IMG/VR virus record: IMGVR_UViG_3300037501_000255
Origin: a virus
Lineage: Duplodnaviria; Caudoviricetes
Direction: 5' to 3' (one strand)
Length of the DNA: 64,000 bases
In this document: in pieces, positions 1 through 64,000 of the stretch
Numbering within the stretch: position 1 is the stretch's first letter
Layout of the letters: each line of letters begins with the position of its first letter
Notes under the pieces: generated by a model
Told to the model about the DNA's origin: nothing
Databases searched by the model: none
The model's input: the letters and a program-made list of their open reading frames with translations, nothing else
Made by a program: the position numbers and the translations under genes

Positions 1-43
1 CATTTATAATATCATCATGCTTGTTACTCAATTTATACATAAA

Positions 44-3000
44 TCATTTCCTACTCTTGCTCTGCATAAATTGAGGAACCTTGTCCCCACGCTGACCCTT
101 TCCGCCGGGTCTAATTGGAGCGGGATGATATTTATGCTTGACAGTTTCAGTGAATGGAGATTCGTGGGCAGCGCCTGGAGTTGCCGGCGTGCCTGGAGTC
201 TTGCCACGACTCTTCTTTTCTGGAGTTTTTTTGCCCCACAGAATGTGAGGTAGTACATAGCGTAATTTTTTGTATACGCCTTCACCCTCACTCTGCTGGC
301 GAGCAAATTCAGACACCGTAGGCAATTCGTCGCTGAACTCAACGGCCATTAACTTAGGATAACGGTCTGGGTCGAAAGCCTCGGCCGTCACCAGCGGAGT
401 TTCCCGAACCTGAGTAAACCGCCTCGCCAGCTCCTTCTCGCGAACTACAGAAGCCTGCTTGTCAGTCAGCTCTTTCAGATATTCACTGACTTTTGAAGGA
501 TCAAAATATACGCTTGGCTGCTTACCTTGTGCAGCATCTTTAAGTTTTTCAACTATGTTGTCGAATTTTGATAACGATTCATACTGAGATGCCATTATCG
601 CTCCGAGCAATTCATTGTATTCCTTATCTACAATCGCCTTAATCTGCTTTTCATCTAAGCCCTCTGCAGAGGCCTTAGCGCGCGCCTTTGCTCTAGCAGC
701 ATCAAGCTGCTTCTTGGCCTTAGCGGCCCGTTCGTAACGCATTAGAGCCACTTCCGCCTCATACTGAGCGCGGAAGAATAGCATATAAGGATCTTTTGCT
801 CCCAGCATACGTTCCGGGCGTCCGCGTACGCGCCCAACCCCCCTGCCCATATCACGTTCTTCAACAACAGCTTCCAGCGCAGCCACACCCTCTGGTCGGT
901 CTATTATAGATTCCCGATCTATATCACTCATAGCCTGCTGCAGCATCTCAATGGCTTGCACGTACTCTGGGGTCCTGTGCAGTTCATCCAAATACTGCGC
1001 ACGCAAGCGAAACTGCTCGCGCGCGTCGCTAGTAGCCACCTCAGCCCGCTCAGTAGCCTGCTTGAGATATTCATCATCAAGCATACGAAGGTAATTATCC
1101 AGCTCAGTTTGCTTATACAGAGCAGCTCTGACCCGACTCTCGCGCGAGGTGTCAGAGGCGGGATTTAGCTCCAAGGCCTTCTTGTACGCATATCTCATAG
1201 CACGACTAGCGTTTAACATGCGGGTGGACGGCAGCTGCTTTGATGGATTATTTGGATCTACAAATTCACGACGACGATACATGGCCGCAAGCTCAGCCTT
1301 GTCGGCTGCACGGTACTTCTTAGCCTTCTCGGCCACGCCCCTTTCAACTGCCCCTTCATAGCGCTGACGATGCTCGCGAATCTTCAGCTTATCCTCTTCA
1401 GTAGGCTCGAATACACGAACCCGGCCCCTTTGACGAGTTGATTCGGGCGACGAAGGCGCAGGTTGACTCCGAACAGCACCCAATCTGCGTTCAACATTGG
1501 CCACCTCGCGCTCTATACGTTGGATATCAAATTCCAGGTCCGTAATCGACTTTTGAGCGACCGCAATCTGGTCTTGAATACTCCTCTGTTCTGATGGAGG
1601 CGCAGAAGACAATTCCTTTTGTAATTTATTCAGTTGCTTATCGTCACCGTACTTACGAGCATATAATTTATCCCGCTTCTCCAGCAGACTTTCAAGCATC
1701 TTTTCCAATTCCTCTGCAGACTCAACATATTTTTGCGGATTCTTTAGTAAATCACGTATCTTGCCAATTTCAGAATGCAGCTGCCGGGCACGCTCTCTGA
1801 GGCGAGCTGATCTGCGCTGAACAGTCTCCTGTTCAATTCGATTGCGCGCCAGCCGTTGGCGATTAAATTCAGGATCTACAGCAGTGCCGCTTTCAAATGA
1901 AGCACGCTCCTGTCTGAGTCTAGCCAGCTCCGCATCCGGCTCTGCGAGGCGCTCTTTTATATCGCGCATTTCCTTTGAGTTAACATGAAGGCGATCCAGT
2001 AGCCCCTTCCGTACATCTTGAGGTATTGCACTAGGATCAATTAGGCCCAATTCAATATCACGACGGATTGCCCCGGTAAGAGCCGCCCTGCCCAATGGTT
2101 CAGGAGTTTCCCACCGACGAGAAAGTGCTTTGGCCCTCTCATCATATTGCGGAAATCTCCAAGGTTCAGATTCGACTGGCTCGGAGCCCCAACCGAACTC
2201 TTTTGCTATATCGCGTTCCTCTCGCTGCACTTTTTTAGAAATCTCAGGGGCCCAACCGCGCTCCCTTATAGTTTTTGCAGGCGCAATCTCTTCTGTGCTT
2301 ACAGGATGCGTTTGCTGGATCAGCCTATCAATAGTTGAAGACACATCTGATCTGAATTTTTGAAAAGCTGGCTGCTCGGCTAAGTACTTGCGTTTCGCCC
2401 TAAGACGCTCCGCTATAACAGGGTCCTTCTCTGCACTCTTCTCAAGATTAGAGAGCTCTGCTTGCAGTTTGTTAAATTCAGCCTCTAGCATTGCAGCTAC
2501 CTTGGCATTTGCACTAACCACACTCTCTAGATCTCTAATGATCTTATTATTGCCATCACTCTTGCTATATTTACCTAATATAAGTGATGGACCGAGTATA
2601 TCTGCAGGAATTTGAGCATCCGCTTTGCCTCCAGCGCGCTGTACCAACGCAGAAAGCGCCTGCCCCAGACGACCCATATATTCGAGCATCTCGCCACTCT
2701 GTCTGTGCGCAATATCTCTATTTATTGTTCCAATTTGAGATTTCCATTTAGAAATTTCAACATCTGCTGGAATAATTCCATCCAGACGCTCATAGTCAGT
2801 TTCAGGAGCAACATCTTTGGTTCTCACTTGCAGCTTGCGTTCCAAAGTCTTCTTCTGTCCTCGCAACATACCACCAGTAGCAACGTCCGGCATAATCTTC
2901 TCAAACATAGAGCGTACTAGCGGAGAATTGAAAGATTTCATATTCTCCTTGAGAGTATCGCGCACGCGAATCATTTCCGGATCTTGCGAGCGAGGCTTAG

Positions 3001-4882
3001 GGGCAGAGACGGCACCAAGCTCCCCTTCCAAGTCAGAAATTTGCTCGGGGAGAGCGTATTCGACCAGCTTAGTCAAGGCAGCGACTTCGGGGTGCGTATC
3101 GCCCAGCTCTTTAGCCCTACGCCTCAACTCATCTCTGGCATCGGCAAGCTGCTTTTTATATTCATCTATAGTCTTAAACTTCTCCAGTTTATCAGCAATT
3201 GTTTGCAGGCGCATCTCAACACTTGCAACATTTGAATATGGAGCAATGGCTGCAATCAACGTATCTGGATTTACCGCGCTACTATCATATAGAGATGCTA
3301 TTTCCGTACGAAGCCTGTTCGATTCTGCATCGGCAAGCTCAACCCGTCGCTTTGCATCCCGGTATCGTGCGCTAGCATCCTTCTGCTGAGCCAATTTATC
3401 CTTAGTTTGCGGACCCGCCATCAGAGCATTTAGTTCCACACTGGCCGCTTCAAGATCTTGTTTTGCACTGCGCAACTCCGCGTCGCTGGTGGTTTTCTTA
3501 GCAAGTAGAGGCGCTAATTTTTCCTGATCGGCAGTTGCGCGCAACAGTCCACGCGCCTCCTCTAGCTTGCCACTCAGCTCCTTATATTCCGCAACATAGT
3601 CTTCGCGAATAGCAGCAAGCGTGCGCTCACCGCGAGGCTGAGAGCCCCTCTCCTTGCTAGGACCAGTATTGGGCGAGGGCGGCTTAGCTGTAAGAGACGT
3701 AGATGGGTCGGGTATCTGCAGCAATATGCGATGCTCGCCACCAATTCTATCAGCGGCAGCCTTTATTGCCGACAATATATCTGCAACAACAGGGGCTACT
3801 GCAGCGGTGTAAAATTCTGATTCAACACCCTGATTTGTGAGAGGGCGGATGAAGTCATTTTCAGATGTTAGAAAGTCACTAATCTCGAGTAGTGGTGTCT
3901 GAGCGTCTTCAAATAAACGTTCTAGCGCAAGGCGCCCAAGTAGGTGAGGGGCTTTAATTGAGGCTTGTGCACGCGAAGAGGTCTTTTTGTGCAAAGAATC
4001 CATCGCCGACACTGCCTTCCGAAGCCTCGCAAGAATATCAACTTCCCCACGTACAAATGTTGGAGCATTACTCAATATTTGTTGTAATCGATTTAATCCA
4101 GCTAAAGCACTGCCCAATGAAGCTGAAAGTTCTTCCAAAATTGGCGCGTACTTTGCAACATCCTCACCACTAGGAGCTACAGGAGCTGTTGCAGCCTGCG
4201 GGGCAGGCTCTGCAGCCTCGCTAGGCTGCTCCGCAGGACTAGATGCCGGTGCATCCAAAGATGCTAATTCGGCACGCTTTGCCGCAAGCTCAGCATTCAG
4301 ACGATCCTGCTCACCCTTAAAATGAGCTTCGCGCGCAGGGTCAATGGTTACGCCGGGGCGCGTCAGCTGCTTCCACACGGATTGAATTCGATTAAGCTCA
4401 GCCCGCAAATCGGCAATCTCTTTTTGCAGGGCAATCGAGCGCCGCTGCTTATCAGAGAGATCTGCTGCTTCCCGCTTTAATTCTGGGGTGGGGAAGCGCT
4501 GTTCTAGTACATGCTCTTCAACTTCGGAGGGGGCCTCTGTTGGCTGCATACCTCCGCGAATATGAGTGACTTCGTGGCCCAAAGTCTTTACAAGCTCATT
4601 GATAAGAGCCTGCCGATCTTCTTCTACACCCTGAGTTTTTAATTGATTCTTTATAGCATCAAGTGAAATATATACTATGCCATCGCCTGTAGCCTTGCCT
4701 AGATATGGCGACTTAGGATTTCCGTGCTCCACCACGACTTTTTTAACGCCATCAAAGTATTTAGGATCTGCGCCCTTGAGCTTATTAACAGCCTCACGCA
4801 CGGCGCTCTCTTCGGGCTCTATGATTATATCTATAGATGAAAACCTATGTATAATTTCATTAATTATACTGTTAAATTTCAT
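44..4882 (-). CDS. 1612-aa protein: N-terminal zincin-like metallopeptidase motif followed by long coiled-coil; probable virion/internal protein
   Basis: LGHEVTH (HExxH) preceded by YLGKATGDGIVYISL; the rest is heptad-like and E/K/R/A-rich; GGAG RBS upstream (ttggagaatatATG). Confidence 0.6.
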   Translation of the reverse strand: MKFNSIINEIIHRFSSIDIIIEPEESAVREAVNKLKGADPKYFDGVKKVVVEHGNPKSPYLGKATGDGIVYISLDAIKNQLKTQGVEEDRQALINELVKTLGHEVTHIRGGMQPTEAPSEVEEHVLEQRFPTPELKREAADLSDKQRRSIALQKEIADLRAELNRIQSVWKQLTRPGVTIDPAREAHFKGEQDRLNAELAAKRAELASLDAPASSPAEQPSEAAEPAPQAATAPVAPSGEDVAKYAPILEELSASLGSALAGLNRLQQILSNAPTFVRGEVDILARLRKAVSAMDSLHKKTSSRAQASIKAPHLLGRLALERLFEDAQTPLLEISDFLTSENDFIRPLTNQGVESEFYTAAVAPVVADILSAIKAAADRIGGEHRILLQIPDPSTSLTAKPPSPNTGPSKERGSQPRGERTLAAIREDYVAEYKELSGKLEEARGLLRATADQEKLAPLLAKKTTSDAELRSAKQDLEAASVELNALMAGPQTKDKLAQQKDASARYRDAKRRVELADAESNRLRTEIASLYDSSAVNPDTLIAAIAPYSNVASVEMRLQTIADKLEKFKTIDEYKKQLADARDELRRRAKELGDTHPEVAALTKLVEYALPEQISDLEGELGAVSAPKPRSQDPEMIRVRDTLKENMKSFNSPLVRSMFEKIMPDVATGGMLRGQKKTLERKLQVRTKDVAPETDYERLDGIIPADVEISKWKSQIGTINRDIAHRQSGEMLEYMGRLGQALSALVQRAGGKADAQIPADILGPSLILGKYSKSDGNNKIIRDLESVVSANAKVAAMLEAEFNKLQAELSNLEKSAEKDPVIAERLRAKRKYLAEQPAFQKFRSDVSSTIDRLIQQTHPVSTEEIAPAKTIRERGWAPEISKKVQREERDIAKEFGWGSEPVESEPWRFPQYDERAKALSRRWETPEPLGRAALTGAIRRDIELGLIDPSAIPQDVRKGLLDRLHVNSKEMRDIKERLAEPDAELARLRQERASFESGTAVDPEFNRQRLARNRIEQETVQRRSARLRERARQLHSEIGKIRDLLKNPQKYVESAEELEKMLESLLEKRDKLYARKYGDDKQLNKLQKELSSAPPSEQRSIQDQIAVAQKSITDLEFDIQRIEREVANVERRLGAVRSQPAPSSPESTRQRGRVRVFEPTEEDKLKIREHRQRYEGAVERGVAEKAKKYRAADKAELAAMYRRREFVDPNNPSKQLPSTRMLNASRAMRYAYKKALELNPASDTSRESRVRAALYKQTELDNYLRMLDDEYLKQATERAEVATSDAREQFRLRAQYLDELHRTPEYVQAIEMLQQAMSDIDRESIIDRPEGVAALEAVVEERDMGRGVGRVRGRPERMLGAKDPYMLFFRAQYEAEVALMRYERAAKAKKQLDAARAKARAKASAEGLDEKQIKAIVDKEYNELLGAIMASQYESLSKFDNIVEKLKDAAQGKQPSVYFDPSKVSEYLKELTDKQASVVREKELARRFTQVRETPLVTAEAFDPDRYPKLMAVEFSDELPTVSEFARQQSEGEGVYKKLRYVLPHILWGKKTPEKKSRGKTPGTPATPGAAHESPFTETVKHKYHPAPIRPGGKGQRGDKVPQFMQSKSRK

Positions 4883-5124
4883 ATATTCTCCAAAATATCA
4901 TCGAACTCATCAGCCATTGAAAACTCGCCGACAGAATCCAGAGCAGAGGCTATAGTACGTAGCGAACTAACCATGTCTGCCTTCTTTTGCGCCTTAAATA
5001 TGTGCTGTACTAATCCCCAATCACGATCAGTGAACCTGGACTGCTTCTTGCCCTTATGCTTGCGTACAACACGCTTGGCTTTTTGCCACCTGCTCTCATC
5101 TTTCTTAGATAATTTTCCAGGCAT
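4879..5124 (-). CDS. small basic hypothetical protein (weakly ChaB-like N-half; C-terminal shared helical module)
   Basis: 81 aa, RBS aggag, ATGA overlap with the next gene; RWQKAK...DWGLVQHIFK then LRTIASALDSVGEFSMADEFDDIL. Confidence 0.55.
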   Translation of the reverse strand: MPGKLSKKDESRWQKAKRVVRKHKGKKQSRFTDRDWGLVQHIFKAQKKADMVSSLRTIASALDSVGEFSMADEFDDILENI

Positions 5125-5125
5125 A

Positions 5126-6427
5126 CTATGCTCCTACTACAATACGATCTTTTAAAAACGGTGTCGGATCTATAGTTTTCGAGTCATACTTCATAATAAA
5201 ATGCAGATGCGGTCCGGTCACTTGTCCGGTTTGACCAGCAAGGCCGATAACCTGCCCCGGTTGAACTATGTCTCCAACAGATACAAGAATCTTGCTTAAA
5301 TGCAAATACATAGTCACCAGCCTATCATCCGGACCATGTGCGACTTTAACCATGTTCCCGCTCGCCTGATTGCCGGCACCGGCAAATATGACACGGCCTT
5401 TAGCAAAGGCCAAGATTTTAGTACCTTCTGCTGCCTCAAGATCCACTCCCTTGTGAAAGTGACCTGGTTTCTTGGTTATTGGATCCACACGTACCCCATA
5501 CGGAGATGTTATGCGTTGCCGCCCCGCTAGCGTTTCACCGGGCTGAAGAGGTCTCGGTCGATCTACTTCACTGGGACCGGGCTTATGAGAGTGCGGCACG
5601 GTCGGGGCCGAACCGCGAAAAATCTTGGCTAATTCTGAGTTTACATACTCAGCCAAATTAAACTCGGCCTTTTTGTACTTTTTAACAAGTGCTGGGGCGA
5701 GATACTGATTCATCAATGTTTTAGACTCATGTCCAACAGACTCTGATACGTTTTCGAGGGCCTTGTCAAAGTCCTTTGTTCGCTTAAGCTCATCACGCAT
5801 CAATCGATTTGCATGAAATCCACGCAGATCTTTAGCTGTAATATCAAAGTCAGCAAGGTATCTATTGACAACCTTGGCGCGAATGCGCTTGCCATCCTCA
5901 TACTCGAAGACAAAATCCTCGTTCGACTTACCCTTTAGAAGGTCTTTGAGTACCTTTGCAACAGCAGCGTCAGTGAATGAGAATTTTTGATCTACTTGCT
6001 TTTTACCTAGAAAACTAAATTTCACGGTATTGCCGCTTATTTTAACATGCTTCTTCTTAAGCGTAGTTGCACCAAATGTACCGAACTCATCCACGGAGTC
6101 GTCATTGCCAACGCGCATGGCGGTAAGGTCCAAAAGCGCTACTACGGCAGCAAGCGCGCGTACCTTCTCGTCATCAGACTTTAAATCTGAACGATATTTC
6201 TTTTGTAATTTTGGCAGACTCTTTTTTAGAGCATTTATATGCTCAACCTTCTTCTTCCATCTCTTCTTGACATGAGCATCATCGTATACCCGAACTTCGC
6301 CGGATTCGGTCTTAATTTTCTTGACGTAATTCTTCTCGTATTTGCGCTTGGCTAAGACATATAGCGATGAGGCGCCATATGCCTCAAGCGTCATTGCTCT
6401 ATTCTGCACTCTCCGGCTCAGTATCAT
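5126..6427 (-). CDS. DNA topoisomerase IB catalytic core fused to C-terminal M23 metallopeptidase
   Basis: Topo IB pentad: MRVGN (R105), FLGKK (K142), KDLR (R202), VGH (H233), NQYL (Y242). M23 motifs: ITSPYG, HKGVD, YLHL, GPHLHF. One continuous frame. Confidence 0.9.
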   Translation of the reverse strand: MILSRRVQNRAMTLEAYGASSLYVLAKRKYEKNYVKKIKTESGEVRVYDDAHVKKRWKKKVEHINALKKSLPKLQKKYRSDLKSDDEKVRALAAVVALLDLTAMRVGNDDSVDEFGTFGATTLKKKHVKISGNTVKFSFLGKKQVDQKFSFTDAAVAKVLKDLLKGKSNEDFVFEYEDGKRIRAKVVNRYLADFDITAKDLRGFHANRLMRDELKRTKDFDKALENVSESVGHESKTLMNQYLAPALVKKYKKAEFNLAEYVNSELAKIFRGSAPTVPHSHKPGPSEVDRPRPLQPGETLAGRQRITSPYGVRVDPITKKPGHFHKGVDLEAAEGTKILAFAKGRVIFAGAGNQASGNMVKVAHGPDDRLVTMYLHLSKILVSVGDIVQPGQVIGLAGQTGQVTGPHLHFIMKYDSKTIDPTPFLKDRIVVGA

Positions 6428-6722
6428 TACTCACCCTAATCGGCATAGCGCCCGCTATTTTGCCCAGCCTAAATAGTAACGAATCTATATCTTTACATGC
6501 TCTGTTATAGTTCAACCTCTCGGCAAGAGATATCTCGGTCGAGCTATATATACGCATTTTATTGATAGTTGCGCGCCAACGTACAAGAAGGGGGATGTGT
6601 TTGGCCGCCTGCTCAGCACTCCCCCTTCTCCCACCACAAATATCCCAAATATAATCTAGCGCACGACCAATGCCGTAATACGTGCTGAAAGATATATTCG
6701 TGACATCATGCGGCAGCTTCAT
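6399..6722 (-). CDS. hypothetical protein
   Basis: 107-aa ORF filling the gap between portal and topoisomerase, co-oriented. Confidence 0.5.
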   Translation of the reverse strand: MKLPHDVTNISFSTYYGIGRALDYIWDICGGRRGSAEQAAKHIPLLVRWRATINKMRIYSSTEISLAERLNYNRACKDIDSLLFRLGKIAGAMPIRVSNDTEPESAE

Positions 6723-6725
6723 AAA

Positions 6726-8630
6726 TCACGGTGCTGGGCCGGGAGGCGTTGGCGCTCCCGGCATACCACCAGGCGGCTCCGCTGGTGTTGGTGGAGGCGG
6801 CATACCCATGCCTAAATCGCCGCCAGGCATTAGAGGTGGTAGTCCGCCCAATCCAAGGTCACCACCCGGCATCGGAGGTGGGACGCCCGGCAATCCACCC
6901 GGCATACCGCCTGCAAGACCACCAGCCGCACCCCCGGCTGGTTCAGGAATTGGCTCAGTTGGATTAAGACTCTTTAGCTGAGACAGGCTCATCTTAGATA
7001 GATTATCTTGTTCCTTGGCTATAATAGCGGCTTCAATCATCTCCTGCCTAATATTGGCAATTTCATTCTTGCGGCTCAAACCAAGGCTACGATCTAGCGT
7101 TCTAACAGAAACACGATTCTTTTCCACTAGTGTAGAGAGATGTGCGATATAATTATCGAGATCATATAGTGTCATATGATTCCATTCTACTTTGGGTACA
7201 ATCAAGCGCTTCTCTTGACCAACGATATCATAAAATCCTTGTACCTCAGAAATCGGAGCAAAAACCTTCCTCTCTAGCCAATTAGCTATCATAGTCCTAA
7301 ATCCGTTGTAGCGCTGCCTCATGACATCCAGGGCAACGGATGCTGTAGCATACGACGCGCCCTCCTGTGTAAGCAGGGATTTTGGAACCATAAGGCCTGT
7401 AAAGAGGTTATCCATAATCTGATTGATATCTGCGGCAGTATCCAGTATGTGCCCAGAAGCCCCGACTCGGTCAATCGTCACAGCACCGTGTGTGATGATT
7501 TTGAAATCTCTGTCAAATTGCGCCTGCTCCATAATAGCGCGCCAATTATCCAATTCTTCCTGCCGAGGATAGAATCCCTCAGCGCCATCCGTACCGATCT
7601 TAACAAGAGTGATCGGATTAACCATGCTATCTGCCTGAATATACTTACATTCCCTATACTTATCATATAACATTAGGTCTTTCCAGACACTAACTATAAT
7701 AGAGGTGCCACGAACATCATATGGTGAATTTAACATCTTCAAATGACTGATGTTGAAGTTATCCAGCGGAATCATTTCATTTCTAATCACATGATTGATG
7801 ATTTTCGGATCTATTTGATCACGTATGCGCGCATACTCGGGATCCGCATCTGATACAATCTTTTTCAGTTCCGGGTCGGGTCTTAATAAAATAGTAGTGT
7901 TCTTGGGGGAGGTCGGTGACGCTCTGACTGTGATAAAGTCTGGATTGTGCAAATATAACTGATCCCACGAGCCAGTAGACTCATCAAAGGAAGCGTATAC
8001 AAATGCTTCGCCCAACTTCCAGAACTCCAGCGCCGCCTGCTGAACAACGGTCTCGAGGTCAATTTTATCACACATATCCAAAAAGAATCTCTCTACGCGC
8101 TTATCATCGCACCGTATAGATAGCTTGGATATTGGGTATGTAGCATGCAGATTAATTGCATTTCTCACCAGAGGATTTGTCTCGTAATAAGCTCTATTCC
8201 ACGCATTCATTGTGATACGATCGCGGGGAAGCTGCATGTTTTGAGTGAGGAATAGGGGAGAGAATGGCTCTGGACCCACATGCGTGGAGTTTGACACTCC
8301 GCCTATGCGTCCTCCAGAATTCATATTTGTCGATGCAGTCTTATGAAGACCGGAGGCGAGCGCCAAGTTTGGTCTCGGATGCTCTTCTGCGCGAGCATTT
8401 ACCTCCTGTAGATACTCTCGGCGCTCAAGGCTAAGATGCCCAAGGGCGGCGGCTGACTGAGCCTGCCTGTGTAATGTTGTCCGTGAAACATTTTCTACAG
8501 GCAAACCACGCTGCTGCTGGGCTTGACGATAATACATTTGATCTATAACGCTGGTGCGAGGCTCGGCGTCCCCCCAACGTTTAGCCTGCTCTTCAGCTCT
8601 CTTTATAACACTTGGTTCATGCTTTTTCAT
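6726..8630 (-). CDS. phage portal protein
   Basis: Directly downstream of TerL; portal-like segments (YYETNPLVRNAINLH, EFWKLGEAF, YDVRGTSII, LMVPKSLL); Pro/Gly-rich C-tail. Confidence 0.75.
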   Translation of the reverse strand: MKKHEPSVIKRAEEQAKRWGDAEPRTSVIDQMYYRQAQQQRGLPVENVSRTTLHRQAQSAAALGHLSLERREYLQEVNARAEEHPRPNLALASGLHKTASTNMNSGGRIGGVSNSTHVGPEPFSPLFLTQNMQLPRDRITMNAWNRAYYETNPLVRNAINLHATYPISKLSIRCDDKRVERFFLDMCDKIDLETVVQQAALEFWKLGEAFVYASFDESTGSWDQLYLHNPDFITVRASPTSPKNTTILLRPDPELKKIVSDADPEYARIRDQIDPKIINHVIRNEMIPLDNFNISHLKMLNSPYDVRGTSIIVSVWKDLMLYDKYRECKYIQADSMVNPITLVKIGTDGAEGFYPRQEELDNWRAIMEQAQFDRDFKIITHGAVTIDRVGASGHILDTAADINQIMDNLFTGLMVPKSLLTQEGASYATASVALDVMRQRYNGFRTMIANWLERKVFAPISEVQGFYDIVGQEKRLIVPKVEWNHMTLYDLDNYIAHLSTLVEKNRVSVRTLDRSLGLSRKNEIANIRQEMIEAAIIAKEQDNLSKMSLSQLKSLNPTEPIPEPAGGAAGGLAGGMPGGLPGVPPPMPGGDLGLGGLPPLMPGGDLGMGMPPPPTPAEPPGGMPGAPTPPGPAP

Positions 8631-8643
8631 AATTCTTTACACC

Positions 8644-11556
8644 TTATATTCTCGGCAAATATGCCAACATCGGCACTGGCAAACCGGGACCTTTAGCCTT
8701 GACCTCGCTGCCCTTGAAGCCGCTCGTCGCCAAGAACTTGTATGCAATCAGAGCATATATTGTTGCCATGAGCCCGTCGTTTTGGATAGCACCCTTGACA
8801 TATCTGTTATATACATTATCATTCTTCACGATCTTCTTAACTTCCATCGAGGTAAAATGCTGCATCAACCACTCGATCCTATCGTATGACTCGCCATGTA
8901 CAGGGAAGCGGATTTTGCCATTTCTAACCATAGAGAATATCTCTTCTATCATGGCATCCTTATTTAAAACAACTCGTAATTCTTTTGGCTTATATGATAT
9001 AGTGCTATTCAAGGTGCCGCTGTTTATACATCCTAGAAATCGCTCACCAAAGCCCATCGAGCCCTGCATGTGTTGCACTATGTCTTGGCCGTATCCGATA
9101 TCTGCAGCAGCAACCTGAACCTTGAATAGTCGATACATTTCAGATATGATATTGACCTTGTATTCAAAATCATTGCGCTTTAATCTATAAGCATTTTCTA
9201 TTGTAAATATTCCATTTTTGTCCACACTAACAATTACCACGGCTGTATATGACTGCCCGGCATCAACTCTTCCTCCGCCAGAGTCCTCTTCATCCTCATC
9301 GCCAGCACCGACTAGGTCCTTCCCTCCCCAGTCTATGCCCATCACGACGGTTTTGTCTCCGCGATCAATAATAGTTTTTGCTAATCCACGAGTTCCGTCG
9401 CAGCAGTTTGCGCGAATATCATCTAGCGATATCGTCATGCCGCCACCACTATAGAACTCTCCCAATGTTTCATTTTTCCAGGCCTTCTCACTGCGTTCGC
9501 GATTTACAGACGGATCTAGGTCCAAAATGCTCTCTTTAGTAAACCAAGGATGTAGTAAAACACTTACGTGATAGCCCACATACTGCGTCTCGCCAAGCTT
9601 AGTAGGCATCCAGCGCCCACCCTCGATCGCATCAGCCTTTTTCTGCAACGTACCGCATTCGGGGCAGCGAACATCATGCCCGGATACCCAAATCTTCTTC
9701 CAGGAGTCGCTACCCATAGTGTATAGGAAAAAATAATGGGAGCAGCCAGTACACCGTAGCTGATAAAATCTCTGATCAGATTTTTGCCATAGGTTATAGA
9801 AGTGGGATCCTGTTCCTTTCGGCGTTCCAAAATATACCTGTATACCTTTGGTGGGCCTGCCATACTGTGCAGATGTTAAGATGGGACCCGCCGTCTCGAT
9901 AGCATCCTTTGACATATCCTGGCAATTGTGTGCAATCGGGCCACCGACATTTTTGCTGGTCCGGCTTGGGCAAAGTATGAAGTTATGGTTATCAGCTACG
10001 CCAATATCGTAAACGGCGTCTTCGCCAGCATCATACTGTAATTTGTCAACACATGTGAAAGCGTGCGAAGGACTACTGTTTGACCATGCATACCTATCTG
10101 CCGCCCAGCTGCGATAAAAAGATAGCTTATATTCCATATTATGATGCACATATGGCTGTATTATCTCACAAAGTTTTGAATAATTGGATGAATCCAGATA
10201 TAATGAAAAGTATGAGTAGTACTTTCTATATTCCGCGTTAATTCCAAACCTGGACAGCATCGCAACTAATCGAACCTGCGTATCCTCATCAAATGAGCAC
10301 GTTGAGATGCACGCACATCCCTTATTTACGAAGCCATCATCCATAAACCAGACAGCAAGAGCGCGAGCGTCAGCAGCATCCAACATCCACTGCGGACACG
10401 TACTCTTTGTGCGAGGAATGTATCCTGGTAATACAAAGCACTTTGATGAAAAACGTACTGCTGGCTTCTGAACATAACCATTTTTCTCAATATATGCAAC
10501 GCTACTATTAAACATCGACGCTTTCCATTCTGCGTATTCGCGCTGCTGTATGCCATGTGTTACAGAAAGGCGAAAGCGCCCACTCTTGGGACTCGAGATA
10601 TGGCCATCTCCGAGGAATGAACCAATTGCTATCTGCAGCTGGTCAGAATTCAAAGCGCGCACGCAGAGGTCTGTCCCAGGCGAAGTCATCAGGGCATCAC
10701 CGATACACAGGGACGATGCATCTACCCAGCCACGCTGAGTTAAAAATCTATGATTCGGCGTGCATTTGATCTCTCGATTTCCACAAGTAATTTGCATTAA
10801 TTTTCGGATTCCGCGATTCCAGGCACCATTAATTTGCTTGAACTCAAAAGTACAAGTTGACTCATTATAGCTCTTTACAAGCGGAAGCGGCTCACCGTTC
10901 GCCCACATATCATACAGCTTGCCTATTTTCTCTTTGCCAGAATCAGTCTCTATGTTCTGATCGTAGGGGAAACACTCGTCAAAGAAAATAGCGTCCTGCG
11001 AGAGACCGCGGATTCGGTCGCCATCCGCTCCGGTACCCTCTATACGAAGCTTATTGTATCCCTTAAATGTCTTTTCAGCTATAGCATCCTCCGTTCCTGC
11101 GACTTTAATAGCATTTGCGTCATTTTTTAACATTCTGCTATTTATATAGCCATTCTGCGAGCCTGCTACCATAGGGCCCAATTTATCTTTGGCGTACTTC
11201 GACATTAATCCTAGTGTTGGAAATACATGCAGAACCCTCATCGGAGGTTTGTCTGGTCCAGTGCCAAAGAGCCCTGAGGCTGTGAAGTACAATGATAATA
11301 CAGCCGCAAGAACAGTGGCGCCTATTTGGCGCCCCTTCAAAATCACCATCGGTTTAGCGGTCTTATTAGCCGCCTGAGCTGCCACTTCGCGATACAGGTC
11401 GGCCATAAACTTCCAACCAGTGCCACTCATGCGGAATGGTTTTCCGTCTACAGTCAGATGATTTTCTGCAAATGAAACAGGATCAAGAAGAGATATCTCA
11501 TTCTTGATCTGATTGAAAAGTTTTAGCGTTACTTCTTTGTTGGCTACTACCGTCAT
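8644..11556 (-). CDS. terL: terminase large subunit (GpA-like), intein-containing
   Basis: KGRQIGAT (ATPase), IFFDE Walker B interrupted by the intein, GTPK, CxxC...CPECG zinc motif, nuclease GIDWG and ADIGYG. Confidence 0.9.
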   Translation of the reverse strand: MTVVANKEVTLKLFNQIKNEISLLDPVSFAENHLTVDGKPFRMSGTGWKFMADLYREVAAQAANKTAKPMVILKGRQIGATVLAAVLSLYFTASGLFGTGPDKPPMRVLHVFPTLGLMSKYAKDKLGPMVAGSQNGYINSRMLKNDANAIKVAGTEDAIAEKTFKGYNKLRIEGTGADGDRIRGLSQDAIFFDECFPYDQNIETDSGKEKIGKLYDMWANGEPLPLVKSYNESTCTFEFKQINGAWNRGIRKLMQITCGNREIKCTPNHRFLTQRGWVDASSLCIGDALMTSPGTDLCVRALNSDQLQIAIGSFLGDGHISSPKSGRFRLSVTHGIQQREYAEWKASMFNSSVAYIEKNGYVQKPAVRFSSKCFVLPGYIPRTKSTCPQWMLDAADARALAVWFMDDGFVNKGCACISTCSFDEDTQVRLVAMLSRFGINAEYRKYYSYFSLYLDSSNYSKLCEIIQPYVHHNMEYKLSFYRSWAADRYAWSNSSPSHAFTCVDKLQYDAGEDAVYDIGVADNHNFILCPSRTSKNVGGPIAHNCQDMSKDAIETAGPILTSAQYGRPTKGIQVYFGTPKGTGSHFYNLWQKSDQRFYQLRCTGCSHYFFLYTMGSDSWKKIWVSGHDVRCPECGTLQKKADAIEGGRWMPTKLGETQYVGYHVSVLLHPWFTKESILDLDPSVNRERSEKAWKNETLGEFYSGGGMTISLDDIRANCCDGTRGLAKTIIDRGDKTVVMGIDWGGKDLVGAGDEDEEDSGGGRVDAGQSYTAVVIVSVDKNGIFTIENAYRLKRNDFEYKVNIISEMYRLFKVQVAAADIGYGQDIVQHMQGSMGFGERFLGCINSGTLNSTISYKPKELRVVLNKDAMIEEIFSMVRNGKIRFPVHGESYDRIEWLMQHFTSMEVKKIVKNDNVYNRYVKGAIQNDGLMATIYALIAYKFLATSGFKGSEVKAKGPGLPVPMLAYLPRI
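9925..10974 (-). mobile_element. 350-aa intein with LAGLIDADG homing endonuclease in TerL
   Basis: Starts CFPYDQNIET right after Walker B DE; block B CTPNHRF; endonuclease motifs GSFLGDG and WFMDDG; ends IAHN followed by +1 Cys, restoring FFDE-CQD. Confidence 0.93.
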
Positions 11557-11564
11557 ATATTCTC

Positions 11565-12206
11565 CTAGCGAGACGTGACGCCAGGAGAACCGCCCATACC
11601 AATATTTGCACGCTCACCTTGCCCAGTCATCTGCTGATCAGCAGCGGGCATAGTTACGGCGCCGCCTGACGGCAAAGCTGTCATCGGATCGTCTTTCGGA
11701 TATTGTTCAACGATATGCCGCAGCACATCGCGCACTTTCTCTCGCCCAAATGTCTCAATGATTTTCATACCATCTGGCTGGGACTTAAACTCCTCAATCA
11801 TGGTTTCAACGGAGGATAGACCGTGGTCCCTCTCGAGAAAATACTTCTTGCTGAATTCTTCTAACCTGGCAACGAGGCTGCTCTCATCCGGCACGCTCCC
11901 ATCATAAGAGGTATACTTTGCTTTACGGCTCAGCACAATCGGCTCGTCCTTGGCCCGCTTGCGCAGTACTCCATCTAGTCCGACGCGAGAGTGCAGCTCG
12001 GAAACCATACTTTCTACAGTATGCTTCCTGCCAGTAGTCTTGTTGATAGTTGGATCTTCTACTGCCATGATAGATAGGAAGTTATCAAAAACCTCGGACT
12101 TATCAGAGTCGCGCAGTTTTTGAAAATATTCCTGACGTGTAGCAGCAGCAGCAAAATGTTCTAGTACTTTAACTGCTTTAAGAAGATCATCGCTCATTAT
12201 ATTCAC
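11565..12206 (-). CDS. hypothetical protein (head module)
   Basis: 213-aa ORF, RBS ggtga, abutting its neighbours. Confidence 0.6.
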   Translation of the reverse strand: MNIMSDDLLKAVKVLEHFAAAATRQEYFQKLRDSDKSEVFDNFLSIMAVEDPTINKTTGRKHTVESMVSELHSRVGLDGVLRKRAKDEPIVLSRKAKYTSYDGSVPDESSLVARLEEFSKKYFLERDHGLSSVETMIEEFKSQPDGMKIIETFGREKVRDVLRHIVEQYPKDDPMTALPSGGAVTMPAADQQMTGQGERANIGMGGSPGVTSR

Positions 12207-13151
12207 CTATGCATGATAAGTAGTTCCGAAATCGACCCCATCCGAGGATGTGGGATCCTGGTCTTCCCCTAGCCGCCCAAGATCTTTAAACATTGGGAAT
12301 CCCTTCTGTAATAGCAGTTCCTGAATGCTCAACTCTTCGCGCGGCGTAAAGCGATACTTATCCTTAAGACTGGCATATACCTTTTCAATGTCGCGCCCGG
12401 CAGATACATGTGAATTTAACAGTAATCTAGTTATAGCATGCAGGAATGGATCTTCGAATAAGAAAATCTTTGCGCTCCCGGCCTCTTTGACTAGCTGGTC
12501 GCTCGTCTGCTCGCCCAAGGCGAAAATCTGTACCTGCTCATCTGTCGGTTCAGCCAGCGTAACAGGGAGGAGTTCCTCTCCTTCACCGTCATCTACAGCA
12601 ATGTAGTATTTAATATCCAAGCCATCATTGATCCTAGCGACGACCTGATTGCCGACCTTGACCGACGACTTCTTCTTCATCTTTTTCTTAGATGATAACT
12701 TATCATACGCATCTTCTAGTTTGGATACGAATTCCATAATTGTATCGCGTATCTTCTCTGCTTCCTCCTCGTCGATGACATTATCATCATCGCTCTGGAT
12801 GGCGCGTGAAATTTCACGATCAAGGCGCTTTAGGTAGGCAATTGCACGCTCGCAGCCAACAGTTGTCTGCCCAGTGTGGCGAGGGATGGTATCGAGGCGC
12901 TTGCGAACGTAGTCGAGAAATTTGCTGTGATCGCCGTCGTTAACCCAGTCCCGCTCGCGCGAATTCTCAACAACCTCACTTGCCTCCTCCTCGTCTGGGA
13001 TTACGACTACCACATCAGCGCCAGGAACGATATCTTCCAGCACTTCAACGGCCTCATCCAAAAGACCATCAGGTTCAAAAATTTCAAAAGTGTCATTATC
13101 TAATGCTGGCATATTATTGTCCTCCGCGCTTCTTTTCCAAAAGTGTTTCAA
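12207..13151 (-). CDS. hypothetical protein (head module, acidic N-terminus)
   Basis: 314-aa ORF; KRSAED, KEAGS motifs. Confidence 0.65.
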   Translation of the reverse strand: MKHFWKRSAEDNNMPALDNDTFEIFEPDGLLDEAVEVLEDIVPGADVVVVIPDEEEASEVVENSRERDWVNDGDHSKFLDYVRKRLDTIPRHTGQTTVGCERAIAYLKRLDREISRAIQSDDDNVIDEEEAEKIRDTIMEFVSKLEDAYDKLSSKKKMKKKSSVKVGNQVVARINDGLDIKYYIAVDDGEGEELLPVTLAEPTDEQVQIFALGEQTSDQLVKEAGSAKIFLFEDPFLHAITRLLLNSHVSAGRDIEKVYASLKDKYRFTPREELSIQELLLQKGFPMFKDLGRLGEDQDPTSSDGVDFGTTYHA

Positions 13152-13650
13152 ATAACTCAGTATCCATAGCTGCCTCTTTGATAATCTCTACATCCGATTC
13201 TTCTATGCTGGCATACATAGTTAATATGCTTGTAAATAGCTGCTGTGCTTCCATATTTTCCCAATATGAATTAAGAGGATATGCAACAAGGCCAGAAACA
13301 CCGCCGCCAGCATTGTTTGCTAATCCATTGAAAACACGCGGGTAATATGGACTAGCTCGCATAGGAGAGTCCCGCAATCCTTCACCGCCGTCTCTGAAAT
13401 CGCAATGCACAATAGGGGCTCCATCAACAATTTTATCAGCATACGGGCAGCGCTCTCCCGTTTTATGATGAAGGTATACCTTTTTATTAGCATTGGCAAA
13501 GTGCTCCCGATTCTCTTTGTCTACGTATTCTAGTGGAGCCATGCGATTAACACTATCACCTGCATTAAGGCAAGCATCGGATATTGGTAGCCCAAACGGG
13601 CATTCGCTATGCCCACTCTGCCGTATTACAGCCAATTTACGAAGAGTCAT
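13114..13650 (-). CDS. hypothetical Cys-containing protein
   Basis: 178 aa; ECPFG, DAC, RCPYA, HCDF suggest metal binding. Confidence 0.6.
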   Translation of the reverse strand: MTLRKLAVIRQSGHSECPFGLPISDACLNAGDSVNRMAPLEYVDKENREHFANANKKVYLHHKTGERCPYADKIVDGAPIVHCDFRDGGEGLRDSPMRASPYYPRVFNGLANNAGGGVSGLVAYPLNSYWENMEAQQLFTSILTMYASIEESDVEIIKEAAMDTELFETLLEKKRGGQ

Positions 13651-14129
13651 TTACCCTCCCCGTTTCCGCAGGCGACTTCTCGGATATATTTTATAAAATC
13701 AACTACCGCAGGCTCCGGCTTGCCGTCTAGAAGCTTAGTCCAATATTCAACATTGGATTTAGATCCGCAGTACGAATCTATGGGCGCAACATAGTTGGCG
13801 CTTTTCCTCTTCTTTTTCTTGCGTTCGACACCCCTCTTCTTGCGAATAAAATCTACGATCGTCCGTATCTTGCCGCTTCGATAATCATCCAAAACCTTAG
13901 GCCATAGCTCTCCGTAGTCATAATTTTTTCTTAATGGCTGAGGAACTTTAGATACGGCAGTATACATTAGAGTTTGTGACGCCATATTGGCGACAATCTC
14001 ATGCTCGGGGCGAGTGCTTAATTCAAGCACCTCATTACCTAGAGCGCACACCTCTGGTAGGTCCAGTGTCTGACCCATGCTGCGCAGAAGTGTCGCGAAT
14101 TTGATTAAAGATGGAACTAAGGTGTTCAT
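13647..14129 (-). CDS. hypothetical protein
   Basis: 160 aa, ATGA overlaps on both sides, basic patch RKKRGVERKKKKRKSA. Confidence 0.6.
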   Translation of the reverse strand: MNTLVPSLIKFATLLRSMGQTLDLPEVCALGNEVLELSTRPEHEIVANMASQTLMYTAVSKVPQPLRKNYDYGELWPKVLDDYRSGKIRTIVDFIRKKRGVERKKKKRKSANYVAPIDSYCGSKSNVEYWTKLLDGKPEPAVVDFIKYIREVACGNGEGK

Positions 14130-14878
14130 ATGATATCGACAAGGCGCCGCTCACGAATGAGCTGCTCAGTCATCTCCTTTGTTAGTTTGATTCTTTGCAA
14201 AACACCAAATTCAATTAGATCATTCAAGATATTTGGATCATATTTTATTGCAGCTGAAAGCTTATCAGAGGCGTACTTTGGCTTAATCTTCTCTATTAGT
14301 TGCAAATTTGAGCGTATTGCCTGCTTAAGCTCTTCATCAATAGCCATACCGTACTTAGCTGCATAGTAAAATGCTCTAATAATGCGATTTGGCGAGGCTG
14401 TCATTGCAATTACAGGATCTACAGGGCAACGTATAATGCGATGCTCAATATCATACTTACCCATAGACGTAATATCTAATATTTTTGAAAAATCTAGCGG
14501 CACCAATAAGGTATTAATGGTAAAGTCGCGAGAGTACGTTTCTCTCACCATATTGGTAGCTACAGTCAGCCCCCTAGCAATGAGTAGCTGATCTATGTTA
14601 TCATAAATTTGATTTGTAGAGAAATCTATCGAGAATCGCCCGTGTCGTATTTTCTTATGGCCATCAGCTAACACAGTAGGCGTCGTACCAAGCCGCGCAC
14701 CTACTAAATCAGCTAGATTTGAAATGCTGCTTTCACCATTTGTAAGGTCTATATCGTTCAGTCCATCGAGCAGCCCCATAAATATATCACGCGGAATGCC
14801 GCCAACGAGATATGGCACACGGATGCCATTACTCTCAGCAGTCTCAGTGATTATGTTCAAAATCTCTTTTAGATCCAT
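14126..14878 (-). CDS. class II nucleotidyltransferase (CCA-adding/poly(A) polymerase family) head domain
   Basis: YLVGGIPRD...NDIDLT (motif A with DxD), SRDFTINTL, PNRIIRA. Confidence 0.85.
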   Translation of the reverse strand: MDLKEILNIITETAESNGIRVPYLVGGIPRDIFMGLLDGLNDIDLTNGESSISNLADLVGARLGTTPTVLADGHKKIRHGRFSIDFSTNQIYDNIDQLLIARGLTVATNMVRETYSRDFTINTLLVPLDFSKILDITSMGKYDIEHRIIRCPVDPVIAMTASPNRIIRAFYYAAKYGMAIDEELKQAIRSNLQLIEKIKPKYASDKLSAAIKYDPNILNDLIEFGVLQRIKLTKEMTEQLIRERRLVDII

Positions 14879-14885
14879 TATCTAC

Positions 14886-16454
14886 TCACTCAATGCCAGG
14901 TATATATTTGAGGTTCACAGGCTCATCCTCAAACCCCTCGTCCTCTTGTTGGGAAGGGACTGCTTTTGGCTGCTTCGGCTCAGGTTTCGCCGGAGACTTG
15001 GGTGCCGACTTGCCACTAATGCCCGAGGCCATCTCGCGGACTTCGTCACCCAATTGTTTCTGTTCAGTTGAGACGGGAGCGACCTCTGGCGGGGCTTCGG
15101 AGACAATATCCGGCTGTGTCTGCAGTCCGCCTCGAAGTTTTGGCAGGAGATCCTCAACCTTATTACTGGCATATCCAAATGCATCAATAAGCTTTGACTG
15201 CGCTTCCTGAATTTCAGGAAAGAAGCTGGCCATGCGTAATTTGTGCAACATAAGATCTATCTCTGCCAACGAGCGTACCAGATCGCGATTTTTCAAAACA
15301 GCACTTATATCGGTTAAACGCTTAATTGCCTCATCGAGAGCCACTTCGCGCTGTTCTGGTGGTACGGCCCCAAACTCGCGCTCAACAACCTTGATGGTCC
15401 CAACCTCAGGTATTGGAGGTTCGTCGGCCGCTATGGCAAACAGCTCAGCAGCCCCATCAGAGAAATTGAGCTTTTCAAGTATATTGGCTGTTTTGATGAT
15501 CGAGTCTTTCATAGAGCTAGCTAGACGTAATTTCCTGATACGCTTCCGCAACTCTGAAAGTGCTTCCTCAACAGCGTCAATTTGTTCCTGTTTAATGACT
15601 TTTCTATATTTTTCTAACAGCTTATCTATTGCAAAAACACGGCTCATTAGCTTATTGCGAGCAGTTTCAAAGTCAACCACGTACTGATCATCATATCCCC
15701 TATCAAGAGCAGGAAGCGACATCTCCGGCTCGGGCTGTGGTTCGGGGCGACTGAGTAGCTTGGGAATATAGTAGTATTGCCCATCTGATGCTATCTTATT
15801 TTTCATGGAAACCTCTCTGCGCAAAACACGCTCGCGTGCTCGAATCTGCTCATTAACATCATATTTTGAAAACTCATTTTTCATATGATAGTTAGCCCAC
15901 AATAGGAATTTATATTTCTCAGGCACAGATAGCGATGCGGCTACGCGTTCTAAGGCTGCATCTAACCGAAATCCGGTGCGGACCATATTTTGTATCTGCA
16001 CAAATAATGCCGCCCACTTGCCAATGTCATATGCCGCCTCGGGGGCGACTGGTCGACCACTGTTAGGATGAGCGGATTTCTGCAAGGAGTCGTGCCCATC
16101 AGCCCAATTCCTGGCAGCATTCTTGAAAGATTGTAGGCTTGTTAAATTGAGATCATCTCGATTATCGAAAAGGAACTTCTTAAAATCTGCGCGCTCCTCT
16201 TTTGACAGTGACGTTCCAAGCAAATCCTTGAGCAAATCATCTGCAAATAGATCGATGTAGAAAAAGATTGCAAAATCCTTATCGTTTGAGACGCCGGCCT
16301 CGGTAGCTTCACGATAGTGATCTATGGCACCCTGCCACAGCTCCTCGGTAATGCCAGACTTGACCATGGCTGCAAGTTTTTCAGCGGCGTACTCATTTAT
16401 TAGCCCATATGTGAGCGCCAATTCGATTTCGCTATCAAAATCAACGTCCGCCAC
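14886..16454 (-). CDS. hypothetical protein (head module, helical)
   Basis: 522-aa ORF; KSAH, KIASD, RLASS, KTAN, RMASF motifs. Confidence 0.65.
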   Translation of the reverse strand: MADVDFDSEIELALTYGLINEYAAEKLAAMVKSGITEELWQGAIDHYREATEAGVSNDKDFAIFFYIDLFADDLLKDLLGTSLSKEERADFKKFLFDNRDDLNLTSLQSFKNAARNWADGHDSLQKSAHPNSGRPVAPEAAYDIGKWAALFVQIQNMVRTGFRLDAALERVAASLSVPEKYKFLLWANYHMKNEFSKYDVNEQIRARERVLRREVSMKNKIASDGQYYYIPKLLSRPEPQPEPEMSLPALDRGYDDQYVVDFETARNKLMSRVFAIDKLLEKYRKVIKQEQIDAVEEALSELRKRIRKLRLASSMKDSIIKTANILEKLNFSDGAAELFAIAADEPPIPEVGTIKVVEREFGAVPPEQREVALDEAIKRLTDISAVLKNRDLVRSLAEIDLMLHKLRMASFFPEIQEAQSKLIDAFGYASNKVEDLLPKLRGGLQTQPDIVSEAPPEVAPVSTEQKQLGDEVREMASGISGKSAPKSPAKPEPKQPKAVPSQQEDEGFEDEPVNLKYIPGIE

Positions 16455-17154
16455 TAATCACCGCCTCGCCAAGCATATGTCCGGTTACACTACCACCGTA
16501 CTCTAATGTTTTCATATTCCTATTTAGATTGTCCATAAACTTTATGGCCAAATCAGGAGAGGTTTCCTCCAACGATTTTCGTACAGAATCTCGAATTACA
16601 CTTATCTGATCATTCATAATGTTGATATTTATATTATGTTCAACAGACTCGGAGTAGCCCTCAACGTACTTCTTATAGCTCTCCAGTAGTTTAATCAACT
16701 GATCTATGTAGCCTTGAAATACTCGCTCTTCGCGTGAGTTTGGAAATTCATAGTTAGAAAGAAGATTGTAGAAGTGCTCTATACGAGCCTCGAGTAGAGA
16801 GAATGCCTTCAGAATTTCCTTCTGAACATCGAGCTTCCCATCGACAATTGCATTTATTTTCTTCTGATAAGCCGATGAGCCTGCGACGTTTTCGCGCCCC
16901 TCATTAAGGCGTTGTGCTGCAAGAGCCTCGGTGGCCGCCGCGCGCACATCACGCGCAATTTGCCCATCAAGATCAAGATAGTTTTTTTTGAAATTCTGTA
17001 TTGTAGAAAAGCTAACACGCAGGTGCGCATTCTCTGTACCAGGGTATTTAAGCCGCAAAAACTCGGCCACGTCGCGTACGGGAGTACCATTTACCAATTG
17101 AGATATGATCTCTTCTTTGTCCGGATGTTGTAGTAATTTATTCTGGGGGCTCAT
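16441..17154 (-). CDS. HTH plus coiled-coil protein; candidate terminase small subunit
   Basis: N-terminal KLLQHPDKEEIISQLVNGTPVRDVAEFL...VSFSTIQNF resembles the HTH of small terminases; lies about 5 kb upstream of TerL. The function is inference. Confidence 0.4.
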   Translation of the reverse strand: MSPQNKLLQHPDKEEIISQLVNGTPVRDVAEFLRLKYPGTENAHLRVSFSTIQNFKKNYLDLDGQIARDVRAAATEALAAQRLNEGRENVAGSSAYQKKINAIVDGKLDVQKEILKAFSLLEARIEHFYNLLSNYEFPNSREERVFQGYIDQLIKLLESYKKYVEGYSESVEHNININIMNDQISVIRDSVRKSLEETSPDLAIKFMDNLNRNMKTLEYGGSVTGHMLGEAVISGGR

Positions 17155-17163
17155 ATTTGCTCC

Positions 17164-17206
17164 AAAAAATAAGAGGGGCGCTGCCTATATGTACAGCCCG
17201 CCCCTC
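17164..17206 (-). terminator. Rho-independent terminator-like hairpin
   Basis: Minus strand GAGGGGCG..CTG-loop-CAGCGCCCCTC followed by TTATTTTTT, after the 423-aa gene. Confidence 0.6.
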
Positions 17207-17224
17207 ATAAACATCGAAGATGTC

Positions 17225-18496
17225 TCACTTTCTCCTAGACAATGCTCCGGCACCCTCGAAAATGCGTGAAGGCGGCGCATACTGGGAGAAGGTAGGCGTC
17301 TGGTGCTTAATACTGCCGCCTGCACGCGGAGTGCCGCTAGCATCAGTGAAGCCATGCTGAAAATCGTACACTTTATTGGTGACGACATCCTGGTATACAC
17401 CATCTGATATGCGCTTCATCATCACGCCGGGCATATCAGGCGAGTAGCGAGTCTGAGACACTGCGGTGCCCTGATGAGTTTGTAGATGATGATTCTCGCG
17501 ATTCTCTTCCACTTCACGCTTGGTCTTTTCATGCATTGTTTCTTCATTATGTGCTTTGAAATCGTACAAATCTTTGCGCGTCACATTTAGTGATGGGTAC
17601 TGATCTGCTGCGGCGACAATAACCCGCTCTACGATATCAGCAGCCTCTGTATAGCCTTCAGCATCTAACTTGTCGGCTACCTTCACCATATCAGATAGCA
17701 ACTCTGCGCGACTGCCTAGACCCATCCAACGCTTGAGTTTTTCATCCCAGGTCTCAGCATGTGTGCCGGAAGCCCGCGGCGGCTCAGCGCGAGTTCCCTT
17801 GGGAGCATATTTGCTAGGTGGCTGTGGAGGATTTTGCATAAGCTCACCTACACCTTCAGGAGAAAGAACTTTAACGGTCGGCTGTTTGCGTGTTAAATCG
17901 GGGCCAGCCGGGGCTGGAGCTGGTAGTGCCGGCGGTACAAGACCCCCTGCAACGTCACCCTGCATTAGTGCCTCAGTAGCCGATGTATCTTCAACCACTT
18001 CTTGTGGTTTGTTAGCAAGAGGAGGAATTCCTTCGACTGGAGCAGGGATTTCGCGTCCATAGGACTGTTGCCGACGCTCGCGCTCGGCTTCCTCGACAAT
18101 GTCTGCCCATGATTGCTCTGCAGCAGCAGGTGCTGCTTCACCAGGCATTTCTACAGGAGTAGTTTCTCCGGGAGGTTCAGCTGGGATAAGCGGATTCTCG
18201 CCGCGCCCGCGCTGCTTTTCAAGCCCTGCAAGCTGACGTGTTAATTGAGCGTGGCCATCCTTAAGCTGTAGAAGGCGCCATTTTAGACCGCGCGGAATCT
18301 TCCCACTGTCCAGAGTTGCATCCAAAAAATCCTTTAGTTTCGCATTAAATTCCGCAACTTCTTCGGGCGTCATTACTGTGACGCGACGTGCTGCATGAGC
18401 CTGCAGGACGCCCTCAAGCGCAGCAGCGGCCTGTTTGGCCGCAGGACTCTCAACATTATTCAAAATGCTCGCAGTCTTAGATAAAAAATCAAGCAT
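17225..18496 (-). CDS. hypothetical protein (head module, Pro/Ala-rich centre)
   Basis: 423 aa; LSKTASIL at the N-terminus; MVKVADKLDAEGYTEAADIV module. Confidence 0.65.
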   Translation of the reverse strand: MLDFLSKTASILNNVESPAAKQAAAALEGVLQAHAARRVTVMTPEEVAEFNAKLKDFLDATLDSGKIPRGLKWRLLQLKDGHAQLTRQLAGLEKQRGRGENPLIPAEPPGETTPVEMPGEAAPAAAEQSWADIVEEAERERRQQSYGREIPAPVEGIPPLANKPQEVVEDTSATEALMQGDVAGGLVPPALPAPAPAGPDLTRKQPTVKVLSPEGVGELMQNPPQPPSKYAPKGTRAEPPRASGTHAETWDEKLKRWMGLGSRAELLSDMVKVADKLDAEGYTEAADIVERVIVAAADQYPSLNVTRKDLYDFKAHNEETMHEKTKREVEENRENHHLQTHQGTAVSQTRYSPDMPGVMMKRISDGVYQDVVTNKVYDFQHGFTDASGTPRAGGSIKHQTPTFSQYAPPSRIFEGAGALSRRK

Positions 18497-18504
18497 CAGC
18501 CACC

Positions 18505-20049
18505 TCAGTCTTCTGGAATAAGATACATGAGTGTGCTGCTCATTTTTATTCGATCCTCAACATTCTTTGCTCGCTCACCCGCCTCAGCAATCATTTGCTC
18601 AATTGGAGTTACAGAGCTGGTGTTAGAACCAGCAGCATTACTAAGTATATCTGATAAATCGGTAAATGCTGCGCGGTGGAATTCTGGTCCGTATTGCTCC
18701 GCTATGACAGCCATAGCATCTTCGGCTTCAACAAAATTTCCATATGCAGCATTCTTGATAACGTAAGCGTACAAATCTCTGTAGGCCCAACCTGATTTAT
18801 TAGAAAATGCAGCATTGAACACGCCACTGTCTGCAGCAGATGCAAATCTATTTAGAGATTGCGTATCGAATGATTCTACTGTAGTGCCGGAAGTAAATAC
18901 ACTTGGCATTAATACTTGGCCGCTGACAATCTCTACAGGAACCTGAATCGTCTTTTTACCGCCCGAACCAATGAGAGAGGTCGAGATTACCATTCCACTA
19001 TCAAACTCTGAATCAACAGCAAGGCGCTCGATGCGCAACCCTGCTGCACGAATATTGTCAGCCACCACGGTTTTGGCTGTCACTACGACATTCTTGTCGT
19101 ACGAGAGGCCTGCCTCGACCAGGGCATCCCTCAGCTCCGGGGTTACCATGCCAGTCAATGAATCCGGAAGTTCGGTAAAAGTCACCTCGTCGGCTGCGCT
19201 CAAGCCCTCAGAGACAGTCTGATATAATGACGGAGAGGCTAGCGCAATCTCGTCGCCGCTCGCAGTTTTTACCGAAAGCTCTTTACGTTCGGCATTTGCA
19301 ACCGCAGCCAGGCCGGCAAGCAATTTCTGTGGGGACGCTAGACGCACAGTTCCGTTTTGAAGGTCCCCAGCATAAGCTAGCAGGTTATCCTTAGTCATCT
19401 CGACAAATCCCTTATCAGAAGCAAATACGCTCGGCATAAGAGCCGAGCCTTGCTTTATTTCTACTGGAACGTACGTAGTAAATCTTCCAATCGGGCTATC
19501 TGCCTGGACTGAAAACATCAGGAAGCCATCTGTCCTCCCAATAACTTCCACTGCTGGGCTACCAAAACCCATAGAAGCAAAGTGGATCTTCAAACTATCA
19601 CGCCCAGCTGTTACAGTACGATCTCCCGCTACTTCGGTATTGCCCCATAATGAAGCAAATTCTCCGACGAGATTGTCATCAGCGAGTTTGAGGACATCAT
19701 CGGAATCTCTGCGACTGGCAGTGAAATCGGTGTTGTAGTGAGCAACCGCCTCTGGCGCAGCGGTAATCAGTAGGTCTCCCAGTAATTCACGGAACGCCGT
19801 CTTATTACCTAAAGCACACACATCATCATATAATGATTGAAACTGCTTCTGGGTAATGGTTGCTAAACTACCCTCTTTCTCTATGCGGCGGCGCAACGCC
19901 ACTTGGGCTGTACGAATTGCGGCGTCATGCGGCAACACTGTAGCAGCGTCATCCAGGCGCCCCAAAACTGTCGATATAAAGTATTCTTTACCAGTCAATA
20001 CATGATTTGCCAGACTGAGCAATTGTGCCAGATCTACTGTTTGAGACAT
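18505..20049 (-). CDS. hypothetical protein with internally duplicated domain
   Basis: 514 aa; VPVEIKQGSALMPSVF and VPVEIVSGQVLMPSVF. Confidence 0.7.
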   Translation of the reverse strand: MSQTVDLAQLLSLANHVLTGKEYFISTVLGRLDDAATVLPHDAAIRTAQVALRRRIEKEGSLATITQKQFQSLYDDVCALGNKTAFRELLGDLLITAAPEAVAHYNTDFTASRRDSDDVLKLADDNLVGEFASLWGNTEVAGDRTVTAGRDSLKIHFASMGFGSPAVEVIGRTDGFLMFSVQADSPIGRFTTYVPVEIKQGSALMPSVFASDKGFVEMTKDNLLAYAGDLQNGTVRLASPQKLLAGLAAVANAERKELSVKTASGDEIALASPSLYQTVSEGLSAADEVTFTELPDSLTGMVTPELRDALVEAGLSYDKNVVVTAKTVVADNIRAAGLRIERLAVDSEFDSGMVISTSLIGSGGKKTIQVPVEIVSGQVLMPSVFTSGTTVESFDTQSLNRFASAADSGVFNAAFSNKSGWAYRDLYAYVIKNAAYGNFVEAEDAMAVIAEQYGPEFHRAAFTDLSDILSNAAGSNTSSVTPIEQMIAEAGERAKNVEDRIKMSSTLMYLIPED

Positions 20050-20050
20050 A

Positions 20051-20551
20051 TTATTCCTCGCTATTTGTCTTTAGCTCTGAGACAACCTCTGTCATATGCA
20101 GCGGTAGCCCCTTAAGCACTTGCCGTACGAACTCAGGTTCGGCGGTCTTTGCTTGTAAAAATGCGGCAAACTGCTCAGCCTCATCTGGTACAAACTTAAA
20201 CTCTTCAGATGCAAAGCGCTTGAGCGGAAAACCCTTAAAACTGAGGGTTATATTCTTGCGATCTCGATCGCAAATAGCGGTCCAGTCGGACGAGGCCGTT
20301 GTTTTGATTTCTGCGGGTTGCTCGTTTTCGGAGGTTTTCACAGGCATATTTTCATACATCGCATAAAGATATTTGTTGCCATCTTCTCCGTCGCGGAGCT
20401 CCCAAAGCTGCTCGGAACCATCCAGAGGCTTGTATACGTCCCAAGCTACTTTACGGAAGCCGCTCCGCACTTCTTCCCAAGCAAGGCGCTGAGTGTCACG
20501 TTTCGGCTCAACAACATCAGCAAGGCGAGCCCAATCAAAATCAGCAGACAT
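20051..20551 (-). CDS. hypothetical protein
   Basis: 166 aa, strong RBS ggagg. Confidence 0.65.
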   Translation of the reverse strand: MSADFDWARLADVVEPKRDTQRLAWEEVRSGFRKVAWDVYKPLDGSEQLWELRDGEDGNKYLYAMYENMPVKTSENEQPAEIKTTASSDWTAICDRDRKNITLSFKGFPLKRFASEEFKFVPDEAEQFAAFLQAKTAEPEFVRQVLKGLPLHMTEVVSELKTNSEE

Positions 20552-20627
20552 CCGTCCTCCAAATAGAATAAGATCAAATTATGTAGTTGGTTATTGATAG
20601 ATGGGCCGCTGTCATAAATATATACAG

Positions 20628-21248
20628 TCAGCCCTTTCCGTGCTTCAAATATTTGTAAATCTCGTCCATGTCATCGGCAACCTTGGAAATCTTATCTTCC
20701 AACCAGTCATCCATCTTATGACCATCACGAAAATGTTCTGAGACCGTTTTTGCTATAAAAATCGCCTGTTCGAGTATGGCCCTTGTATTTTGATGAGACA
20801 TGTAATCAATATCCTCATGGTCCTCGGTCTTCATCTCACCACAGGCGCAGGCTGCAATTTTTACGAGTCGCGCGGTCCTGCGGGCTGCCAACGATTTGAA
20901 ATCTAAGTTGAACATAAAATCCTCCAGTCCTGTTCGTAGGTCTACAGGCTCCTCATCTGCGCTGTGCGTTTTAGTTTTAGCTGGACCTTCGGATCGCTTC
21001 CGCCTCAAGTCTACAAGGAGTTCGTGTAGGGCACGCCGGTCCCTCTTTAAATCAACATAGCGTCTAAGCAAATCTCCGGCTGCACGAAGAAACTCTTTCT
21101 CTGGAAGCTTAATTCTATGGCGAGTTCCAGGCTCAACCTCAGACGGAATCGTTACGTGGCGCAACTTCTCGATTTCAGAATTTAAAGCCATCATCTCGCT
21201 ATCTGTCTTAGATAACTCCAATTCGACATCTTCTAATGTATTTTTCAT
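20628..21248 (-). CDS. hypothetical protein with N-terminal coiled coil
   Basis: 206 aa, RBS aggag; C-terminal helical DDWLEDKISKVADDMDEIYKYL. Confidence 0.65.
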   Translation of the reverse strand: MKNTLEDVELELSKTDSEMMALNSEIEKLRHVTIPSEVEPGTRHRIKLPEKEFLRAAGDLLRRYVDLKRDRRALHELLVDLRRKRSEGPAKTKTHSADEEPVDLRTGLEDFMFNLDFKSLAARRTARLVKIAACACGEMKTEDHEDIDYMSHQNTRAILEQAIFIAKTVSEHFRDGHKMDDWLEDKISKVADDMDEIYKYLKHGKG

Positions 21249-21257
21249 ATAAAACTC

Positions 21258-22095
21258 CTAAGTTAAATACTTCCACCCCATGCCACCGTGAGTATGCGCC
21301 TTTCCCTGACAACACAATATCACGCGAGCCTAGCTAAAACCATCCTCAGCAACTTGCTTGGTCCTATCATAAGTCTTGATCAAATCACCGGTCTCCAAAT
21401 TAAACGAGCTTAGGTTTCAAAGCCCGCAGAGCCTCGCGCATTTCCGGCGTATGACCCTTACCACGGCGACCCTCTGAAAGCTTCTTGCGAGTCTCATCAG
21501 AGATTTCCTTAACTACCCGATTTAAATCTTCGCTATTCTCATACTCCCAAGTAAACCCTGATAAGACGGCATCACGCCCTTGCAACAGCGAATTACGGCA
21601 GAATTCTTCCAGCCTAACTTTGCCGCATCACCGATTGTCTCAAAGCGATGACGAATCTCCCCGCTCGCAGGATCTTTCGCCACAACAGGCTTATTATTCC
21701 CTGCTTTAATATTGGCATTTCGTAATAGGGCGCAGGTTTCATCCGTAACTTCACGCGTCAAGCCAGTACATCCTGCGGATATTTTTGCTCTAGATCTTTC
21801 AGTATGCTTACGTCCCTTCATAGGTGCAGCTGGATCAGAATAGATGTTAAAAGATGGATTATCCTGATCAATATAGAATTTCTCCCGCATCAATAAATCG
21901 GCAGTGTCGCATTCCTCAACTATTGAGAAATCAAATGCGACACTGCTATGCTTATCACAAGACCTTTGTAGATACATATTTGCATGTGTTGATTTACGAA
22001 GATTCCACCTATGCCGGCGCTATATCCTGAGATGACCCGATATACGTATCGCCAGTAACGGTATTTGTGATCCGGTAGATTCCAATTTTCTTCAT
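21258..22095 (-). pseudogene. decayed GIY-YIG homing endonuclease with NUMOD3/NUMOD1-like DNA-binding modules
   Basis: ATG at 22095 gives MKKIGIYRITNTVTGDTYIGSSQDI; frameshift near 22020 into RRHRWNLRKSTHANMYLQ; frameshifts near 21553 and 21405; in-frame TAG at 21330-21332; remnant HGGMGWKY at the end. Confidence 0.85.
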
Positions 22096-22520
22096 ACACT
22101 TCCTGTTTTAATTTCAGTTATACGTTTAATAATAAAGCTGATACGCTCATCCTCATCGCAAATCTTCTTAATCTTCTTTAGTGCTCCGCCATATCTCTTT
22201 CCACCATTCTTATAGTCTAAATTTCCTGATGTGGTCTTGTGGATCGTAGGTTGGCACAGCCCAAGTCGGACGGCGACTTCGGTCTGGGTTAGTCCATGAT
22301 AGTACAGCAAAGTCATTACTTCCCGCTGGCGGTCGGTCAGGCGTGTTTCTATAATCTCTTTGATTCTTGTATTTAGCTCATCTATCAGATCCAGCAACTC
22401 ATCTGTTCTCTGATAATCGCTACTATATAGCCCGTCGGCTTCACAGAAATTGCCCAATAATGACGGCTCTAGACTAACTTCCCTATACTTAAACTGGATA
22501 GGATCGCTTTTTGATGCCAC
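22092..22520 (-). CDS. sigma-70 region 4-like HTH protein
   Basis: LTDRQREVMTLLYYHGLTQTEVAVRLGLCQPTIH; GTG start with ggag RBS. Confidence 0.75.
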   Translation of the reverse strand: MASKSDPIQFKYREVSLEPSLLGNFCEADGLYSSDYQRTDELLDLIDELNTRIKEIIETRLTDRQREVMTLLYYHGLTQTEVAVRLGLCQPTIHKTTSGNLDYKNGGKRYGGALKKIKKICDEDERISFIIKRITEIKTGSV

Positions 22521-22576
22521 ATTCTACTCCAAACCCATTCTGCCATCTGGGTAATAATAAATTACCAATAGATACA

Positions 22577-22617
22577 GAAAAATCCATATATTTCTATGGA
22601 TACATCCTTGCGGATGT
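22577..22617 (-). terminator. tandem hairpins plus U-tract after the primase gene
   Basis: Minus strand ACATCC-GCAA-GGATGT (GNRA loop), then ATCCATA-GAAATA-TATGGAT, then TTTT. Confidence 0.5.
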
Positions 22618-23348
22618 TATTTGGCGTACTTGTAGTCCAGAAAAGCGTCTATGTCTTTAAATCTGGGCGGAGCGCGTTTCTCAGCTAGCGTGATGCCGGG
22701 CCTCTTTAGTTCCAATGCCCGATTCAGAGCTTTAGTGCCCGCCTCATCATTGTCAAATCCCAGATATATATTCTCTGTATACCGCGCTAATTGCGCCAGG
22801 TGCTCTAATTTAACGAATGCCCCTGCAGTGGCTACAGCCGTATCTATACCATGCTGATGGCATTTAATTACGTCAAGTATGCCCTCAACAATAAGTGCTT
22901 TATTCTTAGCTCGGATGTTTTCTTTGGCAAGATGCATGCCATATAACGTCGTATGCTTGGGGTAGTCGCTATTATCATATTTGTGGATACCCAAGGCTTC
23001 CCTCTCAGCCTCGGTACCTAAAAATCTACCCATAATACCTAATGGGCTACCGTAAGAGTCGTAAATCGGAGACACAAAGCGGTAATGATCTCGGAATTTG
23101 CAAATGCCTTTGCCATCAAAAGGAGATACCCAAGCAATTTTTAGCTGCTTGAGAATCTCTGTGTCAACATTATTGACGATATTCTTTAAATTCTGAGGAA
23201 ATGCGCCAAGGCGAAAACGCCTTATAGTCTCGTCAGTCAACCGCCTCGTACGCGACAGGTATGTATAAACCTCATCATCTGTACTGAGATTGTTGTGACA
23301 TTCATTGATAATGAATTCAAGAGTTGCGGCCCTTTCAGAATCAAGCAT
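22617..23348 (-). CDS. dnaG: DnaG-type primase catalytic core (TOPRIM) lacking the zinc-binding domain
   Basis: GIMGR, YDNS, LYG, IVEGILDV, AVATAG, FDNDEAG, KDID; no CHC2 finger at the N-terminus; start moved to ATG 23348 (RBS gagga). Confidence 0.85.
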   Translation of the reverse strand: MLDSERAATLEFIINECHNNLSTDDEVYTYLSRTRRLTDETIRRFRLGAFPQNLKNIVNNVDTEILKQLKIAWVSPFDGKGICKFRDHYRFVSPIYDSYGSPLGIMGRFLGTEAEREALGIHKYDNSDYPKHTTLYGMHLAKENIRAKNKALIVEGILDVIKCHQHGIDTAVATAGAFVKLEHLAQLARYTENIYLGFDNDEAGTKALNRALELKRPGITLAEKRAPPRFKDIDAFLDYKYAK

Positions 23349-23706
23349 TACCGTCCTCGGAGTCGGGCTTAGTGGAGGCATACTCTCCGCCCATCTCCTT
23401 CATAGCAAGGATGAACGAAGGGTGGACATCCAGCTGTTTATCGCACTTGCGGCACGTCGCGATTGTAACTCCCCCAGATAACGTCTTGAGGAGGGGCTTT
23501 CCGCTGTGCCCGCAAGCTTTGCATTTAATCAAAACGCCGGACTTTGGAGCACGACGTATTTGCCCCATGGACTGTAGGGCCTTTTTTGTTGTTTGTGGGA
23601 TATCTATTGCTTCACCGCACGTATTGCATGTAACCTCATTCGAGGCCGAATCCAATAAATGGTGGTCTTGAGAATAGCATCCCTTATGTGTACATTGAAT
23701 TAACAT
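23341..23706 (-). CDS. multi-zinc-ribbon protein
   Basis: CTHKGC, CNTC, CKAC, CRKC in 121 aa; RBS aggag. Confidence 0.7.
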   Translation of the reverse strand: MLIQCTHKGCYSQDHHLLDSASNEVTCNTCGEAIDIPQTTKKALQSMGQIRRAPKSGVLIKCKACGHSGKPLLKTLSGGVTIATCRKCDKQLDVHPSFILAMKEMGGEYASTKPDSEDGNA

Positions 23707-23744
23707 TTATCACTCCTAGCTGAGCAGTGGCTCGTAGCTGATAT

Positions 23745-24356
23745 TTACACCACTCTGATGATCTTTCCCTTGGCTCGGTAAAACCCCTTGGCAACCTCAA
23801 TCTTTTCAACTACATATTGAGCCCCCGCCTCACGGAGATGTTTTGGAAAAGACACGTTCCAGCGCGGGTTTAGCCCGCCTGCGGCCCTGGCCATTAGCTT
23901 ATTGCCATCATATATGAATCTAATTAGAACATTCCTATACTTATTCCTCTTCTTAGAGCTCCCTGGGTGCTGCTTGCGCCGCTCTGCGCGACGTTTCTTT
24001 AAGGCAGTATGGGCCTTATACCTCTTCTGCCAAGCCTCTGTCGCCAGTGCATTAAACGCTTCGGCCCATGCCCCCTCCGTAAGCAATACAGTTGCCTTCG
24101 CAACGCCCTTGCCATTCTGCTTGAAGGAGATGACTTGAACATGATGTCGTCCCGACAGGACAACAACATTCAACTCGTGTAGGATTGCTATTTGCATTTT
24201 AACAATTACATCCTCAATATTCTCCTCGCCCATTCCTTTGACGCGGACAGAAAATGGTCGTGGCTTAGCTAGAAATCTGGAAATTTCCTCCCGGTTCACG
24301 CCACGGAGGGCGCGAGACATATTGGGTAAGGAAGATTTGATTATTGAAAATTGCAT
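23745..24356 (-). CDS. hypothetical protein
   Basis: 203 aa, RBS gaggtg; C-terminal WNVSFPKHLREAGAQYVVEKIEVAKGFYRAKG. Confidence 0.65.
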   Translation of the reverse strand: MQFSIIKSSLPNMSRALRGVNREEISRFLAKPRPFSVRVKGMGEENIEDVIVKMQIAILHELNVVVLSGRHHVQVISFKQNGKGVAKATVLLTEGAWAEAFNALATEAWQKRYKAHTALKKRRAERRKQHPGSSKKRNKYRNVLIRFIYDGNKLMARAAGGLNPRWNVSFPKHLREAGAQYVVEKIEVAKGFYRAKGKIIRVV

Positions 24357-24364
24357 ATATCACC

Positions 24365-25522
24365 TCAGTCCTTAGCGAAAAAGTTATCAGAACTCTTCGC
24401 CTCGCGCTCTCCTTCATCCGATAGGGTAAGCGAACGACGAATGTGGTTGCTCTTGGCAGCCTTGAGCTTATTCATAAGCTCACGACATACCTCAGGATTC
24501 TCCTCCAAGAAACCGAAGAAGGCCTCCTTGCCTTTAAAGGTCTGACCCCCATATGCCCATGTGACGAGATTCGGGCGCTCAACGACTCCATAAGCTGCCG
24601 CTAGTGTGCCCAACTCCTCACCCTGCTTGACGACGCCTTTGCGGAAATCAAACCAGAATTCTGCCTGATAAAGATTCACTCCGCCGCGACACTTCTCGAC
24701 TGTGGCGATGATCTTGTGACCAATTTTACCATGCGCATCCTCAAGCTTACCATCAGATGCGTTGCTGGGGTGAAGCTTAATGGCAAAATCTATTGAGTGT
24801 CTCCATGTTTTCCCGCCCGGATAAGTAATTCCCTGTGCGCCATAACCCATGGCCTCGCGAGCCTGATTGATGGCAATAAAGGCACAATTTGCACGCTTGA
24901 GCATTGGACGTACTCTGGTAAATGCTCGTTTTAGGAACTTTGGAAGCGCGCCCATCTCCATCTCATTGAAGTTTCGACCCTCTTCAGCTGGTGCTATGAG
25001 AGCAGCAATACTATCTAGTACCACCAACTTAATATCTATTCTGCCTTCAATGGCCATATCCAAAATACCCGGAATCTTCTTTCCAGTAGAGTTGAATTTT
25101 CCACAGAGGCGATTAAAGATCTCAGCGCCCTCATTTTCCTCGATAATCTTCACACGGGTGAGATCAATACCTAGGTTCGCGGCCCATTCACGATCGAAAG
25201 AGCTTTCCGCATCCACCCAGACCACGAAAGAGTTCGGGTACTTTTTTAGTGTTTCGCGAGCCATCAGCATTGCCATGAATGTTTTACCGGAATTCTCAAT
25301 GCCGTGAAACTGTGTTACTCTGCCAAGAGGTAGGCCCCAGTGGTGGGTGGCGTCGCCGAGAGAGACGCAGGGATAGTCGATAACCTCCCAGTCAAAGCGA
25401 TCTTCATCATCCCCATCAAAAAAGGCGTCGCCCCCATGACTTTTATTTATCTCATTCCAGATATCATCAAAGTTTGCTGATGTTGCTGGCGGTGTTTCTT
25501 GTTTTTGTTGTGCTTTTGCCAT
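24365..25522 (-). CDS. recA: RecA/UvsX-like recombinase
   Basis: GLPLGRVTQFHGIENSGKT (Walker A), WVDAE, VVLDSIAAL, INQAR, PGGKTWRH. Confidence 0.92.
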   Translation of the reverse strand: MAKAQQKQETPPATSANFDDIWNEINKSHGGDAFFDGDDEDRFDWEVIDYPCVSLGDATHHWGLPLGRVTQFHGIENSGKTFMAMLMARETLKKYPNSFVVWVDAESSFDREWAANLGIDLTRVKIIEENEGAEIFNRLCGKFNSTGKKIPGILDMAIEGRIDIKLVVLDSIAALIAPAEEGRNFNEMEMGALPKFLKRAFTRVRPMLKRANCAFIAINQAREAMGYGAQGITYPGGKTWRHSIDFAIKLHPSNASDGKLEDAHGKIGHKIIATVEKCRGGVNLYQAEFWFDFRKGVVKQGEELGTLAAAYGVVERPNLVTWAYGGQTFKGKEAFFGFLEENPEVCRELMNKLKAAKSNHIRRSLTLSDEGEREAKSSDNFFAKD

Positions 25523-25531
25523 TATATGCTC

Positions 25532-26542
25532 CTATAGGATTTTGTCTAACTGTTCTTGCTGTTCTTGCGTTAGTGATTCTGGAAATTCAATATTCATCAT
25601 CACTATATGGCTGCCTGTAGCAGATGCGCCTTTGATGCCCTTATCTTTTAGGGCGAATTTTTGACCCGGCCTTGTGCATGGCGGCACCTTCATAGTCACT
25701 TCGCCATACAATGTCTCGACATTTATATCGCAGCCGAGCAGCGCAGATTTTAAACTAATATTTGCTGTACTAAGTATATTTAGCCCCTCCTGCTGCATGG
25801 AGGGATGTTGCTCCACATGCACGGCTATGAAAAGATCTCCTGCTTTACTGCGGGCTCCTGCGCGACCACCCATTCCAGCCAAACGGAGCGTGGTGCCATT
25901 CTGAATGCCAGCAGGGATGCGGACATCGTACTTTTTGGGCACCTGCATGCGCCCCTTGCCTGCGCATTTCGCGCAGGAGGTAGAGAAGCTATGCCCCCGT
26001 CCGGCGCACTTTGTACACGTAGTATTGAATACAATATTGAGGTTGCCTCTGTTGCCGCGAGACATTACACCTGTGCCTTTGCAATCCGTGCATGTCACCT
26101 TACTCTCTGGCGTTCCACCGCTGCCCCCACAATCGCCGCACGATTCTGGGGCGAGGAACTCAACGTGCTTTACGCCACCAAGGCACGCCTCTTTGAATGG
26201 TAGGGTGATGCTAATATTGTAATTCTCAGGCCTGCCGGCACCACGGCCGAAACCAGAGAACCCCTCTTCACCAAAGATATTTCTAAAGATATCGCTATTG
26301 AAAAGATCATTGATGAAGGACGGGCCTGCCTCGCCAGATTGCGCCTGTGGCGCCTGCATATCTGGATTGGTAATGGCTTGATAGGCGGCAGAGATAGTTT
26401 TAAACTTTTCTTCTGCTTCTTGGTTTCCGGAATTTCTGTCGGGGTGATGCTGGAATGCCAGCGCTCGATACGCTTTCTTCACCTCCTCCTCTGAGGCCCC
26501 CGGTTGAAGACCAAGTGCTGAATAGGCTTCTTGTAGGTTCAT
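25532..26542 (-). CDS. dnaJ: DnaJ chaperone (type I, zinc-finger)
   Basis: J-domain with HHPDRN, G/F-rich linker, four CxxCxGxG repeats, GDLFI. Confidence 0.95.
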
Positions 26543-27059
26543 TTCCACTCACCAAACTATATGCTAATGCTACTGCGATTGCATCTGTCTGATCATTATT
26601 CTTCTCAAACGTATATCCGTGAAGAGAGAATAGATCTACTATGAAATCATATGTCAACTTCTTGCTGTCCGACCCGTCACCTCGACGCCCGCGCTTCTTC
26701 TTGGATGGCAGAAGATTGATTCCCGCTCGCCCCCCCAGTATCTTGCGGACCTCCGAGGGCATTATGATAAATGGATCTTTGCGCGTAGTCTCGTAACATA
26801 TTTTGTATGCCACACCATGATACAGGGCTAATACTTTGAAAGTTTTCCTATTTGAACCTTGCCAGCAATCCTCTATCGCTATGATGTCCGGACGATACTT
26901 AGCTATAATTGCTTTGACAGCCACCTCAAAAACGAGCAGCCGTTCGGCGTGAGATTTTTGCTTCAAGCGCAGAGCTTCATTATAGGCAATCTTCCCATCA
27001 CTGTAAACGCACACCCCGGTCGAGGCAGATGATATATCTAATGCTAAGACTGTAGTCAT
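26400..27059 (-). CDS. ruvC: RuvC-like Holliday junction resolvase
   Basis: [32 protein letters not shown]; the C-terminus reads through into dnaJ (see findings). Confidence 0.8.
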
Positions 27060-27084
27060 AGCAGATATATACATCCGCTCGTCG

Positions 27085-27840
27085 TCAATTTACCCCATAT
27101 GCAGTTTTTGATACTTCACTAAGCTGCCTATTGAGGATGATATCATCCAACAATATTGGGCCCAATTCAGATACGGGAATTTGATTTTTATCCTCAAATG
27201 CACGACATGCTTCAATTTTAGCTAGAAGGTCTATGGCGTGCGGATGATTTGGGAATCCCTCATATTCTTTTTTTACGGCCCCCGCGTAAGCATCCCAGGA
27301 ACCAAAAATAAATTCTTTACGCTCACCCATATCCTGAGGATTAAAGCCTGTCAGATTTACATCTTCAAACATAGACAGGTCATACATGTCCTTATCAGCC
27401 CTTCGAATACGCTCTGTCAAATATAATTCTAGAGTGGCAAGACATTTAATTAGATATGTCATACCAAGAGTAATTCCTCGAATACTGAGGTTGTCGCCAA
27501 TATAATACGATATATTGAGGCGCACGCGCCCTTCGCTTGCTGGCCTAACACCCGAGCCGGAGCAGCGATACATGAATATCAAATTATCCATGTCAGATAA
27601 GGTTTTTAAACTAAGGATGTCGGCGGAGAACACTACGGTAGCTTCTATACTGTACCCCAACATATGGTGATCCATATTTAGAATTGCCACACGATCTTTG
27701 TCAAACGAGAAGATAATGCTCTTGTCTGCCACATCTGCCGAAATATTTGAATAGCCAAGTGCCTTAAGAAATTTCGTAGCTAGTAGAAATTCCCATTTAG
27801 TTATTAACTTAGAAAATGTGTCGCGTAAAAAGGATAACAA
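27085..27840 (-). CDS. hypothetical protein
   Basis: TTG start after a gggagg RBS; about 250 aa. Confidence 0.55.
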   Translation of the reverse strand: MLSFLRDTFSKLITKWEFLLATKFLKALGYSNISADVADKSIIFSFDKDRVAILNMDHHMLGYSIEATVVFSADILSLKTLSDMDNLIFMYRCSGSGVRPASEGRVRLNISYYIGDNLSIRGITLGMTYLIKCLATLELYLTERIRRADKDMYDLSMFEDVNLTGFNPQDMGERKEFIFGSWDAYAGAVKKEYEGFPNHPHAIDLLAKIEACRAFEDKNQIPVSELGPILLDDIILNRQLSEVSKTAYGVN

Positions 27841-27850
27841 TTGACCTCCC

Positions 27851-27892
27851 AAAAAATAAAGGTACAGGGGGAACATTTGGCCCCCTGTACCT
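27851..27892 (-). terminator. Rho-independent terminator after the SSB gene
   Basis: Perfect 12-bp stem AGGTACAGGGGG/CCCCCTGTACCT, 9-nt loop, followed on the minus strand by TTATTTTTT. Confidence 0.75.
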
Positions 27893-27906
27893 CGGGTATT
27901 AGCTAA

Positions 27907-28581
27907 TCATTGGAAGTCAAAGTCATCATCCTCCGCTATGTTAGCAGCAGCCTTCGAAGCATTCGAATTGCCAGAGCTTTTGAATGTAGCAGAAGAATCT
28001 ACTGCATTTCCTCCGGCTAGACCCAACTTACGCAGAATTTCCTCTACTTTTGAGGGCTGAGCAAATTTCTCTGCACTGACACGCGCGAGGAAATCCTTCA
28101 CCATAAGGCTTTCTTCTTGATTGATTGGGCCCATATTTCTTGGCACAGCAGTTACAATGTAGGTGTTGGAAATGCCGCGACCGCGGTCCTTATCAATCTT
28201 AACATCATACTGGCGTGGGTCACCCCAGTCCTTGTCCTTGCGCAGATTGACAATCTGATTGTAAACCTGCTTGCCGAACTCTACCAACTGAACGCGACCA
28301 CGTTCGCGGTTGATCGCAGCGATGAGGTACTTGGGCTGAGCTTTGTTGCCTTCGGCGCAAAGCGGGCAGTCATTCAGAGAGCAGTTTACCCTGCGTGTGC
28401 GACCTTGCACATCTGTTGCCCAGTGTATTGCGAAGATACAGGGGCCATCCTGCACAATGCGCAAGAGATACTTCCCGTCATCCTTCATATTAAGGAAGTC
28501 ATCCTTATCGAAGGCCGCTCCAGATGAGTCACCGCTCTCTGGAAGCCAAGAGTCTAATTTACCGAATGTTGGTTGTGCCAT
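27907..28581 (-). CDS. T4 gp32-like single-stranded DNA-binding protein
   Basis: LRIV..., H...NC...CPLC zinc ligands, GDP..YDVKIDK, acidic/aromatic tail EDDDFDFQ. Confidence 0.7.
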   Translation of the reverse strand: MAQPTFGKLDSWLPESGDSSGAAFDKDDFLNMKDDGKYLLRIVQDGPCIFAIHWATDVQGRTRRVNCSLNDCPLCAEGNKAQPKYLIAAINRERGRVQLVEFGKQVYNQIVNLRKDKDWGDPRQYDVKIDKDRGRGISNTYIVTAVPRNMGPINQEESLMVKDFLARVSAEKFAQPSKVEEILRKLGLAGGNAVDSSATFKSSGNSNASKAAANIAEDDDFDFQ

Positions 28582-28610
28582 GTTGTTTTCTCCTATTACA
28601 ATTTTGCTTA

Positions 28611-28700
28611 ATTGCGTTATTGTGTTATTGTGTTATTGTGTTATTGTGTTATTGTGTTATTGTGTTATTGTGTTATTGTGTTATTGTGTTATTGTGTTAT
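28611..28700. repeat. 8-nt tandem repeat (ATTGTGTT)x10 plus one variant ATTGCGTT
   Basis: Perfect copies at 28619-28698, variant at 28611-28618; lies in the leader of the SSB gene. Confidence 0.98.
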
Positions 28701-29240
28701 TTTCTTTCCCCACTCGTCTCTACGGACGGGTAGGACTTTTTCTGGCAAGTCGGTATCTTTCGATACGACATCTTTCATAAGATGATGAGCTTTGAGGAAT
28801 AATTGCTTCTTTTCCTCAATCATCGTCTTAAACATTTTGGCCTCAATACACTTGCCTTGAGCTTCCAAAAAGTCCGAATCTGAGAAGGCGTACTGCTCGC
28901 GATCTTTGGCAGACTTAAACCCGGCCTCAGCGGCGCGAACCATCATAGCCCGGCTAAAAGCCGCCTTCTTGGCAGCCTCGCATCTCAACTCGTAGCTTAC
29001 TGCTAGCGAATATAATTCGCCACACATGGCCATCCCTTTAAGCATCGCTCCTGCCAAATATTCGGCATAAGATGGATCCAAGTCGTGTATATTTTTAGGG
29101 ACTTCCCTGGAGATAGCAAATATGCTGGATATGAGCATATCTCCGCCATCCGGAAGAGTGTGCTCACGCCTAATCGCCATCTCAATTATTTCAGCTCTAG
29201 AATTGAGCCCTGAAACCTCAGTATTGTCGCTATCTGCCAT
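28689..29240 (-). CDS. helical protein, possible UvsY-like recombination mediator
   Basis: All-helical, KSAKDREQYAFSDSDFLEAQGK; immediately upstream of the SSB. The function is inference. Confidence 0.35.
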   Translation of the reverse strand: MADSDNTEVSGLNSRAEIIEMAIRREHTLPDGGDMLISSIFAISREVPKNIHDLDPSYAEYLAGAMLKGMAMCGELYSLAVSYELRCEAAKKAAFSRAMMVRAAEAGFKSAKDREQYAFSDSDFLEAQGKCIEAKMFKTMIEEKKQLFLKAHHLMKDVVSKDTDLPEKVLPVRRDEWGKKITQ

Positions 29241-29294
29241 GCCTTCTCCGTTACTGTGCATATGCTGCAAACGTCGTAGGTAGACGCTCAAATA

Positions 29295-29918
29295 TTAACC
29301 GTCAGATCTCCTAAATCTATTGAGATTTGGGCTATCTTTGAGCGCCGCTAACTTTGCCATTCTCTGTGCCGTTAGCGGGTCCGACGCTCCCCCGTCAAGG
29401 TCTACCAGCGAGGTGGGGTCAGGCGGCATTAAACCGGCCATGGCTGCGGCGAACTCCGAAGTCCCGGCGCCGGCCCCCTTGGCGGTCTTAGCGACCGTCA
29501 TATCGCCTTTGGAGAGGCCGAACTCGCGCTCGGCCTCCGCTCGGAGGGCGAAGATCTCTTGGCGTCGCTCCTCTTCTGGCAAGCTCTTAAGGTGAGGGTA
29601 CTCCTCCAACAGCTCGCGCTCAATCTCTTCATCCTGCATTTGGGATCGAGTTTTTGGTTTTACCCTGGCTGATGGCTGAATGGAGGATGCTAACCCCTGC
29701 CCTCTCGGTACAAGGTCATATTTGCCGGCGATTAGAGCAGCTACTTTAACGAGCGTAGCTTCATCAACATCTGCATCCGCCAGCTTTTCCTTGATTGAAG
29801 TAAATTCGGCATTAATTGCTGCGGACATGATCGTCTTGCCGCATGCAGGGCATGAGTTGTCCTGAAGTGCCTTGGTAAAGGACGGCGGTATCGGGGTTTG
29901 ACAGTTATTGCATTTCAT
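29295..29918 (-). CDS. zinc-ribbon hypothetical protein
   Basis: N-terminal CNNC...CPACG. Confidence 0.6.
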   Translation of the reverse strand: MKCNNCQTPIPPSFTKALQDNSCPACGKTIMSAAINAEFTSIKEKLADADVDEATLVKVAALIAGKYDLVPRGQGLASSIQPSARVKPKTRSQMQDEEIERELLEEYPHLKSLPEEERRQEIFALRAEAEREFGLSKGDMTVAKTAKGAGAGTSEFAAAMAGLMPPDPTSLVDLDGGASDPLTAQRMAKLAALKDSPNLNRFRRSDG

Positions 29919-32900
29919 TGTTCACCTGATTTTTATAGTAGGCTTCTAAGTTGATTAACACCAGAGTTTTATTGCCAGCATATTCATTGACTTTAAACAT
30001 GCCACGTATAGGCAGGCCCACGCGGAGTATTTTCTTCATTTTCTCATACTGGTCGGCCCATATTGTAACTTCTACACTTTCGCCGCGCAGATTTTCTATG
30101 GTTAATTTACCCATAGTTTTACCCTTATTCTTACCATCTTTTTTGATAAGAATCTCTTTAATAGATGTTACTATTCCTTCAGTTGGAAAGTTTATATTAT
30201 CTACCATAGCCTGCAGCTGAGCGTATGTCTGACCATATCTGCCCTCAATAAAGAATCCGGGATAGAGAGCCTTGATATCTCCAGAAACATATTCTCCCAG
30301 AGTATTCTTTTCTCCCTCCAGCTTTTCGCGCATAGTGAATTCAACGTGAGCTAATTCATGGCTATTTGGTACAAATGCGCTTAGCTGCTCGGGCGTGAGC
30401 TGATATGATTTCTTAATCTTCTTCTCTACCACAACTCTGGTGCGACTCGATTTACCCTCCAGATCTCCGCTATAATCATCAGATAGCTCCTCATTCTGGA
30501 AATCGCCATCATCAGCGATATCCACCTCAACCTCTTCCTCAACCTCTACGACAATCTCTTCTCCGTGCTTTTTAGCATACGCCTGCAGTTCTTTACGAAT
30601 ATCAAGGAAGTTGTCATGGATATATTTCCTTGACAATCCAAGGCTGTCGAATGCTCCAGCTAGGGCAAGGGCTACGATGACCGACTTGTTTACGACATTT
30701 CCTGGTGTACGATGTAGGAAGTCCTGAAATGAAGCATACGGCTGTCCGGCAATAATTGCCTTGAGCGCCCTCTCGCCCACGCCTTTTATCGCACCAAGGC
30801 CGGTAACAATTGTGCCCTTATCCTTCATAGAATAATATTCTTTGGATAAGTTAATGTCACATGACTGTATATTAATCTTAAATAGCTTGGCATCTTTTTT
30901 GAGAGCGTCGATAATCTCGCTGCGCTCACGCTTATTGCCCCTAGTTTGCGTATTTAGATTTGCGCATATAAATGGGCCAGGAGCATGCGCTTTGTAATAC
31001 GCCGTCTGATAGGAGATCATGCTATACATAATTGCGTGGCTAAGATTGAATCCATATCCGGCGAACGGCAGGACGACCTTATTCCATATTTCCTGAGCCT
31101 CGTCCTTTGATAGTTCAGAGAACGCCATGGAGTCTATTATGAATTTCTTCTCCAGTTCCGCAGCAAGATGAGCTCCTTTCTCCTTGAGCTTAGTAAGCTT
31201 ACGCAGACCGTCTGCTTCGGATAGATCCCATCCGGCTACCAACTGTGCAAGCTTGAGAAGATCCTCTTCATAAACCGGAATGCCGTGAGTGTGCTTAAAT
31301 ACCGGTTCCAAACATGGGTGGATATACTTTACTGGACTGCGTCCAAACCTACGATTTATGAATTCAATTCTATCTTGCTTACGGACAGATGGTCGTCCGA
31401 GAGCGCTGATGGCGGCAATGTCCTCAACTGACTTCGGCAGCATAGCCTTGCAGAGCGGCGTCATACTGCCATTTAACTGAAACATCCCGGTAGTATGCCC
31501 CAGATGCATTAGCTTGTAGGCCTTTGCATCGCCATCCTGCAAACTTTCAGGCTCTGGTAGGGTCATGCCGATTGACTTTGCTAGAGATATAGTCTCATCA
31601 ATAACATCCAGGGTATCTAACCCAAGAAAGTCCATCTTGACCAGACCAATCTCCTCGCACTGATCTTTATCATACTGAACAGAGATGGTTCCATCGCTAT
31701 CTCTGCGCAGCGGAGCGCACTCAGGCAGCGGCGTATCGGAAATCACTATGCCGGCAGCATGGGTAGCGAACCCGCGCGGAACGCCGATTAACTCATTAGC
31801 GTACTCTAGTATAACCGGGTACTCCTGCACGAACTTGCGTAACTTCTCCGATGCCTCCATAGCCTTAGCCATAGTGTCGATTTTAATTCGCTTGTCGCCC
31901 TCCATTATTAGGTCTGGAATACTGGCTGTAACGTCGTTTGCAATTTTGAAGGCAGTACTCTTATCTCCTCCAATAACCAATGACCGAGCCACGTCCTTGA
32001 TGACTAGCTTTGGTGTTAATCGGAGAATGTTAGAAATGAATGCAACCTTGTCTTCTCCATACTTGTCTTTGCAATATTGAATAACACGCTCTCTGCCGCT
32101 AGGAGCAAAGTCGCAATCGATATCTGGAAGTGACTTCTTCTCCTTATTCTGGAAACGCTCGAAAAGCAATCCATATTTAATAGGATCTGCCATATGAATA
32201 CCGAGCAGGAATGCTACAAGGGAGCCCCCCACGCTTCCGCGGCCGGGACCGACAGTAATCCCGTTATTTTTGGCCCATTGTATGTAATCGGCGACGATTA
32301 GCATATACGAGCTGAAGTTGCGCATCTCAAGAATATCAAGCTCTTTCTTTACGCGCTCCAGGTATTCCTGCTTCTTTTCTTTAGAAAAGGCTTCTGTGTA
32401 TTTGTCAAATGCCTTTTTAACACGGAAGCGTAGATAGGCGGCGTCTTTCTTGAGCGCAGCGATTGCAGGCTTATCTTGCGACCATGCGCTGAACTCAGCT
32501 GCATCCCCCTCGTCTTTCCAGGGATACGCCGGCAGTCTGTGACCCTTCGGAGCCATGTAGTCCGGATATTCACAACTATCGGCTATTTTCACAGTATTAT
32601 CCACCATTGTGCCCGCAGTGGTACTATCGAATTTTTTCGCAAAGTAGCTGACTAACTGATCTCGGCCCTTCAAGTAGAATTCCGGGCACGGCTTAATCGC
32701 CCCGTACTTGGTACCGCCGCATTGATAACATTCCTTCTTGGAATCCGCAGGATACTCCCCGGTTCCAGCGCAAATTAGGCATGGCTGATATGTAGCGTAA
32801 CGGTGACGCGTTGGGTCCTCAAGGGATTTCTTGGAACCGATTGCCAATACCATATCGTGATATTTCTCATGCTTACTCGTAAGATAGTGCGAGTCGCATG

Positions 32901-33531
32901 TGGCAATCATTTGTATTTTTAGCTCATCTGCCAAGAATTTAAGTTGTTCATTTAGGAATGATTGATTAAACTCTCCGCGCTGCAACTCATGCGGCTGTAG
33001 TTCAATATAAAACTTGTCGCCAAAAAGATCTCTGAAGATTGACGCCAAATCCTTTGCTTTGCGAATATTTTTTTCAAATATGGCGGAGGCGAATGGGGAA
33101 CCGCCGCATGCAGAGTTTACAAATAATCCTTCCCTGTGTTTCTTTAGGATACTAAAGTCTACGCGCGGAAATTGACGCCCCATCACTGTCACGGAATTAC
33201 GAAATCCAGCAGCATTTATCTGCAATAGGTTGCGATAACCTTCCTCATTTTTGGCTAATAGCACAAGATGCCGTCTCTTAGACTTGGGATCATTTAGATC
33301 TTCACAGTAATATATTTCACTGCCTGGAATGAACTTAATCTGCCGCCCCTGCTCTTTATACTTCTTGTATTCCTTATATCCCTCGTGTATACCAGCCAGG
33401 ACACCGTGATCTGTAATTGCTATACCGGGCTGCCCTAACTCTGCCACTCTCTTAAAAAGATCTGGTATGCAAATGATTGCATCCATGTGAGAGTGATATG
33501 TGTGCGAGTGTAGGTTTACGAAATTGTCCAT
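29905..33531 (-). CDS. dnaE: DNA polymerase III alpha subunit
   Basis: PHP motifs LHSH, TDHG, DSHY; GPGRGSVGGSL; FERF; PDIDCD; HAAG; KMDFLGL; YGFNLSHA; C-terminal OB fold. Confidence 0.97.
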   Translation of the reverse strand: MDNFVNLHSHTYHSHMDAIICIPDLFKRVAELGQPGIAITDHGVLAGIHEGYKEYKKYKEQGRQIKFIPGSEIYYCEDLNDPKSKRRHLVLLAKNEEGYRNLLQINAAGFRNSVTVMGRQFPRVDFSILKKHREGLFVNSACGGSPFASAIFEKNIRKAKDLASIFRDLFGDKFYIELQPHELQRGEFNQSFLNEQLKFLADELKIQMIATCDSHYLTSKHEKYHDMVLAIGSKKSLEDPTRHRYATYQPCLICAGTGEYPADSKKECYQCGGTKYGAIKPCPEFYLKGRDQLVSYFAKKFDSTTAGTMVDNTVKIADSCEYPDYMAPKGHRLPAYPWKDEGDAAEFSAWSQDKPAIAALKKDAAYLRFRVKKAFDKYTEAFSKEKKQEYLERVKKELDILEMRNFSSYMLIVADYIQWAKNNGITVGPGRGSVGGSLVAFLLGIHMADPIKYGLLFERFQNKEKKSLPDIDCDFAPSGRERVIQYCKDKYGEDKVAFISNILRLTPKLVIKDVARSLVIGGDKSTAFKIANDVTASIPDLIMEGDKRIKIDTMAKAMEASEKLRKFVQEYPVILEYANELIGVPRGFATHAAGIVISDTPLPECAPLRRDSDGTISVQYDKDQCEEIGLVKMDFLGLDTLDVIDETISLAKSIGMTLPEPESLQDGDAKAYKLMHLGHTTGMFQLNGSMTPLCKAMLPKSVEDIAAISALGRPSVRKQDRIEFINRRFGRSPVKYIHPCLEPVFKHTHGIPVYEEDLLKLAQLVAGWDLSEADGLRKLTKLKEKGAHLAAELEKKFIIDSMAFSELSKDEAQEIWNKVVLPFAGYGFNLSHAIMYSMISYQTAYYKAHAPGPFICANLNTQTRGNKRERSEIIDALKKDAKLFKINIQSCDINLSKEYYSMKDKGTIVTGLGAIKGVGERALKAIIAGQPYASFQDFLHRTPGNVVNKSVIVALALAGAFDSLGLSRKYIHDNFLDIRKELQAYAKKHGEEIVVEVEEEVEVDIADDGDFQNEELSDDYSGDLEGKSSRTRVVVEKKIKKSYQLTPEQLSAFVPNSHELAHVEFTMREKLEGEKNTLGEYVSGDIKALYPGFFIEGRYGQTYAQLQAMVDNINFPTEGIVTSIKEILIKKDGKNKGKTMGKLTIENLRGESVEVTIWADQYEKMKKILRVGLPIRGMFKVNEYAGNKTLVLINLEAYYKNQVNNEMQ

Positions 33532-33533
33532 CT

Positions 33534-33860
33534 TTATACTCCTGAGATCGGGATATTCAATTCATTTTGAAGATATGCAGCAAGCTGTACTTCAAATAAA
33601 TTCACAATCCTCGTATCATCTTTATTTTTGAACTTGACATGGATATCTACCGTGCCAAGCTTCGACTGCAATAATATTGCGTCATTATCTATTCTGATAA
33701 TAGAATAGACTTCAAGATCGTACGCTAACCTTCCAAATGGAAGAAGAAATTCTCCGATGCTTTTGCTGATCGGCTGCGGCAACGTGTACTGTATGGTTCG
33801 GCATGTTTTGCAGCTCTGAAGCTGACGAACCTGTACTAAATCATGAAATGGCTTATCCAT
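33534..33860 (-). CDS. hypothetical protein
   Basis: 108 aa with CKTC, abutting dnaE. Confidence 0.55.
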   Translation of the reverse strand: MDKPFHDLVQVRQLQSCKTCRTIQYTLPQPISKSIGEFLLPFGRLAYDLEVYSIIRIDNDAILLQSKLGTVDIHVKFKNKDDTRIVNLFEVQLAAYLQNELNIPISGV

Positions 33861-33873
33861 TCTAATATACGGA

Positions 33874-33898
33874 AATAGGGGAGAATAACTCCCCTATT
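33874..33898 (-). terminator. intergenic hairpin, possible terminator
   Basis: 10-bp perfect stem AATAGGGGAG/CTCCCCTATT with 5-nt loop; weak U-tract. Confidence 0.45.
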
Positions 33899-33918
33899 GC
33901 CTGCCTTGACAGTAATCT

Positions 33919-34140
33919 TTAGGAAAATCGCGCCTGAACTGCTACCGGCTCGTTTGTTGACTGGTGCATCGTCATGGCACCAAGAATTGCTGTTAGATCA
34001 CGATCGGCAGCGCGCAACTCCTCCTTGCTGGCCTCAAGCACAACTCGAACCTTGCCAACATCCTCTTCGCCCTTGCCTGGAATAACGGTAATAGTCTTAA
34101 CTGTGAAGCCTGAAATTGAACCTACTGCTTGTGTTGTCAT
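33919..34140 (-). CDS. small hypothetical protein
   Basis: 73 aa, RBS aggag. Confidence 0.55.
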   Translation of the reverse strand: MTTQAVGSISGFTVKTITVIPGKGEEDVGKVRVVLEASKEELRAADRDLTAILGAMTMHQSTNEPVAVQARFS

Positions 34141-34148
34141 ACTTGCTC

Positions 34149-35360
34149 CTACTTAACCTTTGCTTGTGAAATGAGAAAATCTATCGCTCTGTTTCTCTCA
34201 TGGAAAGACATCAAAAGTTCATACTGGCCGGAATTTCTTAGATGTGTCAAAACCTCGTCCGGCGTTCTTCCAACCTTCTGCGCCTCGGCCTCTACTACGC
34301 CGAACGCCTCGTCTGCGGACATGTGAATATTTTCGCGCTCACGATAAATGGCATCAAGGAATATATTAGACAGTATATTTCTACGCGCCTGCTGTTTGAG
34401 TTGCTGTACGAGCTGCTCCGAGTCTTTAGGAAGCGCTTTTAAACCAATGCGCCTGCAGATCACCTCAGTCTCGGCATCTATCCAGCGGTCCGGAATCTCC
34501 AGAGGGTTAGCCTCGATTAGCTGTGTTAGAACTTCATTATAAAGCTTGGCCTTTAGCGGTACGGAATGATCATTGGTTTTCTTAGAGATTAAATCTCTCT
34601 TCATATCCTCCAACGAAGAGAATAGAGCTGATTTAGCAAATTCGTCATCTAGTGCTGGTAATGCTCGTGCGAATACGGCGGATAAGCGAACCCGAATAAC
34701 CCTACCATCCTTAAGCGCTGCGTCAAACTCATCACCTGCTTTCTTATCAAGAAAGACAGTATTGTCAACAAACGTGTCCGGTGTATCTGATAATGCTACT
34801 GAGGCGTGACTATTGCTGCCATCGAGGAATTCAACGGAAACCTGATCGCTCGCCTCAGCAGGCCTTTCTACAAAATCAAGCTGCGCCATAGAAGCGCGTA
34901 TCTTCTCAAGATCAGCCGCCACCAGACTGTCTAGTGTTGGCAAAGCCTCTGAAATGTGCAGTTCGGGCGGGATCACCACCTGTAACTCGGGCTCAAAATC
35001 AGCAATTACTGCGAACTCAAAGGAGCCATCGAGATTAAACTCTCCGACATATTTTTTTCTACGCGAAGCCCTATGAGCCTCAATGAGACTTGGCGAGCCG
35101 ACTATTTTAAGTTGTTTCTCGCGAATTGATCCCGAGACCTCTTCATGAACAATTCTCGCGGAGCACTCTGCTAAAATAATATCCTTGAATTGATTACGAA
35201 TTACTGCCGGCGGGGCAGTGCCCTTCCTAAAACCCCTTGCCTCAACACGCGGGGCGATTTCTTTAATGAAGGAGTTGATTGATTCGTCTACTTGAGATTG
35301 TGTAACCGAGAAAAACAGTTGCTTCTCTATGCCACTCTTATCTTCTATCCTTACTAACAT
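34149..35360 (-). CDS. tig: trigger factor
   Basis: Ribosome-binding signature GFRKGTAP; LDDEFAK...SLEDMK; C-domain IPDRWIDAE; middle FKBP domain shortened. Confidence 0.85.
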   Translation of the reverse strand: MLVRIEDKSGIEKQLFFSVTQSQVDESINSFIKEIAPRVEARGFRKGTAPPAVIRNQFKDIILAECSARIVHEEVSGSIREKQLKIVGSPSLIEAHRASRRKKYVGEFNLDGSFEFAVIADFEPELQVVIPPELHISEALPTLDSLVAADLEKIRASMAQLDFVERPAEASDQVSVEFLDGSNSHASVALSDTPDTFVDNTVFLDKKAGDEFDAALKDGRVIRVRLSAVFARALPALDDEFAKSALFSSLEDMKRDLISKKTNDHSVPLKAKLYNEVLTQLIEANPLEIPDRWIDAETEVICRRIGLKALPKDSEQLVQQLKQQARRNILSNIFLDAIYRERENIHMSADEAFGVVEAEAQKVGRTPDEVLTHLRNSGQYELLMSFHERNRAIDFLISQAKVK

Positions 35361-35367
35361 ATATTGT

Positions 35368-38300
35368 CTATCTCCTATATTGGTTTGGATCAGTAAGTAG
35401 CTGTGACTGCTCCTGCTTAATTGCTGACTCCCAACGTTCGGCCTGTTCATCAAACATTGTATCTATATCCTTAACCTCCTCTCTCTTGGCCCGCTCAGAG
35501 GGCGGTCGTGTATTGCGTACTCGATATTTATCCAATTCGAGAAGAAGATTACTGAAGTCATCGCCTGCCGATAGGCGACGATTTAGGTCCATCAGAAGCA
35601 ATTGCAGATGCTGTGGACTGACTGCGTCACCTAGATCCTTTACATTTACAAGGCTATCGAGCGCCATAGACACCCTGCGTACAGTATCGGCCTTATCCTT
35701 GTACTGAGGTGACTGGGACATTCGACTAATAAAGTCCCGTACCTTATCTCGCGATACGGTCAGCGACTCTTTGATATAATCAAACTCTTCTTCTGCACCG
35801 GCCGCCTCGCGCTCTGCCATGTCTTTTGCTTTATTGATAGCCTTAAGTAGTTGCGAGCGATACACTTTTGATGTGGAAAGTAGGTCGCGTAGTTGATTAA
35901 GTAATACGGGATTTCTCCCAGCTGCAGACATCTCTTTTGAGAGGGATGCTTGTGCCTGAACTACAGCCTGCAGGTACTTCATTAGTTCTTCGGCCTTGCT
36001 ATTGAGGCGCGCAACGCCATCTTGCTGTTGGGGCACAAGCCTGTCTGCCAGCTTGCCGCCAGAGAAAATAGTTTTCGATAGGGATGTAATGAGCGCCTCA
36101 CCCTCCTCCTGTTTTGGGGCGGGCAATGCAGGGTCTTTGCCAGTATTCTGCTCTCTACGTATCGTGCTTCTTAGGGCTGGGGCAACTTTGCCCAAAATCA
36201 TCTCTACAGTTGTTCCGATACTTTTATCTGTAAGATACGATGGTGGTAGTTTCTGTAGTTCCTTCTCCACTTTCTGCAGAGTATCTGTTGGCACACCGCT
36301 TTTAGCCAAGTCATCCAAAATGCTCTTGATAATCGGATTTTCATCTGACTTATCGGTGATCTCGCTGCTACGTTCAGCATCAAGCTTCACAGAGGAGAAA
36401 TCAACCTCGACTTGTGGCGGAATGTAGGTTGTAGATACGAATGGACTCTGTTTGAATGGCACGTCGCCGCCCTTCGTATAGGGCACTATATCCTTTTCAT
36501 AGGCGGGAGAGATGGATAGCACTTCCTTCCTGCGGTCAAGCATGGCCATGCGTATAGCGCCTACAGGATTTCCTAACAGGTTGTTCCCTAGACGCCTGAC
36601 GGTATTTACTAGCGAGCTGTATACAGACGGCTCTACTATTTCGCCTTTACCCTCGGCCAATCGCTGGGCATTTAGCTTGTCTATTTGCTCACGAGAGAGT
36701 CTTTCCCCCGGCTGTATATTTAATCGAGTTTTACGCACAATGCCCGACGCGTGCGATGTCGTGTCTGGGACGGGATCGGCAAAGGCTTTTGTAATCTGAG
36801 CTAATTCCTCCCAGGACCTTGGTCTGGGGTTTGCTGGATCCGACCAATTTTCGTCAGTTACCGAAGCGTCAGACTTATTCTTCTCAAAAAACTCACGTAC
36901 GGCTGATAGAGCTGGGGCGGCGCGCGCGGCGCGAAATCCATAATCAGCACCTATAATCATTGCTCCAAGAGAATTATTTAGTAATCTAGAGGCATCCTCG
37001 CCCTTTCCCTGTTTATCTGCAAAAGCGCGGTATAGCTGACTGAGCTTGCCGTATATGGTGTTTGACGCCAGCACTGCACCGCCACGACCGCCCTTTAGAG
37101 ACATGAAGTCGGTATTTATGAATCTCTCAATCTCCTCTCTGCGCTCAGAAGTTTTAGCGGAGAGCTTCTTAGATAACACTTCCGTTACATATTCTTCAAT
37201 TATACCTGGAAGCACCTTGTTGCATACGTAGACCGATACGTGCTCCCATGTCACATCCCTCGTGACCCCCTGCTTTTGTAATTCATAATATTTTGACATG
37301 ATATCTGCCAGTATTTTATTTATTAGGTCGCCAGTGCGGCGACCTGCATCCTGCCCCGCCCCACTGTATGTCAGGGCTATATCGGCCTGCTTAGCTTTTA
37401 TACCGGTGTCATCGATACCCAGATATTTCAATAGTGGTTCAAGCTTGGATGCGGCAACCCCGGAGCCAAGGCTCTCGTCCCGCAACTTAGAGATGGCGTC
37501 AGTATTGATTACGCTGCTTTTATAGTCCTCTTCATTGGCAGCATAGCGCTCAGCGAATGCTTGCGACGACAGTGCTGCAGATAGGTGGGGGAGGAACCCG
37601 TCCGTAAGGGTGCCAAGCTTATCGTTTATGCTTTTTATTTCTTTTTCTGAGGTAAGGGGCTGTGATGCTGCATCTACAAGTTTAATTGCCGACGGCGCAT
37701 TGTACACGTAGCGCATTGTGAGCGGGAGGAGGGGCATAGCATATAGTTTGAATATATTTGAAAGAATTAATTGAAGCGAAGTTTTGTCAGCAAACAGAGG
37801 GCCGTACTTGTTGAGTATCTGCGTGCGCGCTGCCTCAAAAGCATACATCATCTCTTCATTGAATGCCCGAATATTGTCCAGGTCCTTGGTCTTAAACGAT
37901 GTACCGGCTATGTCCCCACCGGGCGTGCCAGAACCATATGTGCGCTTCGCTTCATTCGAGGCCTCTAAGAATTGATTGCTTTCTGAAGTTATTGCTTTAT
38001 TTACCTCGCCCTTGGCGGCTACTATGAATTCGTCCAAAATGTCGGTCGCTACGGCAGCGTTTGGCTTACTCATCAGTTTTGCAATGGCTTGGGTCAACTG
38101 TGCCGAGGACTGTGCCTGCATATGTGCGCGTGCACTCTCCATCGACTCCATAGCTCCATCAATAACTTCGAAAGCCACATCTGCATATGTTCTATTACTT
38201 AGAAATTTCGTACGAATATCGCCCATGTTAAGATTGGTCGACGCCACGCTATACTTCTCACCATTCCACATGGTCATATTCAAATCTAGGCTAGCTAATT

Positions 38301-39270
38301 TCTGCTCTTTAGACAATAGGTTTGTGATGCTACGCACACCCTTAACATCAGTAATATTTGGGTTTATATATATATTTGGTGTTAAAACCTCACCGGAGTT
38401 GGATATAACGCGCGTGTTTACATCCGCTATATTTGCCCAGCAGTAATCATGTAGGGCCTTTTGTAGCTCCTTATAGTGTCGCATGTAAGCTGCAGAGAGG
38501 ACGGCGAGCTGAGCTGGTAGATTTGCTAGGCTTTTCTGGTGCCCTGGCGGAGGTCCGGCCGGAAACATAACCTCAAAATCCATGCTACCCTGCATAAAGT
38601 CAGCAAGTACGGCCTGATTATATTCAATGAGATATTTGCCGTGCGCGATGCGCATGGCTTCAATCAAATCATTGAGGCGGGGAGATCTGTACTGAAAGCC
38701 CTTCTTGGGCGCGGCGCTTTTGACTAGATTATTTGGAAGAACTGTGAGGATTGGATTATTTATTATCTGCTGTTTGATAACGCTAATGAAGGCCATCCCC
38801 AATGCGAATGATAAGGCATTCCTGAGCGATTCATTATTATAAGATAATTCTCTAACAATAGACCTAATCTCCTCTGTGGGGTACTTTGAATCTAGAAGGT
38901 GTTGACGCAGCGCTACCAGGCTATCTTTATCGAAAGGTAGGACTTCCGGAATAAAGCCTGTAAGATGATTTGTGGGCAGTGCGCCGCGCAAAACGGGCAA
39001 TTCCGGCCGCACATCTTTAAGATGCGCAAGTAAGAATTGGGCAACCTTCTTGTTTAAGAGTTTTTGAAATGGATCCTCGACCTCGCCGCCAGATTTCGTA
39101 ATATTCTCAAAAGCAGCAAACAGATCTTCTACCGTAGCAGGGATGAGCTTGAACTGAGGGCGGGTTGGCGCCCTGGCATCAGCAGCTAGTGCTTTAAGAG
39201 CGTACCTTATATCGCCCGTTGCTTCAAATTTATCTGTATTCTTTTGAGATAGTATTTTCCAAAGAGTCAT
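35368..39270 (-). CDS. 1300-aa protein of unknown function
   Basis: Long uninterrupted ORF; no catalytic motif recognised. Confidence 0.7.
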   Translation of the reverse strand: MTLWKILSQKNTDKFEATGDIRYALKALAADARAPTRPQFKLIPATVEDLFAAFENITKSGGEVEDPFQKLLNKKVAQFLLAHLKDVRPELPVLRGALPTNHLTGFIPEVLPFDKDSLVALRQHLLDSKYPTEEIRSIVRELSYNNESLRNALSFALGMAFISVIKQQIINNPILTVLPNNLVKSAAPKKGFQYRSPRLNDLIEAMRIAHGKYLIEYNQAVLADFMQGSMDFEVMFPAGPPPGHQKSLANLPAQLAVLSAAYMRHYKELQKALHDYCWANIADVNTRVISNSGEVLTPNIYINPNITDVKGVRSITNLLSKEQKLASLDLNMTMWNGEKYSVASTNLNMGDIRTKFLSNRTYADVAFEVIDGAMESMESARAHMQAQSSAQLTQAIAKLMSKPNAAVATDILDEFIVAAKGEVNKAITSESNQFLEASNEAKRTYGSGTPGGDIAGTSFKTKDLDNIRAFNEEMMYAFEAARTQILNKYGPLFADKTSLQLILSNIFKLYAMPLLPLTMRYVYNAPSAIKLVDAASQPLTSEKEIKSINDKLGTLTDGFLPHLSAALSSQAFAERYAANEEDYKSSVINTDAISKLRDESLGSGVAASKLEPLLKYLGIDDTGIKAKQADIALTYSGAGQDAGRRTGDLINKILADIMSKYYELQKQGVTRDVTWEHVSVYVCNKVLPGIIEEYVTEVLSKKLSAKTSERREEIERFINTDFMSLKGGRGGAVLASNTIYGKLSQLYRAFADKQGKGEDASRLLNNSLGAMIIGADYGFRAARAAPALSAVREFFEKNKSDASVTDENWSDPANPRPRSWEELAQITKAFADPVPDTTSHASGIVRKTRLNIQPGERLSREQIDKLNAQRLAEGKGEIVEPSVYSSLVNTVRRLGNNLLGNPVGAIRMAMLDRRKEVLSISPAYEKDIVPYTKGGDVPFKQSPFVSTTYIPPQVEVDFSSVKLDAERSSEITDKSDENPIIKSILDDLAKSGVPTDTLQKVEKELQKLPPSYLTDKSIGTTVEMILGKVAPALRSTIRREQNTGKDPALPAPKQEEGEALITSLSKTIFSGGKLADRLVPQQQDGVARLNSKAEELMKYLQAVVQAQASLSKEMSAAGRNPVLLNQLRDLLSTSKVYRSQLLKAINKAKDMAEREAAGAEEEFDYIKESLTVSRDKVRDFISRMSQSPQYKDKADTVRRVSMALDSLVNVKDLGDAVSPQHLQLLLMDLNRRLSAGDDFSNLLLELDKYRVRNTRPPSERAKREEVKDIDTMFDEQAERWESAIKQEQSQLLTDPNQYRR

Positions 39271-40088
39271 TTATCCTTTCCTAAGGCTTCCAAAAGAGCT
39301 TTATTCTTAGACAGTGCCTGCAGTCGTGCTTTAATTGCCGATGTGGAAATGCCTATTTCTTCTGAAATTTCGAATAAAGTTCTGCCCTCCAAGAAAAGGT
39401 TAACTATTTTTTTGGTAGAGGGTTCAAGCCCATCAATTACGCTATTTATTGATAGGTTACTGACCACATCATGTTCTGAGTCCGAAGCTCTAAAGCCCAG
39501 TATCAGAACATCTTCGGGAGAGGTGCATTCTCGAATTGTAGTGTGCCCTCCATCTTTGAGTGGAATTTCTTCATCAGCGGAAAGCAGCGCCATGGGAATG
39601 GGATATGTGCGCCATTTACCTTCAGCAGTGCTTGTTCGGCAGTAGGTGCAGTATTTGGGCATCCCCCTGGTTTCATCAAAAACAAATGTCTGATCGCAGT
39701 GTGGGCATCGAGTTTTACAGAAGCGGTAGGTGCCATGAGTGGCCGTCCGACACTTCTCTGTGGCATACTTATATAGATTGACCATGCGATTCTTTACATG
39801 ATTCTGTAAAAATGTCAGCATATTAGCTGACTTCTCTATCGAATAATCTGGAATTGCGGCTAACGCAATGACGGTGAGTTCCTGAACTAAATCATCAATA
39901 CCGTATGATGGGATGGACATCTGACGCGCCTGATATCTGATAAAATCAGATATATATCGGTAGACCTGGTCTATCCCAACTCCCGTACGACTATCTATAT
40001 ATAGAACAACACCACTCTTCATGGGAATGTGGCCCGCAATCCACCTTCGACCACCGTCGGTGCCATATCTAATCTCGTATTGAGTCAT
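39267..40088 (-). CDS. sigma-70-family-like factor with zinc-ribbon insertion
   Basis: Region 2 DDLVQELTVIALAAIPDY...TFLQNHVKNRM; CPHC...CTYC insert; region 4 EGRTLFEISEEIGISTSAIKARL. Confidence 0.75.
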   Translation of the reverse strand: MTQYEIRYGTDGGRRWIAGHIPMKSGVVLYIDSRTGVGIDQVYRYISDFIRYQARQMSIPSYGIDDLVQELTVIALAAIPDYSIEKSANMLTFLQNHVKNRMVNLYKYATEKCRTATHGTYRFCKTRCPHCDQTFVFDETRGMPKYCTYCRTSTAEGKWRTYPIPMALLSADEEIPLKDGGHTTIRECTSPEDVLILGFRASDSEHDVVSNLSINSVIDGLEPSTKKIVNLFLEGRTLFEISEEIGISTSAIKARLQALSKNKALLEALGKDK

Positions 40089-41974
40089 TCTACCACCTCC
40101 GACGTGCCCCTCCATTCATCAACACCATCAGTTTTAGTAGCTGGGCATGCAGCTTGGAAGTCGCAGAAAGAACAAAGCCTTGACGGGCGCGGTTCCCAGC
40201 TCTGATCCGAACGTATCATGCCTGCTACCTTGGTAATTTCGGCAACACACCGTTCGGTATCCGTCTTTGAGATCGAGTACGGGATTGTCTTAGAGGCCTC
40301 GCCGAGTACGATGTACGAGCCCTTGATACGTTTGATGTCGGGATTCTCGTGCCACATTGCTAGTGCGTATACGAGCAGCTGAAATTCGTCAAGGTACTTA
40401 CTTTTTCCGGTGTTGTGCGTGACGACCATGCCGTCGCCGCACAGGTACAGCGAATCTGCTGCTTCTACGGCGATGCATTGCGTGGGAACGCTCGGCGTCG
40501 GTATGATGTTCGTAATGACCCTGCGCTTTGCTGCACAATCATGCCTATGTGATGTTTGCAGAAAAGCATCTACCTGAGCTGCTTTGCGCGGCAATTTGAA
40601 TGGATTAATACCAACCGGTCGAAATTCGAGCCTATGCGACTTATTTCCCAGCTTATCTATAGCGTGAAAGTATTGTACAGTAATTCCAAAGGTGCGGATG
40701 AGTTCGCGGACATCGCGCGTTAAGGCCTCACTCGTGGAGATAAATACTGCGCGTTTTCTCTGCGGATTCCACGAGCCATTGGAATCCATAATGCCTCTCA
40801 GCAACTCAAGGCGTTGAATGTGGGATGCCCTCAAATACTGAGATGGTATATGCTTATTATTAAGCAATCCCACCTTCCGTAAAATACCGGACAGCGGTAT
40901 ATTCCACCTGTATACTCCAACATTGCCATTGTTTCGGCATTGACGACAATACCGCCGGCCGTGGTAGGTGGCGAATTCGCTGTGCCCATAGCCGCATCGA
41001 TTCCGATCCCTTTTAATGCACGTGACAGCATACGCGGTCCTTTCCTTCCTTATAGAAATTTCACCCCAACGGCTCTCTAGCATATCTGTCATCGCCTGTA
41101 AGTCTTGGGTGCCGACAGTGATTTGACCACTGCGAGATGAGCCGTCACCCAGCCACACGCCCAATATCCATGGATCTACTGGAAGACTGATCTCTGGTAG
41201 CTCTAAAGAGGCGCTGTTTTGTACAACAAACCGCCCAGACACAGATTGTGTAAATCTTTGATAGAGCTCATCTGCATCTATTACTTCATCGTAGTTTCCT
41301 GCGGAACCATTTGTCCTAAAGCCGACTTGCCACAGATGGACATTGTCACATACTACGCTTGTATGATCTGAAAACTCAATCCTGTAACACGGTCTGTTGT
41401 GGATTTGTGACTTTACGCTCACCCTAGTCGGCCTACCGTCGCTTCCAAATACCATATCACCTACCGTAAGCTCACCCATTGTGGACCAGCCTGTCGGGGT
41501 AGGGATTCTGGTATCCATAGCAAGTCCCTTGTAGTCTACAATCTCGACGCCGCTGTCTGTTTGGTCTACTCTATCTATGAACCCCCGCAGGACGATATTC
41601 CCTGCCAACTCTATAGTAAATTCCTTCTCATTGAAAAGGACCTTGGGCAGACCCTCGCTGCGTAGCTTGGCTAGGTATGTGTCTAACATGCTCTTGGCGG
41701 TGCCGCGCTGCTCTTTGGTCAGAGCATGTGAGGACAGTGTCTTGCGACAGATATCTTTAAGGAGCGAACCCCATTCCTCTGGTGGAGTTGGAGTGTCGCG
41801 CAAAGTATTGTGAAATGACTCAAGCACATCGTGAACGAAGTTTCCTAGCTCTATGTGAGGCCACTTTTTCTTGGGGAGCTTCTGTATGTACGTGAAGTAA
41901 TACTTTCTCGGACACTGGGTATATGTCTTGATGGCCGAGGCCGATATCTTCAACTTATCACTTTTAATTACCAT
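40085..41974 (-). CDS. PD-(D/E)XK nuclease (RecB/AddB/Cas4-like), intein-containing
   Basis: SASAIKTYTQCPRKY, GNFVHDVLE, GFIDRVD, IVDYK-[intein]-TGKS, QLLVYA, CSFCDFQAAC. Confidence 0.88.
   Translation of the reverse strand: MVIKSDKLKISASAIKTYTQCPRKYYFTYIQKLPKKKWPHIELGNFVHDVLESFHNTLRDTPTPPEEWGSLLKDICRKTLSSHALTKEQRGTAKSMLDTYLAKLRSEGLPKVLFNEKEFTIELAGNIVLRGFIDRVDQTDSGVEIVDYKGLAMDTRIPTPTGWSTMGELTVGDMVFGSDGRPTRVSVKSQIHNRPCYRIEFSDHTSVVCDNVHLWQVGFRTNGSAGNYDEVIDADELYQRFTQSVSGRFVVQNSASLELPEISLPVDPWILGVWLGDGSSRSGQITVGTQDLQAMTDMLESRWGEISIRKERTAYAVTCIKRDRNRCGYGHSEFATYHGRRYCRQCRNNGNVGVYRWNIPLSGILRKVGLLNNKHIPSQYLRASHIQRLELLRGIMDSNGSWNPQRKRAVFISTSEALTRDVRELIRTFGITVQYFHAIDKLGNKSHRLEFRPVGINPFKLPRKAAQVDAFLQTSHRHDCAAKRRVITNIIPTPSVPTQCIAVEAADSLYLCGDGMVVTHNTGKSKYLDEFQLLVYALAMWHENPDIKRIKGSYIVLGEASKTIPYSISKTDTERCVAEITKVAGMIRSDQSWEPRPSRLCSFCDFQAACPATKTDGVDEWRGTSEVVE
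40412..41527 (-). mobile_element. 372-aa class 3 intein with LAGLIDADG domain
   Basis: Starts GLAMDTRIPTPTGW (no Cys/Ser1); block B DNVHLW, block F PTQCIAV, block G VVTHN then Thr+1 (WCT signature). Confidence 0.9.
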
Positions 41975-41981
41975 GCCTACC

Positions 41982-42872
41982 TTAACTTTGGTGCCTACCG
42001 TATGTGAACCACTTAAACACATGCGGATTGCTATAGTGCGGTCGCGGCAGATTAGCTGGCGCCGGAGGGAGATCCTGAATGGATCTTACCCATCTGCTGC
42101 TATTTGAATCAAAGTACGAGAAGACAATAACGTTTTTATCCCTATCGTAGTGGTATTTTGTAGCGGAGCCGCTGAAATAGTTTGAGTTTCCTAAATTAAC
42201 ATAATCGATACCGCTCCAGGATGTGCGTGAGTTTCTGAGAGACATCAGATGGCCATTTATTATGTCAACAGCCGGCTTTTCCGGTGCAGATGCGCGGCCG
42301 TCTACCAAAAGATACATGGCGTCCGTTCGGACTTCACTCTGATTGTTGGCTGATGAAAACATGGGCGGGGAATCATCTATAATTGAACCCGTATATTTAG
42401 GAGGTTCCAGCACTACCCGAGTATCTGTGCCAACAACAGTGCCATCAGGCAGAGTTTCCGGCTGGATAATCTCGAGTTCGCTCAGAGGGATATCGATATA
42501 GAAAATCGGGTCTCCGGCAAAATCATAATACAGCGGCACGTCTGCGCCGCCGGGGTATGAATATACGATGCCTTCAAAAAACACGTATCTGGTGCGCCCC
42601 AGGTCTGTATTATCTGTTCCGTATGTCTGAGTCAACACCGCGCTTGGTACCGTTGCGTAGCCGTCAAAATAATATGCTACGGCGCTTACTGTAACCATCC
42701 CGACATTGGTTGGCATGGTTATAGCTTCTGTATATACGGCAGATAGCGGCGTGGGTAGTGTACCATCTAAGGTATAGTAGATGGTGGAAGGTAGATTTGT
42801 GAACAGCTCTACTTGCTGCGGTATACCGGAAATAATTTCTTTCTCTGATGGCGAAAGGGATAGGATAATCAT
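41982..42872 (-). CDS. protein with N-terminal Fn3-associated/chitobiase C-terminal-like Ig domain
   Basis: STIYYTLDGTLPTPLSAVYTEAITMP...TVSAVAY. Confidence 0.6.
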   Translation of the reverse strand: MIILSLSPSEKEIISGIPQQVELFTNLPSTIYYTLDGTLPTPLSAVYTEAITMPTNVGMVTVSAVAYYFDGYATVPSAVLTQTYGTDNTDLGRTRYVFFEGIVYSYPGGADVPLYYDFAGDPIFYIDIPLSELEIIQPETLPDGTVVGTDTRVVLEPPKYTGSIIDDSPPMFSSANNQSEVRTDAMYLLVDGRASAPEKPAVDIINGHLMSLRNSRTSWSGIDYVNLGNSNYFSGSATKYHYDRDKNVIVFSYFDSNSSRWVRSIQDLPPAPANLPRPHYSNPHVFKWFTYGRHQS

Positions 42873-43216
42873 TTAACTGCCTGTATGAAGTGAGGGCTAC
42901 GCTCGACGAGATTCTCACTCTCTGCTGCCCAATAAACGTGATGGGCTAGCTTTCTACAAAACGCGGCAGCATCCATATACTTTACTCTGATATTCTCATC
43001 AGTGGCATCTGCAGCATATCTGCCAAGATGGTGACTCCAGGACAGCAACTCAGCTATAATAATGCTGTTTGGATTTTCTCTAATTTCAGCGAGTGCGCGT
43101 TCAAATGCAATTTTGAATGCAGCATCAAACCCCAGCTTGGAAATTGCTGCGCAAAGATTATTAAATGTTATCTCCGGTATTTTGTAGTGTGTGTTTAATG
43201 TCATGGCCAAACCCAT
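42869..43216 (-). CDS. hypothetical protein
   Basis: About 115 aa, ATGA overlap with the downstream gene. Confidence 0.55.
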   Translation of the reverse strand: MGLAMTLNTHYKIPEITFNNLCAAISKLGFDAAFKIAFERALAEIRENPNSIIIAELLSWSHHLGRYAADATDENIRVKYMDAAAFCRKLAHHVYWAAESENLVERSPHFIQAVK

Positions 43217-43355
43217 AAAAATGTATAATTCTCATCGTTATAATTCCATTATCGGTGAAGTCTAGCCTTCCAACTATTCATTTTGGCTTAACTGACCTTC
43301 ACGACTTGGCCGGCCGGGAAGTTTCTTTACTGAAATATCGTATTTCATGCGTAGA

Positions 43356-45461
43356 TTAGGAAATTTCGACCTCGCTACCAGCATGGGTGCGTTTTACAGT
43401 GATAATTGTCTCAAACTCATCCTTCAACGCAGGATCGTGTGTGATCACAAGAATCTTCATATGACGCTCCAATTTTCGTATGATGGTGACAAATATATCG
43501 ATATTGTACGGATCCAAACTGGAACTAACCTCATCTAAAAGCAGCAGTTGCGCCTCGCCTCCCATCCTGCGAGCCTGAATTGAGCCAAGAGCGAGTCGGA
43601 TTGCAAAGGATACTATAAACTTCTCGCCGCCACTCAGTGAGTGCCAGGGCTGGGGGCCATTTCGTGTATTGATTTCTATATCAAAAGTCTCTTTCCACTC
43701 GCCTTTGGTGCCCTGCTTTTGCGTGACGAACGAGATGTGCATTGGCTCGCTAGAAAATTCAGATAGCCATGCATTAGTTGCTCTCGTCAGTTCATCAACA
43801 ACATTGTCGATGATAATCGCTTGGACGCCATCTCTACCAAAAGCTTTCGTTAATCGGCTATAGACTGTCGCTTGCTTGGTGCACTCATTAAGTATATCCA
43901 TAGCCTTATTGCGCGCATCCAGAGTCTCTTGCAGAGCTTCGATTTGCGCTGCCAGCTGCCCGCTTTTGACGAAAAGCTCCCGGGCGCTATTTCTATTGCT
44001 CTTTAATTCCTCTTTTTTGATGGACAGTTGTTGCGTTTTAAGAGCATATGAATCTAATGCCTCGACATTAGAAATTGAATTCAGAGCTGCTCGGATATCG
44101 TGCAGCTTCTTTTCAGTTAATAGAATTTCTTCCAGAAGCGCCGAGCGCTGACCTTCAGTCGTTGTTATTCGCAATTGAAGTGTATTGAGCCCGTCATTTA
44201 GATTAGCAAGTTGTATCTTGAACTTCTCAAGATCAAACGCCTGCTGCGATAGTCTCTCAAGCTCCCCCTTCGCAGCAGTTACTTTGCTCTCTGCGCGCTG
44301 CACCTTTGCCAGTAGAGTCGCCAGTTCTGCCTTCCGAGCATCTAACTCGGCCTGTTTGGAAGCGGCGTCGGTCCATTCGTGGCCACATGTGGTGCATTTA
44401 TCACCGTTTGTTAGGGTTTCTATTTGAGTTCTTATTTGACGAGTCTTGGCTTTCCCCTCCACTAGAGAGGCTTCCATCTTAGATACGTCTGCTTTACGCA
44501 GTTCCAAATCTGCACTTGCAAGCTCCTTAACTAGATTTGCCAGCCCAGCCTCTTTTTCTTCAATGGCCTTCTGGGCCGAAGCGAGTGAACTATTTAGCTC
44601 TGTAAGAGTGCGGTCGTGGGTATTACGCACGGATTGTAGCCTGCTCAGCTCTTTATCTAATCGCGAACTTTCCGTATCCAATTCTTTAATCTTTGTCGCT
44701 TGACGCCCCTTATCCGAATCGGATAGTATAGCGTCTTCCAAAAGACTTATTTGTTTTTCAAGTTCAGCACTGTCAGAGGCTAGTGCCTCAATCTGAGCAT
44801 TGACGTTGACAAGCTCATTGCGGGAGTCGCGCAGAGAACTCTCTGCGTTTTCGGAGCGCAGAAGCTGCGCTCTCATAATCTCAATCTCCCCTTCTAGCTT
44901 GTCGAATCTAGTTTTAGCAACCTTCTGATACTTTGTCCAATCCTCCAAATTCAACAGAGAGCCGAGAAGCGCCTGACGCGTAGAAAATGTGCCCTGTGTA
45001 AAATCGAAGAATGAACCCTGTCTAAAATAGACGGAGTTTAAAAAAACATCATATGTGCATTTTATTGTCTCACAAATGATCGAGTCTGTAATCTTATTTG
45101 TATCACCATGCAGTTTTTCTCTTTGACCGTCTTCGGTCACGCGCCAGAACTCCGTAATCATTTTGGAATATTTGGCATTGCGCGTGCGCTTTATTTGGTA
45201 TTTCTGTTCATTGTGAATAAAATCCAACACAACTTCGCACGTTACCTGACCGCGCTTGACTACATCATCGGCATTCTTATCTCCAGTTTCTCCATAAAGT
45301 GCAAATGATAGGGACTCGAGGATGGATGATTTTCCACTGCCATTACTTCTGCGTGGATCTCCAGACTTCTCGCCTATTATAAGAGCAGAGGAGAAGTCGA
45401 AATCTATTACCGAATGCGTGTGGCTCTTGAAGTTGCTGAGCTCTAATCTAGTGGGAAGCAC
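43356..45461 (-). CDS. sbcC: SbcC/Rad50/gp46-like SMC ATPase
   Basis: LSNFKSH, NGSGKSS, coiled coil with CTTC hook, LSGGE, LLLLDEVSSSLD, ITHD; GTG start at 45461 with aggag RBS. Confidence 0.93.
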   Translation of the reverse strand: MLPTRLELSNFKSHTHSVIDFDFSSALIIGEKSGDPRRSNGSGKSSILESLSFALYGETGDKNADDVVKRGQVTCEVVLDFIHNEQKYQIKRTRNAKYSKMITEFWRVTEDGQREKLHGDTNKITDSIICETIKCTYDVFLNSVYFRQGSFFDFTQGTFSTRQALLGSLLNLEDWTKYQKVAKTRFDKLEGEIEIMRAQLLRSENAESSLRDSRNELVNVNAQIEALASDSAELEKQISLLEDAILSDSDKGRQATKIKELDTESSRLDKELSRLQSVRNTHDRTLTELNSSLASAQKAIEEKEAGLANLVKELASADLELRKADVSKMEASLVEGKAKTRQIRTQIETLTNGDKCTTCGHEWTDAASKQAELDARKAELATLLAKVQRAESKVTAAKGELERLSQQAFDLEKFKIQLANLNDGLNTLQLRITTTEGQRSALLEEILLTEKKLHDIRAALNSISNVEALDSYALKTQQLSIKKEELKSNRNSARELFVKSGQLAAQIEALQETLDARNKAMDILNECTKQATVYSRLTKAFGRDGVQAIIIDNVVDELTRATNAWLSEFSSEPMHISFVTQKQGTKGEWKETFDIEINTRNGPQPWHSLSGGEKFIVSFAIRLALGSIQARRMGGEAQLLLLDEVSSSLDPYNIDIFVTIIRKLERHMKILVITHDPALKDEFETIITVKRTHAGSEVEIS

Positions 45462-46671
45462 TTTTATCTCCTGCTGCGCGAATAATGTCCACACCGGCAT
45501 CTATCAACATTTTGCGCATCTCTTCATCATCAACTGAATTCTCAAGGTACATCCTCAATGCTTGCACATGTGAAATATCCTCGGTAATTCTATCATCTCT
45601 AGATTGCCTAGATGTTATTATCTCAGGTTTAATTTCCGCACAGAAGTGCGCTCCATATACATCTCTCAGATGAGATGCGATCGTGCGCGCATCTAGGAAT
45701 TGTTCATCTTCGGCGCATATACGTATTGTCGTGCGCACTATGCTGCTCGAGAGGCTATGTGTTTTAGCATAAGCGGCTATGTCGATCTTGATCCTATCCA
45801 TCAGCTGCTCGCCCACAACCATGGATGCATAATCCAACGTTAGGTCCCACATGTCACGGCATGGCTCTCTGTAGTATTCGACATTGGCAGTTTCAAGATC
45901 AATTATAGCATAGAGTTTATCGTGGTCTTCAAACCCACCCCTCTTTTCCATTGAGCCGATATACGCTATGTAGGGGTTCTCGCTAATGACACCTGGCTTA
46001 TGTATATGCCCCATCAAAGTGACATTTATGCCGGAAAACATGCTGCACGGCAAGGTTAATTGATTCTCGCCATATAAATCCTTATACGCTTCATCGACAA
46101 ATGTGCCTTCTATAGTCATGTGCCCCACTAAAATTGTGGGCAAGATGTTGTTGCGTACGGACATCAGGGCGTCTAACTCAGATTTGATGGCTTGCACGGC
46201 ATCGGCATGCGTCTCCTGCTCCATCCACAGTCGATCTCGGTAGGGCATGAGAATGAGGTTTGCTACTGGCTTGCCGAACCACTCTATAGTTTGCAGAGAC
46301 AGATCATCATATACGCGTATATTTGGTAGGTTAAGTTCCTTCAGGTAAGATATGGTCGTTGTAGCGTGAATACGCTGTTGATCGTGATTTCCTATTACAA
46401 TATGTATGCGCTCTATCCCTTTAGACAAAGCGCGGTGTAGACTCTGAGAGAAGATTTTTTGTTGAACAATAGATGGGAACCTATGTTCAAAGATATCTCC
46501 TGTGAATACAATCTCTGAAACGCCCGCCGCAACCATCTCATCAATTGTAATATCTAAAGTCTCTGCATAATCAATAAGGCGCGTATTGACATTTAGCGAA
46601 GGGTGCTGCTTTCCTGCCCACTGGTTGGCTCCTAAGTGCACATCTCCGATAACACCGATTTTAATACTCAT
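45448..46671 (-). CDS. sbcD: SbcD/Mre11/gp47-like nuclease
   Basis: GDVHLG, FTGDIF, GNHD, VGH, GHIH phosphoesterase motifs. Confidence 0.93.
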   Translation of the reverse strand: MSIKIGVIGDVHLGANQWAGKQHPSLNVNTRLIDYAETLDITIDEMVAAGVSEIVFTGDIFEHRFPSIVQQKIFSQSLHRALSKGIERIHIVIGNHDQQRIHATTTISYLKELNLPNIRVYDDLSLQTIEWFGKPVANLILMPYRDRLWMEQETHADAVQAIKSELDALMSVRNNILPTILVGHMTIEGTFVDEAYKDLYGENQLTLPCSMFSGINVTLMGHIHKPGVISENPYIAYIGSMEKRGGFEDHDKLYAIIDLETANVEYYREPCRDMWDLTLDYASMVVGEQLMDRIKIDIAAYAKTHSLSSSIVRTTIRICAEDEQFLDARTIASHLRDVYGAHFCAEIKPEIITSRQSRDDRITEDISHVQALRMYLENSVDDEEMRKMLIDAGVDIIRAAGDKSASH

Positions 46672-47243
46672 ACTTTTCTACGCTCCAGCTCCATCATTAT
46701 TTGAAGGGAGAAGTTTCTGGCTTGCTCGCCGTCTTCATCGGTTAATTTTGCGAACCGCTCGTCTATTCTCTTAAATATGCTTTCCGCCCAGGCGCACTCT
46801 TCCTTGAATGCCAGTGTGTCATTTAGCGAAGCTAGATACTCCCTAATCGCCACACTCATTTGAAAATTAATCTCATGTATATTTATCTTAGGCCTTGTTG
46901 CTGCAGCGTCTGATAGGTCTATGGATATGTTCTTTGATTTTTTATACCTCATGGCGACTACATCGCCAGGAGAGCCCCTAATCATACCAATAAAATCAAA
47001 AATATCCCCTCGCGCCGAGCAGCCGTAACAGAAAAATGTCTTATCTGTGTCTGATAAATGTAACGATGGAGTTCGCTCTTGTCCGTTTTTATGGAACGGG
47101 CAGGTGCACTTATGAGTCCAAGAGGCTGAGCTAACCGACTCGACCCTATTTGAATATTTGTTTGCTACAGCTTCGAACGACAGAGATTTAGCTAGCTGCT
47201 TACGCAGTGCCTTGCTCTCATCTGTCGTCAGCCATGCAATCAT
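46668..47243 (-). CDS. standalone CHC2 zinc-finger (primase zinc-binding domain) protein
   Basis: CPFHKNGQERTPSL...FFCYGCSARGDIFDF; no TOPRIM domain follows. Confidence 0.85.
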   Translation of the reverse strand: MIAWLTTDESKALRKQLAKSLSFEAVANKYSNRVESVSSASWTHKCTCPFHKNGQERTPSLHLSDTDKTFFCYGCSARGDIFDFIGMIRGSPGDVVAMRYKKSKNISIDLSDAAATRPKINIHEINFQMSVAIREYLASLNDTLAFKEECAWAESIFKRIDERFAKLTDEDGEQARNFSLQIMMELERRKV

Positions 47244-47662
47244 TTTTCAATATCCACCTTTGCGGCGACAGCTTTAAGCCTTTTGTTTAGTACAGCATTT
47301 TGAAATTTAAGATCATTGATTTCATCTTTTAGCAGAAGATTTGAGTGTAGTGCGGTAATACAAAGGGTCATCAGTCCTTCGCCAGCATTGACAAATTCAA
47401 GTTGACCTGCCAAATCATGCATATCAACTATAATTTTGTGGCGAGTGCGATTTTCATCAGTTGAGCGGTTAGCAGCCAGCTGAGTCTTTTGCAGCAATTC
47501 TTTGTACTCAAGTACGGCCGTCTGGAGTGCCGTGCGCGCCTTCTCTAACCGCTCCTTCAACTCAGCTTCATTGATTTGAGGCTTGGGCGGTGATGGGGGG
47601 CTCTCCTGAGTTTGTTGGCGTGGCGTCAGTTTCGGTGGCGGCAGACGCGGGGCTTTTGGCAT
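47240..47662 (-). CDS. hypothetical coiled-coil protein, Pro-rich N-terminus
   Basis: 140 aa, RBS ggagg. Confidence 0.55.
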   Translation of the reverse strand: MPKAPRLPPPKLTPRQQTQESPPSPPKPQINEAELKERLEKARTALQTAVLEYKELLQKTQLAANRSTDENRTRHKIIVDMHDLAGQLEFVNAGEGLMTLCITALHSNLLLKDEINDLKFQNAVLNKRLKAVAAKVDIEK

Positions 47663-48146
47663 AGATCTCCTCCGTCAAATTCAATAGGTTTTCTAAAGAG
47701 CTGTTGTGTACTGTACATTTAGCACATTTCTTATGCTGTGTAATGAATAATCTAGAATAACATACTGTATCCGATGTCCAAAAATCAAGCTTTTCACAAT
47801 ATTTGGGCTTATCCATTTCTTGATTAGCTACATTTAGTACTTTTAGTACTGGAAGCGTCAGCTTTTGGCATAGCGCATCTTTTATGGACTTGAGTTCTCG
47901 GGCAGCGCGGCGGATGGCGCGTTTTTTGCGCTTCTCTTCAAGCTCTCGTTGCTTTCTCAAGATATCAGGATGTAATTCCCCGGAAGATGTAAAATACCCT
48001 TTCTTGTGCTTAGCAAAGCAGGCTGAGCACCACCCGTCGACTACCATACCATTACGACCGCATTTGGTTTTACAAAGCGGCGGGGGTGTTTGGACTTTTT
48101 GCTTGGGGTCGGTCTCAAATCGTATTTTCGATTTTTTTGCTGCCAT
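47568..48146 (-). CDS. hypothetical Cys-rich basic protein
   Basis: CKTKCG...WCSAC; C..C..CAKC. Confidence 0.55.
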   Translation of the reverse strand: MAAKKSKIRFETDPKQKVQTPPPLCKTKCGRNGMVVDGWCSACFAKHKKGYFTSSGELHPDILRKQRELEEKRKKRAIRRAARELKSIKDALCQKLTLPVLKVLNVANQEMDKPKYCEKLDFWTSDTVCYSRLFITQHKKCAKCTVHNSSLENLLNLTEEIYAKSPASAATETDATPTNSGEPPITAQASNQ

Positions 48147-48147
48147 A

Positions 48148-48933
48148 CTATCTCATCAATTTATATTCTGTTTTCAGAACTGAGATGTCCTTTCTTGAGT
48201 GTCTCTGGTGATTTTTAAGCCACGACGAGAGCAACAGCCCTCCGACCGTGCCAGCGAGTACCGTGCCCCAGCCAGAGTCGGACTGCTCGTTTTTATCTGA
48301 GTGATCTAATTCTTCCGACAATTCAATTGCAACAGGTGGCTTACCGCGCACAACTTCATGCATGCCGTCACTGTAGACATAGATTATGAACAGCGGGGAG
48401 TCATTTTCATATAATCCGATTTGACGAACCTGCCCATTTTCCCACAAGACATGCGCCCCATTCCATTCACGAGTATCCTTATTGCGGCATATGAGCTCTG
48501 TGTGATGTGGGGTATCATCTCTATTTATGAGGAACCATTCGCGAGAGTCGAAGCCATTTTGGTGAATCTGGTTTGTAGAGGATATGAGTGCCGACATGAC
48601 GTAATCTGAAAATGGATTATTGAGAACGGAATTGTGTATCCGCATGTGCGGAGGCCACTGAATGCTGGCGACCCTATCGGCCAACTCGCATATCCCATCA
48701 CCCATTCTTTCTAAAATTTCAGGCGATGTCAAGATATCCGGATACTCTGACATTAGTCGCTCGCCTATTAGGCCATATTCCATGGCAATGCGCAGCAGAT
48801 CGTCCACCAAATCCTTGCCGTTTGGAAGCTCAAAATATGGCCTGCACAGCTCTATCACATGCTGTATTTCTAAGTATTTGCCATATATGTCAAAGAATGA
48901 ATCTATGACTGCCGATTCATTTGTCTCGCTCAC
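48148..48933 (-). CDS. hypothetical protein with possible C-terminal membrane anchor
   Basis: GTG start overlapping the upstream stop; a MORN-like WENGQVRQIGLYEND; hydrophobic GWGTVLAGTVGGLLLSSWL. Confidence 0.5.
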   Translation of the reverse strand: MSETNESAVIDSFFDIYGKYLEIQHVIELCRPYFELPNGKDLVDDLLRIAMEYGLIGERLMSEYPDILTSPEILERMGDGICELADRVASIQWPPHMRIHNSVLNNPFSDYVMSALISSTNQIHQNGFDSREWFLINRDDTPHHTELICRNKDTREWNGAHVLWENGQVRQIGLYENDSPLFIIYVYSDGMHEVVRGKPPVAIELSEELDHSDKNEQSDSGWGTVLAGTVGGLLLSSWLKNHQRHSRKDISVLKTEYKLMR

Positions 48934-49247
48934 ATGTACTCCACATCTGTCTCGACATAGAAATATAGGCCGCACGGCTTGTGCATGACCCTGTAGTCGT
49001 ATAACAGCTTTTTAATATGCTCCGGTACCAGATCATTTTTTATTATGTACTCAAGAAGATTGTTGACTGCATTATTGTCTTGAATTACCTGCTCAAATAT
49101 TTTGAAGTGACTATCCAAATGATTTAGTATATCTCTCGAGTCTGGCCCGAGACGGGAAAGATCTAGAATTTTATTCTTAGTGCCCTTGCATATCGAGAAG
49201 CCAAACTTCCTGCAGCCATGGCACCCGAGCATGAGCCCACCGTGCAT
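48930..49247 (-). CDS. hypothetical protein
   Basis: About 100 aa with CHGC, co-oriented, gap-filling. Confidence 0.45.
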   Translation of the reverse strand: MHGGLMLGCHGCRKFGFSICKGTKNKILDLSRLGPDSRDILNHLDSHFKIFEQVIQDNNAVNNLLEYIIKNDLVPEHIKKLLYDYRVMHKPCGLYFYVETDVEYM

Positions 49248-49255
49248 CTGTTCTC

Positions 49256-49747
49256 CTATTGGGATGCCAGAAAATCTTCAAAAGCATACGCTAGGCGCTC
49301 ATCCAGATCCCTATCTGAGATACCGCTGCGGTAGTTGAGGAGGTGAGCTATTTCATGCGCAAGAACGCCATCCCGTTTCCGGATAGAGTCCATGACAACG
49401 TATACTCTACGATCGCCCGGATAATACCTTCCTAGCACATCCTTATTTCTTGTTAGCCCAAATGGCAACGAACCATCATTCATCACAGTATGCGTTACTA
49501 TAGCAACATCTATTCTGTCTAGGACGGCAGGCCTGTGCAAGTTTAAGAAGCGCGCATGATTCTCCGGTACTGCATTCACGGTGCGTTGTACAAATTGCAA
49601 ATCGCCTTTCGTCAGAGGCTGATATGCACAAATGCGTATATCGGTCTGAGTGACAAGCCTATATTTAAAAGTGCAGTCGATCTCTACCTGCGCGGTAGCG
49701 GTTTGTGCAAAAAGCAGTGCGAAAAGGATAGCTATGAACCTTATCAT
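49256..49747 (-). CDS. exported zincin-like metalloprotease
   Basis: Signal-peptide-like MIRFIAILFALLFAQTATA; GRYYPG...VLAHEIAHL. Confidence 0.6.
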   Translation of the reverse strand: MIRFIAILFALLFAQTATAQVEIDCTFKYRLVTQTDIRICAYQPLTKGDLQFVQRTVNAVPENHARFLNLHRPAVLDRIDVAIVTHTVMNDGSLPFGLTRNKDVLGRYYPGDRRVYVVMDSIRKRDGVLAHEIAHLLNYRSGISDRDLDERLAYAFEDFLASQ

Positions 49748-50331
49748 TTCCTTCTTCTCTTCCTAATTTTAGTCAGCGGTGTTGTTGAAGATAGTATCTC
49801 GTCGACTATTCCGTACTCTAGCGCCTCCTGGGCTGTAAGGTACTTATCTGATTTAAGATCCATCTCGAGCTGCTTTACTGGTTTGCCTGTATATTTTGAA
49901 TATAGCTTGTACATTGTATCCTGTAGAGCTTTCGTGTGCTTTACTTCGATGGATAAGTCCGATACCGTTCCGTACACTTCGGTATTGACCTGGTGCATCA
50001 TAATCGATGTATTTTCCGCTATTGAGCGCCGATCTCCTGCCGCAAGCAGGAGCACCCCGGCGCTCATCACCTTACCAATGCCTATTGTATGCAGGGGGCA
50101 TTTTACCAATCTCATTGCATCGTACATGGCATTCATCTCATACATATCTCCGCCGTAAGTGGAGATATATATAGTGATGTGTTCTGTGGGGCTTTGAGCC
50201 GACAGCAGTACTAGATATTTGATGAATTGCTGAGCTTTACGCTCATCAATCTCTCCTGTGAGCATTATTATTCGCTGCTCCTCTATACATGTTACTTCTA
50301 TATCATCCGTGTATTCCTCTGTATCTGCCAT
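49744..50331 (-). CDS. clpP: ATP-dependent Clp protease proteolytic subunit
   Basis: LTGEID, ISTYGG, MSAG (Ser), MMHQ (His), DKYLTAQEALEYGIVD. Confidence 0.92.
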   Translation of the reverse strand: MADTEEYTDDIEVTCIEEQRIIMLTGEIDERKAQQFIKYLVLLSAQSPTEHITIYISTYGGDMYEMNAMYDAMRLVKCPLHTIGIGKVMSAGVLLLAAGDRRSIAENTSIMMHQVNTEVYGTVSDLSIEVKHTKALQDTMYKLYSKYTGKPVKQLEMDLKSDKYLTAQEALEYGIVDEILSSTTPLTKIRKRRRK

Positions 50332-50386
50332 GTCAATCTCCCATGTCTGCGGCTACCATGGGGCGAATCTTACTGTGCCCTCATTG

Positions 50387-50411
50387 AAAAGCAGGCAGGA
50401 TTCCTGCCTGC
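50387..50411 (-). terminator. terminator-like hairpin after bS21
   Basis: Minus strand GCAGGCAGG-AAT-CCTGCCTGC-TTTT. Confidence 0.6.
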
Positions 50412-50416
50412 CGCTA

Positions 50417-50821
50417 TCATTGTCCTTGCGACTCACCCTGAGGTGCGCGGCGAGGGGTATATGGACGGAATTTCACTTTCTTAGAATCGAAGTCCATCAT
50501 CATCTCTAGCTTTGCTTGGCGCTTGCGGGCATTTTTAATCGCCTTCATATGCCTCTCGCGGCGCTTCTGGCTCTTGCTCTTAAAATGCTCTCTTTTCTTT
50601 ATCTCAGACAAAACACCGGAGGCTTCGACTACACGCTTGAAGCGCCGGATAAGACGCTCGTTGTCCTCACCAGGTTCCGCCTTGACAGTCCTAAAAGTGA
50701 AGGAATTCAGCAAATCTTGTGAATTATCTACCCGTGGATCAAATTTGCCTAGTGGGCGATGCTGTGGGGGCCTGCGATTCTGATATGGGCGGTTAGACTC
50801 CCAATTATTAAACTTTCTCAT
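50417..50821 (-). CDS. rpsU: ribosomal protein bS21 homologue with N- and C-terminal extensions
   Basis: TVKAEPGEDNERLIRRFKRVVEASGVLSEIKKREHFKSKSQKRR. Confidence 0.8.
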   Translation of the reverse strand: MRKFNNWESNRPYQNRRPPQHRPLGKFDPRVDNSQDLLNSFTFRTVKAEPGEDNERLIRRFKRVVEASGVLSEIKKREHFKSKSQKRRERHMKAIKNARKRQAKLEMMMDFDSKKVKFRPYTPRRAPQGESQGQ

Positions 50822-51417
50822 TCTTCCTCCGTTCTGCCGCCTAAATATTGGGTGGCAGATTTTGAATTCATTATGAACACTGCTACGGCAGCTAGTGTAT
50901 GGCTGTCAGTGATGTCCATAGATAATATCTTTTTATGTAGCTCTACGGCTGTTACCTCTTCGACCTTGAGTTCGGATAACTCCTCTTCAGGATCAAGATT
51001 TTGATTTGGTGTAGTGTCTGTATCAACAACGGCCAGGCAAATAGCCGTTGTACCGTTACTGCCCCCGGGGTTCGAGTACATACTGTACAGTAATTTGACT
51101 TCCTTAGCTAAGTACCCAGTTTCTTGCTTCAATTCTCTTAGAGCAGCATCTAGAATAGCCTCGCCCGGCTCCCGGCGACCTGCCGGAAATTCTAAATCAT
51201 ATGAGCCTACAGGGTACCTATATTGGCGCACCATGAGGTATGTGTGGGAGTCTGGATTCAGGCCGGGTTTAACCGGTATTACAACTACAGTTCCTGGGCT
51301 ATCCGCGTGAAAATAGTCTGTAACTACCCCGTTAGGCATTTCCACCTCGGCCTTCACGATGGTCAGGTGCTTTGTCTTTAGCGCCACCTCTTTACTTACC
51401 GTCTTCCATTTTTTCAT
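50818..51417 (-). CDS. Nudix hydrolase (ADP-ribose pyrophosphatase-like)
   Basis: MVRQYRYP, EFPAGRREPGEAILDAALRELKQETG Nudix box. Confidence 0.85.
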   Translation of the reverse strand: MKKWKTVSKEVALKTKHLTIVKAEVEMPNGVVTDYFHADSPGTVVVIPVKPGLNPDSHTYLMVRQYRYPVGSYDLEFPAGRREPGEAILDAALRELKQETGYLAKEVKLLYSMYSNPGGSNGTTAICLAVVDTDTTPNQNLDPEEELSELKVEEVTAVELHKKILSMDITDSHTLAAVAVFIMNSKSATQYLGGRTEEE

Positions 51418-51691
51418 GTTCTTCTCTCAGGAAAGCAACGTATGCCTTACATATGTGTATCATGCTATTGATACGTCTGGCTAGACCCTGTCCATAAGCA
51501 AAATGTAGCTCATCTTTGTGAATGTACTGCAGCTGTAGGATCTTGTTAATGTGATGTTTTGATGGAAAGTCCACTGTTGCCCAGTATCCCACATCAAGCT
51601 GATGCCTGCACACTGCACGAAAATCATCTATAATCTTAATTGAATCATCAATACTCTTCTTCGATGGAAGTTTTGACTTCCTGTCCTTCAT
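51392..51691 (-). CDS. hypothetical protein
   Basis: 99 aa, RBS gagg, gap-filling. Confidence 0.5.
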   Translation of the reverse strand: MKDRKSKLPSKKSIDDSIKIIDDFRAVCRHQLDVGYWATVDFPSKHHINKILQLQYIHKDELHFAYGQGLARRINSMIHICKAYVAFLREEHEKMEDGK

Positions 51692-51712
51692 ATTACCCTC
51701 TTTTGAGGCATC

Positions 51713-52750
51713 TTAACGTCGTAGAATGTGCGGAGTAGCCTCTACTGCCGACGAATGCGACACTTCGACAAATACTGCATTCTTATTCAGCTCAGCTACA
51801 CTTCTCGCTCCATTGTATGAGCACCCTGTCGATACGCCATTTATCATGTCTGCTATAACAGCAGCTAGGGGACCCTTATACGGAATCATGGTTGACACAC
51901 CCTCGTTGGATGAGTGAAATCCTCGCCAATCTACCTGGGCCTCTTTGGAGGCCATGCCTCGATATGTTTTCATTAGCCCGCGTTCAGTTTCTATAAGCTC
52001 TCCGGGCGCCTCATCTGTGCCGGCAAACATAGAGCCCATCATTACGAAGTGAGCGCCGGCAGCCAGAGCTTTTACAATGTCGCCGAACTCCCTAATGCCG
52101 CCATCAGAAATAATCTGAGCGGGGCGTGTCGTTTTGGCTACATCAAATATATTCTGCAGCATTGGATATCCGCATCCCGTCTGCACTCTAGTAGAGCAGA
52201 TTGATCCGCTGCCCACACCAAGTCTGATACTGTCCGCGCCCCAGTCGCTCAGATCGTCAAAACCCTCAAGCGTAGCCACATTTCCTGCCATAATATGGGT
52301 GGTTGGAAAAATGTCTCGTAGCTTTGTTAGAGCTTTTCTCATCAGCTCATGGTGACCATGTGCGATATCCACACATATCAGACTCGCTCCGGCCTCTACT
52401 ACCGCTTGGGCACGTTCAACGTAATCGCCGTTCACACCCACGGCTGCTCCAACAATAGCACCATCCGCCATAGATCGTGTCTGCTTTAATAAATTTACCT
52501 GCTCGGATATTGAATTGTACCTGTGCAGGATTCCCATGCCACCGCGCAATTTATGCATAGCGGCGCACATTTCTGGACCCGACACCGTATCCATAGGAGA
52601 AGCTATGAATGGTGTTGGTAATCTGATATTTGTATTTTTGAGTGGCACAGATAGATCTATATCAGTCTTCCGAGACTCTATATCGGATTTCTGAGGGACT
52701 AAATGCACATCTCCGAAAGTAAGCGCCTTGTGTGGCAGGAGTCTAGCCAT
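51713..52750 (-). CDS. IMP dehydrogenase/GMP reductase family enzyme lacking CBS domains
   Basis: LTFGDVHLVP, SPMDTV, DIAHGH, AGNVAT, GSGSICSTR, SDGGI, YRGMAS, EGV. Confidence 0.9.
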   Translation of the reverse strand: MARLLPHKALTFGDVHLVPQKSDIESRKTDIDLSVPLKNTNIRLPTPFIASPMDTVSGPEMCAAMHKLRGGMGILHRYNSISEQVNLLKQTRSMADGAIVGAAVGVNGDYVERAQAVVEAGASLICVDIAHGHHELMRKALTKLRDIFPTTHIMAGNVATLEGFDDLSDWGADSIRLGVGSGSICSTRVQTGCGYPMLQNIFDVAKTTRPAQIISDGGIREFGDIVKALAAGAHFVMMGSMFAGTDEAPGELIETERGLMKTYRGMASKEAQVDWRGFHSSNEGVSTMIPYKGPLAAVIADMINGVSTGCSYNGARSVAELNKNAVFVEVSHSSAVEATPHILRR

Positions 52751-52759
52751 GTTCTTTTC

Positions 52760-53104
52760 TCAGCCTTGCTGGGCATCTACAACCTTACCCGTGGCATCAA
52801 TGGTAAGTGAAATTCTACCCGGCTTGTAATCTTGCGTTACAGTGGCGCCGATCGGCGCTACACGGAACTCCGCTATTTTCTTGTCATTCACTAACTTTGT
52901 TAGCAACTCAACTGCATCATCTTTCATTTTATCCATTAAACCATCCAGCGTATCTCTCATTGAGAAATCAGGTGTGGCAACAACATGCTTACTAGGATCA
53001 AATTGTATTTCTTTCATATCGCTTTTAGCCTCATCTTTAATTATCTTGGAGTCCCAATCTGCGGGATTTTGTGAATCTATTCTTCTGAATACTTTACCTG
53101 ACAT
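52760..53104 (-). CDS. protein with C-terminal serine-protease inhibitor domain (I78/potato inhibitor I-like)
   Basis: FRVAPIGATVTQDYKPGRISLTIDATGKVVDAQQG; start set at ATG 53104 (RBS gaggag). Confidence 0.6.
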   Translation of the reverse strand: MSGKVFRRIDSQNPADWDSKIIKDEAKSDMKEIQFDPSKHVVATPDFSMRDTLDGLMDKMKDDAVELLTKLVNDKKIAEFRVAPIGATVTQDYKPGRISLTIDATGKVVDAQQG

Positions 53105-53156
53105 GGAATTCTCCTCAGAAAGTAGGGGTGGGGGCGTGGGGATAGACGACGGCTTT

Positions 53157-54263
53157 TTAAGTCGCGCCCACAACCCCTTTAATGATTTCAGCAGCATCTA
53201 TAATCTCCTGCCATGTTGTTTTTGGGCTAATCGAAACCCTTATTGAGCCAGAGAGACGTGGCGACAATTCCCCATACATAGCTGCCAGAGTATAGCTGTG
53301 CGTCGACATACCTGATTCACAGGCGCTCATGCCAGATACCATCACGCCAGCCACTGATAGCTGTTCTACAAATAATTGTACATCCTTAACTTTTGGAAAA
53401 TATAGATTTGTAGTATTGGGCAGTCTCTTGGCTCCAGCCCCATTTACCAGAGCAACATCTCCCAATATTCGCTCAAGCTCTGCAATTTGCAATTGCATTT
53501 GCGCCGAAATGTGCGGAGATAAATTACTCATCTCTGTCACTGCCAATCCAAGACTGTATATAGCTTCGGTATTTATCGTGCCAGGTCGCAAACCCCACTG
53601 CTGCGCCCCTCCCAACATTAGCGGATAAAGTTGAGGAAAGATATTGTCCTTGAAGGCCAGTGCGCCAACACCCTTCATGGCGTGCATTTTATGACCAGAA
53701 ATAACAATTGTACTAGCGCAATTCCGCTGTATTTCAGATAGGCTCCCGCCTTTTGCATAGCATTGCGATGCGTCAATGTGAAGCTTTATTCCTTTCGCCC
53801 GGCAAAGCTCGGCAATGGAACAGTCCGGATCAAGATGAATTCCGGTTTCATTATTGGCATACATACAGGCCAGTACAATATTGGGGGCGTGCTTGCATCC
53901 GGATATTTTTTTAGCCAGCGTATCGTAGCATAGGTAACCTTCCGGAGTCACCGGCAGGATCTCATCCGCGTATTTAAGGACTGACTTGTGCTCGACTGCT
54001 GAAGACCAGATGGTGTGCCCTGACTTTCTGTATGAGGACAGCGCCATGGCATTTGCTTCTGTAGCGCCGCTCGTAAACAATACATTGTTTGTTCTGGTAC
54101 CCAGAAGTGTCGCAACAATCTCGCGGCTCCCATCAATAATCTTCTTAGAAGCGGCGCCTGCCGCATGTTGCGAGTCGGCATTTCCTAGAAATATTTCATC
54201 GGATAGCTGCTCGTATACATGCGGCAGGACATATGTGGCCGAATTATGATCTAAGTATATCAT
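53157..54263 (-). CDS. iscS: cysteine desulfurase (IscS/NifS family)
   Basis: YLDHNSAT, TSGATEAN, EHKSV, NNETG, HIDASQ, SGHK (PLP Lys), RPGT, SAC (catalytic Cys). Confidence 0.92.
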   Translation of the reverse strand: MIYLDHNSATYVLPHVYEQLSDEIFLGNADSQHAAGAASKKIIDGSREIVATLLGTRTNNVLFTSGATEANAMALSSYRKSGHTIWSSAVEHKSVLKYADEILPVTPEGYLCYDTLAKKISGCKHAPNIVLACMYANNETGIHLDPDCSIAELCRAKGIKLHIDASQCYAKGGSLSEIQRNCASTIVISGHKMHAMKGVGALAFKDNIFPQLYPLMLGGAQQWGLRPGTINTEAIYSLGLAVTEMSNLSPHISAQMQLQIAELERILGDVALVNGAGAKRLPNTTNLYFPKVKDVQLFVEQLSVAGVMVSGMSACESGMSTHSYTLAAMYGELSPRLSGSIRVSISPKTTWQEIIDAAEIIKGVVGAT

Positions 54264-55897
54264 CCCATCATCATGCCAGGATGGGCGGTAGATGATTTAT
54301 TCTCTTCACTCTCGTCTATGGCTACCACCGCCTCTGTAGTAAGAATTAGCGAACTCACACTGGCTGCATTTTGAAGCGCAACCCTTGTTACCTGAGCCGG
54401 GTCGATAATCCCCGCCTGCAGCATATCTCTGTATTCATGAGTAGCTGCATCGTATCCCCAAGTGCCAGTCAATTCAGATCTGACCTTGTTTAGGACTACC
54501 TCCTGCGACTTGCCCGCATTGGCAACAATCTGCATCAATGGAGCAGAACACGCCTTGAGTATGATCTTAACTCCAATATCCTCTTCTGGGTCGCCTGTAG
54601 TGAAATTTTCGAGTGTTGCTGCTGCACGCACTAGAGCTACGCCTCCGCCCGGCACTATGCCCTCTTGTATCGCCGCCTTTGTAGCGGCAAGCGCATCCTC
54701 AAATCTATCCTTTCTTTCTTTCATTTCGATATCTGTAGCTGCGCCAACCTCGATAACGGCAATGCCGCCAATCAGCTTGGCCAAACGCTTGTTTAGCACA
54801 TCGCGTGCGTGAAAGTCGGTTATGCGAGAGAGTTCTTGGCGGATTTGAGCTGCGCGTTGCTGAATAGCGTCCTCGGCACCGCTCTTTCCCACCACCACGG
54901 TCTTCTCCCTTGTAATAATAATGCGCTCAGCCGTTCCTAGATCGGAGAGCTGCGTTTCGATTAGGCGAGATTCAATACCGAGCTCTTTGATTTGAGCACC
55001 AGTGAGAATCGCCAAATCCTCCATCATTTCCTTTTTTGCGTCTCCGAAACCAGGGGCTTTTACTGCAGCGCAGACAAGAGAGTTGCGCAGAGAATTGACT
55101 ACCATAGTACCGAGAACTTCACCCTCAATAGAGTCTGCTATCACGACCAGCGGTACCTTGTGCTTGCTGCAGTGCTGGAATAGTGGAAGCATCTCCTCCA
55201 TATCGGCTGCGCTGGTAAGCTTGCTATTTACCAGCCAGATTAACGGCTTTTCAAAAACGACCCTTTGGCGCTCCTTATCATTACAGAAGTGTGGTGAAAG
55301 GAATCCGCGGTCAAATTCAAAACCTTCGGCAGCACGAACTGTAGACTCAAAACCCTTGCCTTCCTCCAGAGTGATTACTCCATCCTTACCCACAACTTCC
55401 ATAGCCGAGGCTATCATCTTGCCGATCGAGGTGTCGCCGTTGGCGGAAATGGTTGCTACTTGCTCCACCTCTTTAATATCCTCAACTTGCTTACTTAGTT
55501 TTTTAATCTCAGCCACAACCGCCTCTGCGGCCTTGTCAATGCCGCGCTTGATTGGCATTGGGTCGTGACGAGCCACTATGAGGCGCAGACCTTCAGCCAC
55601 TATAGCGTCAGCCAAAACCGTTGCTGTGGTAGTCCCGTCACCGGCTAAATCCGCAGTACGCGACGCCACCTCTTTCACCATTTGGGCGCCCATATTGGCA
55701 AATGGATCTTTAACTACAATCTCTCTAGCCACCGACACGCCATCCTTGGTGATATGTGGAGGTAATCCACGGCGCTGCAGGACTACGTTTCTGCCACGTG
55801 GGCCCAGCGTACAGGCCACTGCCTTTGCTAAGGTCCTTACTCCGCTAGCTATTTTATCTCTGGAATTTTGACCAAATTCAATTATTTTAGAATCCAT
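54260..55897 (-). CDS. groEL: group I chaperonin GroEL
   Basis: LGPRGRNV, TKDGVSVA, AGDGTTTATVLA, KAPGFGD, GGGVAL, Met/Gly tail. Confidence 0.97.
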   Translation of the reverse strand: MDSKIIEFGQNSRDKIASGVRTLAKAVACTLGPRGRNVVLQRRGLPPHITKDGVSVAREIVVKDPFANMGAQMVKEVASRTADLAGDGTTTATVLADAIVAEGLRLIVARHDPMPIKRGIDKAAEAVVAEIKKLSKQVEDIKEVEQVATISANGDTSIGKMIASAMEVVGKDGVITLEEGKGFESTVRAAEGFEFDRGFLSPHFCNDKERQRVVFEKPLIWLVNSKLTSAADMEEMLPLFQHCSKHKVPLVVIADSIEGEVLGTMVVNSLRNSLVCAAVKAPGFGDAKKEMMEDLAILTGAQIKELGIESRLIETQLSDLGTAERIIITREKTVVVGKSGAEDAIQQRAAQIRQELSRITDFHARDVLNKRLAKLIGGIAVIEVGAATDIEMKERKDRFEDALAATKAAIQEGIVPGGGVALVRAAATLENFTTGDPEEDIGVKIILKACSAPLMQIVANAGKSQEVVLNKVRSELTGTWGYDAATHEYRDMLQAGIIDPAQVTRVALQNAASVSSLILTTEAVVAIDESEENKSSTAHPGMMMG

Positions 55898-55913
55898 ACT
55901 GCTTTTCTCCTAA

Positions 55914-56345
55914 TTATATGTCGTTAAGTTTCTTGCCTAATTTTGACAGGTATTTGTTATAAAGCCCCTCGTATATGTGCTGATACGGCGACGCTAGTAT
56001 TTGTACATCGTCTTCCGCAGTAAGCGTAGATCCAACCCGCATACGAATTTTTGCACTATCCTCTTCACGCGAAAGAAGCATTTCAATAGATGAAAGTCCG
56101 TGATGGCGTTGCGCGTATGCGGCTAAACCATCTAATGTATCTTGGGAAAACTCCAGAATGGCAGGAGCATTGTCTTCATCCGAAAGAAGGACGATGGTGG
56201 CATAGTGAATCTTTTCTGCGCGATCCGGCGCAGAAACTAGACCGTCTTTGCTAGCTGGAATTGCTATAGGAGGAAATGGGAATTTAACCCCATGAACCCG
56301 CTCAGATGTCAGTAGTTGATTTAGGATCCGAATCTTCATTCTCAT
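55914..56345 (-). CDS. hypothetical protein
   Basis: About 140 aa upstream of groEL; start uncertain; not GroES-like. Confidence 0.5.
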   Translation of the reverse strand: MRMKIRILNQLLTSERVHGVKFPFPPIAIPASKDGLVSAPDRAEKIHYATIVLLSDEDNAPAILEFSQDTLDGLAAYAQRHHGLSSIEMLLSREEDSAKIRMRVGSTLTAEDDVQILASPYQHIYEGLYNKYLSKLGKKLNDI

Positions 56346-56568
56346 TTACCTGCGGTTCTGCTGATGCTGTGGGGAAGTCTTGCACATCGTCATATATACC
56401 CACCTCGCGCGTCGAACCTTTGAGATGCGGCGGTGCTTCGACTGATTTGAGTATATTAAATACAGATGAGAATGTGATATTGTTTCTGTGTTCGGCGGGG
56501 ACTGATTTCTTAGCCTTTTTTAGATGCCGCCTTACGCGATCTCGTAACATTTTTCTATTTCCAGACAT
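56302..56568 (-). CDS. small hypothetical protein
   Basis: ATG at 56568 overlapping the def stop, RBS gagga; basic N-terminus. Confidence 0.5.
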   Translation of the reverse strand: MSGNRKMLRDRVRRHLKKAKKSVPAEHRNNITFSSVFNILKSVEAPPHLKGSTREVGIYDDVQDFPTASAEPQVNENEDSDPKSTTDI

Positions 56569-57083
56569 TAGAAGATCCTCATATGTTTGCGAAGCTCTGC
56601 CTTGCAGCACTTGGCAAAAGTGAGATTTGAGCTGCACAGGCATAGCCCGTCATCTTTTATGTTGGACAGCTGATTTCTAAACATACTCTGACCAATTGTA
56701 TGCTGATGCTCGTGCTGCGCGACGATGGCGGGAAGGCCGGTAAGCCTTATACCTTGAGGATTCAAGTCGTCTACTATAACTGCAGTATTGTATCTTAGGG
56801 TGCGTATGGACTGACCGGGATACGACAGACACCCCTCTGCAGTAAAGATAAGCGGCTCAGACAGGTGGGTGATGCGCGCATTTATGAAGTTATAACTGTG
56901 CTTTGCAGAAATGCGTATTATGAATGCTTGCTTTACTACACCAATCTGGCATGCTGCCAGACCAATTCCCTGTACCTCCGACATTCGAAGCTCATTTTCG
57001 AGCCTAGTCAGAAGTTCAGCGGCTTCCCCCGGCAAGACCGGAGTGGACGGAATTAGGAGAGTATCCTCATCGGTAACGATCAT
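56568..57083 (-). CDS. def: peptide deformylase with C-terminal SEC-C-like motif
   Basis: GIGLAACQIG, EGCLS, QHEHQH; tail CLCSSNLTFAKCC. Confidence 0.88.
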   Translation of the reverse strand: MIVTDEDTLLIPSTPVLPGEAAELLTRLENELRMSEVQGIGLAACQIGVVKQAFIIRISAKHSYNFINARITHLSEPLIFTAEGCLSYPGQSIRTLRYNTAVIVDDLNPQGIRLTGLPAIVAQHEHQHTIGQSMFRNQLSNIKDDGLCLCSSNLTFAKCCKAELRKHMRIF

Positions 57084-57403
57084 ACGGAAAAGCTCTTCCC
57101 GCAGGAGCAGGAGGGTTTGGTATCTGGGAATATAAACACAAACCGGCTCTCCGTCAAGGAAGTTTTCCAATCAAGCGTGGCTCCGTTGAGGAGTGTTGCG
57201 CTCTTTTTATCAATTAGTATTTTGAATTTCTCGCAATCAATGATGTGATCCCCAACAGATTCGGTAGCTGATAATTCGATAAACTGCTCAAAACCCTTGC
57301 AGCCTCCGCTGCGCAGTCCGACCCGGATGGCGCAACTCCCATCGCGGGTGGCGACAAGTTCGCTCATTTTTTGTTTGGCGCTGTCCGAGAGTGCGATTGG
57401 CAT
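57080..57403 (-). CDS. iscA: A-type Fe-S carrier (IscA/HesB family)
   Basis: IRVGLRSGGCKG...LDW...CSCGKSF. Confidence 0.88.
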   Translation of the reverse strand: MPIALSDSAKQKMSELVATRDGSCAIRVGLRSGGCKGFEQFIELSATESVGDHIIDCEKFKILIDKKSATLLNGATLDWKTSLTESRFVFIFPDTKPSCSCGKSFSV

Positions 57404-57458
57404 GCGGTCCCCGTGGTATGTAATTGCTGCGGCCGGCTAGACGTGCGGTTTTTATTTG

Positions 57459-57812
57459 TTATTCTGAGAATGATGAGCCGCAAGCGCAGTGGCGGCGATC
57501 TGCAGAGCCTCCGGAAAATTTAAATCCTTCTTGCAGATCAGAGGTGATATAATCTAACTCTACGCCCTGCATGTACATGGCGGAAAATGAGTCCATAGCA
57601 ATGCGAATACTGCGTTCGCCGGACGAGAACTCCTCTATCAAATCTTCATCTGGATCTAAGTCATTATCAAAGGCGAGTTCGTTTTGGAAGCCGGAACATC
57701 CCCCTCCCTTTACTGAGGCGCGTATAAAATAATCATCACTTAATTCATCTCCATTTTTAGCTGCGATGAGACGCTCAATTGCGGCAGTTGTCAGTTTTAG
57801 CGGAAATGTCAT
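57459..57812 (-). CDS. second A-type Fe-S carrier (IscA/ErpA family)
   Basis: RASVKGGGCSGFQ...LDY...GFKF...CACGSSF. Confidence 0.9.
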   Translation of the reverse strand: MTFPLKLTTAAIERLIAAKNGDELSDDYFIRASVKGGGCSGFQNELAFDNDLDPDEDLIEEFSSGERSIRIAMDSFSAMYMQGVELDYITSDLQEGFKFSGGSADRRHCACGSSFSE

Positions 57813-57813
57813 A

Positions 57814-57996
57814 TCATACCTCATAAATATAAGAGATGCGCTGAACCCATTCGTCATCTTCGTAGTTAGAGTGGGTGTATATCTTAATTTCGGATGGTGT
57901 TAAAGGGCGTTTGAAGCCGCACTTCCAACAGTGCAGCAGTTTATTTTCCAGTATATCCCTTTCATCCAGATCTTCCTTACAGAATTGGCAATTCAT
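57814..57996 (-). CDS. small zinc-ribbon protein
   Basis: CQFC...CWKC, 60 aa, fills the gap. Confidence 0.5.
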   Translation of the reverse strand: MNCQFCKEDLDERDILENKLLHCWKCGFKRPLTPSEIKIYTHSNYEDDEWVQRISYIYEV

Positions 57997-58010
57997 AATT
58001 ATCTATATTT

Positions 58011-59114
58011 TTATGCTAACATACTATTGACGTATTTGGCAATTGAAAAGGCACATGTCAGCCCGGGGCTTTCAATCCCGACCAATGAAACCATCTTGCG
58101 ATCACCGTCGCAAGACTCGTCTTCAATGATAAAATCAGACTTAAAACCGCCGCTATTGATCTTTGGTCTAATTCCAGTGTAATCTGGATATATATCTTCG
58201 GGGGCCAGATCGACATCTAAGTATTTATTTATGTCGGTGAGAAATTCCGCCTTGCGCGATTCATCTATGCTATAATCTACATTTTTGACTGGATATGCGT
58301 TGGGGCCAAATCCGATGGAGCCATCCATGTAGTTTCTAGTATGTATGCCTAGCGATAGCTGATCTGCTGGCGGCACCGCATATACGAGATGCTTTAGATC
58401 TCTTATTTTATTTGTTTTGTAGTATTCTCCTTTATAGAAGTACAGCTTATATTTATATATGCCAGATAGGGCCGCTATTCTGTCTGCAAAGAGGCCTGCG
58501 GCATTGATAATACAGTCTGTATTAATTACAAAATCATTGTCGTTGACCGAAATCTCCCAGCGACTGCCGGCGGCATCTATAGCAGTGACTCGCGAATTAT
58601 ACGACAAAACTCCCTGGTTAGCAGTTATGTCTTGCTCCAGAGCGCGCATGAGTAGATGCGAGTCGAAATATCCGGTATCGGGTATAAATATACCCTCGCA
58701 TGGTTTGAGTGGAATATTGTTTTGGATGTCTGATGAATTCCATCTGATACTTCGATATCCCAGCCCTATTTCATCGGCATTCTTTTTTAATGCATCAAGG
58801 GAGGATAATTCGTTTTCGGAATGTTGGGCAACAATAAGCTTTCCGGACTGCTTATGTGGCACGCCTTTTTCTTTCAAGTACTGATACATTAGCTCTTTGC
58901 CATCTAGGCAAAGTTGTGACTTCAGACTTCCAGGTGTATAGTAGATGCCGGAATGAATAACCTCGCTATTGCGACTACTAGTATGATATCCGAATCCAGC
59001 CTCTGTATCTAGCACTACAACAGAGTCGTGTATTTTAGATAATTCGGCAGCTATAGCTAGACCTAGTGCGCCCGCCCCAATAACTACAGGACCACACTCT
59101 ACAATGTCGGTCAT
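58011..59114 (-). CDS. lhgO: FAD-dependent oxidoreductase, L-2-hydroxyglutarate oxidase-like
   Basis: IGAGALG, TSSRNSEVIHSGIYY, GIRPK, GIESPGLT. Confidence 0.85.
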   Translation of the reverse strand: MTDIVECGPVVIGAGALGLAIAAELSKIHDSVVVLDTEAGFGYHTSSRNSEVIHSGIYYTPGSLKSQLCLDGKELMYQYLKEKGVPHKQSGKLIVAQHSENELSSLDALKKNADEIGLGYRSIRWNSSDIQNNIPLKPCEGIFIPDTGYFDSHLLMRALEQDITANQGVLSYNSRVTAIDAAGSRWEISVNDNDFVINTDCIINAAGLFADRIAALSGIYKYKLYFYKGEYYKTNKIRDLKHLVYAVPPADQLSLGIHTRNYMDGSIGFGPNAYPVKNVDYSIDESRKAEFLTDINKYLDVDLAPEDIYPDYTGIRPKINSGGFKSDFIIEDESCDGDRKMVSLVGIESPGLTCAFSIAKYVNSMLA

Positions 59115-59962
59115 AGGGACATTACTTGATCTCTTAGGGATGGAATTCTGAGTTTAGCGAGAAGCGACTTCTCAGTAGCAAGCGTTCTATCCACCGCCTC
59201 TTGAGCTGGAGTTGGGGAAATTGTAAGTTTTAGATCATACCTATCATTAATAAGATGTAGCAGCTGTTCTTTGGTTACGGAGTCCGAGTGTACGTGGAAT
59301 AATCCGGTCTCGTACAGTTCCCCTTCTATAATCTGCGAGCAGATGTCGGCATATTGCTGGCAGGTGATGCCATTCCACAGATGGTTTGTAAATCCGCGCA
59401 CCTCCCTACCCGCTTGGCTTTGCGCCCACGCAATCAAAGACGCCTGCTTGTGAATCTCTGGTCCGATAATTGAGGTGCGGATTACCATAGCATCGCTATA
59501 CGGCTCCCCCAGACTTTTGCTCTTACCATAATCATCAAGCGCATCGTGAGGCGAAGACTCTGTGTAGGCACCAGTCGCTCCGGAGAATACACAATCTGTG
59601 GTGATATGAATCATCTTGATTCCAAAAGATTTTAGCGTTTCTGCCCAAATATGAGGTAGTAGAGAGTTGATTAATATACTCTCCTTCTTGTTTTTAGCCA
59701 TAAATGGTTTGATGGTTCCGATACAGTTTATTACATAGTCTGGATTTTTGGGAAACATCTCAAGCACTTCTCTAATATCCGAGGCCGCATCTAGAGTCTT
59801 CTCTGTTGGATCAAATTTTATCCAGTTACTTCTCCTACCGTACACTAGTGATAGATCCCTAGTAGTGAGGAATGTGTCGTACTTATCTGGATGGGCTTGG
59901 AAAAACTTCCCAACAGCGTTGCCCAGCATACCTGTTCCACCTAGAATTAAGACCGTCTTCAT
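59111..59962 (-). CDS. rmlD: dTDP-4-dehydrorhamnose reductase-like SDR
   Basis: GGTGMLG, HITTDCVFSG, YGKSKSLGE. Confidence 0.85.
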   Translation of the reverse strand: MKTVLILGGTGMLGNAVGKFFQAHPDKYDTFLTTRDLSLVYGRRSNWIKFDPTEKTLDAASDIREVLEMFPKNPDYVINCIGTIKPFMAKNKKESILINSLLPHIWAETLKSFGIKMIHITTDCVFSGATGAYTESSPHDALDDYGKSKSLGEPYSDAMVIRTSIIGPEIHKQASLIAWAQSQAGREVRGFTNHLWNGITCQQYADICSQIIEGELYETGLFHVHSDSVTKEQLLHLINDRYDLKLTISPTPAQEAVDRTLATEKSLLAKLRIPSLRDQVMSL

Positions 59963-60429
59963 TACCTCACCTCAATGTCAAATGTGCCGTCGGTTGCTTC
60001 AAACGGAAATCTATAGTCGTCTTGCGCACTCTCAGCAAGAGTGGATGTTGAGTAGAAAATAAGTATCGTGCCTGGCTCCAACATCCTGAATCCATTTGCC
60101 ATGCCGGCCGGTATGTGTAGCACCTTGGGCTGTAGAGCGGATAGGACGAAGGTCTGCGGCGGAAAGGCGCCCCGTGCTGGATCTATGGAGGGAACCTCAA
60201 CATCGTCCCACCCCATCTTAATGGCCGCAATTATGGCCGAGCCCCGGGCACAATACACATACTTATGCTCTAGCAGATGTCCGTGCCAAGCACGGATCTC
60301 ACAGAGTGGGTTATTCTCTACCTGATACATGCGCTTAATGCCTGCTGCCGTGAAGTCAAAATCATTCACGAAGCGCAGATTGCCTCGATTATCGCATGCC
60401 AACCCACCACCTATCAATCTTGCCGTCAT
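59962..60429 (-). CDS. rmlC: dTDP-4-dehydrorhamnose 3,5-epimerase-like cupin
   Basis: DNRG, RAWHGH, LHIPAGMANGF. Confidence 0.8.
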   Translation of the reverse strand: MTARLIGGGLACDNRGNLRFVNDFDFTAAGIKRMYQVENNPLCEIRAWHGHLLEHKYVYCARGSAIIAAIKMGWDDVEVPSIDPARGAFPPQTFVLSALQPKVLHIPAGMANGFRMLEPGTILIFYSTSTLAESAQDDYRFPFEATDGTFDIEVR

Positions 60430-61367
60430 TAAAATGCCCCCAGCTGCTTCATATACGCCGCATTGGAATATATTGGATCTGATGTATTTTTTACTCTATT
60501 TTCAATAATTAGCTTATTCACTTCCATAACTCCATCGGCCAATTTTAGAGATGCGCTCCACCCAAATTTAGAGAATTTGCTATTATCAACCTTATAATTA
60601 CGCTGATCTTCAAATGACAGATCGGAAAGTATAACGGATGACCCGGGAATAAGCGAGCTAATTTCCTCTGCCATGTCCGACAGTCTGTAGTTGGCGTGTG
60701 ATAAGTTATACAGCCCCGATATCTCATTCTGTAGTGCAAATGCGGTTGCGTGCGCCACATCCCTTACATGTAGTAGGGGCCTCCACTGTTCTCCTCCGAA
60801 AACAGTCAATGGCTCTCCGCGAGACGCCTTAATTGTCAGAACATTGGCGACAAGATCGACTCTGATACGTGAATGTGCATCTCCTGTCCCAAACAGCGTT
60901 CCTAAACGCCATACTAACGCGTCGGGGCGCTTAGCCAGCAAATATTTTTCTGCCTCTAGTTTTGTAACCGCATATACGGACAGAGGATTGGTCGGAGAAT
61001 CTTCGTTAAGCATATCATCATTCTTTCCGTATACGCTGCAAGTTGATGTCCAAACAATCTTTCCACTGTAATTGTCAGCCAGCCATTTTACAGTTTCGGT
61101 GTTAATCTGTCGTGTAAGTTCGGGATTTACCGCGCAGGCTCCGTCACCCACCAGCGCTGCAAGCCAAACTACACAATCATATTTAGGCAGTATTTGTATG
61201 AGCTTGCCGGTGTCGCGTATGTCGCCATAAATAAAGCTGACGGGTTTCATGAAGCGCGTTTCGTATAAGAGATTGTCGTAAATAGTTACGTCGTAACCTT
61301 TGGATATGAGATGGTCGGTCATGTAACCGCCCAAATATCCCGCTCCTCCAGCAATTAATATTTTCAT
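60429..61367 (-). CDS. NAD-dependent nucleotide-sugar epimerase/dehydratase
   Basis: GGAGYLG, STCSVYG, YAVTK (YxxxK), WRPLLHVRD. Confidence 0.9.
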   Translation of the reverse strand: MKILIAGGAGYLGGYMTDHLISKGYDVTIYDNLLYETRFMKPVSFIYGDIRDTGKLIQILPKYDCVVWLAALVGDGACAVNPELTRQINTETVKWLADNYSGKIVWTSTCSVYGKNDDMLNEDSPTNPLSVYAVTKLEAEKYLLAKRPDALVWRLGTLFGTGDAHSRIRVDLVANVLTIKASRGEPLTVFGGEQWRPLLHVRDVAHATAFALQNEISGLYNLSHANYRLSDMAEEISSLIPGSSVILSDLSFEDQRNYKVDNSKFSKFGWSASLKLADGVMEVNKLIIENRVKNTSDPIYSNAAYMKQLGAF

Positions 61368-61408
61368 ATTACCTCATTTATAGGCTGCACTGCAAGTATA
61401 TTAGTGCT

Positions 61409-62281
61409 CTAATCTAAAGACGATAGGATCTCCTCGAGATCGCGTATTGATCCAATATTGTTAGTCTCTTGCCATTTATAAGCGCTATCTACAATATCCT
61501 CGTATTCTGATTCGGACATCTCCATAAGTCGTTTTGAAAGTGCGGTCGAATCACCATCAAAGTCTCGATAGTCTATAAATAAATTTTTTGGAACATAATC
61601 CTCTATGTTAAAGCACCCGTAGTATACTGCTATTGTCTTAGATTTAAAGCAATTAAAAATTCTTTCGGTAATAAAGTCATAGCTATGAAATGGATGGTAT
61701 GTGCTTTCAAAACACAAGCAGAATTTGTATTCATTTATTTTTTTAAGGTTTTCATAATGAGAATGATAATATGGTATGCTACCAGCGTACATGCTGCCGC
61801 CCCAGGGCGTTCTGGAGAAAACGTGTTTTACTGGTAGGTCAAGTGACTGCATTACGCGCTCGCGCATGAAATATATGTCACCTTCTCTGCCTGTATAATT
61901 TATTTTATTCAAACAAATTATACCGTTTATTTTTTTATTAAATTCAACAAACTCATCTAAGCAAAAATATGAATTACATGCGGGTACACCGCGAATCAGA
62001 TGCACCTGCACCGACGGCAGCTGTGCCCTAACTACATTCGCCATTTTAGAGCTATATGTTATATATGATTGATATTTAGATATAATATTGAGGTCCCAAT
62101 TTTCAGGTATCTCAATGTGAGGCTCTGCAACAAGGAGATGCCTGTATTTGGGCGGAAGCATCATCCTGCTGCCCCACCTAGCATTGAATGCTACATTTTG
62201 ATACTTCTCGCTCAAGTAGTACCACTCATCCCTGGCCAGCCTTACGTCTAAATCCTGTATTTGCAAGTTTTTTTTGATCAT
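61409..62281 (-). CDS. GT10-family (fucosyltransferase-like) glycosyltransferase
   Basis: YKFCLCFES...FITERIFNCF...IAVYYG...FIDYRDF. Confidence 0.75.
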   Translation of the reverse strand: MIKKNLQIQDLDVRLARDEWYYLSEKYQNVAFNARWGSRMMLPPKYRHLLVAEPHIEIPENWDLNIISKYQSYITYSSKMANVVRAQLPSVQVHLIRGVPACNSYFCLDEFVEFNKKINGIICLNKINYTGREGDIYFMRERVMQSLDLPVKHVFSRTPWGGSMYAGSIPYYHSHYENLKKINEYKFCLCFESTYHPFHSYDFITERIFNCFKSKTIAVYYGCFNIEDYVPKNLFIDYRDFDGDSTALSKRLMEMSESEYEDIVDSAYKWQETNNIGSIRDLEEILSSLD

Positions 62282-63009
62282 ATATCAGTCAATTCACCAT
62301 ACATTGGCCGAGCCCTGATTAGAGAAGCGTTGTCTATCTGCGATCTTTGATTTACCTTCATATCATTAATTGGATTAACATCATTGTATACGTACATTAT
62401 TCTATCTATAAACGCAGCCTTTTTGTTTCCGGCCATCTCTAACATAGGAAACATAAAAGCAGCATCCCACGCAGTTTGAAAGTATGCCCCAGAGTCATCA
62501 CGCAAATCTTTATCAGAAATGCGTGTCCAGAGTTTTCGTCTAAATGTACGAAGGTGGGAGGCTAACCATTCCCCACCACGCCTGTATTTAGATATATCTG
62601 GAATTCTATTTCCATATGGACCGTATTTACCACTAATTGGAATAAAAGTGCCGTACGTCATCCAGCAATCCCGATTATTATACTCTTCATTAAGATAAGA
62701 CAGCACTGCTTCATCGCTAAGCTGGTCGTCTCCATCAACAGTAACAATTATATCATAATCTATATCACTTGTTATATTTATAGCATTTATTATATTATTG
62801 AGCGCGCCCAACCTGACTGTGTTGAATATGGTTTGACAACGCGGATCTGATATGGTTCTAAGGAAATCGGCAGTTGAATCAGAAGAATTGTCATCTATGA
62901 TAATTAATCTAAAATTATCATAGTTCTGATTTAATATCGAATTAACACAGCCGGATATAAACTTCTCGGCATTAAAAACCGGGGTAATTATTGTAAAATA
63001 ATTTTTCAT
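62278..63009 (-). CDS. GT2-family glycosyltransferase
   Basis: IITPVFNAEKFI, IIIDDNSSD, VDGDD. Confidence 0.88.
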   Translation of the reverse strand: MKNYFTIITPVFNAEKFISGCVNSILNQNYDNFRLIIIDDNSSDSTADFLRTISDPRCQTIFNTVRLGALNNIINAINITSDIDYDIIVTVDGDDQLSDEAVLSYLNEEYNNRDCWMTYGTFIPISGKYGPYGNRIPDISKYRRGGEWLASHLRTFRRKLWTRISDKDLRDDSGAYFQTAWDAAFMFPMLEMAGNKKAAFIDRIMYVYNDVNPINDMKVNQRSQIDNASLIRARPMYGELTDI

Positions 63010-63779
63010 ACTAGTGAATTTCTTCTGTTATTTATAGAAGGATGTCTTAGAGATGGATCATTATTAAAAAATTTCATTTGTGCAAAGTTATGCAGCGGCA
63101 TCTGCGGTATCTTGCCAGATAAAATATCATTAAATAATTCTATTTTTAAGTATGTCACTACAGTGCTGCATTTTATCAATCCGGTGGCTATCCAGGATTT
63201 TGTCATTGCGATCTCTATGCCGACCCCTCTACAGTGTAATTTTGAGTATGCATGCATTGATATGAAGTCAGCTCTCTTTAGAATAGCGACTGGAAAGTTT
63301 AAAAAATAATCATCAACAATAGACACATCTTTTATAAAAAAGAGATCGTCGCCAATATTTATATACTTACTGCAATCACGACAGTAGTCTGCCGAATTGT
63401 CGGGAAGGTGTGTGTTAAAGCATATATAACCAATTCCTCTAGAAGAGAGGGTGTTGAGTGTTTTTTTGGATGGTATTTTGTTAATTATTATATCATCTTC
63501 AGAGTAGAAGATCCAGTCGGCATCAGTAGCGTGCAGGCCCCTCAGTTGATTTTCGGCCATCCCGCGTATTCCGCTAGCGGCGCCGGAAACTATGCGCCAG
63601 CCTAAATTAACAAACTTATCAAAATAACCTATATCACACCCATTGTTAAATATATCAACAGAAATTATTTTATCATCAAATAAATCGGTATTACATAGCT
63701 CTATAGAGTTAATCGTCGCATCTAGTAAAGCAAGTCTATCTTTAAGATTTGTAGTCAATACGATGGCTGCTACTTTCAT
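63006..63779 (-). CDS. GT-A fold glycosyltransferase-like protein
   Basis: AIVLTT...WIFYSEDDI (DxD-like); start ATG 63779 overlapping the upstream stop. Confidence 0.6.
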   Translation of the reverse strand: MKVAAIVLTTNLKDRLALLDATINSIELCNTDLFDDKIISVDIFNNGCDIGYFDKFVNLGWRIVSGAASGIRGMAENQLRGLHATDADWIFYSEDDIIINKIPSKKTLNTLSSRGIGYICFNTHLPDNSADYCRDCSKYINIGDDLFFIKDVSIVDDYFLNFPVAILKRADFISMHAYSKLHCRGVGIEIAMTKSWIATGLIKCSTVVTYLKIELFNDILSGKIPQMPLHNFAQMKFFNNDPSLRHPSINNRRNSLV

Positions 63780-64000
63780 ATATACTCCCACGTCGGAAAT
63801 ATCTCTCTCACCATTTTAATAAGCGTGCCATGATTATTATATGATAAATAATTATTGTGATTTATATTGCATATTAGATGCTTAACGTATTCGCTTCCGC
63901 CGTACCAATGAATGCCTATTGAATATTTACCCAAATACATGGTACCATCTATATCATATAAATATTCTTTGTGATTGTGATCAATAGCGTATACTGTTTC
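63776..64000 (-). CDS. 3' end of a probable glycosyltransferase (truncated by the window edge)
   Basis: Open frame from the window end: ...YSIGIHWYGGS...PTWEYI-stop; not in the ORF track. Confidence 0.45.
   Translation of the reverse strand, partial: ETVYAIDHNHKEYLYDIDGTMYLGKYSIGIHWYGGSEYVKHLICNINHNNYLSYNNHGTLIKMVREIFPTWEYI

What the first reader, a model, noticed from the sequence alone, without database searches (positions are those of the whole stretch)
5126..6427. Topoisomerase IB fused to an M23 peptidoglycan endopeptidase next to the portal gene
A complete Topo IB catalytic pentad (R105, K142, R202, H233, Y242) and complete M23 zinc motifs (HKGVD, HLH) lie in one frame, joined by a Pro-rich linker that starts at YKKAEF. 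A DNA-relaxing enzyme and a cell-wall hydrolase act in different compartments, so the fusion makes most sense as a head-packaged polyprotein cut at the K-x-A site and ejected at infection (wall breach plus relief of DNA torsion). That model is inference; I do not know a described example of this fusion.
Basis: partly seen in the sequence, partly recalled or inferred. Interest (0 to 1): 0.85.

Follow-up and report, generated by a model that had tools for sequence, protein, structure and literature searches.

The report
Phage head-module topoisomerase IB–M23 peptidase fusion
An uncultured giant phage encodes, right after its portal gene, one conserved protein joining a DNA-relaxing enzyme (topoisomerase IB) to a cell-wall-cutting peptidase; it is most likely cargo loaded into the virus head and released with the DNA, a phage counterpart of the topoisomerase that poxviruses carry in their particles.

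Summary
Confirmed. Window 5126-6427 (minus strand) is one 433-aa ORF with three parts:
- A type IB topoisomerase catalytic domain (res 25-253). The pentad R105/K142/R202/H233/Y242 is invariant in 24/24 relatives; Z 23.8 to D. radiodurans TopIB.
- A variable Pro-rich linker (254-300).
- An active-type M23 peptidase (301-433). All five His/Asp are kept; Z 19.6 to LytM.

It is not an assembly artefact. 27 further protein clusters from several different metagenome samples (49-74% identity) keep the fusion. In the relatives whose contigs I read, it sits in the same slot: TerL - portal - small ORF - fusion - small ORF - giant ORF - head protease. The only 'split' relative is a single in-frame TAG.

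In sister phages the same TopoIB carries VanY, DNA ligase, Prim-Pol, a CCA-adding enzyme, 2H or ART-PolyVal instead. These are often giant proteins punctuated by an [I/L]SKRA motif. This is the signature of 'polyvalent' capsid-cargo proteins, and TopoIB is not mentioned in the paper that defined them.

Best reading (about 0.55): a head-loaded, co-ejected protein. M23 opens the wall and TopoIB acts on the entering DNA, as in poxvirus cores. Packaging and ejection are inferred. Cleavage at 'K-x-A' is unsupported. None of 50,697 public phage records carries the fusion. This scan has noted head-module TopoIB cargo before in other genomes.

The parts
5126..6427 (-). Whole gene: 433-aa TopoIB-linker-M23 protein (P0001), stop codon at 5126-5128
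   Evidence: The M1 start is supported by the conserved N-terminal M-I/L-L-S-R-K/R in 9 relatives. A public gene call starts at M12 (P0002).
6356..6427 (-). Variable N-terminal leader, res 1-24; modelled with very low confidence (pLDDT about 30)
   Evidence: Residues 1-32 have pLDDT under 50. Mean identity is 23%, and many relatives lack it.
6341..6355 (-). Basic motif L-A-K-R-K (res 25-29) that opens the TopoIB module. It aligns with the [I/L]SKRA punctuation motif of the sister clade.
   Evidence: K27 and K29 invariant, A26 and R28 kept in at least 90%; alignment A4; motif statistics.
5669..6355 (-). Type IB topoisomerase module, res 25-253: a beta-hairpin (34-48) plus a complete catalytic domain. 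Pentad codons: R105 6113-6115, K142 6002-6004, R202 5822-5824, H233 5729-5731, Y242 5702-5704.
   Evidence: Pfam E 6.7e-31; pentad invariant 24/24; Z 23.8 to 3m4a and Z 22.0 to 2h7f; codons verified.
5528..5668 (-). Linker, res 254-300: a short semi-conserved helix (258-270) followed by a Pro-rich segment modelled with low confidence
   Evidence: pLDDT under 50 for 254-258 and 270-290; 26% identity, length 35-81 aa, 15% Pro. The helix is also conserved in front of VanY in P0031.
5129..5527 (-). M23 (LytM-type) peptidoglycan metallo-endopeptidase domain, res 301-433. HxxxD: H325 5453-5455, D329 5441-5443. H376 5300-5302. HxH: H407 5207-5209, H409 5201-5203.
   Evidence: Pfam E 1.2e-29; residues conserved; Z 19.6, rmsd 1.5 A to LytM 2b13.
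6399..6722 (-). Small ORF (107 aa) between portal and fusion. Its end overlaps the fusion's start by 29 nt. A small ORF of 81-158 aa holds this place in the relatives examined.
   Evidence: no family match.
6726..8630 (-). Portal protein (634 aa) with a Gly/Pro-rich C-terminal tail
   Evidence: phrog_16240 E 5.6e-45; 47-86% identical to the portals of L001, L003, L007 and L012.
8644..11556 (-). Large terminase interrupted by an intein with a LAGLIDADG homing endonuclease
   Evidence: phrog_675 E 2.7e-54; PF14890 Intein_splicing, PF03161 LAGLIDADG_2, PF05876 GpA_ATPase.
4879..5124 (-). Small ORF (81 aa) directly downstream. It is homologous to the N-terminus of the giant ORF in relative L007.
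   Evidence: same position in L001 and L003.
44..4882 (-). Giant 1612-aa ORF of unknown function, following the fusion. A giant ORF of 749-2924+ aa holds this place in relatives.
   Evidence: no Pfam or PHROG family.

Best explanation
The gene encodes a bifunctional virion-cargo protein of an uncultured huge phage (about 370 kb). It fills a fixed 'cargo slot' just after the portal gene in the head-assembly block.

Proposed mechanism:
1. The protein is made late and loaded into the prohead.
2. It leaves the capsid through the portal and tail with the DNA at infection.
3. The C-terminal M23 domain cuts peptide cross-links of the host peptidoglycan locally, so that the delivery conduit can cross the wall.
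4. The N-terminal topoisomerase IB needs neither ATP nor Mg2+. It acts on the phage genome as it enters, removing torsional stress from ejection and first transcription, or nicking and resealing DNA, as the virion topoisomerase of poxviruses does.
5. The flexible 35-81 aa linker lets the two domains work apart. They may or may not be separated by proteolysis.

Shown here: the two domains, their catalytic residues and folds; conservation of the fusion; the conserved gene slot; the exchange of partner domains.

Inferred: packaging, ejection, the sites of action, and any cleavage.
For: (1) Both domains are complete and under purifying selection. The pentad and the M23 ligands are invariant or nearly so. 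TopoIB is 74% and M23 52% identical on average, against 26% for the linker. Folds are confirmed.

(2) The fusion is kept in 27 other protein clusters from several different metagenome samples, down to 49% identity. It forms one well-supported clade on a TopoIB tree (99/98).

(3) The slot TerL - portal - small ORF - fusion - small ORF - giant ORF is found in the relatives whose contigs I read. In the own genome a 1285-aa protein with a head-maturation-protease domain follows (phrog_18299, E 1e-10). The slot right after the portal is where MuF-type and polyvalent head cargo is encoded (PMC5512222).

(4) Partner exchange. P0026 (M23) and P0031 (VanY) share 69% identity over residues 1-357, plus the helix in front of the hydrolase, and then carry different wall peptidases. 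So wall hydrolysis is what is selected at this end.

(5) In the orthologous slot of sister phages (portal 47% identical), the same TopoIB is joined to ATP-dependent DNA ligase, or to PolyA_pol+HD+LigD Prim-Pol. A giant ORF with 2H and LigD_N follows.

(6) Among 96 further TopoIB relatives the partners are 2H, LigD Prim-Pol, LigD_N, HAD_SAK, NUDIX, VanY and ART-PolyVal. This is the repertoire of injected polyvalent proteins.

(7) Precedents. Capsid-held ejection protein gp28 of cyanophage A4 carries a lytic transglycosylase and an M23 domain (PMC12002296; its chain 9k2v_E matches the M23 part at E 1.3e-6). Vaccinia H6R topoisomerase I is listed as a known virion enzyme (PMC1540416).

(8) There is no signal peptide and no membrane segment, so the M23 domain cannot reach the wall through Sec from inside.
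Against: - There is no direct evidence that the protein is in the virion. No cultured relative exists, and the nearest cultured phages with a TopoIB have no virion proteomics.
- No recognised capsid-targeting sequence or MuF/portal domain is present in the protein.
- No other peptidoglycan hydrolase was found in the 142 kb held (M23, SLT, Phage_lysozyme, Amidase_2, M15_4). So an endolysin role is not excluded, but the record is only about 38% of the genome.
- The N-terminal DNA-binding domain of poxvirus and bacterial TopIB is reduced to a hairpin, so activity on its own is unproven.
- Folded domains would have to pass through the tail channel.
Confidence: 0.55

Rival explanations
1. Late cytoplasmic enzyme that is not packaged. 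The TopoIB part works at the packaging motor or on replicating and concatemeric DNA, relieving twist during packaging of a 370-kb genome. The M23 part serves as the phage's endolysin once a holin opens the membrane.
For: The gene lies next to terminase and portal. A canonical endolysin needs no signal peptide. No other muralytic domain and no type II topoisomerase was found in the 142 kb held.
Against: Only about 38% of the genome could be searched. No lysis-cassette context is present: the neighbours are portal, the giant ORF and the protease. The partners of the same TopoIB in the same slot of sister phages (ligase, Prim-Pol, 2H, ART-PolyVal) have no place in lysis. I know of no endolysin fused to a DNA enzyme (own knowledge).
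Confidence: 0.2
2. Virion-associated, but a tail or baseplate component (a tail-associated lysin) rather than head cargo. TopoIB would then be carried along, or act at the tail tip on exiting DNA.
For: M23 domains are common in tail lysins and tape-measure proteins. Many of the PHROG matches to residues 300-430 are to these (phrog_10030, 4070, 167).
Against: The gene is flanked by head genes, not tail genes, in every locus examined. Those PHROG matches cover the M23 domain only.
Confidence: 0.08
3. The TopoIB module is mainly a carrier. By clamping on, or covalently joining to, the packaged genome near its leading end, it drags whatever is fused to it (here M23) through the tail. Catalysis serves attachment and release rather than relaxation.
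For: TopoIB is the constant part while the partner varies in the same slot. Type IB enzymes form a covalent 3'-phosphotyrosyl link (established knowledge). The pentad is strictly kept.
Against: TopoIB is internal, not terminal, in several giant relatives (P0122, P0123, P0130, P0142). No terminal sequence of the genome is available to look for a cleavage site. Nothing distinguishes this from ordinary relaxation.
Confidence: 0.08
4. Artefact: a chimeric assembly or a missed stop or frameshift joins two separate genes.
For: None, beyond the single relative (L006) called as two genes.
Against: 27 other clusters from ENA, JGI, Logan and NCBI assemblies have the same fusion. An independent Logan contig is identical across the junction. 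The L006 split is one in-frame TAG.
Confidence: 0.01

Closest known systems
Polyvalent proteins of phages and conjugative elements (Iyer, Burroughs, Anand, de Souza, Aravind 2017, PMC5512222)
   Same: One polypeptide combines unrelated activities (DNA-acting plus wall-degrading). It is encoded among virion genes of a portal-terminase phage. Sister proteins carry class markers (ART-PolyVal, 2H, NUDIX). The paper already argues that a lysozyme fused to a DNA-acting ParB domain is injected while breaching the wall.
   Different: The words topoisomerase, tyrosine recombinase, integrase, M23 and LytM do not occur in that paper's main text. The protein here is a minimal two-domain form without the zincin-like MPTase proposed to process such proteins. 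It lies in a huge-phage lineage with a fixed slot after the portal.
Poxvirus virion topoisomerase IB (vaccinia H6R / variola, PDB 2h7f, 3igc)
   Same: Same catalytic fold and pentad (Z 22.0). A small ATP-independent enzyme carried in the particle of a large dsDNA virus (PMC1540416).
   Different: About 21% identity. The N-terminal domain is reduced to a hairpin (model 30-55 against variola 53-80). It is fused to a wall peptidase. Presence in the virion is not shown here.
Bacterial TopIB (Deinococcus radiodurans, PDB 2f4q / 3m4a)
   Same: Best structural match: Z 23.8, rmsd 2.4 A over 197 residues, 26% identity.
   Different: The fourth pentad position here is His, as in the poxvirus enzymes; the bacterial enzyme has Asn there (own knowledge, not checked here). 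The roughly 87-residue N-terminal domain is missing. The context is a phage head module.
Capsid-held ejection proteins with muralytic domains: T7 gp16 (own knowledge) and cyanophage A4 gp28 (PMC12002296; PDB 9k2v)
   Same: A peptidoglycan hydrolase stored in the head near the portal and released at infection. A4 gp28 has an M23 domain that matches this one (E 1.3e-6).
   Different: Those are large helical scaffold-like proteins that build the ejectosome. They carry no DNA enzyme, and similarity is limited to the M23 domain.
MuF-fused and portal-fused effectors of phages (cited in PMC5512222)
   Same: Same gene position (directly after the portal) and the same logic of a constant part with exchangeable enzymatic ends.
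   Different: No MuF or portal domain was detected in this protein or in 96 relatives. Here the constant part is itself an enzyme.

Membership tests
Type IB topoisomerase (PF01028 catalytic core) | Catalytic pentad Arg-Lys-Arg-His/Asn-Tyr in order and spacing | tested here: met
   R105, K142, R202, H233 and Y242 are present and invariant in 24/24 relatives.
Type IB topoisomerase (PF01028 catalytic core) | Profile match above the curated cut-off, and the catalytic-domain fold | tested here: met
   107.8 bits against a cut-off of 23.7. Z 23.8 to 3m4a and Z 22.0 to 2h7f and human Top1.
Type IB topoisomerase (PF01028 catalytic core) | Mg/ATP-independent relaxation through a 3'-phosphotyrosyl intermediate | not testable with these tools
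   Needs a plasmid relaxation assay with a Y242F control.
Full-length poxvirus/bacterial TopIB architecture | N-terminal beta-sheet DNA-binding domain of about 80 residues | tested here: not met
   Only a hairpin (res 34-48) preceded by a basic stretch. Residues 1-32 are modelled with pLDDT under 50. The model aligns from residue 56 (3m4a) or 30 (2h7f).
Active M23/LytM metallopeptidase (PF01551) | HxxxD and HxH zinc and catalytic motifs plus the third His | tested here: met
   H325, D329, H376, H407 and H409 are present. The last three are invariant and the first two are kept in at least 90%. This differs from the degenerate EnvC/NlpD-type domains (own knowledge).
Active M23/LytM metallopeptidase (PF01551) | Fold | tested here: met
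   Z 19.6, rmsd 1.5 A over 121 residues to LytM 2b13. ShyA and lysostaphin score alike.
Active M23/LytM metallopeptidase (PF01551) | Peptidoglycan cleavage and its bond specificity | not testable with these tools
   Needs a zymogram or muropeptide analysis.
Polyvalent proteins (Iyer et al. 2017) | Two or more domains of disparate biochemistry in one polypeptide | tested here: met
   A DNA topoisomerase plus a wall peptidase.
Polyvalent proteins (Iyer et al. 2017) | Encoded by a portal-terminase phage among virion genes | tested here: met
   Between portal and head protease; this gene order was seen in the relatives examined.
Polyvalent proteins (Iyer et al. 2017) | Shares domains and syntax with recognised members | tested here: inconclusive
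   Relatives of the TopoIB module carry ART-PolyVal, 2H, NUDIX and HAD_SAK. The window protein itself has none of the published domains.
Polyvalent proteins (Iyer et al. 2017) | Packaged in the capsid and injected | not testable with these tools
   Needs virion proteomics or imaging.
Polyvalent proteins (Iyer et al. 2017) | Associated zincin-like processing peptidase | tested here: inconclusive
   None in the protein. An HExxH in the neighbouring giant ORF is kept only in the closest relative. Pfam is silent and Atlas scores are under 0.9.
Phage endolysin | Lysis-cassette context (holin/spanin neighbours) | tested here: not met
   The neighbours are TerL, portal, two small ORFs without a family match, and the giant ORF. 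The head protease lies downstream. I did not test the small ORFs for membrane segments, and small holins can escape profile detection.
Capsid-internal ejection proteins with muralytic domain | Physical location in the head core, and release at infection | not testable with these tools
   Only the gene position and M23 similarity to A4 gp28 (E 1.3e-6) are available.

The most novel reading that the evidence does not exclude
In a whole lineage of huge freshwater, groundwater and sediment phages, topoisomerase IB is the constant carrier of capsid cargo. It rides on (clamped or covalently joined to) the packaged genome and takes exchangeable enzymes with it into the cell: wall peptidases here; DNA ligase, Prim-Pol, 3'-phosphoesterase, CCA-adding and 2H enzymes in sister phages. 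In the sister clade these cargos are made as giant polyproteins cut at an [I/L]SKRA punctuation motif. A remnant of that motif (LAKRK) opens the TopoIB module of this protein.
Probability: 0.12. Interest if true: 0.85.

Novelty: new variant of a known kind. Interest (0 to 1): 0.6.

Why it matters
- If the protein is in the virion, tailed phages, like poxviruses, bring their own ATP-independent topoisomerase into the cell. That bears on an open question: how a very long, tightly wound genome is delivered and first transcribed before any phage protein is made.
- It would add a DNA-topology enzyme to the known repertoire of injected 'polyvalent' proteins.
- The M23-to-VanY exchange gives a clean natural experiment on how cargo domains are swapped.
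- The related giant proteins with DNA- and RNA-repair domains and a sharp [I/L]SKRA punctuation offer a testable model for polyprotein processing in phage heads.
- Both domains are small and easy to express and assay.

Tried and rejected
- Misassembly or a hidden stop at the junction: rejected.
- 'Relatives have two genes': only L006, and it is one in-frame TAG followed in frame by the conserved linker. TAG recoding there is possible but unproven. In L006, 2 of 2 TAG stops are followed in frame by the next ORF, which chance gives 1 time in 9.
- K-x-A cleavage site: no support. I looked for recurrent short motifs in the giant ORFs of the window's clade and found none.
- A shared acidic-helix tag of the type seen in the linker: zero matches in 31,774 aa of the phage's minus-strand ORFs.
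- Portal-TopoIB or MuF-TopoIB fusions among my hits: none by Pfam in 96 relatives, and none with an HMM of this lineage's portal in 262 proteins.
- HExxH of the giant ORF as a processing protease: kept only in the 70%-identical relative, no family match, Atlas scores under 0.9.
- A second muralytic enzyme or a type II topoisomerase in the own record: none found, but only 142 kb (38%) is held. PF00182 had no working control.
- Virion proteomics for cultured phages with a related TopoIB (PhiXhv jumbo phages): not done in the paper.
- Burroughs and Aravind 2016 (Swiss-Army-Knife RNA repair proteins) could not be read. So I cannot say whether TopoIB is mentioned there.
- More of the L012 contig could not be fetched.
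Full report
OBSERVATION

The window holds one ORF on the minus strand, 5126..6427, of 433 codons. Pfam finds two strong and separate domains:
- Topoisom_I (PF01028), residues 57-234, E 6.7e-31.
- Peptidase_M23 (PF01551), residues 324-421, E 1.2e-29.

In an alignment of 24 family members:
- The Topo IB pentad R105, K142, R202, H233, Y242 is invariant.
- The M23 residues H376, H407, H409 are invariant.
- H325 and D329 are kept in all but two members whose M23 halves are permuted.

An AlphaFold2 model built on that alignment has mean pLDDT 80. The two domains are above 85. Residues 1-32, 254-258 and 270-290 are below 50.

Foldseek ranks variola and bacterial TopIB first and M23 peptidases next. 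A second aligner gives:
- Z 23.8, rmsd 2.4 A over 197 residues, to D. radiodurans TopIB.
- Z 22.0 to variola TopIB.
- Z 19.6, rmsd 1.5 A over 121 residues, to LytM.

One anatomical difference stands out. The roughly 80-residue N-terminal DNA-binding domain of the poxvirus and bacterial enzymes is reduced to a basic stretch and one beta-hairpin (residues 25-48).

The junction at YKKAEF is the real end of the TopoIB module. The following 47 residues are 15% proline, 26% identical across the family and 35-81 residues long. TopoIB is 74% and M23 52% identical on average. There is no signal peptide or membrane segment.

IS IT REAL?

- The large protein collection holds 27 other clusters with both Pfam domains, at 49-74% identity, from ENA, JGI, Logan and NCBI assemblies. 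Contigs reach 259 kb and 368 kb.
- A Logan contig built independently from the source sample is identical over 4800-6800.
- The only relative called as two genes (L006) has a single TAG between them. The second frame continues directly, in frame, and encodes the conserved linker helix before the called start.

WHERE IT SITS

The record is a 142-kb IMG/VR fragment, about 38% of a genome near 370 kb. It comes from a freshwater metagenome. The phage has a family B DNA polymerase, SbcCD and GroEL.

Gene order on the minus strand is:
- Large terminase with an intein.
- Portal.
- 107-aa ORF.
- The fusion.
- 81-aa ORF.
- 1612-aa ORF.
- Three small ORFs.
- A 1285-aa protein with a head-maturation-protease domain.

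The same order from terminase to giant ORF holds in relatives down to 49% identity (L001, L003, L007). The portals of these loci are 47-86% identical to the window's, so the slot is orthologous.

WHAT THE RELATIVES SAY

An exhaustive profile-free search found 370 proteins at E <= 1e-30. Many of the best hits to the TopoIB part are giant proteins of 1,000-3,400 residues.

A maximum-likelihood tree of the TopoIB module has two well-supported halves.

The M23 clade (support 99/98):
- It includes the TAG-interrupted L006 protein.
- It also includes P0031, in which VanY replaces M23.
- P0031 and the M23-bearing P0026 are 69% identical over residues 1-357. They share the short helix in front of the hydrolase and then diverge completely.
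- That is a recent exchange of one wall peptidase for another on the same carrier. It argues that wall hydrolysis is the selected function of this end.

The giant-protein clade (34 proteins, support 100/94; none with M23):
- In the orthologous slot of L012 the TopoIB is joined to an ATP-dependent DNA ligase.
- In L013 it is joined to PolyA_pol + HD + LigD Prim-Pol.
- In both, the next giant ORF has 2H and LigD 3'-phosphoesterase domains.

Tallies over 36 and 68 further relatives give these partners: 2H, LigD Prim-Pol, LigD_N, VanY, HAD_SAK_1, NUDIX, DUF5661, PTP-SAK and ART-PolyVal.

This is the repertoire and syntax of the 'polyvalent proteins' that Iyer et al. proposed are packed in the capsid and injected with the DNA (PMC5512222). 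That paper mentions lysozyme, SpoIID and DD-peptidase domains. Neither topoisomerase IB nor M23 appears in its main text.

A SIDE DISCOVERY THAT BEARS ON 'POLYPROTEIN'

- In the giant-protein clade the pentapeptide [I/L]-S-K-R-A occurs 83 times in 44,228 residues. Shuffles give a mean of 0.96 and a maximum of 4.
- Spacing is 130 aa or more apart from one 6-residue tandem pair.
- In the six proteins for which I have domain coordinates, all 14 sites fall outside the Pfam stretches.
- It occurs directly before TopoIB, 5-15 residues after it, and seven times in the next giant ORF of L012.
- It looks like polyprotein punctuation: a protease site, a recombination joint, or both.
- In the window's clade only the copy that opens the TopoIB module survives, as L-A-K-R-K (residues 25-29). 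After TopoIB only 'KKA-S/E-hydrophobic' remains. This resembles the K-K-A seen upstream of about a fifth of the sister-clade sites. No recurrent motif is found in this clade's giant ORFs.
Cleavage of the window protein at 'K-x-A' is not supported by anything I could compute.
- A cut after LAKR, removing the poorly conserved, low-confidence leader, is a testable possibility.

MECHANISM

The best-supported reading is head cargo. The protein is loaded into the prohead and leaves with the DNA. M23 opens the peptidoglycan locally. TopoIB needs no ATP or Mg2+ (established knowledge) and acts on the entering genome.

Precedents:
- Cyanophage A4 gp28 is a capsid-held pre-ejectosome protein sitting on the portal. 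It has lytic transglycosylase and M23 domains (PMC12002296; its chain matches this M23 at E 1.3e-6).
- T7 gp16 (own knowledge).
- The vaccinia H6R topoisomerase is listed among known virion enzymes (PMC1540416).

I put this at about 0.55.

The main rival (0.2) is a non-packaged late protein whose TopoIB assists packaging and whose M23 is the endolysin. I could not exclude it, because no other muralytic domain or topoisomerase was found in the 142 kb held. But that is only 38% of the genome, the context is not a lysis cassette, and the partners in sister phages make no sense for lysis.

A tail location (0.08), a carrier or DNA-anchor role of TopoIB (0.08) and an artefact (0.01) follow.

KNOWN OR NEW

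- No record among 50,697 public phage genomes has the two domains together. Only 12 have any match to this TopoIB.
- The nearest are an uncultured 485-kb phage, whose protein is HAD_SAK_1 + TopoIB, and Xanthomonas jumbo phages. The latter have a 668-aa 'topoisomerase' about 2.7 kb upstream of the head-tail connector gene. No virion proteomics has been done for them.
- A jumbo-phage survey notes a phage-specific topoisomerase I in a few jumbo phages, but only under DNA replication and repair (PMC7824862).
- Literature searches found no description of a TopoIB-M23 fusion or of a virion TopoIB in phages.
- I class it as a new variant of a known kind (polyvalent or ejection-type head cargo) with a domain that is new to that kind.

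EARLIER NOTES OF THIS SCAN

Unchecked AI notes report head-module and portal-fused TopoIB in other genomes. I tested the portal-fusion claim on my own hits and did not find it in this lineage. The head-operon polyprotein with 2H, a CCA-adding enzyme and TopoIB that one note describes resembles what I saw in the sister clade (P0131 in L013 joins a CCA-adding-type enzyme to TopoIB and the next ORF carries 2H; P0123 joins TopoIB and 2H in one protein).

Noticed in passing
Proteins P0123-P0157; loci L012 8001-20116 and L013 1584-10998: The pentapeptide [I/L]-S-K-R-A occurs 83 times in 37 TopoIB-bearing giant proteins (shuffle mean 0.96). Spacing is 130 aa or more apart from one tandem pair, and all 14 sites with known domain coordinates fall outside Pfam stretches. 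It looks like polyprotein punctuation (a protease site and/or a recombination joint). It is absent from the window's clade except as LAKRK at res 25-29.
   Followed up: partly
L006 2600-2800: The one 'split' relative has a single in-frame TAG between TopoIB and M23. A second TAG stop in the same 5-kb contig (1090-1092) is also followed in frame by the next ORF. TAG read-through or recoding is possible but not shown.
   Followed up: partly
window 8644-11556 (-): The large terminase gene is interrupted by an intein carrying a LAGLIDADG homing endonuclease (PF14890, PF03161). The relative L001 has an intein too, while L003 and L007 have an uninterrupted TerL of about 610 aa.
   Followed up: no
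window 44-4882 (-), about res 95-110: The 1612-aa giant ORF has an HExxH motif (HEVTH) near its N-terminus, kept only in the 70%-identical relative. There is no family match. Atlas leads to small zincin peptidases (M78, M85) score under 0.9.
   Followed up: partly
own genome, L009 14115-17972 (-): A 1285-aa protein has a head-maturation-protease domain at res 127-229 (phrog_18299) and matches phrog_2774. Its L001 homologue also matches phrog_4523 ('major head and protease protein'). It may be a protease-scaffold-capsid fusion.
   Followed up: no
proteins P0025, P0027, P0028, P0029: In these relatives the M23 domain appears as two half-matches in swapped order: the YxHL...HLH half comes before the HxxxD half. 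This suggests a circular permutation or a partial tandem duplication.
   Followed up: no
window 14126-14878 (-): A 250-aa PolyA_pol/CCA-adding-type nucleotidyltransferase lies five genes upstream of TerL. It holds the same position in L001, L003 and L012. In sister phage L013 the same domain is fused to TopoIB.
   Followed up: no
L014 (LR745208.1, 485-kb uncultured phage) 8443-9969: The closest TopoIB in a public phage record is a 508-aa protein with an N-terminal HAD_SAK_1 domain (the 'Swiss Army Knife' RNA repair family) fused to TopoIB.
   Followed up: partly
window 4879-5124 (-) and L007 12240-12500: The 81-aa ORF after the fusion is homologous to the N-terminus of the giant ORF of L007. 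So the small ORF and the giant ORF are probably one functional unit that is split in some phages and fused in others.
   Followed up: no

Follow-up and report, generated by a model that had tools for sequence, protein, structure and literature searches.

A 250-amino acid (aa) protein encoded in the window (the whole 64,000-nucleotide stretch of viral DNA analysed here) is, judging from its sequence, a minimal class II ribonucleotidyltransferase (NTase) that is predicted to be catalytically competent, but it is not built as a faithful CCA-adding enzyme and probably performs an end-tailing job different from CCA building. The gene belongs to the vertically inherited core of a terminase- and portal-proximal block; the huge phages that share it form a large, uncultured clade. 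We propose, with about even confidence, that the NTase is a late, possibly virion-delivered, putative non-CCA 3′-end tailing enzyme. The features of the locus are listed in Table 1. Literature searches turned up no earlier report of a phage family of short, SRD-type class II enzymes.

Table 1. Genes of the NTase locus and context markers (window coordinates)
Feature	Position	Strand	Basis or remark
Minimal class II (PolyA_pol-type) nucleotidyltransferase, 250 aa, head + neck	14126..14878	-	ORF, Pfam, PHROG, AF2, alignments
160-aa fast-evolving protein	13647..14129	-	Start overlaps NTase stop (ATGA)
178-aa Cys4 protein	13114..13650	-	Four invariant cysteines: C17, C27, C68, C83
522-aa protein, family not recognised	14886..16454	-	Directly upstream of NTase
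Four further conserved genes of the block (237, 423, 514, 166 aa), no recognised family	16441..20551	-	
314-aa and 213-aa genes, both conserved, lying between Cys4 gene and terminase	11565..13151	-	
Terminase large subunit (TerL; GpA_ATPase type), containing an intein with LAGLIDADG endonuclease	8644..11556	-	Context marker
Portal protein	6726..8630	-	Context marker

The ORF described in an earlier note on this DNA is real and lies on the minus strand, with its ATG at 14878–14876 and its stop codon at 14128–14126. The same note had placed the product in the CCA/poly(A) family, and the evidence agrees with that assignment. The protein matched the Pfam PolyA_pol head (PF01743) with 40.1 bits (cut-off, 23; E 5.5e-10) and PHROG 2244, annotated as ‘tRNA nucleotidyltransferase’, with E 9.8e-16. 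Its AlphaFold2 (AF2) model, which has a mean pLDDT of 95.7, displayed a Pol-beta fold followed by a helical neck, and the top PDB matches retrieved with Foldseek were 4wby, 1vfg, 1miv and 3h37 (E about 1e-10, query TM about 0.7). All of the 46 top matches were class II CCA-adding, A-adding or PAP enzymes. Profile alignments with solved class II enzymes gave E values down to 1e-26. In the Foldseek comparison, the 250 residues matched in their entirety, but only to the first ~250 residues of PDB chains that are 340–420 residues long. As modelled, the protein is thus a confidently folded class II NTase consisting of head and neck only. As had been noted earlier, it carries no HD or tail domain; a body is likewise lacking. 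The hG[GS]...DxD signature of the class II superfamily is present in the translation (GGIPRD ... NDIDLT), together with SRDFTIN. The key residues are G26, G27, R30, D42-x-D44, D72-G-H74, D85-F-S87, S116-R-D-F-T-I-N, D135, D143, A161-S-P-N-R165 and R168.

Class II NTases are the textbook case of enzymes in which protein side chains, instead of a nucleic acid, serve as the template. This base template is the EDxxR sequence of motif D, both in CCA-adding enzymes and in PAP (PMC2532741). In phmmer and profile alignments (9ns4, 4wby/1vfg), ASPNR (residues 161–165) was positioned column-for-column on EDP(L/V)R, and it also matched the (E/D)DPLR columns of five canonical phage CCA enzymes. A second EDxxR was not found anywhere in the 250-aa translation. 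The claim of the earlier note that motif D reads ASPNR was therefore borne out by the alignment to class II enzymes, and the Arg is the sole template residue kept. The catalytic DxD (NDID) and RDFTIN, which the note had described as intact, are both present, but the full motif B reads SRD and the canonical RRD, which is involved in ribose recognition (PMC2910056), is absent. A contact between a loop Arg and E164 is important for the addition of A, which also needs the BxA element bordering the flexible loop (PMC2910056). This element is also missing: after the third carboxylate, canonical phage CCA enzymes have R-x-E where the NTase family has S-x-N-[FQ]. Finally, the protein stops where the tRNA-binding body starts, so that both body and tail are lacking. 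The scores against the NCBIfam CCA equivalogs were far below the cut-offs (NF009814, the nearest, 43 vs 290 bits; TIGR02692, 35.6 vs 438.8 bits; NF008137, 15.9 vs 451 bits), as were those against the PcnB equivalogs (TIGR01942, 38.5 vs 305.65 bits; NF008634, 26.8 vs 702 bits). With EDxxR stripped of its E and D, RRD of its first R, and BxA, body and tail gone, the NTase is not built for faithful CCA addition. The loss of the domains that hold nucleic acids would also fit an enzyme that transfers nucleotides to a protein or small molecule, or that synthesises a nucleotide signal. We consider such an activity very improbable, because the closest folds and sequences all belong to enzymes acting on polynucleotide 3′ ends and because the neck is kept with R165 and R168, which form the pocket for NTP and primer.

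The short NTase family comprises at least 200 sequence clusters, with members mostly of about 250 aa. What sets the whole family apart from CCA enzymes is SRD for RRD, an invariant His74 (DGH), and the lack of BxA and of body and tail. Among 109 close homologues, G26, G27, R30, D42, D44, T46, H74, D85, S87, R117, D118, F119, T120, N122, R165 and R168 were invariant. In the 121 core representatives, S116 was found in 120 and R165 in 115. The family thereby retains the metal-binding and phosphate/ribose core, namely GG..R, DxD, D85, R117-D118, D135, D143, R165 and R168. This conservation bears on the idea that the NTase has no catalytic function and, retaining only the fold, serves as a structural or scaffolding protein. 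Its location among genes that look morphogenetic by position would suit such a role, but metal-binding carboxylates, GG..R and RD that are invariant in more than 100 divergent sequences are unlike a pseudoenzyme, and we regard this idea as barely credible.

In contrast to the core, the template has drifted. The template D was kept in 55% of the core representatives, and DDxxR was present in 24%. In a 106-row tree that was built with the template columns left out, at least 28 changes were counted at the D-equivalent and at least 55 at the E-equivalent position, compared with one change each at S116 and D135. Since about a quarter of the family is still DDxxR, the loss of both acidic residues (AS) is a trait of the subclade to which the window NTase belongs and not of the whole family. 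The earlier note had predicted altered or relaxed nucleotide specificity in place of CCA repair; the non-CCA build stands by virtue of the elements that are missing, but a missing template does not hold as a family-defining trait, given how often the D is kept. Because Arg165 is nearly invariant, a preference for A/C may well persist.

These data can be weighed against the possibility that the NTase is a stripped-down tRNA 3′-end repair enzyme (A-, CC- or CCA-adding) that receives its grip on tRNA in trans, for example from the Cys4 protein, and restores tRNA ends that host nucleases have damaged. CCA enzymes that serve repair are known from jumbo phages (PMC7824862), and the phage itself has tRNA genes. 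The class II fold and core motifs, the near-invariance of Arg165 and the DDxxR members are compatible with repair, and a DDxxR variant of the human CCA enzyme supported A repair (PMC11784652). In addition, one relative is fused to a HAD domain known from ‘Swiss Army Knife’ RNA repair proteins. However, the NTase has A and S at the positions where E and D are required. When EDxxR of the human enzyme was randomised with Ser available at each position, no substitute for D or R was recovered, Ser was never selected, and E164A did not support growth in vivo (PMC11784652). These mutational data concern the human enzyme, and another protein context may tolerate Ser. Repair is also at odds with the absence of BxA, RRD, body and tail, and with template positions that vary in the tree as freely as unconstrained sites. 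Moreover, two of five large relatives, G001 (392 kb) and G004 (321 kb), carry the short NTase gene plus a full-length enzyme with RRDLTIN, DDPLR and HD elsewhere in the genome. Retention of the short gene despite this canonical CCA enzyme supports a non-CCA role. Six tRNA genes were found on the phage contig, and all of them already encode CCA. The canonical phage CCA genes examined are scattered, unlike the short gene with its fixed synteny beside packaging genes. On balance, we judge tRNA repair to be unlikely, although it deserves serious consideration.

The neighbourhood of the NTase gene is compact. The gap to the 522-aa gene is 7 nt, and in many relatives the two genes abut or overlap. 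From the gene packing alone, we infer that the NTase gene is co-transcribed with its neighbours; a scan of the locus for promoters and terminators returned counts equal to the shuffled-sequence level. Following the direction of transcription, TerL begins about 2.6 kb past the NTase gene and is itself followed by the portal gene. No tRNA genes were found in the window, so that the placement of the gene among packaging genes and not tRNA genes, as claimed in the earlier note, is correct. The block is called ‘morphogenetic’ solely from its adjacency to terminase and portal. Searches of nine neighbouring proteins against Pfam, PHROGs and NCBIfam, and of 105 homologues of neighbouring proteins against Pfam and PHROGs, gave nothing usable, and an ESM Atlas search with the 522-aa and 237-aa neighbours gave nothing except a weak Terminase_5 hint for the latter.

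The Cys4 protein probably comprises a zinc-binding module and, after it, a tail that is conserved but poorly modelled. Comparison of its model with 48,161 PDB representatives yielded no match with a Z score of 2 or more, and a predicted complex of the NTase and the Cys4 protein scored 0.00 in a run without controls, a score that speaks neither for nor against an interaction. In the 160-aa protein, which has only 7 homologues, a ~30-aa W-x-K-x-L-D ... V-D-F-I module occurs twice. Used as a phmmer query on the full set of minus-strand ORFs in the window, this protein retrieved only itself, 25-aa motifs being below the reach of the search. We considered whether the downstream ORFs supply the missing body and tail of a split enzyme, and rejected both candidates, neither of which resembles a helical body or tail: one (178 aa) combines the Cys4 module with a tail modelled at low confidence, and the other (160 aa) is a short repeat protein that evolves fast.

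Synteny was nearly invariant among the related IMG/VR loci. A gene of the 522-aa type (480–700 aa) was located directly upstream of the NTase in 80 of 80 loci. Downstream, the Cys4 gene, present in most related loci, the 314-aa gene, TerL and portal were found in nearly all of the loci that reach far enough, and the 213-aa gene in the closer loci only. Judging from the portal sequence, whose closest cultured relative is gp14 of Bacillus phage G (32% identity), the clade is a distant kin of that phage. A megablast search with 5 kb against cultured phages gave no match, and no member of the short NTase family was found in phage G, which instead encodes two other NTases, one a canonical CCA enzyme of 437 aa and one divergent, in a 308-aa frame.

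In some relatives, the NTase is fused to other domains. Within the core family, fusions in the same slot join it to M15 and lysozyme (P0167, L009 and L087) or to M15 (P0190). The Cys4 protein is fused to the NTase in P0130, P0135 and P0141, and in some relatives a 160-like protein lies between the two, as in P0135 (L010). More distant NTase subfamilies show fusions with ART-PolyVal, SLT, PcfJ and HAD_SAK. Recognised cell-wall or polyvalent partners occurred in only about 7 of 49 long NTase representatives. Together, the near-invariant TerL/portal synteny and the same-slot hydrolase fusions lend indirect support to a late or virion-linked role. The invariant position beside terminase and portal could also be taken to mean that the NTase acts on DNA, extending or marking genome 3′ ends during or after packaging. 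It might then use dNTPs, since the ribose-sensing RRD is altered and its first Arg is always Ser in the family. On the other hand, R117 and D118 are invariant, and no DNA-binding domain was recognised in the NTase. Furthermore, we know of no class II enzyme that acts on DNA ends in nature, and we therefore consider action on DNA improbable.

As a whole, we favour a non-CCA tailing role with the following features. The NTase would be produced late, along with the packaging genes, and, at least in the hydrolase-fused relatives, it may travel in the particle and be injected along with the DNA, as is predicted for phage polyvalent proteins. It would extend an accessible 3′-OH, most probably of RNA, by one or a few nucleotides and would not make a faithful CCA end. 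With base choice left mainly to Arg165, the enzyme would favour A/C without being strict. The Cys4 and 160-aa proteins, being fused to the NTase in some relatives, may provide the grip on the substrate that is otherwise given by body and tail. A bolder version, which we regard as tentative and somewhat doubtful, is that this CCA-family module is a particle-delivered or late-made, minimal and template-poor RNA 3′-end tailing effector that acts on RNA ends of host or phage and serves take-over or counter-defence, with template residues that diversify so that subclades add different nucleotides. If this were true, it would be the first CCA-family module to be recognised as a particle-delivered phage effector.

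Regardless of the precise role, this is a large conserved family in which the catalytic core has been kept, the template residues are drifting, and the tRNA-holding half has been dropped. If its members are active, they show the capability of a bare head–neck core and offer a natural series (xD, xS, xN and DD at the template) for probing base choice with a loosened template. A terminase-proximal core gene that is shared by a widespread clade and at times joined to cell-wall hydrolases also points to an unrecognised RNA- or end-directed step in late infection or entry. In surveys of huge phages, the short NTase gene should not be labelled ‘CCA-adding enzyme’ and should be excluded from tRNA-repair capacity.

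Compared with known systems, the short NTase shares with class II tRNA NTases (the CCA-adding enzymes of Geobacillus, 1MIV, and Thermotoga, 3H37, and the A-adding enzyme of Aquifex, 1VFG and 4WBY) the Pol-beta head, the helical neck and the order of motifs A to D, including DxD, the third carboxylate, the RD of motif B, the aspartates of motif C, and the motif D Arg followed by an RxxR helix, but it has DGH in place of GT. Bacterial poly(A) polymerase I (PcnB) has the same class II core and, as a non-CCA tailing enzyme with relaxed fidelity, is the nearest functional analogy (PMC2532741). Unlike the NTase, however, PcnB/PAP keeps EDxxR (PMC2532741) and RRD, and possesses a body and C-terminal RNA-binding regions. 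The canonical CCA enzymes of Lak phages, Felix-O1-like Erwinia phages, Bacillus phage G and two relatives are likewise phage-encoded class II proteins and are annotated alike, but they are 417–537 aa long, have RRD, (E/D)DPLR, BxA and often an HD domain, and are encoded elsewhere in the genome; G001 and G004 carry genes of both kinds. A viral class II NTase-like domain without EDxxR has also been described in Pandoravirus, and its authors speculate that base specificity was lost (bioRxiv 10.1101/2023.12.02.569716). That domain belongs to a eukaryotic giant virus and is fused to BTB, and its likeness to the phage NTase lies in the class II-like type and the missing motif.

The remaining comparison is with phage polyvalent proteins, for which a portal/terminase neighbourhood is a hallmark and which are predicted to be packaged and injected (PMC5512222). 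A text search of that study found no CCA-type NTase; the Pol-beta NTase of its survey occurs only in proteins of conjugative elements and is predicted to be protein-directed (PMC5512222). The window NTase is a solo domain, and its delivery by the particle is extrapolated from a few fused relatives. It lies in the portal–terminase neighbourhood but lacks the two or more effector domains of polyvalent proteins. Its relatives, beside portal and terminase, are joined to lysozyme, M15, SLT, ART-PolyVal or PcfJ, and the multi-domain feature is found in P0167, P0190, P0253, P0259 and P0155.

The 250-aa class II nucleotidyltransferase (NTase) is encoded on the minus strand, as is every large ORF of the window; 7 nt separate the NTase start from the stop of the preceding 522-aa gene, and the NTase stop shares an ATGA overlap with the start of the next gene. 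NTase matched the PolyA_pol head in Pfam (PF01743, 40.1 bits against a cut-off of 23) and PHROG 2244 (“tRNA nucleotidyltransferase”), and scored 43 of 290 bits against the NCBI curated CCA tRNA nucleotidyltransferase model and 38.5 of 305 bits against the PcnB model. An AlphaFold2 model, for which 109 homologues served as input, had a mean pLDDT of 95.7, and its best 46 PDB matches were all class II CCA-adding, A-adding or poly(A) enzymes. Since in every such match the 250 residues covered just the first ~250 of 340–420-residue chains, NTase corresponds to the head and neck alone and lacks both body and tail.

Features of the NTase region and related loci (window coordinates unless another record is named)
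Feature	Coordinates	Strand	Details
Upstream order from NTase			522-, 237-, 423-, 514- and 166-aa genes, then sigma-r4-like gene and primase
237-aa gene	16441-17154	-	two genes upstream of NTase
522-aa gene	14886-16454	-
NTase ORF	14126-14878	-	ATG 14878-14876, stop 14128-14126, 250 residues
Downstream order after NTase		-	160-, 178-, 314- and 213-aa genes, TerL, portal
160-aa gene	13647-14129	-
178-aa (Cys4) gene	13114-13650	-
TerL	8644-11556	-	contains intein
Portal	6726-8630	-
Phage tRNA cluster, beyond the window	G000:C1:132923-140669		six genes: Ser-GCT, Ser-TGA, Ser-GGA, Ser-CGA, Tyr-GTA, Cys-GCA
308-aa open frame, Bacillus phage G	L013, 136478-136900
Tandem NTase proteins, unrelated 27-kb contig	L101:9001-15368		998-aa and 1123-aa proteins

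Residue-level alignment with solved enzymes and five canonical phage enzymes placed GGIPRD and NDIDLT of NTase at motif A, D85 (in IDFS) at the third carboxylate, YSRDFTIN at (R/K)RRDFTIN, D135, G140 and D143 at motif C, and ASPNRIIR at EDPxRxLR; no EDxxR occurs elsewhere in the translation. The observation of the earlier note that ASPNR occupies the EDxxR position is therefore correct. Two departures go beyond that note: motif B reads SRD, not RRD, and S-x-N-Q stands where canonical phage class II enzymes have the R-x-E “BxA” element after the third carboxylate.

A word-indexed search recovered about 110 homologues of 240–263 aa, with identity down to 30%, on contigs of up to 422 kb, and an exhaustive profile search gave 214 family representatives (50%-identity clusters) at E 1e-30 or better. 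Invariant in the 109 close members were G26, G27, R30, D42, D44, T46, H74, D85, S87, R117, D118, F119, T120, N122, R165 and R168. Among 121 core representatives, S116 was Ser in 120, H74 was His in 104 and R165 was Arg in 115; the template D-equivalent was not conserved (D in 67, N in 25, S in 10), the E-equivalent could be nearly any residue, and the template pair was ED in one. On a FastTree phylogeny of 106 representatives, computed with the two template columns left out, the D- and E-equivalents required at least 28 and at least 55 changes, respectively, against one change each for S116 and D135. Because the template positions vary and the other features are kept, the hallmark of the family is SRD, DGH, DFS, the absence of BxA and a length of ~250 aa. 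The missing template is real in the window protein, but as a lineage state only: DD is kept in 29 of the 121 core representatives, and, judged from these alignments, ASPNR is the state of the window phage's subclade, not of the whole family. The base-contacting side chains act like weakly constrained sites, and the true novelties of the family are the minimal architecture, SRD/DGH and the freely drifting template residues.

The amino-acid template of CCA-adding enzymes and of E. coli PAP alike is EDxxR, and E. coli PAP with the Arg replaced incorporates A, C and U at random (PMC2532741). Ribose recognition involves RRD, the EDxxR Glu is contacted by a loop Arg, and the human E164A mutant shows a markedly lower kcat (PMC2910056). 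In vivo selection from a human-enzyme library with E, D, R, N, K, S, G, T and A available at each of the three template positions returned EDxxR, DDxxR and GDxxR only; no recovered variant had D or R replaced, and E164A failed to sustain growth (PMC11784652). Carried across these contexts, A161 and S162 would each preclude efficient A or CCA repair, and the kept Arg165 would favour A/C over G/U. The earlier interpretation, altered or relaxed specificity rather than CCA repair, thus holds in part: it is very improbable that NTase adds CCA faithfully, but the template loss is not family-wide, and the retention of Arg165 argues for an A/C preference that is relaxed, not abolished.

The family profile retrieved 80 IMG/VR loci; a 522-type gene lay immediately upstream of NTase in all 80, and, in nearly all loci that reach far enough, the 166-, 514-, 423- and 237-type genes were found upstream and Cys4, the 314-type gene, TerL and portal downstream. 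This order was fixed even at 31–35% NTase identity, indicating that NTase belongs to the core of the terminase-proximal block and is inherited vertically, rather than roaming as an accessory gene. Genes of the region are tightly packed or overlapping; we only infer co-transcription of NTase with the packaging genes, because a scan for consensus promoters and terminators gave the same counts as shuffled sequence. None of the nine flanking proteins matched Pfam, PHROG or NCBIfam, and 105 of their homologues gave no Pfam or PHROG match. In the ESM Atlas, the 237-aa protein was weakly linked (score 0.91) with clusters carrying Terminase_5, a small-terminase-like family; no sequence-profile support was found. 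TerL contains an intein with a LAGLIDADG homing endonuclease (Intein_splicing, LAGLIDADG_2) between exteins matching GpA_ATPase/PHROG 675; the long ORFs of many relatives (TerL, 780–1340 aa; portal, ~1000 aa) suggest that both genes often carry inteins in the clade.

The 178-aa protein has invariant C17, C27, C68 and C83; its model is confident over the first ~90 residues and poor over the conserved remainder, with no fold match in the PDB. The fast-evolving 160-aa protein carries a W-x-K-x-L-D ... V-D-F-I module twice (repeat of ~30 aa: YGELWPKVLDD...IVDFIRKK and VEYWTKLLDG...VVDFIKYI), with a Lys-rich stretch in between, and the module recurs in long fusions, up to three times in P0140, a 1117-aa NTase fusion. 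In database annotations the 178-aa gene is called as 142 aa and the 160-aa gene as 143 aa; the longer starts are probably right, since homologues span the longer ORFs end to end at 60–75% identity. A split CCA enzyme was considered and rejected, as both proteins are unlike the helical body and tail of CCA enzymes. That they work with NTase is suggested by their fusion to it in some lineages: in P0130, P0135 and P0141 a single chain contains NTase, part of the 160-aa protein and the Cys4 protein in full, and P0135 sits before TerL, in the usual NTase slot.

About one-third of the representatives listed exceed 285 aa, with NTase nearly always N-terminal. In the core family, P0167 combines NTase with Peptidase_M15 and phage lysozyme in the same genomic slot (loci L009 and L087), and P0190 combines it with M15. 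Distant subfamilies include fusions with SLT (P0259), PcfJ (P0155), a HAD domain of RNA-repair proteins (P0161) and ART-PolyVal (P0253, in another context, adjoining a 1123-aa PolyA_pol-HD protein). Iyer et al. (PMC5512222) gave the name phage-type polyvalent proteins to multi-enzyme chains of this kind near portal and terminase, and predicted their packaging and injection; a text search of that paper found no CCA-type module among them. Since recognised partners are few (~7 of 49 long representatives) and the window NTase is a solo domain, unlike its fused relatives, delivery in the particle stays a reasoned possibility. A late or particle-linked role, as the note had proposed, is plausible given the fixed place in the packaging-proximal block and the fusion partners. 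At L101, a 998-aa protein (short-type NTase plus ART-PolyVal) is directly followed by a 1123-aa protein with PolyA_pol, PolyA_pol_RNAbd and HD, that is, tandem class II NTases within giant multidomain proteins. In P0229 (910 aa), three PolyA_pol stretches accompanied by weak hits to HD and tRNA_NucTran2_2 may reflect the fusion of a short-type NTase with a full-length CCA-type enzyme.

The available sequence covers 38% of the genome of the window phage; all six tRNA genes found in the 142-kb contig encode 3′ CCA, and four are serine isoacceptors. In whole-record searches of five large related records, two (392 kb, 91% estimated completeness, and 321 kb) carried the short NTase and, elsewhere, a separate 505–537-aa enzyme with RRDLTIN, DDPLR and an HD domain. 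The nearest cultured phage by portal is Bacillus phage G (32% identity). Its 308-aa open frame encodes a divergent class II-like protein with KADYTLN where RRDFTIN is expected and without EDxxR. Phage G also encodes a canonical 437-aa CCA enzyme, and no member of the short NTase family was found in it.

Follow-up and report, generated by a model that had tools for sequence, protein, structure and literature searches.

Huge phages have been described as redirecting host translation (Al-Shayeb 2020, PMC7162821) and large freshwater phages as controlling the proteostasis network (Chen 2022, PMC9723584), so the general idea of phages acting on translation and proteostasis is already in the literature. 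The same module as in our window (the whole stretch of 64,000 nucleotides that was analysed) is carried by SR-VP_PHAGE_40_16, found in the automatically annotated supplementary GenBank file of Al-Shayeb 2020. This phage has an extended bS21 of 135 aa, a peptide deformylase (PDF) ending in CYCLSNRKYKHCH and the order DnaG-SbcD-SbcC followed by trigger factor (TF), DnaJ and IF-1. The main text of that paper does not discuss TF (the word 'trigger' is present as a verb only) or mention the PDF tail, and no discussion of a phage TF or of a tailed PDF was found in the literature searched. The bS21 phages of Chen et al. 2022 (PMC9723584) resemble the phage studied here in being large, freshwater and equipped with bS21. 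Their bS21, however, is separated by 2-6 genes from those for prohead protease and capsid and is placed by the authors on the reverse strand, whereas bS21 of the window shares its strand with all other genes and is ~39 kb away from the terminase. TF and deformylase were not found in the supplementary tables of Chen et al. 2022 that were examined. Only the present analysis ties TF to the tailed PDF, traces the decay of the PPIase domain to one subclade and sets GroEL and ClpP apart as add-ons.

The window belongs to a freshwater giant phage of ~368 kb, and its proteins are found again on a contig of 367,953 bp. The first-pass annotation had listed six genes for initiation, deformylation, folding and degradation of nascent chains. 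All six are there, on a genuine phage contig and all in minus orientation, at or inside the positions claimed, with open frames and catalytic motifs:

25532..26548, minus strand: type I DnaJ, 338 aa (Pfam DnaJ, DnaJ_CXXCXGXG and DnaJ_C)
34149..35360, minus strand: TF, 403 aa from ATG, with the frame open to a TTG at 35453 (Trigger_N E 1.6e-16, Trigger_C E 1.2e-14)
49744..50331, minus strand: ClpP serine protease subunit, 195 aa (Pfam CLP_protease E 1e-46)
50417..50821, minus strand: extended bS21, 134 aa (Pfam Ribosomal_S21 43.1 bits against a 27-bit cut-off, residues 46-98)
54260..55897, minus strand: GroEL-type chaperonin, 545 aa (Cpn60_TCP1 E 2e-65)
56568..57083, minus strand: PDF, 171 aa from the ATG at 57083 (Pep_deformylase E ~1e-18)

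These genes are interspersed with replication, recombination, nucleotide and Fe-S genes and do not share one operon. A Shine-Dalgarno-like motif precedes 35 of the 66 genes (background 17%), those of TF, GroEL, bS21 and ClpP among them; in case of TF it reads TAGGAGA.

A rival reading takes the stretch for host chromosome or a chimeric assembly: these families are typical of cellular genomes, and the tig gene of one GenBank record labelled 'phage' proved to lie on bacterial DNA. The same phage record, however, encodes a large terminase with an intein, and its terminase and portal genes are ~80-84% identical to the sister phage G001 over the matched stretches (the portal match in the profile search is weak and below the cut-off). 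In the 142 kb of the available record all coding is on a single strand, and the composition of the stretch is even. The gene order recurs, flanked by terminase, portal and DnaE, in four or more independent assemblies of different origin, and a 428-kb relative with direct terminal repeats encodes TF, tailed PDF, bS21, DnaJ and IF-1. Moreover, identity to the bacterial proteins found does not exceed 25% for the phage TFs or 54% for GroEL. The host or chimera reading is effectively refuted and retains next to no probability.

The set is best explained (probability about 0.55) as a translation and folding accessory kit of a clade of 200-430-kb phages, which would supplement and probably bias host ribosomes and is not self-sufficient. 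This explanation rests on gene presence, intact motifs, protein conservation, synteny and co-occurrence; what we infer is that TF, PDF and bS21 dock on the ribosome, when the genes are expressed and how the phage benefits. The clade was sampled with 12 TF-bearing IMG/VR phage records, two of them near-complete (406 and 428 kb), and 10 phage records with an untailed PDF served as controls.

On the side of initiation, bS21 had been described as extended, and both of its extensions proved to be real and conserved:

50687-50821, minus strand: N-extension of bS21
50528-50686, minus strand: S21 core
50420-50527, minus strand: C-extension
50394..50412, minus strand: terminator-like hairpin followed by a T-run (consensus scan)

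The extensions comprise 45 aa at the N-terminus and ~36 aa at the C-terminus, both are kept in 13 relatives, and F4, D28, S40 and F41 are invariant in the alignment. The S21 domain itself is recognised, and the window protein aligns to the bS21 chains of solved ribosomes. The ATG of bS21 overlaps the stop of a NUDIX gene as ATGA, and the hairpin directly 3' of the bS21 stop may close a transcription unit running from IscA2 to bS21; it is suggestive by position only, because the regional total of terminator-like matches is not above chance. IF-1 was found in the window's own genome and in both near-complete genomes of the clade. The extended bS21 and IF-1 would form the part of the stable core acting on the 30S subunit at initiation.

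The PDF joins a viral-type core to a metal-binding tail at its C-terminus, and directly upstream lies a pair of IscA-type genes, an arrangement that is repeated in the ENA relative; the PDF ATG overlaps the IscA stop as ATGA:

56604..56642, minus strand: SEC-C or SecA-type metal-binding motif, CLCSSNLTFAKCC, CxCx8CC with a conserved Ser and an aromatic residue
57080-57403 and 57459-57857, minus strand: two IscA-type iron or Fe-S carrier genes (Fe-S_biosyn E 1.8e-12 and 3.6e-8)

Motifs I, II and III are present as GIGLAACQ, EGCLS and HEHQH, and E83, G84, C85, L86, S87, H124, E125 and H128 are invariant in 28 relatives. The nearest solved structures are both phage deformylases, those of Vibrio phage Vp16 (5mtc, E 1.6e-12) and cyanophage S-SSM7 (3uwa, E 1.8e-9), which have the catalytic motifs in common with the window PDF. 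Their cores, like that of the window, stop just past motif III and have no alpha-3 helix. In type 1B PDF this C-terminal helix is the anchor to the ribosome at uL22. It is absent here, as the structure alignments stop at query residue 146 or before for type 1B enzymes and at 131 for phage enzymes. Unlike the Vp16 and S-SSM7 enzymes, the window PDF runs ~40 residues further into the CxCx8CC knuckle, and matches to GenBank phage PDFs stop at query residue 145 or before, ahead of the tail.

The tail had been called SEC-C on first reading, and at the level of the motif this held. C148, C150, C159 and C160 together with F156 are invariant in 7 relatives; in the alignment of 28 PDF sequences C148, C150 and C159 are invariant and S152 nearly so. 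Pfam SEC-C (PF02810) scores the window PDF at 15.8 bits against a cut-off of 20.4 bits and its relative P0039 at 27.2 bits, precomputed SEC-C matches are found in two further relatives (L042 and L043) and weakly in a third (L044), and 128 of the 155 nearest PDF sequences examined bear a tail of this type. The same pattern, CXCX8C[HC] with a conserved Ser and an aromatic residue, is that of the C-terminal metal-binding domain of SecA (PF02810), a domain reported to bind ribosomes and SecB; numerous bacteria also have it as a fusion with methionine aminopeptidase, likewise an enzyme of nascent chains (bioRxiv 10.1101/613315). Other carriers of SEC-C are YecA, YchJ and some methionine aminopeptidases, whereas here the carrier is a PDF; a PDF with SEC-C fusion was not found described in the literature searched, and viral PDFs are otherwise without a ribosome-binding C-terminus (PMC5591237). 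In the stable core this PDF would carry a SecA-type metal-binding domain in place of the ribosome-anchoring helix. The window tail differs from that of SecA in its short linker, its sub-cut-off Pfam score and in the packing of the knuckle on the catalytic core. The AF2 model including the tail (pLDDT 97, pTM 0.92) shows this packing to be tight, whereas the SecA domain sits on a flexible linker, and therefore the tail could be a structural element and not a docking module.

TF has the layout of an N domain, a vestigial head and a C domain:

35211..35234, minus strand: signature GFRKGTAP (GFRxGxxP), coordinates and translation checked
34662..34883, minus strand: reduced head domain, residues ~160-233, FKBP signature lost

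Bacterial TF uses GFRxGxxP to dock on ribosomal protein uL23. When the window protein is aligned with bacterial TFs, G43, F44, R45 and G47 are invariant and P50 nearly so. The N domain with this motif, the C-terminal arms and the fold are those of bacterial TF (E. coli 1w26, T. maritima 3gty), and the AF2 model (pLDDT 89) matches both structures in Foldseek with E ~1e-19 and TM 0.51-0.54. On the other hand, the window TF is phage-encoded, it shares no more than 25% identity with the bacterial TFs found, and its head falls 21 residues short of the bacterial FKBP heads (two alignment gaps, of 9 and 12 residues). The protein had been described as PPIase-less. This is right in so far as FKBP_C is not matched by Pfam in any of 10 subclade TFs, that of the window included, against 6 of the 7 outgroup phage TFs, and the E. 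coli TF PPIase domain 1l1p is only 40th among the Foldseek matches (TM 0.45); but a shrunken beta-rich head of ~75 residues is still present. Truncated plastid Tig2 is a natural plant TF variant without some domains (PMC11731035). Judged by the retained signature only, the window TF would bind the 50S subunit at uL23 and chaperone nascent chains, and its place in the stable core would be that of a TF keeping its docking motif. Two outgroup TFs show GSRPG or GNRPG in place of GFRxG, so docking on uL23 may not be universal. The alterations of TF and PDF are conserved features and not decay; the PPIase head would have been let decay by the window subclade.

A further-reaching proposal, which we consider doubtful, is that phage TF and SecA-tailed PDF are a co-adapted pair taking over the exit port of host ribosomes. 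If so, TF would dock at uL23 and PDF through a metal-binding domain of the sort with which SecA contacts ribosomes and SecB, and phage nascent chains would get their own processing and holding station. Host SecA and SecB might then leave the ribosomes, with capacity shifting from host secretion to cytosolic virion proteins, and, counting extended bS21 and IF-1 at the 30S subunit, both ends of the ribosome would carry a phage mark.

The distribution of the genes separates a core from additions. Among the 12 clade records TF is present in 12, tailed PDF in 11, DnaJ (J domain) in 11 and bS21 in 9, and bS21 is missing only from fragments estimated to be 9-12% complete. ClpP is found in 5/12 and GroEL in 1/12, neither of them in a near-complete genome, and GroEL is limited to the immediate subclade of the window. 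In the control records TF is found in 0/10, bS21 in 2/10, DnaJ in 2/10 and ClpP in 5/10. It is supported that bS21, IF-1, TF and PDF travel as a group across a deep clade whose phages measure 200-430 kb, and GroEL and ClpP are recent extras, not a clade-wide core. The joint set of the first-pass annotation stands for the ribosome-acting factors, which do co-travel; the six genes are not one unit.

The same counts bear on a possible but less probable explanation, in which the auxiliary genes have no link to one another. As in other large phages, each would have been acquired and retained because it pays by itself (PDF by adding deformylation capacity, GroEL by folding a few virion proteins, ClpP by degrading host or defence proteins), and their joint presence would reflect no more than shared ancestry and a large genome. 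The scarcity of GroEL and ClpP in the clade, the presence of ClpP and DnaJ in unrelated control phages, an unrelated 203-kb phage with GroEL and a J domain and none of the rest, and the interspersion with unrelated functions all agree with it. Of the phage records examined, however, none outside this clade yielded TF, and TF is tightly linked to the tailed form of PDF. It lies within 10 kb of 10/18 tailed PDF genes against 1/67 untailed ones (Fisher p = 1e-7, a value that overstates functional coupling because the co-occurrence counts come from one clade and are not independent events). One clade member, G018, has TF together with an untailed PDF of 150 aa. TF, PDF and bS21 hold their relative positions even in relatives with TFs only ~17-24% identical, and PDF and TF are both exit-tunnel factors in bacteria, the tail being of a reported ribosome-binding type.

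The synteny extends over the region as a whole. A 31-kb block is fully colinear in IMGVR_UViG_3300049893_002454 at 60-85% protein identity, and its gene order is kept in ENA ERZ27279563 k141_2205342. When the window is compared with a sister phage (60-85% protein identity), dN is 0.10-0.39 and synonymous sites are saturated. The order bS21...PDF...DnaG-SbcD-SbcC...TF is repeated in distant relatives and in the published SR-VP_PHAGE_40_16. Under the accessory-kit reading the most likely benefit would be that a failing host, in which hundreds of phage proteins have to be made, does not run short of initiation, deformylation and first-contact chaperoning.

The remaining member of the proposed core, DnaJ, is complete: the J domain has its HPD at residue 35, the zinc finger its four repeats of the form CxxCxGxG, and the C-terminal domain is present. 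It is 61% identical in G001. HSP70 (DnaK) was not found in the 142-kb window record nor in any of the 12 clade records, the two near-complete genomes included, and DnaJ would hand its clients to host DnaK. In lambda replication, host DnaK is recruited to remodel replication complexes. DnaJ of the window lies between RuvC and RecA and near DnaE, a position that would suit a task in replication just as well, TF lies between DnaE and a sigma-like factor with a conserved 1300-aa protein, and this placement near replication and recombination genes is kept in relatives. DnaJ, and possibly TF, may accordingly serve the replication and recombination module, for example by recruiting host DnaK to replisome or recombinase complexes. 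We consider this quite improbable: TF still has the motif for docking on the ribosome and both chaperone domains, N and C, in full, and gene position is weak evidence for such a role because mixed functions are packed on one strand in these phages.

GroEL, ClpP and an inhibitor-like protein would be later gains of the window subclade. GroEL carries the nucleotide-site motif GDGTTT, is 85% identical in G001 and reaches no more than 54% identity with the bacterial GroELs retrieved, and other IMG/VR phage GroELs are 38-58% identical to it. Cpn10 (GroES, PF00166) was not found in the 142-kb record, and the gene upstream of GroEL (55914-56345) is without GroES likeness. The gp146 protein of Pseudomonas phage EL is a phage-encoded GroEL chaperonin. 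Like the GroEL of the window, it is not known to have a recognisable phage co-chaperonin. The Ser/His/Asp triad of ClpP is intact and matched in the alignment to solved ClpPs (E ~1e-31). An AAA_2 unfoldase of the ClpX, ClpA or ClpC type was not found in the 142-kb record, and ClpP would thus require a host unfoldase; a strong AAA_2 match is present in only one clade genome, G006. The first-pass description of a near-complete pipeline is therefore overstated for the 142 kb available, and, with the obligate partners GroES, DnaK and ClpX not found there, the gene set leans on host machinery.

Two further genes lie between bS21 and GroEL:

52760..53197, minus strand: candidate protease inhibitor of potato-inhibitor-I or I78 type, a low-scoring lead only
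53157..54263, minus strand: NifS/IscS-like class-V aminotransferase (Pfam Aminotran_5 E 7.5e-37)

The protease inhibitor proposed earlier is kept as a lead: Pfam potato_inhibit gives 19.1 bits against a 24.5-bit cut-off, and an Atlas model of low confidence (pLDDT 0.51) resembles a potato_inhibit cluster with TM 0.64/0.71 and an I78 cluster with 0.60/0.64. Its translation probably starts at the Met of residue 32. The start of the aminotransferase overlaps the stop of GroEL as ATGA at 54260-54263.

The first-pass annotation had named six genes acting on nascent chains in the window, and each of these was found by Pfam analysis; all the real genes of the window are carried on the minus strand. 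The protease inhibitor proposed alongside them remains a mere lead. SD-like motifs are present upstream of 35 of the 66 genes (against a background of 17%), those of trigger factor (TF), GroEL, bS21 and ClpP included.

Features of the window
6726-8630, minus: putative portal gene (weak Mu-portal match, below cut-off)
8644-11556, minus: large terminase with intein (phage hallmark)
25532-26548, minus: DnaJ, three domains (Pfam; HPD and four CxxCxGxG repeats)
29905-33531, minus: DnaE-type polymerase (phage hallmark)
34149-35360, minus: TF, N and C domains (Pfam)
49744-50331, minus: ClpP (Pfam; Ser/His/Asp triad aligned with solved ClpPs)
50417-50821, minus: bS21 (Pfam)
52760-53197, minus: candidate protease inhibitor-like gene (lead only)
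54260-55897, minus: GroEL (Pfam; GDGTTT motif)
56568-57083, minus: peptide deformylase, PDF (Pfam; motifs I-III present)

A host chromosome or a chimeric assembly as the origin of this stretch is refuted by the identical gene order in independent assemblies. The sister phage contig G001 (IMGVR_UViG_3300049893_002454) is colinear with the window over the whole block, the six genes being 60-85% identical, and the same order is found in a 249-kb ENA contig; a contig of 367,953 bp also bears the proteins of the window. The product of the putative portal gene has a counterpart in G001 with ~81% identity across 561 matched residues. Between the window and G001, dN is 0.10-0.39 and dS is saturated, therefore only the statement that dN lies well below dS can be used and no dN/dS ratios. 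The 142,142-bp record containing the window is coded on a single strand, has no terminal repeats and reaches a CheckV completeness of 38%. The GC content of the window is even (0.43-0.50) except in its last 2 kb (0.37), and searching it for Rfam families and tRNAs gave no match. RNA runs were sought for the 7.3-kb block and for the TF gene alone and none was found; the sole run is a freshwater DNA metagenome, probably the source sample.

Genes are tightly packed from IscA2 (57857) through bS21 (50417), with ATGA overlaps at IscA/PDF, GroEL/NifS and NUDIX/bS21 and a terminator-like hairpin immediately 3' of bS21, hence PDF, GroEL and bS21 may share one transcript. ClpP, TF and DnaJ are found farther along in the downstream direction, interspersed with genes of replication and recombination.

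When IMG/VR was scanned with single-protein patterns for PDF, bS21 and TF, the sister contig alone was recovered, and a TF alignment added one contig; the wider clade was reached through a PDF alignment search. Starting from 80 IMG/VR PDF loci, TF was found within 10 kb of 10/18 PDFs carrying the C-terminal tail described below and of 1/67 untailed ones. Distant contigs preserve the order bS21...PDF(tail)...DnaG Zn-ribbon-SbcD-SbcC...PD-(D/E)XK...TF, with TFs just ~17-24% identical to that of the window. Whole-record searches were then compared between 12 TF-bearing records, among them G006 (100% complete at 428 kb, with terminal repeats) and G007 (95% complete at 406 kb), and 10 untailed-PDF control records; the 25 records tabulated in all are not independent of one another. 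Since the TF-bearing records represent one clade, the Fisher values (p = 1e-7 for the linkage of TF and tailed PDF) are a clade signature and not repeated independent association.

Occurrence in TF-bearing records and in untailed-PDF controls
TF: 12/12; controls 0/10
Tailed PDF: 11/12; controls 0/10 (by selection)
DnaJ: 11/12; controls 2/10
bS21: 9/12; controls 2/10
IF-1: 3/12, both near-complete genomes among them
ClpP: 5/12, neither near-complete genome; controls 5/10
GroEL: 1/12; controls 0/10
HSP70: 0/12
Strong AAA_2 match: 1/12

Together, bS21, IF-1, tailed PDF, TF and DnaJ make up the lasting unit, the IF-1 gene of the window's own genome being located 27 kb outside the window (G000:124297-124491, in the 142,142-bp record). 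The window's subclade acquired GroEL, ClpP and the inhibitor-like gene recently, and a single six-gene pipeline is not upheld, as GroEL and ClpP fall outside this unit. Nor is the pipeline near-complete as had been claimed; the set supplements the host machinery. It relies on host DnaK, and no GroEL co-chaperonin is recognisable in the 142,142-bp record. A host ClpX-type unfoldase is probably needed as well. That phages encode ribosomal proteins, initiation factors and PDF is known, and we know of no demonstration of their role on the ribosome. In this clade, small soluble proteins whose bacterial counterparts meet at two defined ribosome sites make up a compact and conserved set that is open to testing, and the clade forms a natural structure-function panel of TFs with an FKBP or a vestigial head and of tailed and untailed PDFs. 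The concept is already published, and the module (TF, PDF, bS21, DnaJ and IF-1) is auto-annotated in the published genome SR-VP_PHAGE_40_16; in the literature searched, two of its members appear to be undescribed, namely the phage TF lineage and the large family of PDFs joined to a SecA-type domain.

Several candidates were rejected. The gene upstream of GroEL (55914-56345), considered as GroES, has no Pfam match and is placed by the Atlas among viral hypothetical proteins, and it is rejected on present evidence. A role of ClpP as prohead protease is ruled out by its close ClpP homology and its absence from both near-complete clade genomes. No donor or host can be named from GroEL, whose best bacterial matches are just 50-54% identical and scattered over Deltaproteobacteria/Myxococcota, Rhodocyclaceae and others, and the divergence of the phage TFs is too great for a donor to be deduced. 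Two records found via GroEL (G002 and G004) proved to be unrelated phages devoid of the rest of the set.

The SEC-C tail attributed to the PDF was confirmed, a short linker connecting the core to CLCSSNLTFAKCC. Its four Cys are invariant across 7 relatives, one of them at just 38-41% identity; the window PDF falls under the Pfam SEC-C threshold and one relative passes it. When 1.84 billion cluster representatives were searched with a profile, the best 150 hits and the seed relatives gave 155 nearest PDF sequences, of which 128 possess a C-terminal CxC...C[CH] tail, in the majority of these read as CPCGSGKK[YF]KKCC. All ten PDF clusters sampled were metagenome-only, and with GenBank phage PDFs the alignment to the window PDF ends ahead of the tail. 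The AF2 model of the entire PDF including the tail is of high confidence (pLDDT 97, pTM 0.92). Among solved structures the phage PDFs Vp16 and S-SSM7 are closest, and in these the C-terminus used for ribosome binding is absent (PMC5591237); in that study Vp16 PDF was used for complementation of a def-conditional E. coli strain. The motif of the tail, including its conserved Ser and aromatic residue, is also that of the metal-binding domain of SecA, for which binding to both ribosomes and SecB is reported and which in many bacteria occurs fused to methionine aminopeptidase (bioRxiv 10.1101/613315). As the most specific mechanistic proposal, a SecA-type domain would stand in for the ribosome anchor that the viral PDF core lacks, and the fusion provides a direct hypothesis for how anchor-less viral PDFs still reach nascent chains. 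In the literature searched, no discussion of a PDF-SEC-C fusion was found, nor any link between the SecA metal-binding domain and PDF. Prediction of a TF-PDF complex (score 0.00) gave no verdict and counts neither for nor against direct binding.

PDF and GroEL are flanked by a NifS/IscS-like cysteine desulfurase (53157-54263) and two IscA-type carriers (57080-57857). Native PDF is an Fe(II) enzyme and a preference for iron is reported for SecA-type metal-binding domains, therefore the phage may provide the metal for its own deformylase.

The description of the TF as PPIase-less is right in substance, an FKBP_C match being absent in 10/10 subclade members. The protein retains GFRKGTAP, and in its head region it is shorter by 21 residues than bacterial TFs; in the AF2 model (pLDDT 89) a small beta-rich head remains. 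For the whole model, matches to solved TFs reach E ~1e-19, the isolated E. coli PPIase domain being only at rank 40. Decay of the head is confined to the window's subclade, because 6/7 outgroup phage TFs, for instance that of L040, still match FKBP_C. Identity of the phage lineage to any bacterial TF found is at most 25%, and no discussion of a phage trigger factor was found in the literature searched. The only annotated tig gene among GenBank 'phage' records, in CAKLQH020000005.1 ('Acinetobacter phage MD-2021a', 220 kb), is bacterial DNA; the record carries tig-clpP-clpX, leuA, metX and a TonB receptor and looks like a bacterial chromosome filed as phage. The remaining GenBank phage-record matches are unannotated human faecal contigs of 4-30 kb with 21-27% identity (one partial, 28%).

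Two outgroup TFs have GSRPGKA or GNRPGKA in place of the standard GFRxGxxP (L053:19017-20264 and L056:18657-19898), the replaced Phe being at the position of F44L in an E. coli TF mutant structure (1p9y). Directly upstream of TF (35368-40115), a conserved 1300-aa protein having no Pfam match and a sigma-70-like factor (regions 2 and 4) are common to the window, G001, the ENA relative and two further relatives' loci (L038 and L039).

The extended form of bS21 was likewise borne out, the S21 core comprising residues 46-98 only. Both the 45-aa N-extension and the C-terminal one are conserved in 13 relatives (127-150 aa), with invariant positions within the extension, and the long form is supported since its ATG overlaps the stop codon of the upstream NUDIX gene (ATGA). 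N-extended phage bS21 has been reported previously (PMC7162821).

Some further observations concern neighbouring genes. The 428-kb G006 encodes an 808-aa ClpA/ClpB-type AAA+ protein (G006:C1:374885-375391) and no ClpP, the reverse of the window. The intein of the window terminase includes a LAGLIDADG homing-endonuclease domain, and the G001 tblastn match to this terminase covers the C-terminal part only (residues 545-970). At 40085-42022 lies a 645-aa PD-(D/E)XK (Cas4/Dna2-like) nuclease with a LAGLIDADG insertion, whose orthologues have 256 aa with no insertion (L039), 541 aa (L038) and 651 aa (ENA relative); a DnaE intein is present in L021 and L038 and absent from the window DnaE. This variation suggests that inteins are mobile among the replication genes of the clade. 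DnaG primase is apparently split, the CHC2 zinc ribbon forming its own 191-aa gene 23 kb from the catalytic core/Toprim gene (46668-47243 and 22617-23381), and the stand-alone zinc-ribbon gene stands beside SbcD clade-wide. A single 433-aa protein (5126-6427), encoded beside the putative portal gene and with 71% conservation in G001, unites the catalytic core of a eukaryotic-type topoisomerase IB with an M23 peptidase domain; this odd fusion is possibly carried in the virion. After the Fe-S genes, 59111-63791 holds dTDP-sugar (RmlC/RmlD-like), epimerase/dehydratase and glycosyltransferase (GT2, GT10) genes, in agreement with the sugar chemistry of other bS21 phages (PMC9723584).

Follow-up and report, generated by a model that had tools for sequence, protein, structure and literature searches.

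An apparently recent octanucleotide repeat expansion in the unstructured leader of a gp32-like SSB gene of a freshwater jumbo phage

The analyzed stretch of DNA (hereafter the window, 64,000 nt) is part of an IMG/VR record of 142 kb with a CheckV completeness of 38%. A tandem array of an 8-nt unit lies in it between a gene for a UvsY-like protein and a gene for a gp32-type SSB, followed by a short non-repeated leader that carries the ribosome-binding site of the latter (Table 1). All genes near the array are encoded on the minus strand. Since an identical copy of the SSB protein is also found on a contig of 367,953 nt from another assembly, the carrier is a jumbo phage from freshwater, uncultivated and with a genome of roughly 370 kb.

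Table 1. Features of the array locus, given in positions of the window.
Feature	Coordinates	Strand	Basis or remarks
Intrinsic terminator	27850..27892	-	Perfect 12-bp stem, 9-nt loop, T run; directly after SSB stop
SSB gene, gp32-type, 224 aa	27907..28581	-	PHROG, alignment, AF2/Foldseek
Proximal non-repeated leader	28582..28610	-	Weak hairpin and Shine-Dalgarno
Tandem array	28611..28701	-	Tandem Repeats Finder and sequence reading
UvsY-like gene, 183 aa	28689..29240	-	Fold match to T4 UvsY; last codons in array
RNA hairpin	28708..28735	-	3' end of UvsY-like gene; about -13 kcal/mol; 10 pairs, one mismatch

The designation of the SSB as gp32-like, as given in an earlier note on this DNA, was evaluated on sequence as well as on fold level. 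Comparison with the SSB families of PHROG resulted in matches of 8e-14 and 1e-9. The gp32 family of Pfam (PF08804) stayed below its gathering score for the SSB of the window (13.7 bits versus a cut-off of 26.8), and sub-threshold matches to it were found in 13 of 16 family members with a best E-value of 0.008; judged by its sequence, the family is a remote relative of gp32. A sequence-profile search of the PDB with the SSB gave no match, and the fold search alone succeeded: an AF2 model based on 16 homologues (pLDDT 70; 77-87 in the core) retrieved the core of gp32 from RB69 and T4 on Foldseek ranks 1-6 (probability 1.0, E 6e-5 to 1e-3, TM 0.44-0.54). The protein is composed of a conserved N-terminal peptide (FGKLDSW) without a LAST-type motif, a disordered linker, an OB core, and a disordered acidic tail ending in DDDFDFQ. 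According to the model, the label is correct, with a predicted gp32 fold and a gp32-like three-part layout. H53, C67, C72, and C75 are invariant across the 16 homologues down to 40% identity and probably form a metal-binding sub-domain (zinc, by the His plus three Cys).

The upstream gene was likewise assigned by fold. Pfam and PHROG searches of its product found no match, and an independent language-model search (Atlas) gave PF11056, UvsY, as a lead. Its AF2 model (pLDDT 84.5) placed T4 UvsY on the top 13 positions, and on 18 of the first 20, of a Foldseek search against the PDB (TM 0.68-0.78 on the target, probability 1.0, E 0.03-0.2), suggesting a UvsY-like recombination mediator. The disordered C-terminal tail of the UvsY-like protein has a conserved D-E-W-G-(K/R)-(K/R) motif. 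In combination with a RecA/UvsX-like gene located about 4 kb downstream, the UvsY-like and the gp32-like SSB genes would constitute a T4-style presynaptic module. The terminator after the SSB gene is kept in position in all relatives (L009-L034) and represents the most stable 40-nt window in nearly every locus, indicating that the SSB gene ends the transcription unit. A sigma-70 scan of the minus strand from the array to the ATG found no promoter, although such a scan has little power for a jumbo phage. Given this result and the terminator, the array most probably belongs to the UvsY-SSB message, as the earlier note had presumed.

Read on the minus strand, the array consists of ten units of AACACAAT (28698-28619) and one of AACGCAAT (28618-28611). 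Tandem Repeats Finder described it by a period of 8, 11.4 copies, 98% matches, and a score of 175, making it the best-scoring tandem repeat of the entire 142-kb record. The only other notable array of the record, ranking next, is a 21-nt repeat (G000:C1:28417-28479, outside the window; 2.5-3.2 copies, up to 100% matches), which is suggested to be coding because its period is a multiple of three. The 8-mer AACACAAT occurs ten times consecutively on the minus strand compared with 1.9 occurrences expected in the window, and elsewhere in the window only once; the resulting count of 11 was reached by none of 100 shuffles. The earlier note's description of an 8-nt repeat of 10-11 copies in the SSB leader was thereby confirmed in the form of ten perfect units and a degenerate one. 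Its attribute “G-free” applies to the ten perfect units, the single G of the array being found in the eleventh, promoter-distal unit. The array was also said to start at the upstream stop codon. It does overlap the gene end, but its first letters already fall within the final codons of the UvsY-like gene: the protein terminates with D-E-W-G-K-K-I-T-Q, I-T-Q and the stop are encoded by the first array units, and the TAA itself (28691-28689) falls within the second unit. Since 8 cannot be divided evenly by 3, TAA is present in all three frames, just as claimed, while the distance from the array end to the AGGAG motif, given as about 20 nt, amounts to 16 nt.

An independent check of the array was based on Logan contigs (k=31 assembly) of a freshwater run, possibly the source sample. 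These contigs end inside the array from both sides, 27-30 nt into the pure repeat. In addition, a cyclic contig of 38 nt was present, made up of the eight 31-mers that a pure period-8 repeat generates and of nothing else. Its depth of 70.6x compares with 12.5 and 11.9 for the flanks (about 12.2x) and thus gives a ratio of 5.8. For the ten perfect units as assembled, a pure periodic stretch of 86 nt, a ratio of 7 is predicted; the observed value corresponds to about 9 perfect units, calculated from contig depths. In view of the contig breaks and the depth ratio, the array is real and comprises about 9-10 units, near its assembled length. The difference between 5.8 and 7 could reflect coexisting alleles of differing length, which would fit a tunable element.

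A DNA search of a phage collection found no match, and a literature search on simple-sequence repeats of phages gave nothing relevant. Short arrays of three to five AACACAAT units are present in five unrelated IMG/VR contigs (L117-L121), including a giant-virus MAG. Their surroundings are intergenic, AT-rich, and not close to SSB genes; in two cases an ATG lies no farther than about 20 nt away. Kinship of these arrays to the one in the SSB leader was considered and rejected.

To place the array in its evolutionary context, SSB homologues were collected by protein search from 90% down to 40% identity, and the DNA of twelve distinct lineages was compared. The gene order DnaE, an ORF of about 205 aa, UvsY-like, SSB, terminator, ORF251, RuvC, DnaJ, and RecA is kept in all twelve. 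The spacer between the stop codon of the UvsY-like gene and the ATG of the SSB gene measures 30-67 nt in these relatives versus 107 nt in the window, and the array is absent from every one of the twelve syntenic loci (SSB 40-90% identical). At the array site, the three closest relatives with compared DNA (L012, L116, and L014, with 90%, 89%, and 83% SSB identity, respectively) contain exactly one AACGCAAT unit each, in the context ..AAAATAACGCAATA(A/G).., which encodes the same K-I-T-Q-stop; this single unit is flanked by AATAA microhomology 8 nt apart. In the window, the ancestral G-containing unit is retained at the 3' end of the array with ten G-to-A copies 5' of it. Each copy re-creates ATA-ACA-CAA-TAA (I-T-Q-stop) and consequently leaves the UvsY-like protein unchanged.

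This comparison shows that the spacer originally had one AACGCAAT unit between AATAA microhomologies and that slippage then raised the number of units to 11, the new ones being placed 5' of the ancestral unit. The spacer was thereby lengthened from about 30-35 nt to 107 nt, and the added RNA is G-free and unpaired. Since relatives with 83-90% SSB identity have a single unit, the array is, as far as sequence comparison can tell, a recent slipped-strand expansion of a single lineage and not a conserved operator. It shares several properties with known slippage-derived simple-sequence repeats (VNTR, bacterial contingency loci), namely perfect head-to-tail short units, relatives holding a single-copy progenitor with flanking microhomology, and a site, bounded by a stop codon and the following ribosome-binding site, that tolerates changes in length. 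In contrast to those, the copy number here alters neither a reading frame nor promoter spacing. An exact tandem duplication of 12-13 nt (TAAAACTTACAC x2), G-free as well, was observed in the UvsY-SSB spacer of a further relative (L009:2961-2985; SSB 81% identical). This second, independent event indicates that the spacer tolerates duplications.

The Shine-Dalgarno sequence AGGAG (28594-28590) of the SSB gene is separated by 8 nt from the ATG (28581-28579), and a weak hairpin (28599-28623, -3.4 kcal/mol) is predicted just ahead of it. Within the array RNA, neither the MFE nor the centroid structure contains a paired base, in agreement with the earlier statement that it cannot fold stably. In both structures an unpaired, RBS-adjacent tract of about 110 nt extends from the hairpin at the end of the UvsY-like gene to the Shine-Dalgarno sequence, compared with more than 40 nt for a T4-type tract. 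Regarding the nucleating structure that had been envisaged upstream, a hairpin is indeed found just 5' of the leader (Table 1), but its 3' arm is translated sequence and represents the conserved D-E-W-G codons, so that protein constraint partly explains it. Comparable hairpins are present in 8 of 13 lineages (local stability within the top 1-10%) with shifts in register and are unremarkable in the other five, and RNAalifold on 11 relatives found neither consensus pairs nor covariation for it. A conserved nucleating hairpin was consequently not established. Pseudoknots are not predicted by the folding tools used; by inspection, the G-free array offers no partner for the hairpin loop. A search of positions 27500-30000 against Rfam revealed no credible family.

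A very distant branch shows a layout of hairpin plus unfolded tract, too. In a marine group of gp32-like SSBs (L041-L053, L079-L087, L109; N-terminus MGFLDNI..), a small conserved hairpin of the GTCCCA..TGGGAC type precedes the SSB ATG by about 90 nt and is followed by an almost G-free, A/C-rich leader of about 60 nt without a Shine-Dalgarno sequence.

The composition of the leader extends beyond the lineage that carries the array. Leaders of the relatives are rich in A and C and poor in G (A 0.48-0.66, G 0.06-0.20), and the SSB leader of the window ranks first of 65 leaders of its own genome record in terms of A/C richness. For a test on family level, 80 further metagenomic loci of gp32-like SSBs (mostly 26-41% identity) were added, yielding 31 sequence-distinct leader groups. 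In these, the region from -40 to +12 of the SSB start was set against the median value for the remaining gene starts of its locus. Weaker folding of the SSB start was seen in 29 of the 31 groups (mean MFE -2.2 versus -6.2 kcal/mol; sign test p=5e-7), a reduced G content in 28 of 30 groups, and an increased A+C content in 28 of 29 groups; these numbers are to be read with the crude ORF caller for the comparison starts and the not fully independent phylogeny of the leader groups in mind. T4 served as positive control, with gene 32 having the lowest G and the third weakest fold among 21 gene starts in a 20-kb stretch. The comparison thus shows that the start region of gp32-like SSB genes is kept poor in G, rich in A and C, and free of structure. 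What is conserved as a functional element is the leader in its unfolded state and not the repeat.

The array occurs in none of the relatives examined. Short, low-score A/C-rich arrays were detected by Tandem Repeats Finder ahead of many distant SSB genes, and repetitiveness as a trait of the family was evaluated against 200 dinucleotide-preserving shuffles. With only 3 of 31 groups above chance (Fisher p=0.50), it was discarded as an effect of composition.

In T4 and RB69, the gene 32 operator combines a 5' pseudoknot of about 28 nt with a tract of lower structure, longer than 40 nt, which carries UUAAA/UAAA repeats and includes the RBS, both parts being essential; RB49 has no pseudoknot (PMC535899). 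The T4 leader tract, too, is a micro-array, with a period of 5 nt and about three TTAAA units. The locus in the window shares with the gene 32 operator of T4, T2, and RB69 the position immediately upstream of a gp32-fold SSB gene, the order of a 5' folded element and a long unpaired, G-poor, A-rich tract leading into the Shine-Dalgarno sequence, and the overlap of the 5' element with the end of the upstream ORF (segG in T4, the UvsY-like gene here). In contrast, its unit is AACACAAU, with a length of 8 nt, 11 copies, and an A/C-rich composition, so that only a UAA core is common with UUAAA/UAAA. Furthermore, the 5' element is predicted as a simple hairpin and is not conserved, where T4 has a pseudoknot, and the T4 operator is conserved among close T-even phages whereas the array is missing from all relatives. 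By analogy, the layout would be T4-like, while unit identity and conservation speak against assigning the array to the T4-type operators.

In light of these results, we consider it probable that the array is a young, lineage-specific expansion which is tolerated as the leader stays G-free and unstructured, and whose own effect is neutral or modulatory. The expansion would be tolerated through preserving the G-poor, structure-free property of the leader. It would at the same time provide a longer single-stranded platform which might serve as a ribosome standby site and might be coated by the presumably cooperative SSB, and it would move the upstream stop about 70 nt farther away from the SSB start, weakening any termination-reinitiation coupling. 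The array is at most a modifier of SSB translation; a T4-like self-repression and a role in ribosome standby are both possible by analogy. Octanucleotide arrays of ten perfect units are uncommon in phage genomes. As this one is in addition the only such array in 142 kb, selection for length is conceivable.

The earlier note had proposed an autogenous operator of the gp32 type. Free SSB would nucleate near the upstream hairpin and cooperatively coat the array up to the Shine-Dalgarno sequence, thereby blocking initiation once ssDNA is saturated, with the copy number setting the threshold of free SSB. We regard this as unlikely, although several observations are in its favor: the predicted gp32 fold with its conserved N-terminal peptide, linker, and acidic tail, the unfolded leaders throughout the family, a layout of hairpin, about 110 unpaired nt, and SD-AUG which resembles the T4 operator, and the example of RB49, showing that some T4-like phages can do without the pseudoknot (PMC535899). 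Against it stand the absence of the array from all relatives, the hairpin with its non-conserved register, lacking covariation, and location within translated sequence, and a unit that differs from UUAAA/UAAA. Moreover, any highly translated gene is equally expected to have an unfolded leader. Of the proposal, the part concerning an unfolded, G-poor leader, as found for T4 gene 32, thus holds family-wide, while the part concerning the array does not. For a protein that binds irrespective of sequence, the closeness of the 8-nt period to a site size of 7 nt is numerology. The unfolded tract could also act independently of the SSB protein as a selected translational enhancer, the G-free A/C-rich stretch being a standby platform for the ribosome (S1) that raises the output of a protein required in stoichiometric amounts. 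Single-stranded standby sites upstream of the SD raise translation initiation (PMC3936740), and the locus shares with such A/C-rich enhancer leaders a long tract of unpaired RNA that immediately precedes a strong Shine-Dalgarno sequence, with the difference that the tract is natural and repeat-built here. The tract being unpaired, the leader being the most A/C-rich of the genome record, and the weak folding at SSB starts across the family are in line with this explanation. Leaders of 30-35 nt, however, suffice for the relatives, and purifying selection could not yet be visible in so young an array, which is why we judge a selected enhancer to be improbable.

Two further explanations have very little probability in our view. 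A DNA-level element, i.e., origin iterons or sites for a phage or host DNA-binding protein, was named as the alternative in the earlier note and would suit a repetitive intergenic region within a replication/recombination module. The cumulative GC skew, however, falls monotonically through the site without a turn, an adjacent AT-rich unwinding element and flanking inverted repeats are lacking, a period of 8 bp does not keep phase with the DNA helix, the AACACAAT word recurs just a single time in the window, and conservation in the syntenic relatives is missing. That the copy number or the whole array was made by the assembler is just as hard to believe. Short-read metagenome assemblies can miscount tandem repeats, and the Logan contigs break within the array; nevertheless, both flanking contigs reach well into pure repeat, the depth of the cyclic contig requires about 9 units, the array (91 nt) is shorter than a usual read, and the SSB protein was recovered on the large contig of another assembly, too.

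Returning to the young, tolerated expansion, the array itself represents ordinary repeat biology, and its annotation as an operator or origin is unwarranted. The unfolded, G-poor SSB start found across 31 divergent leader groups and T4 is the more solid and general result, and it fits T4-style self-titration or plain high-efficiency translation alike. If the array matters, it provides a natural experiment on the length of an unstructured leader versus the translation of a presumably cooperative ssDNA-binding protein, for which the single-unit relatives are ready-made controls. A far-reaching version, to which we give a slim chance, regards the array as a lattice which titrates the SSB of the phage itself and which can evolve and be tuned through its copy number, i.e., a contingency-type repeat in the leader of a replication gene. 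Slippage would then add or remove sites of about one monomer each and shift the free-SSB concentration at which translation is shut off, enabling a jumbo-phage population to retune its SSB supply rapidly to different hosts or replication loads.

Mobile elements were encountered in the same gene neighborhood of several relatives. An intein (Hint/LAGLIDADG) is inserted inside DnaE (1533-1655 aa) of several of them (L022, L027, and the contig carrying P0005), and the DnaE of the window, with 1208 aa, is free of it. In one relative, an HNH/NUMOD1 homing-endonuclease gene directly follows the SSB gene (L030:3225-4367), the same relative position as that of mobile endonuclease genes around T4 gene 32.
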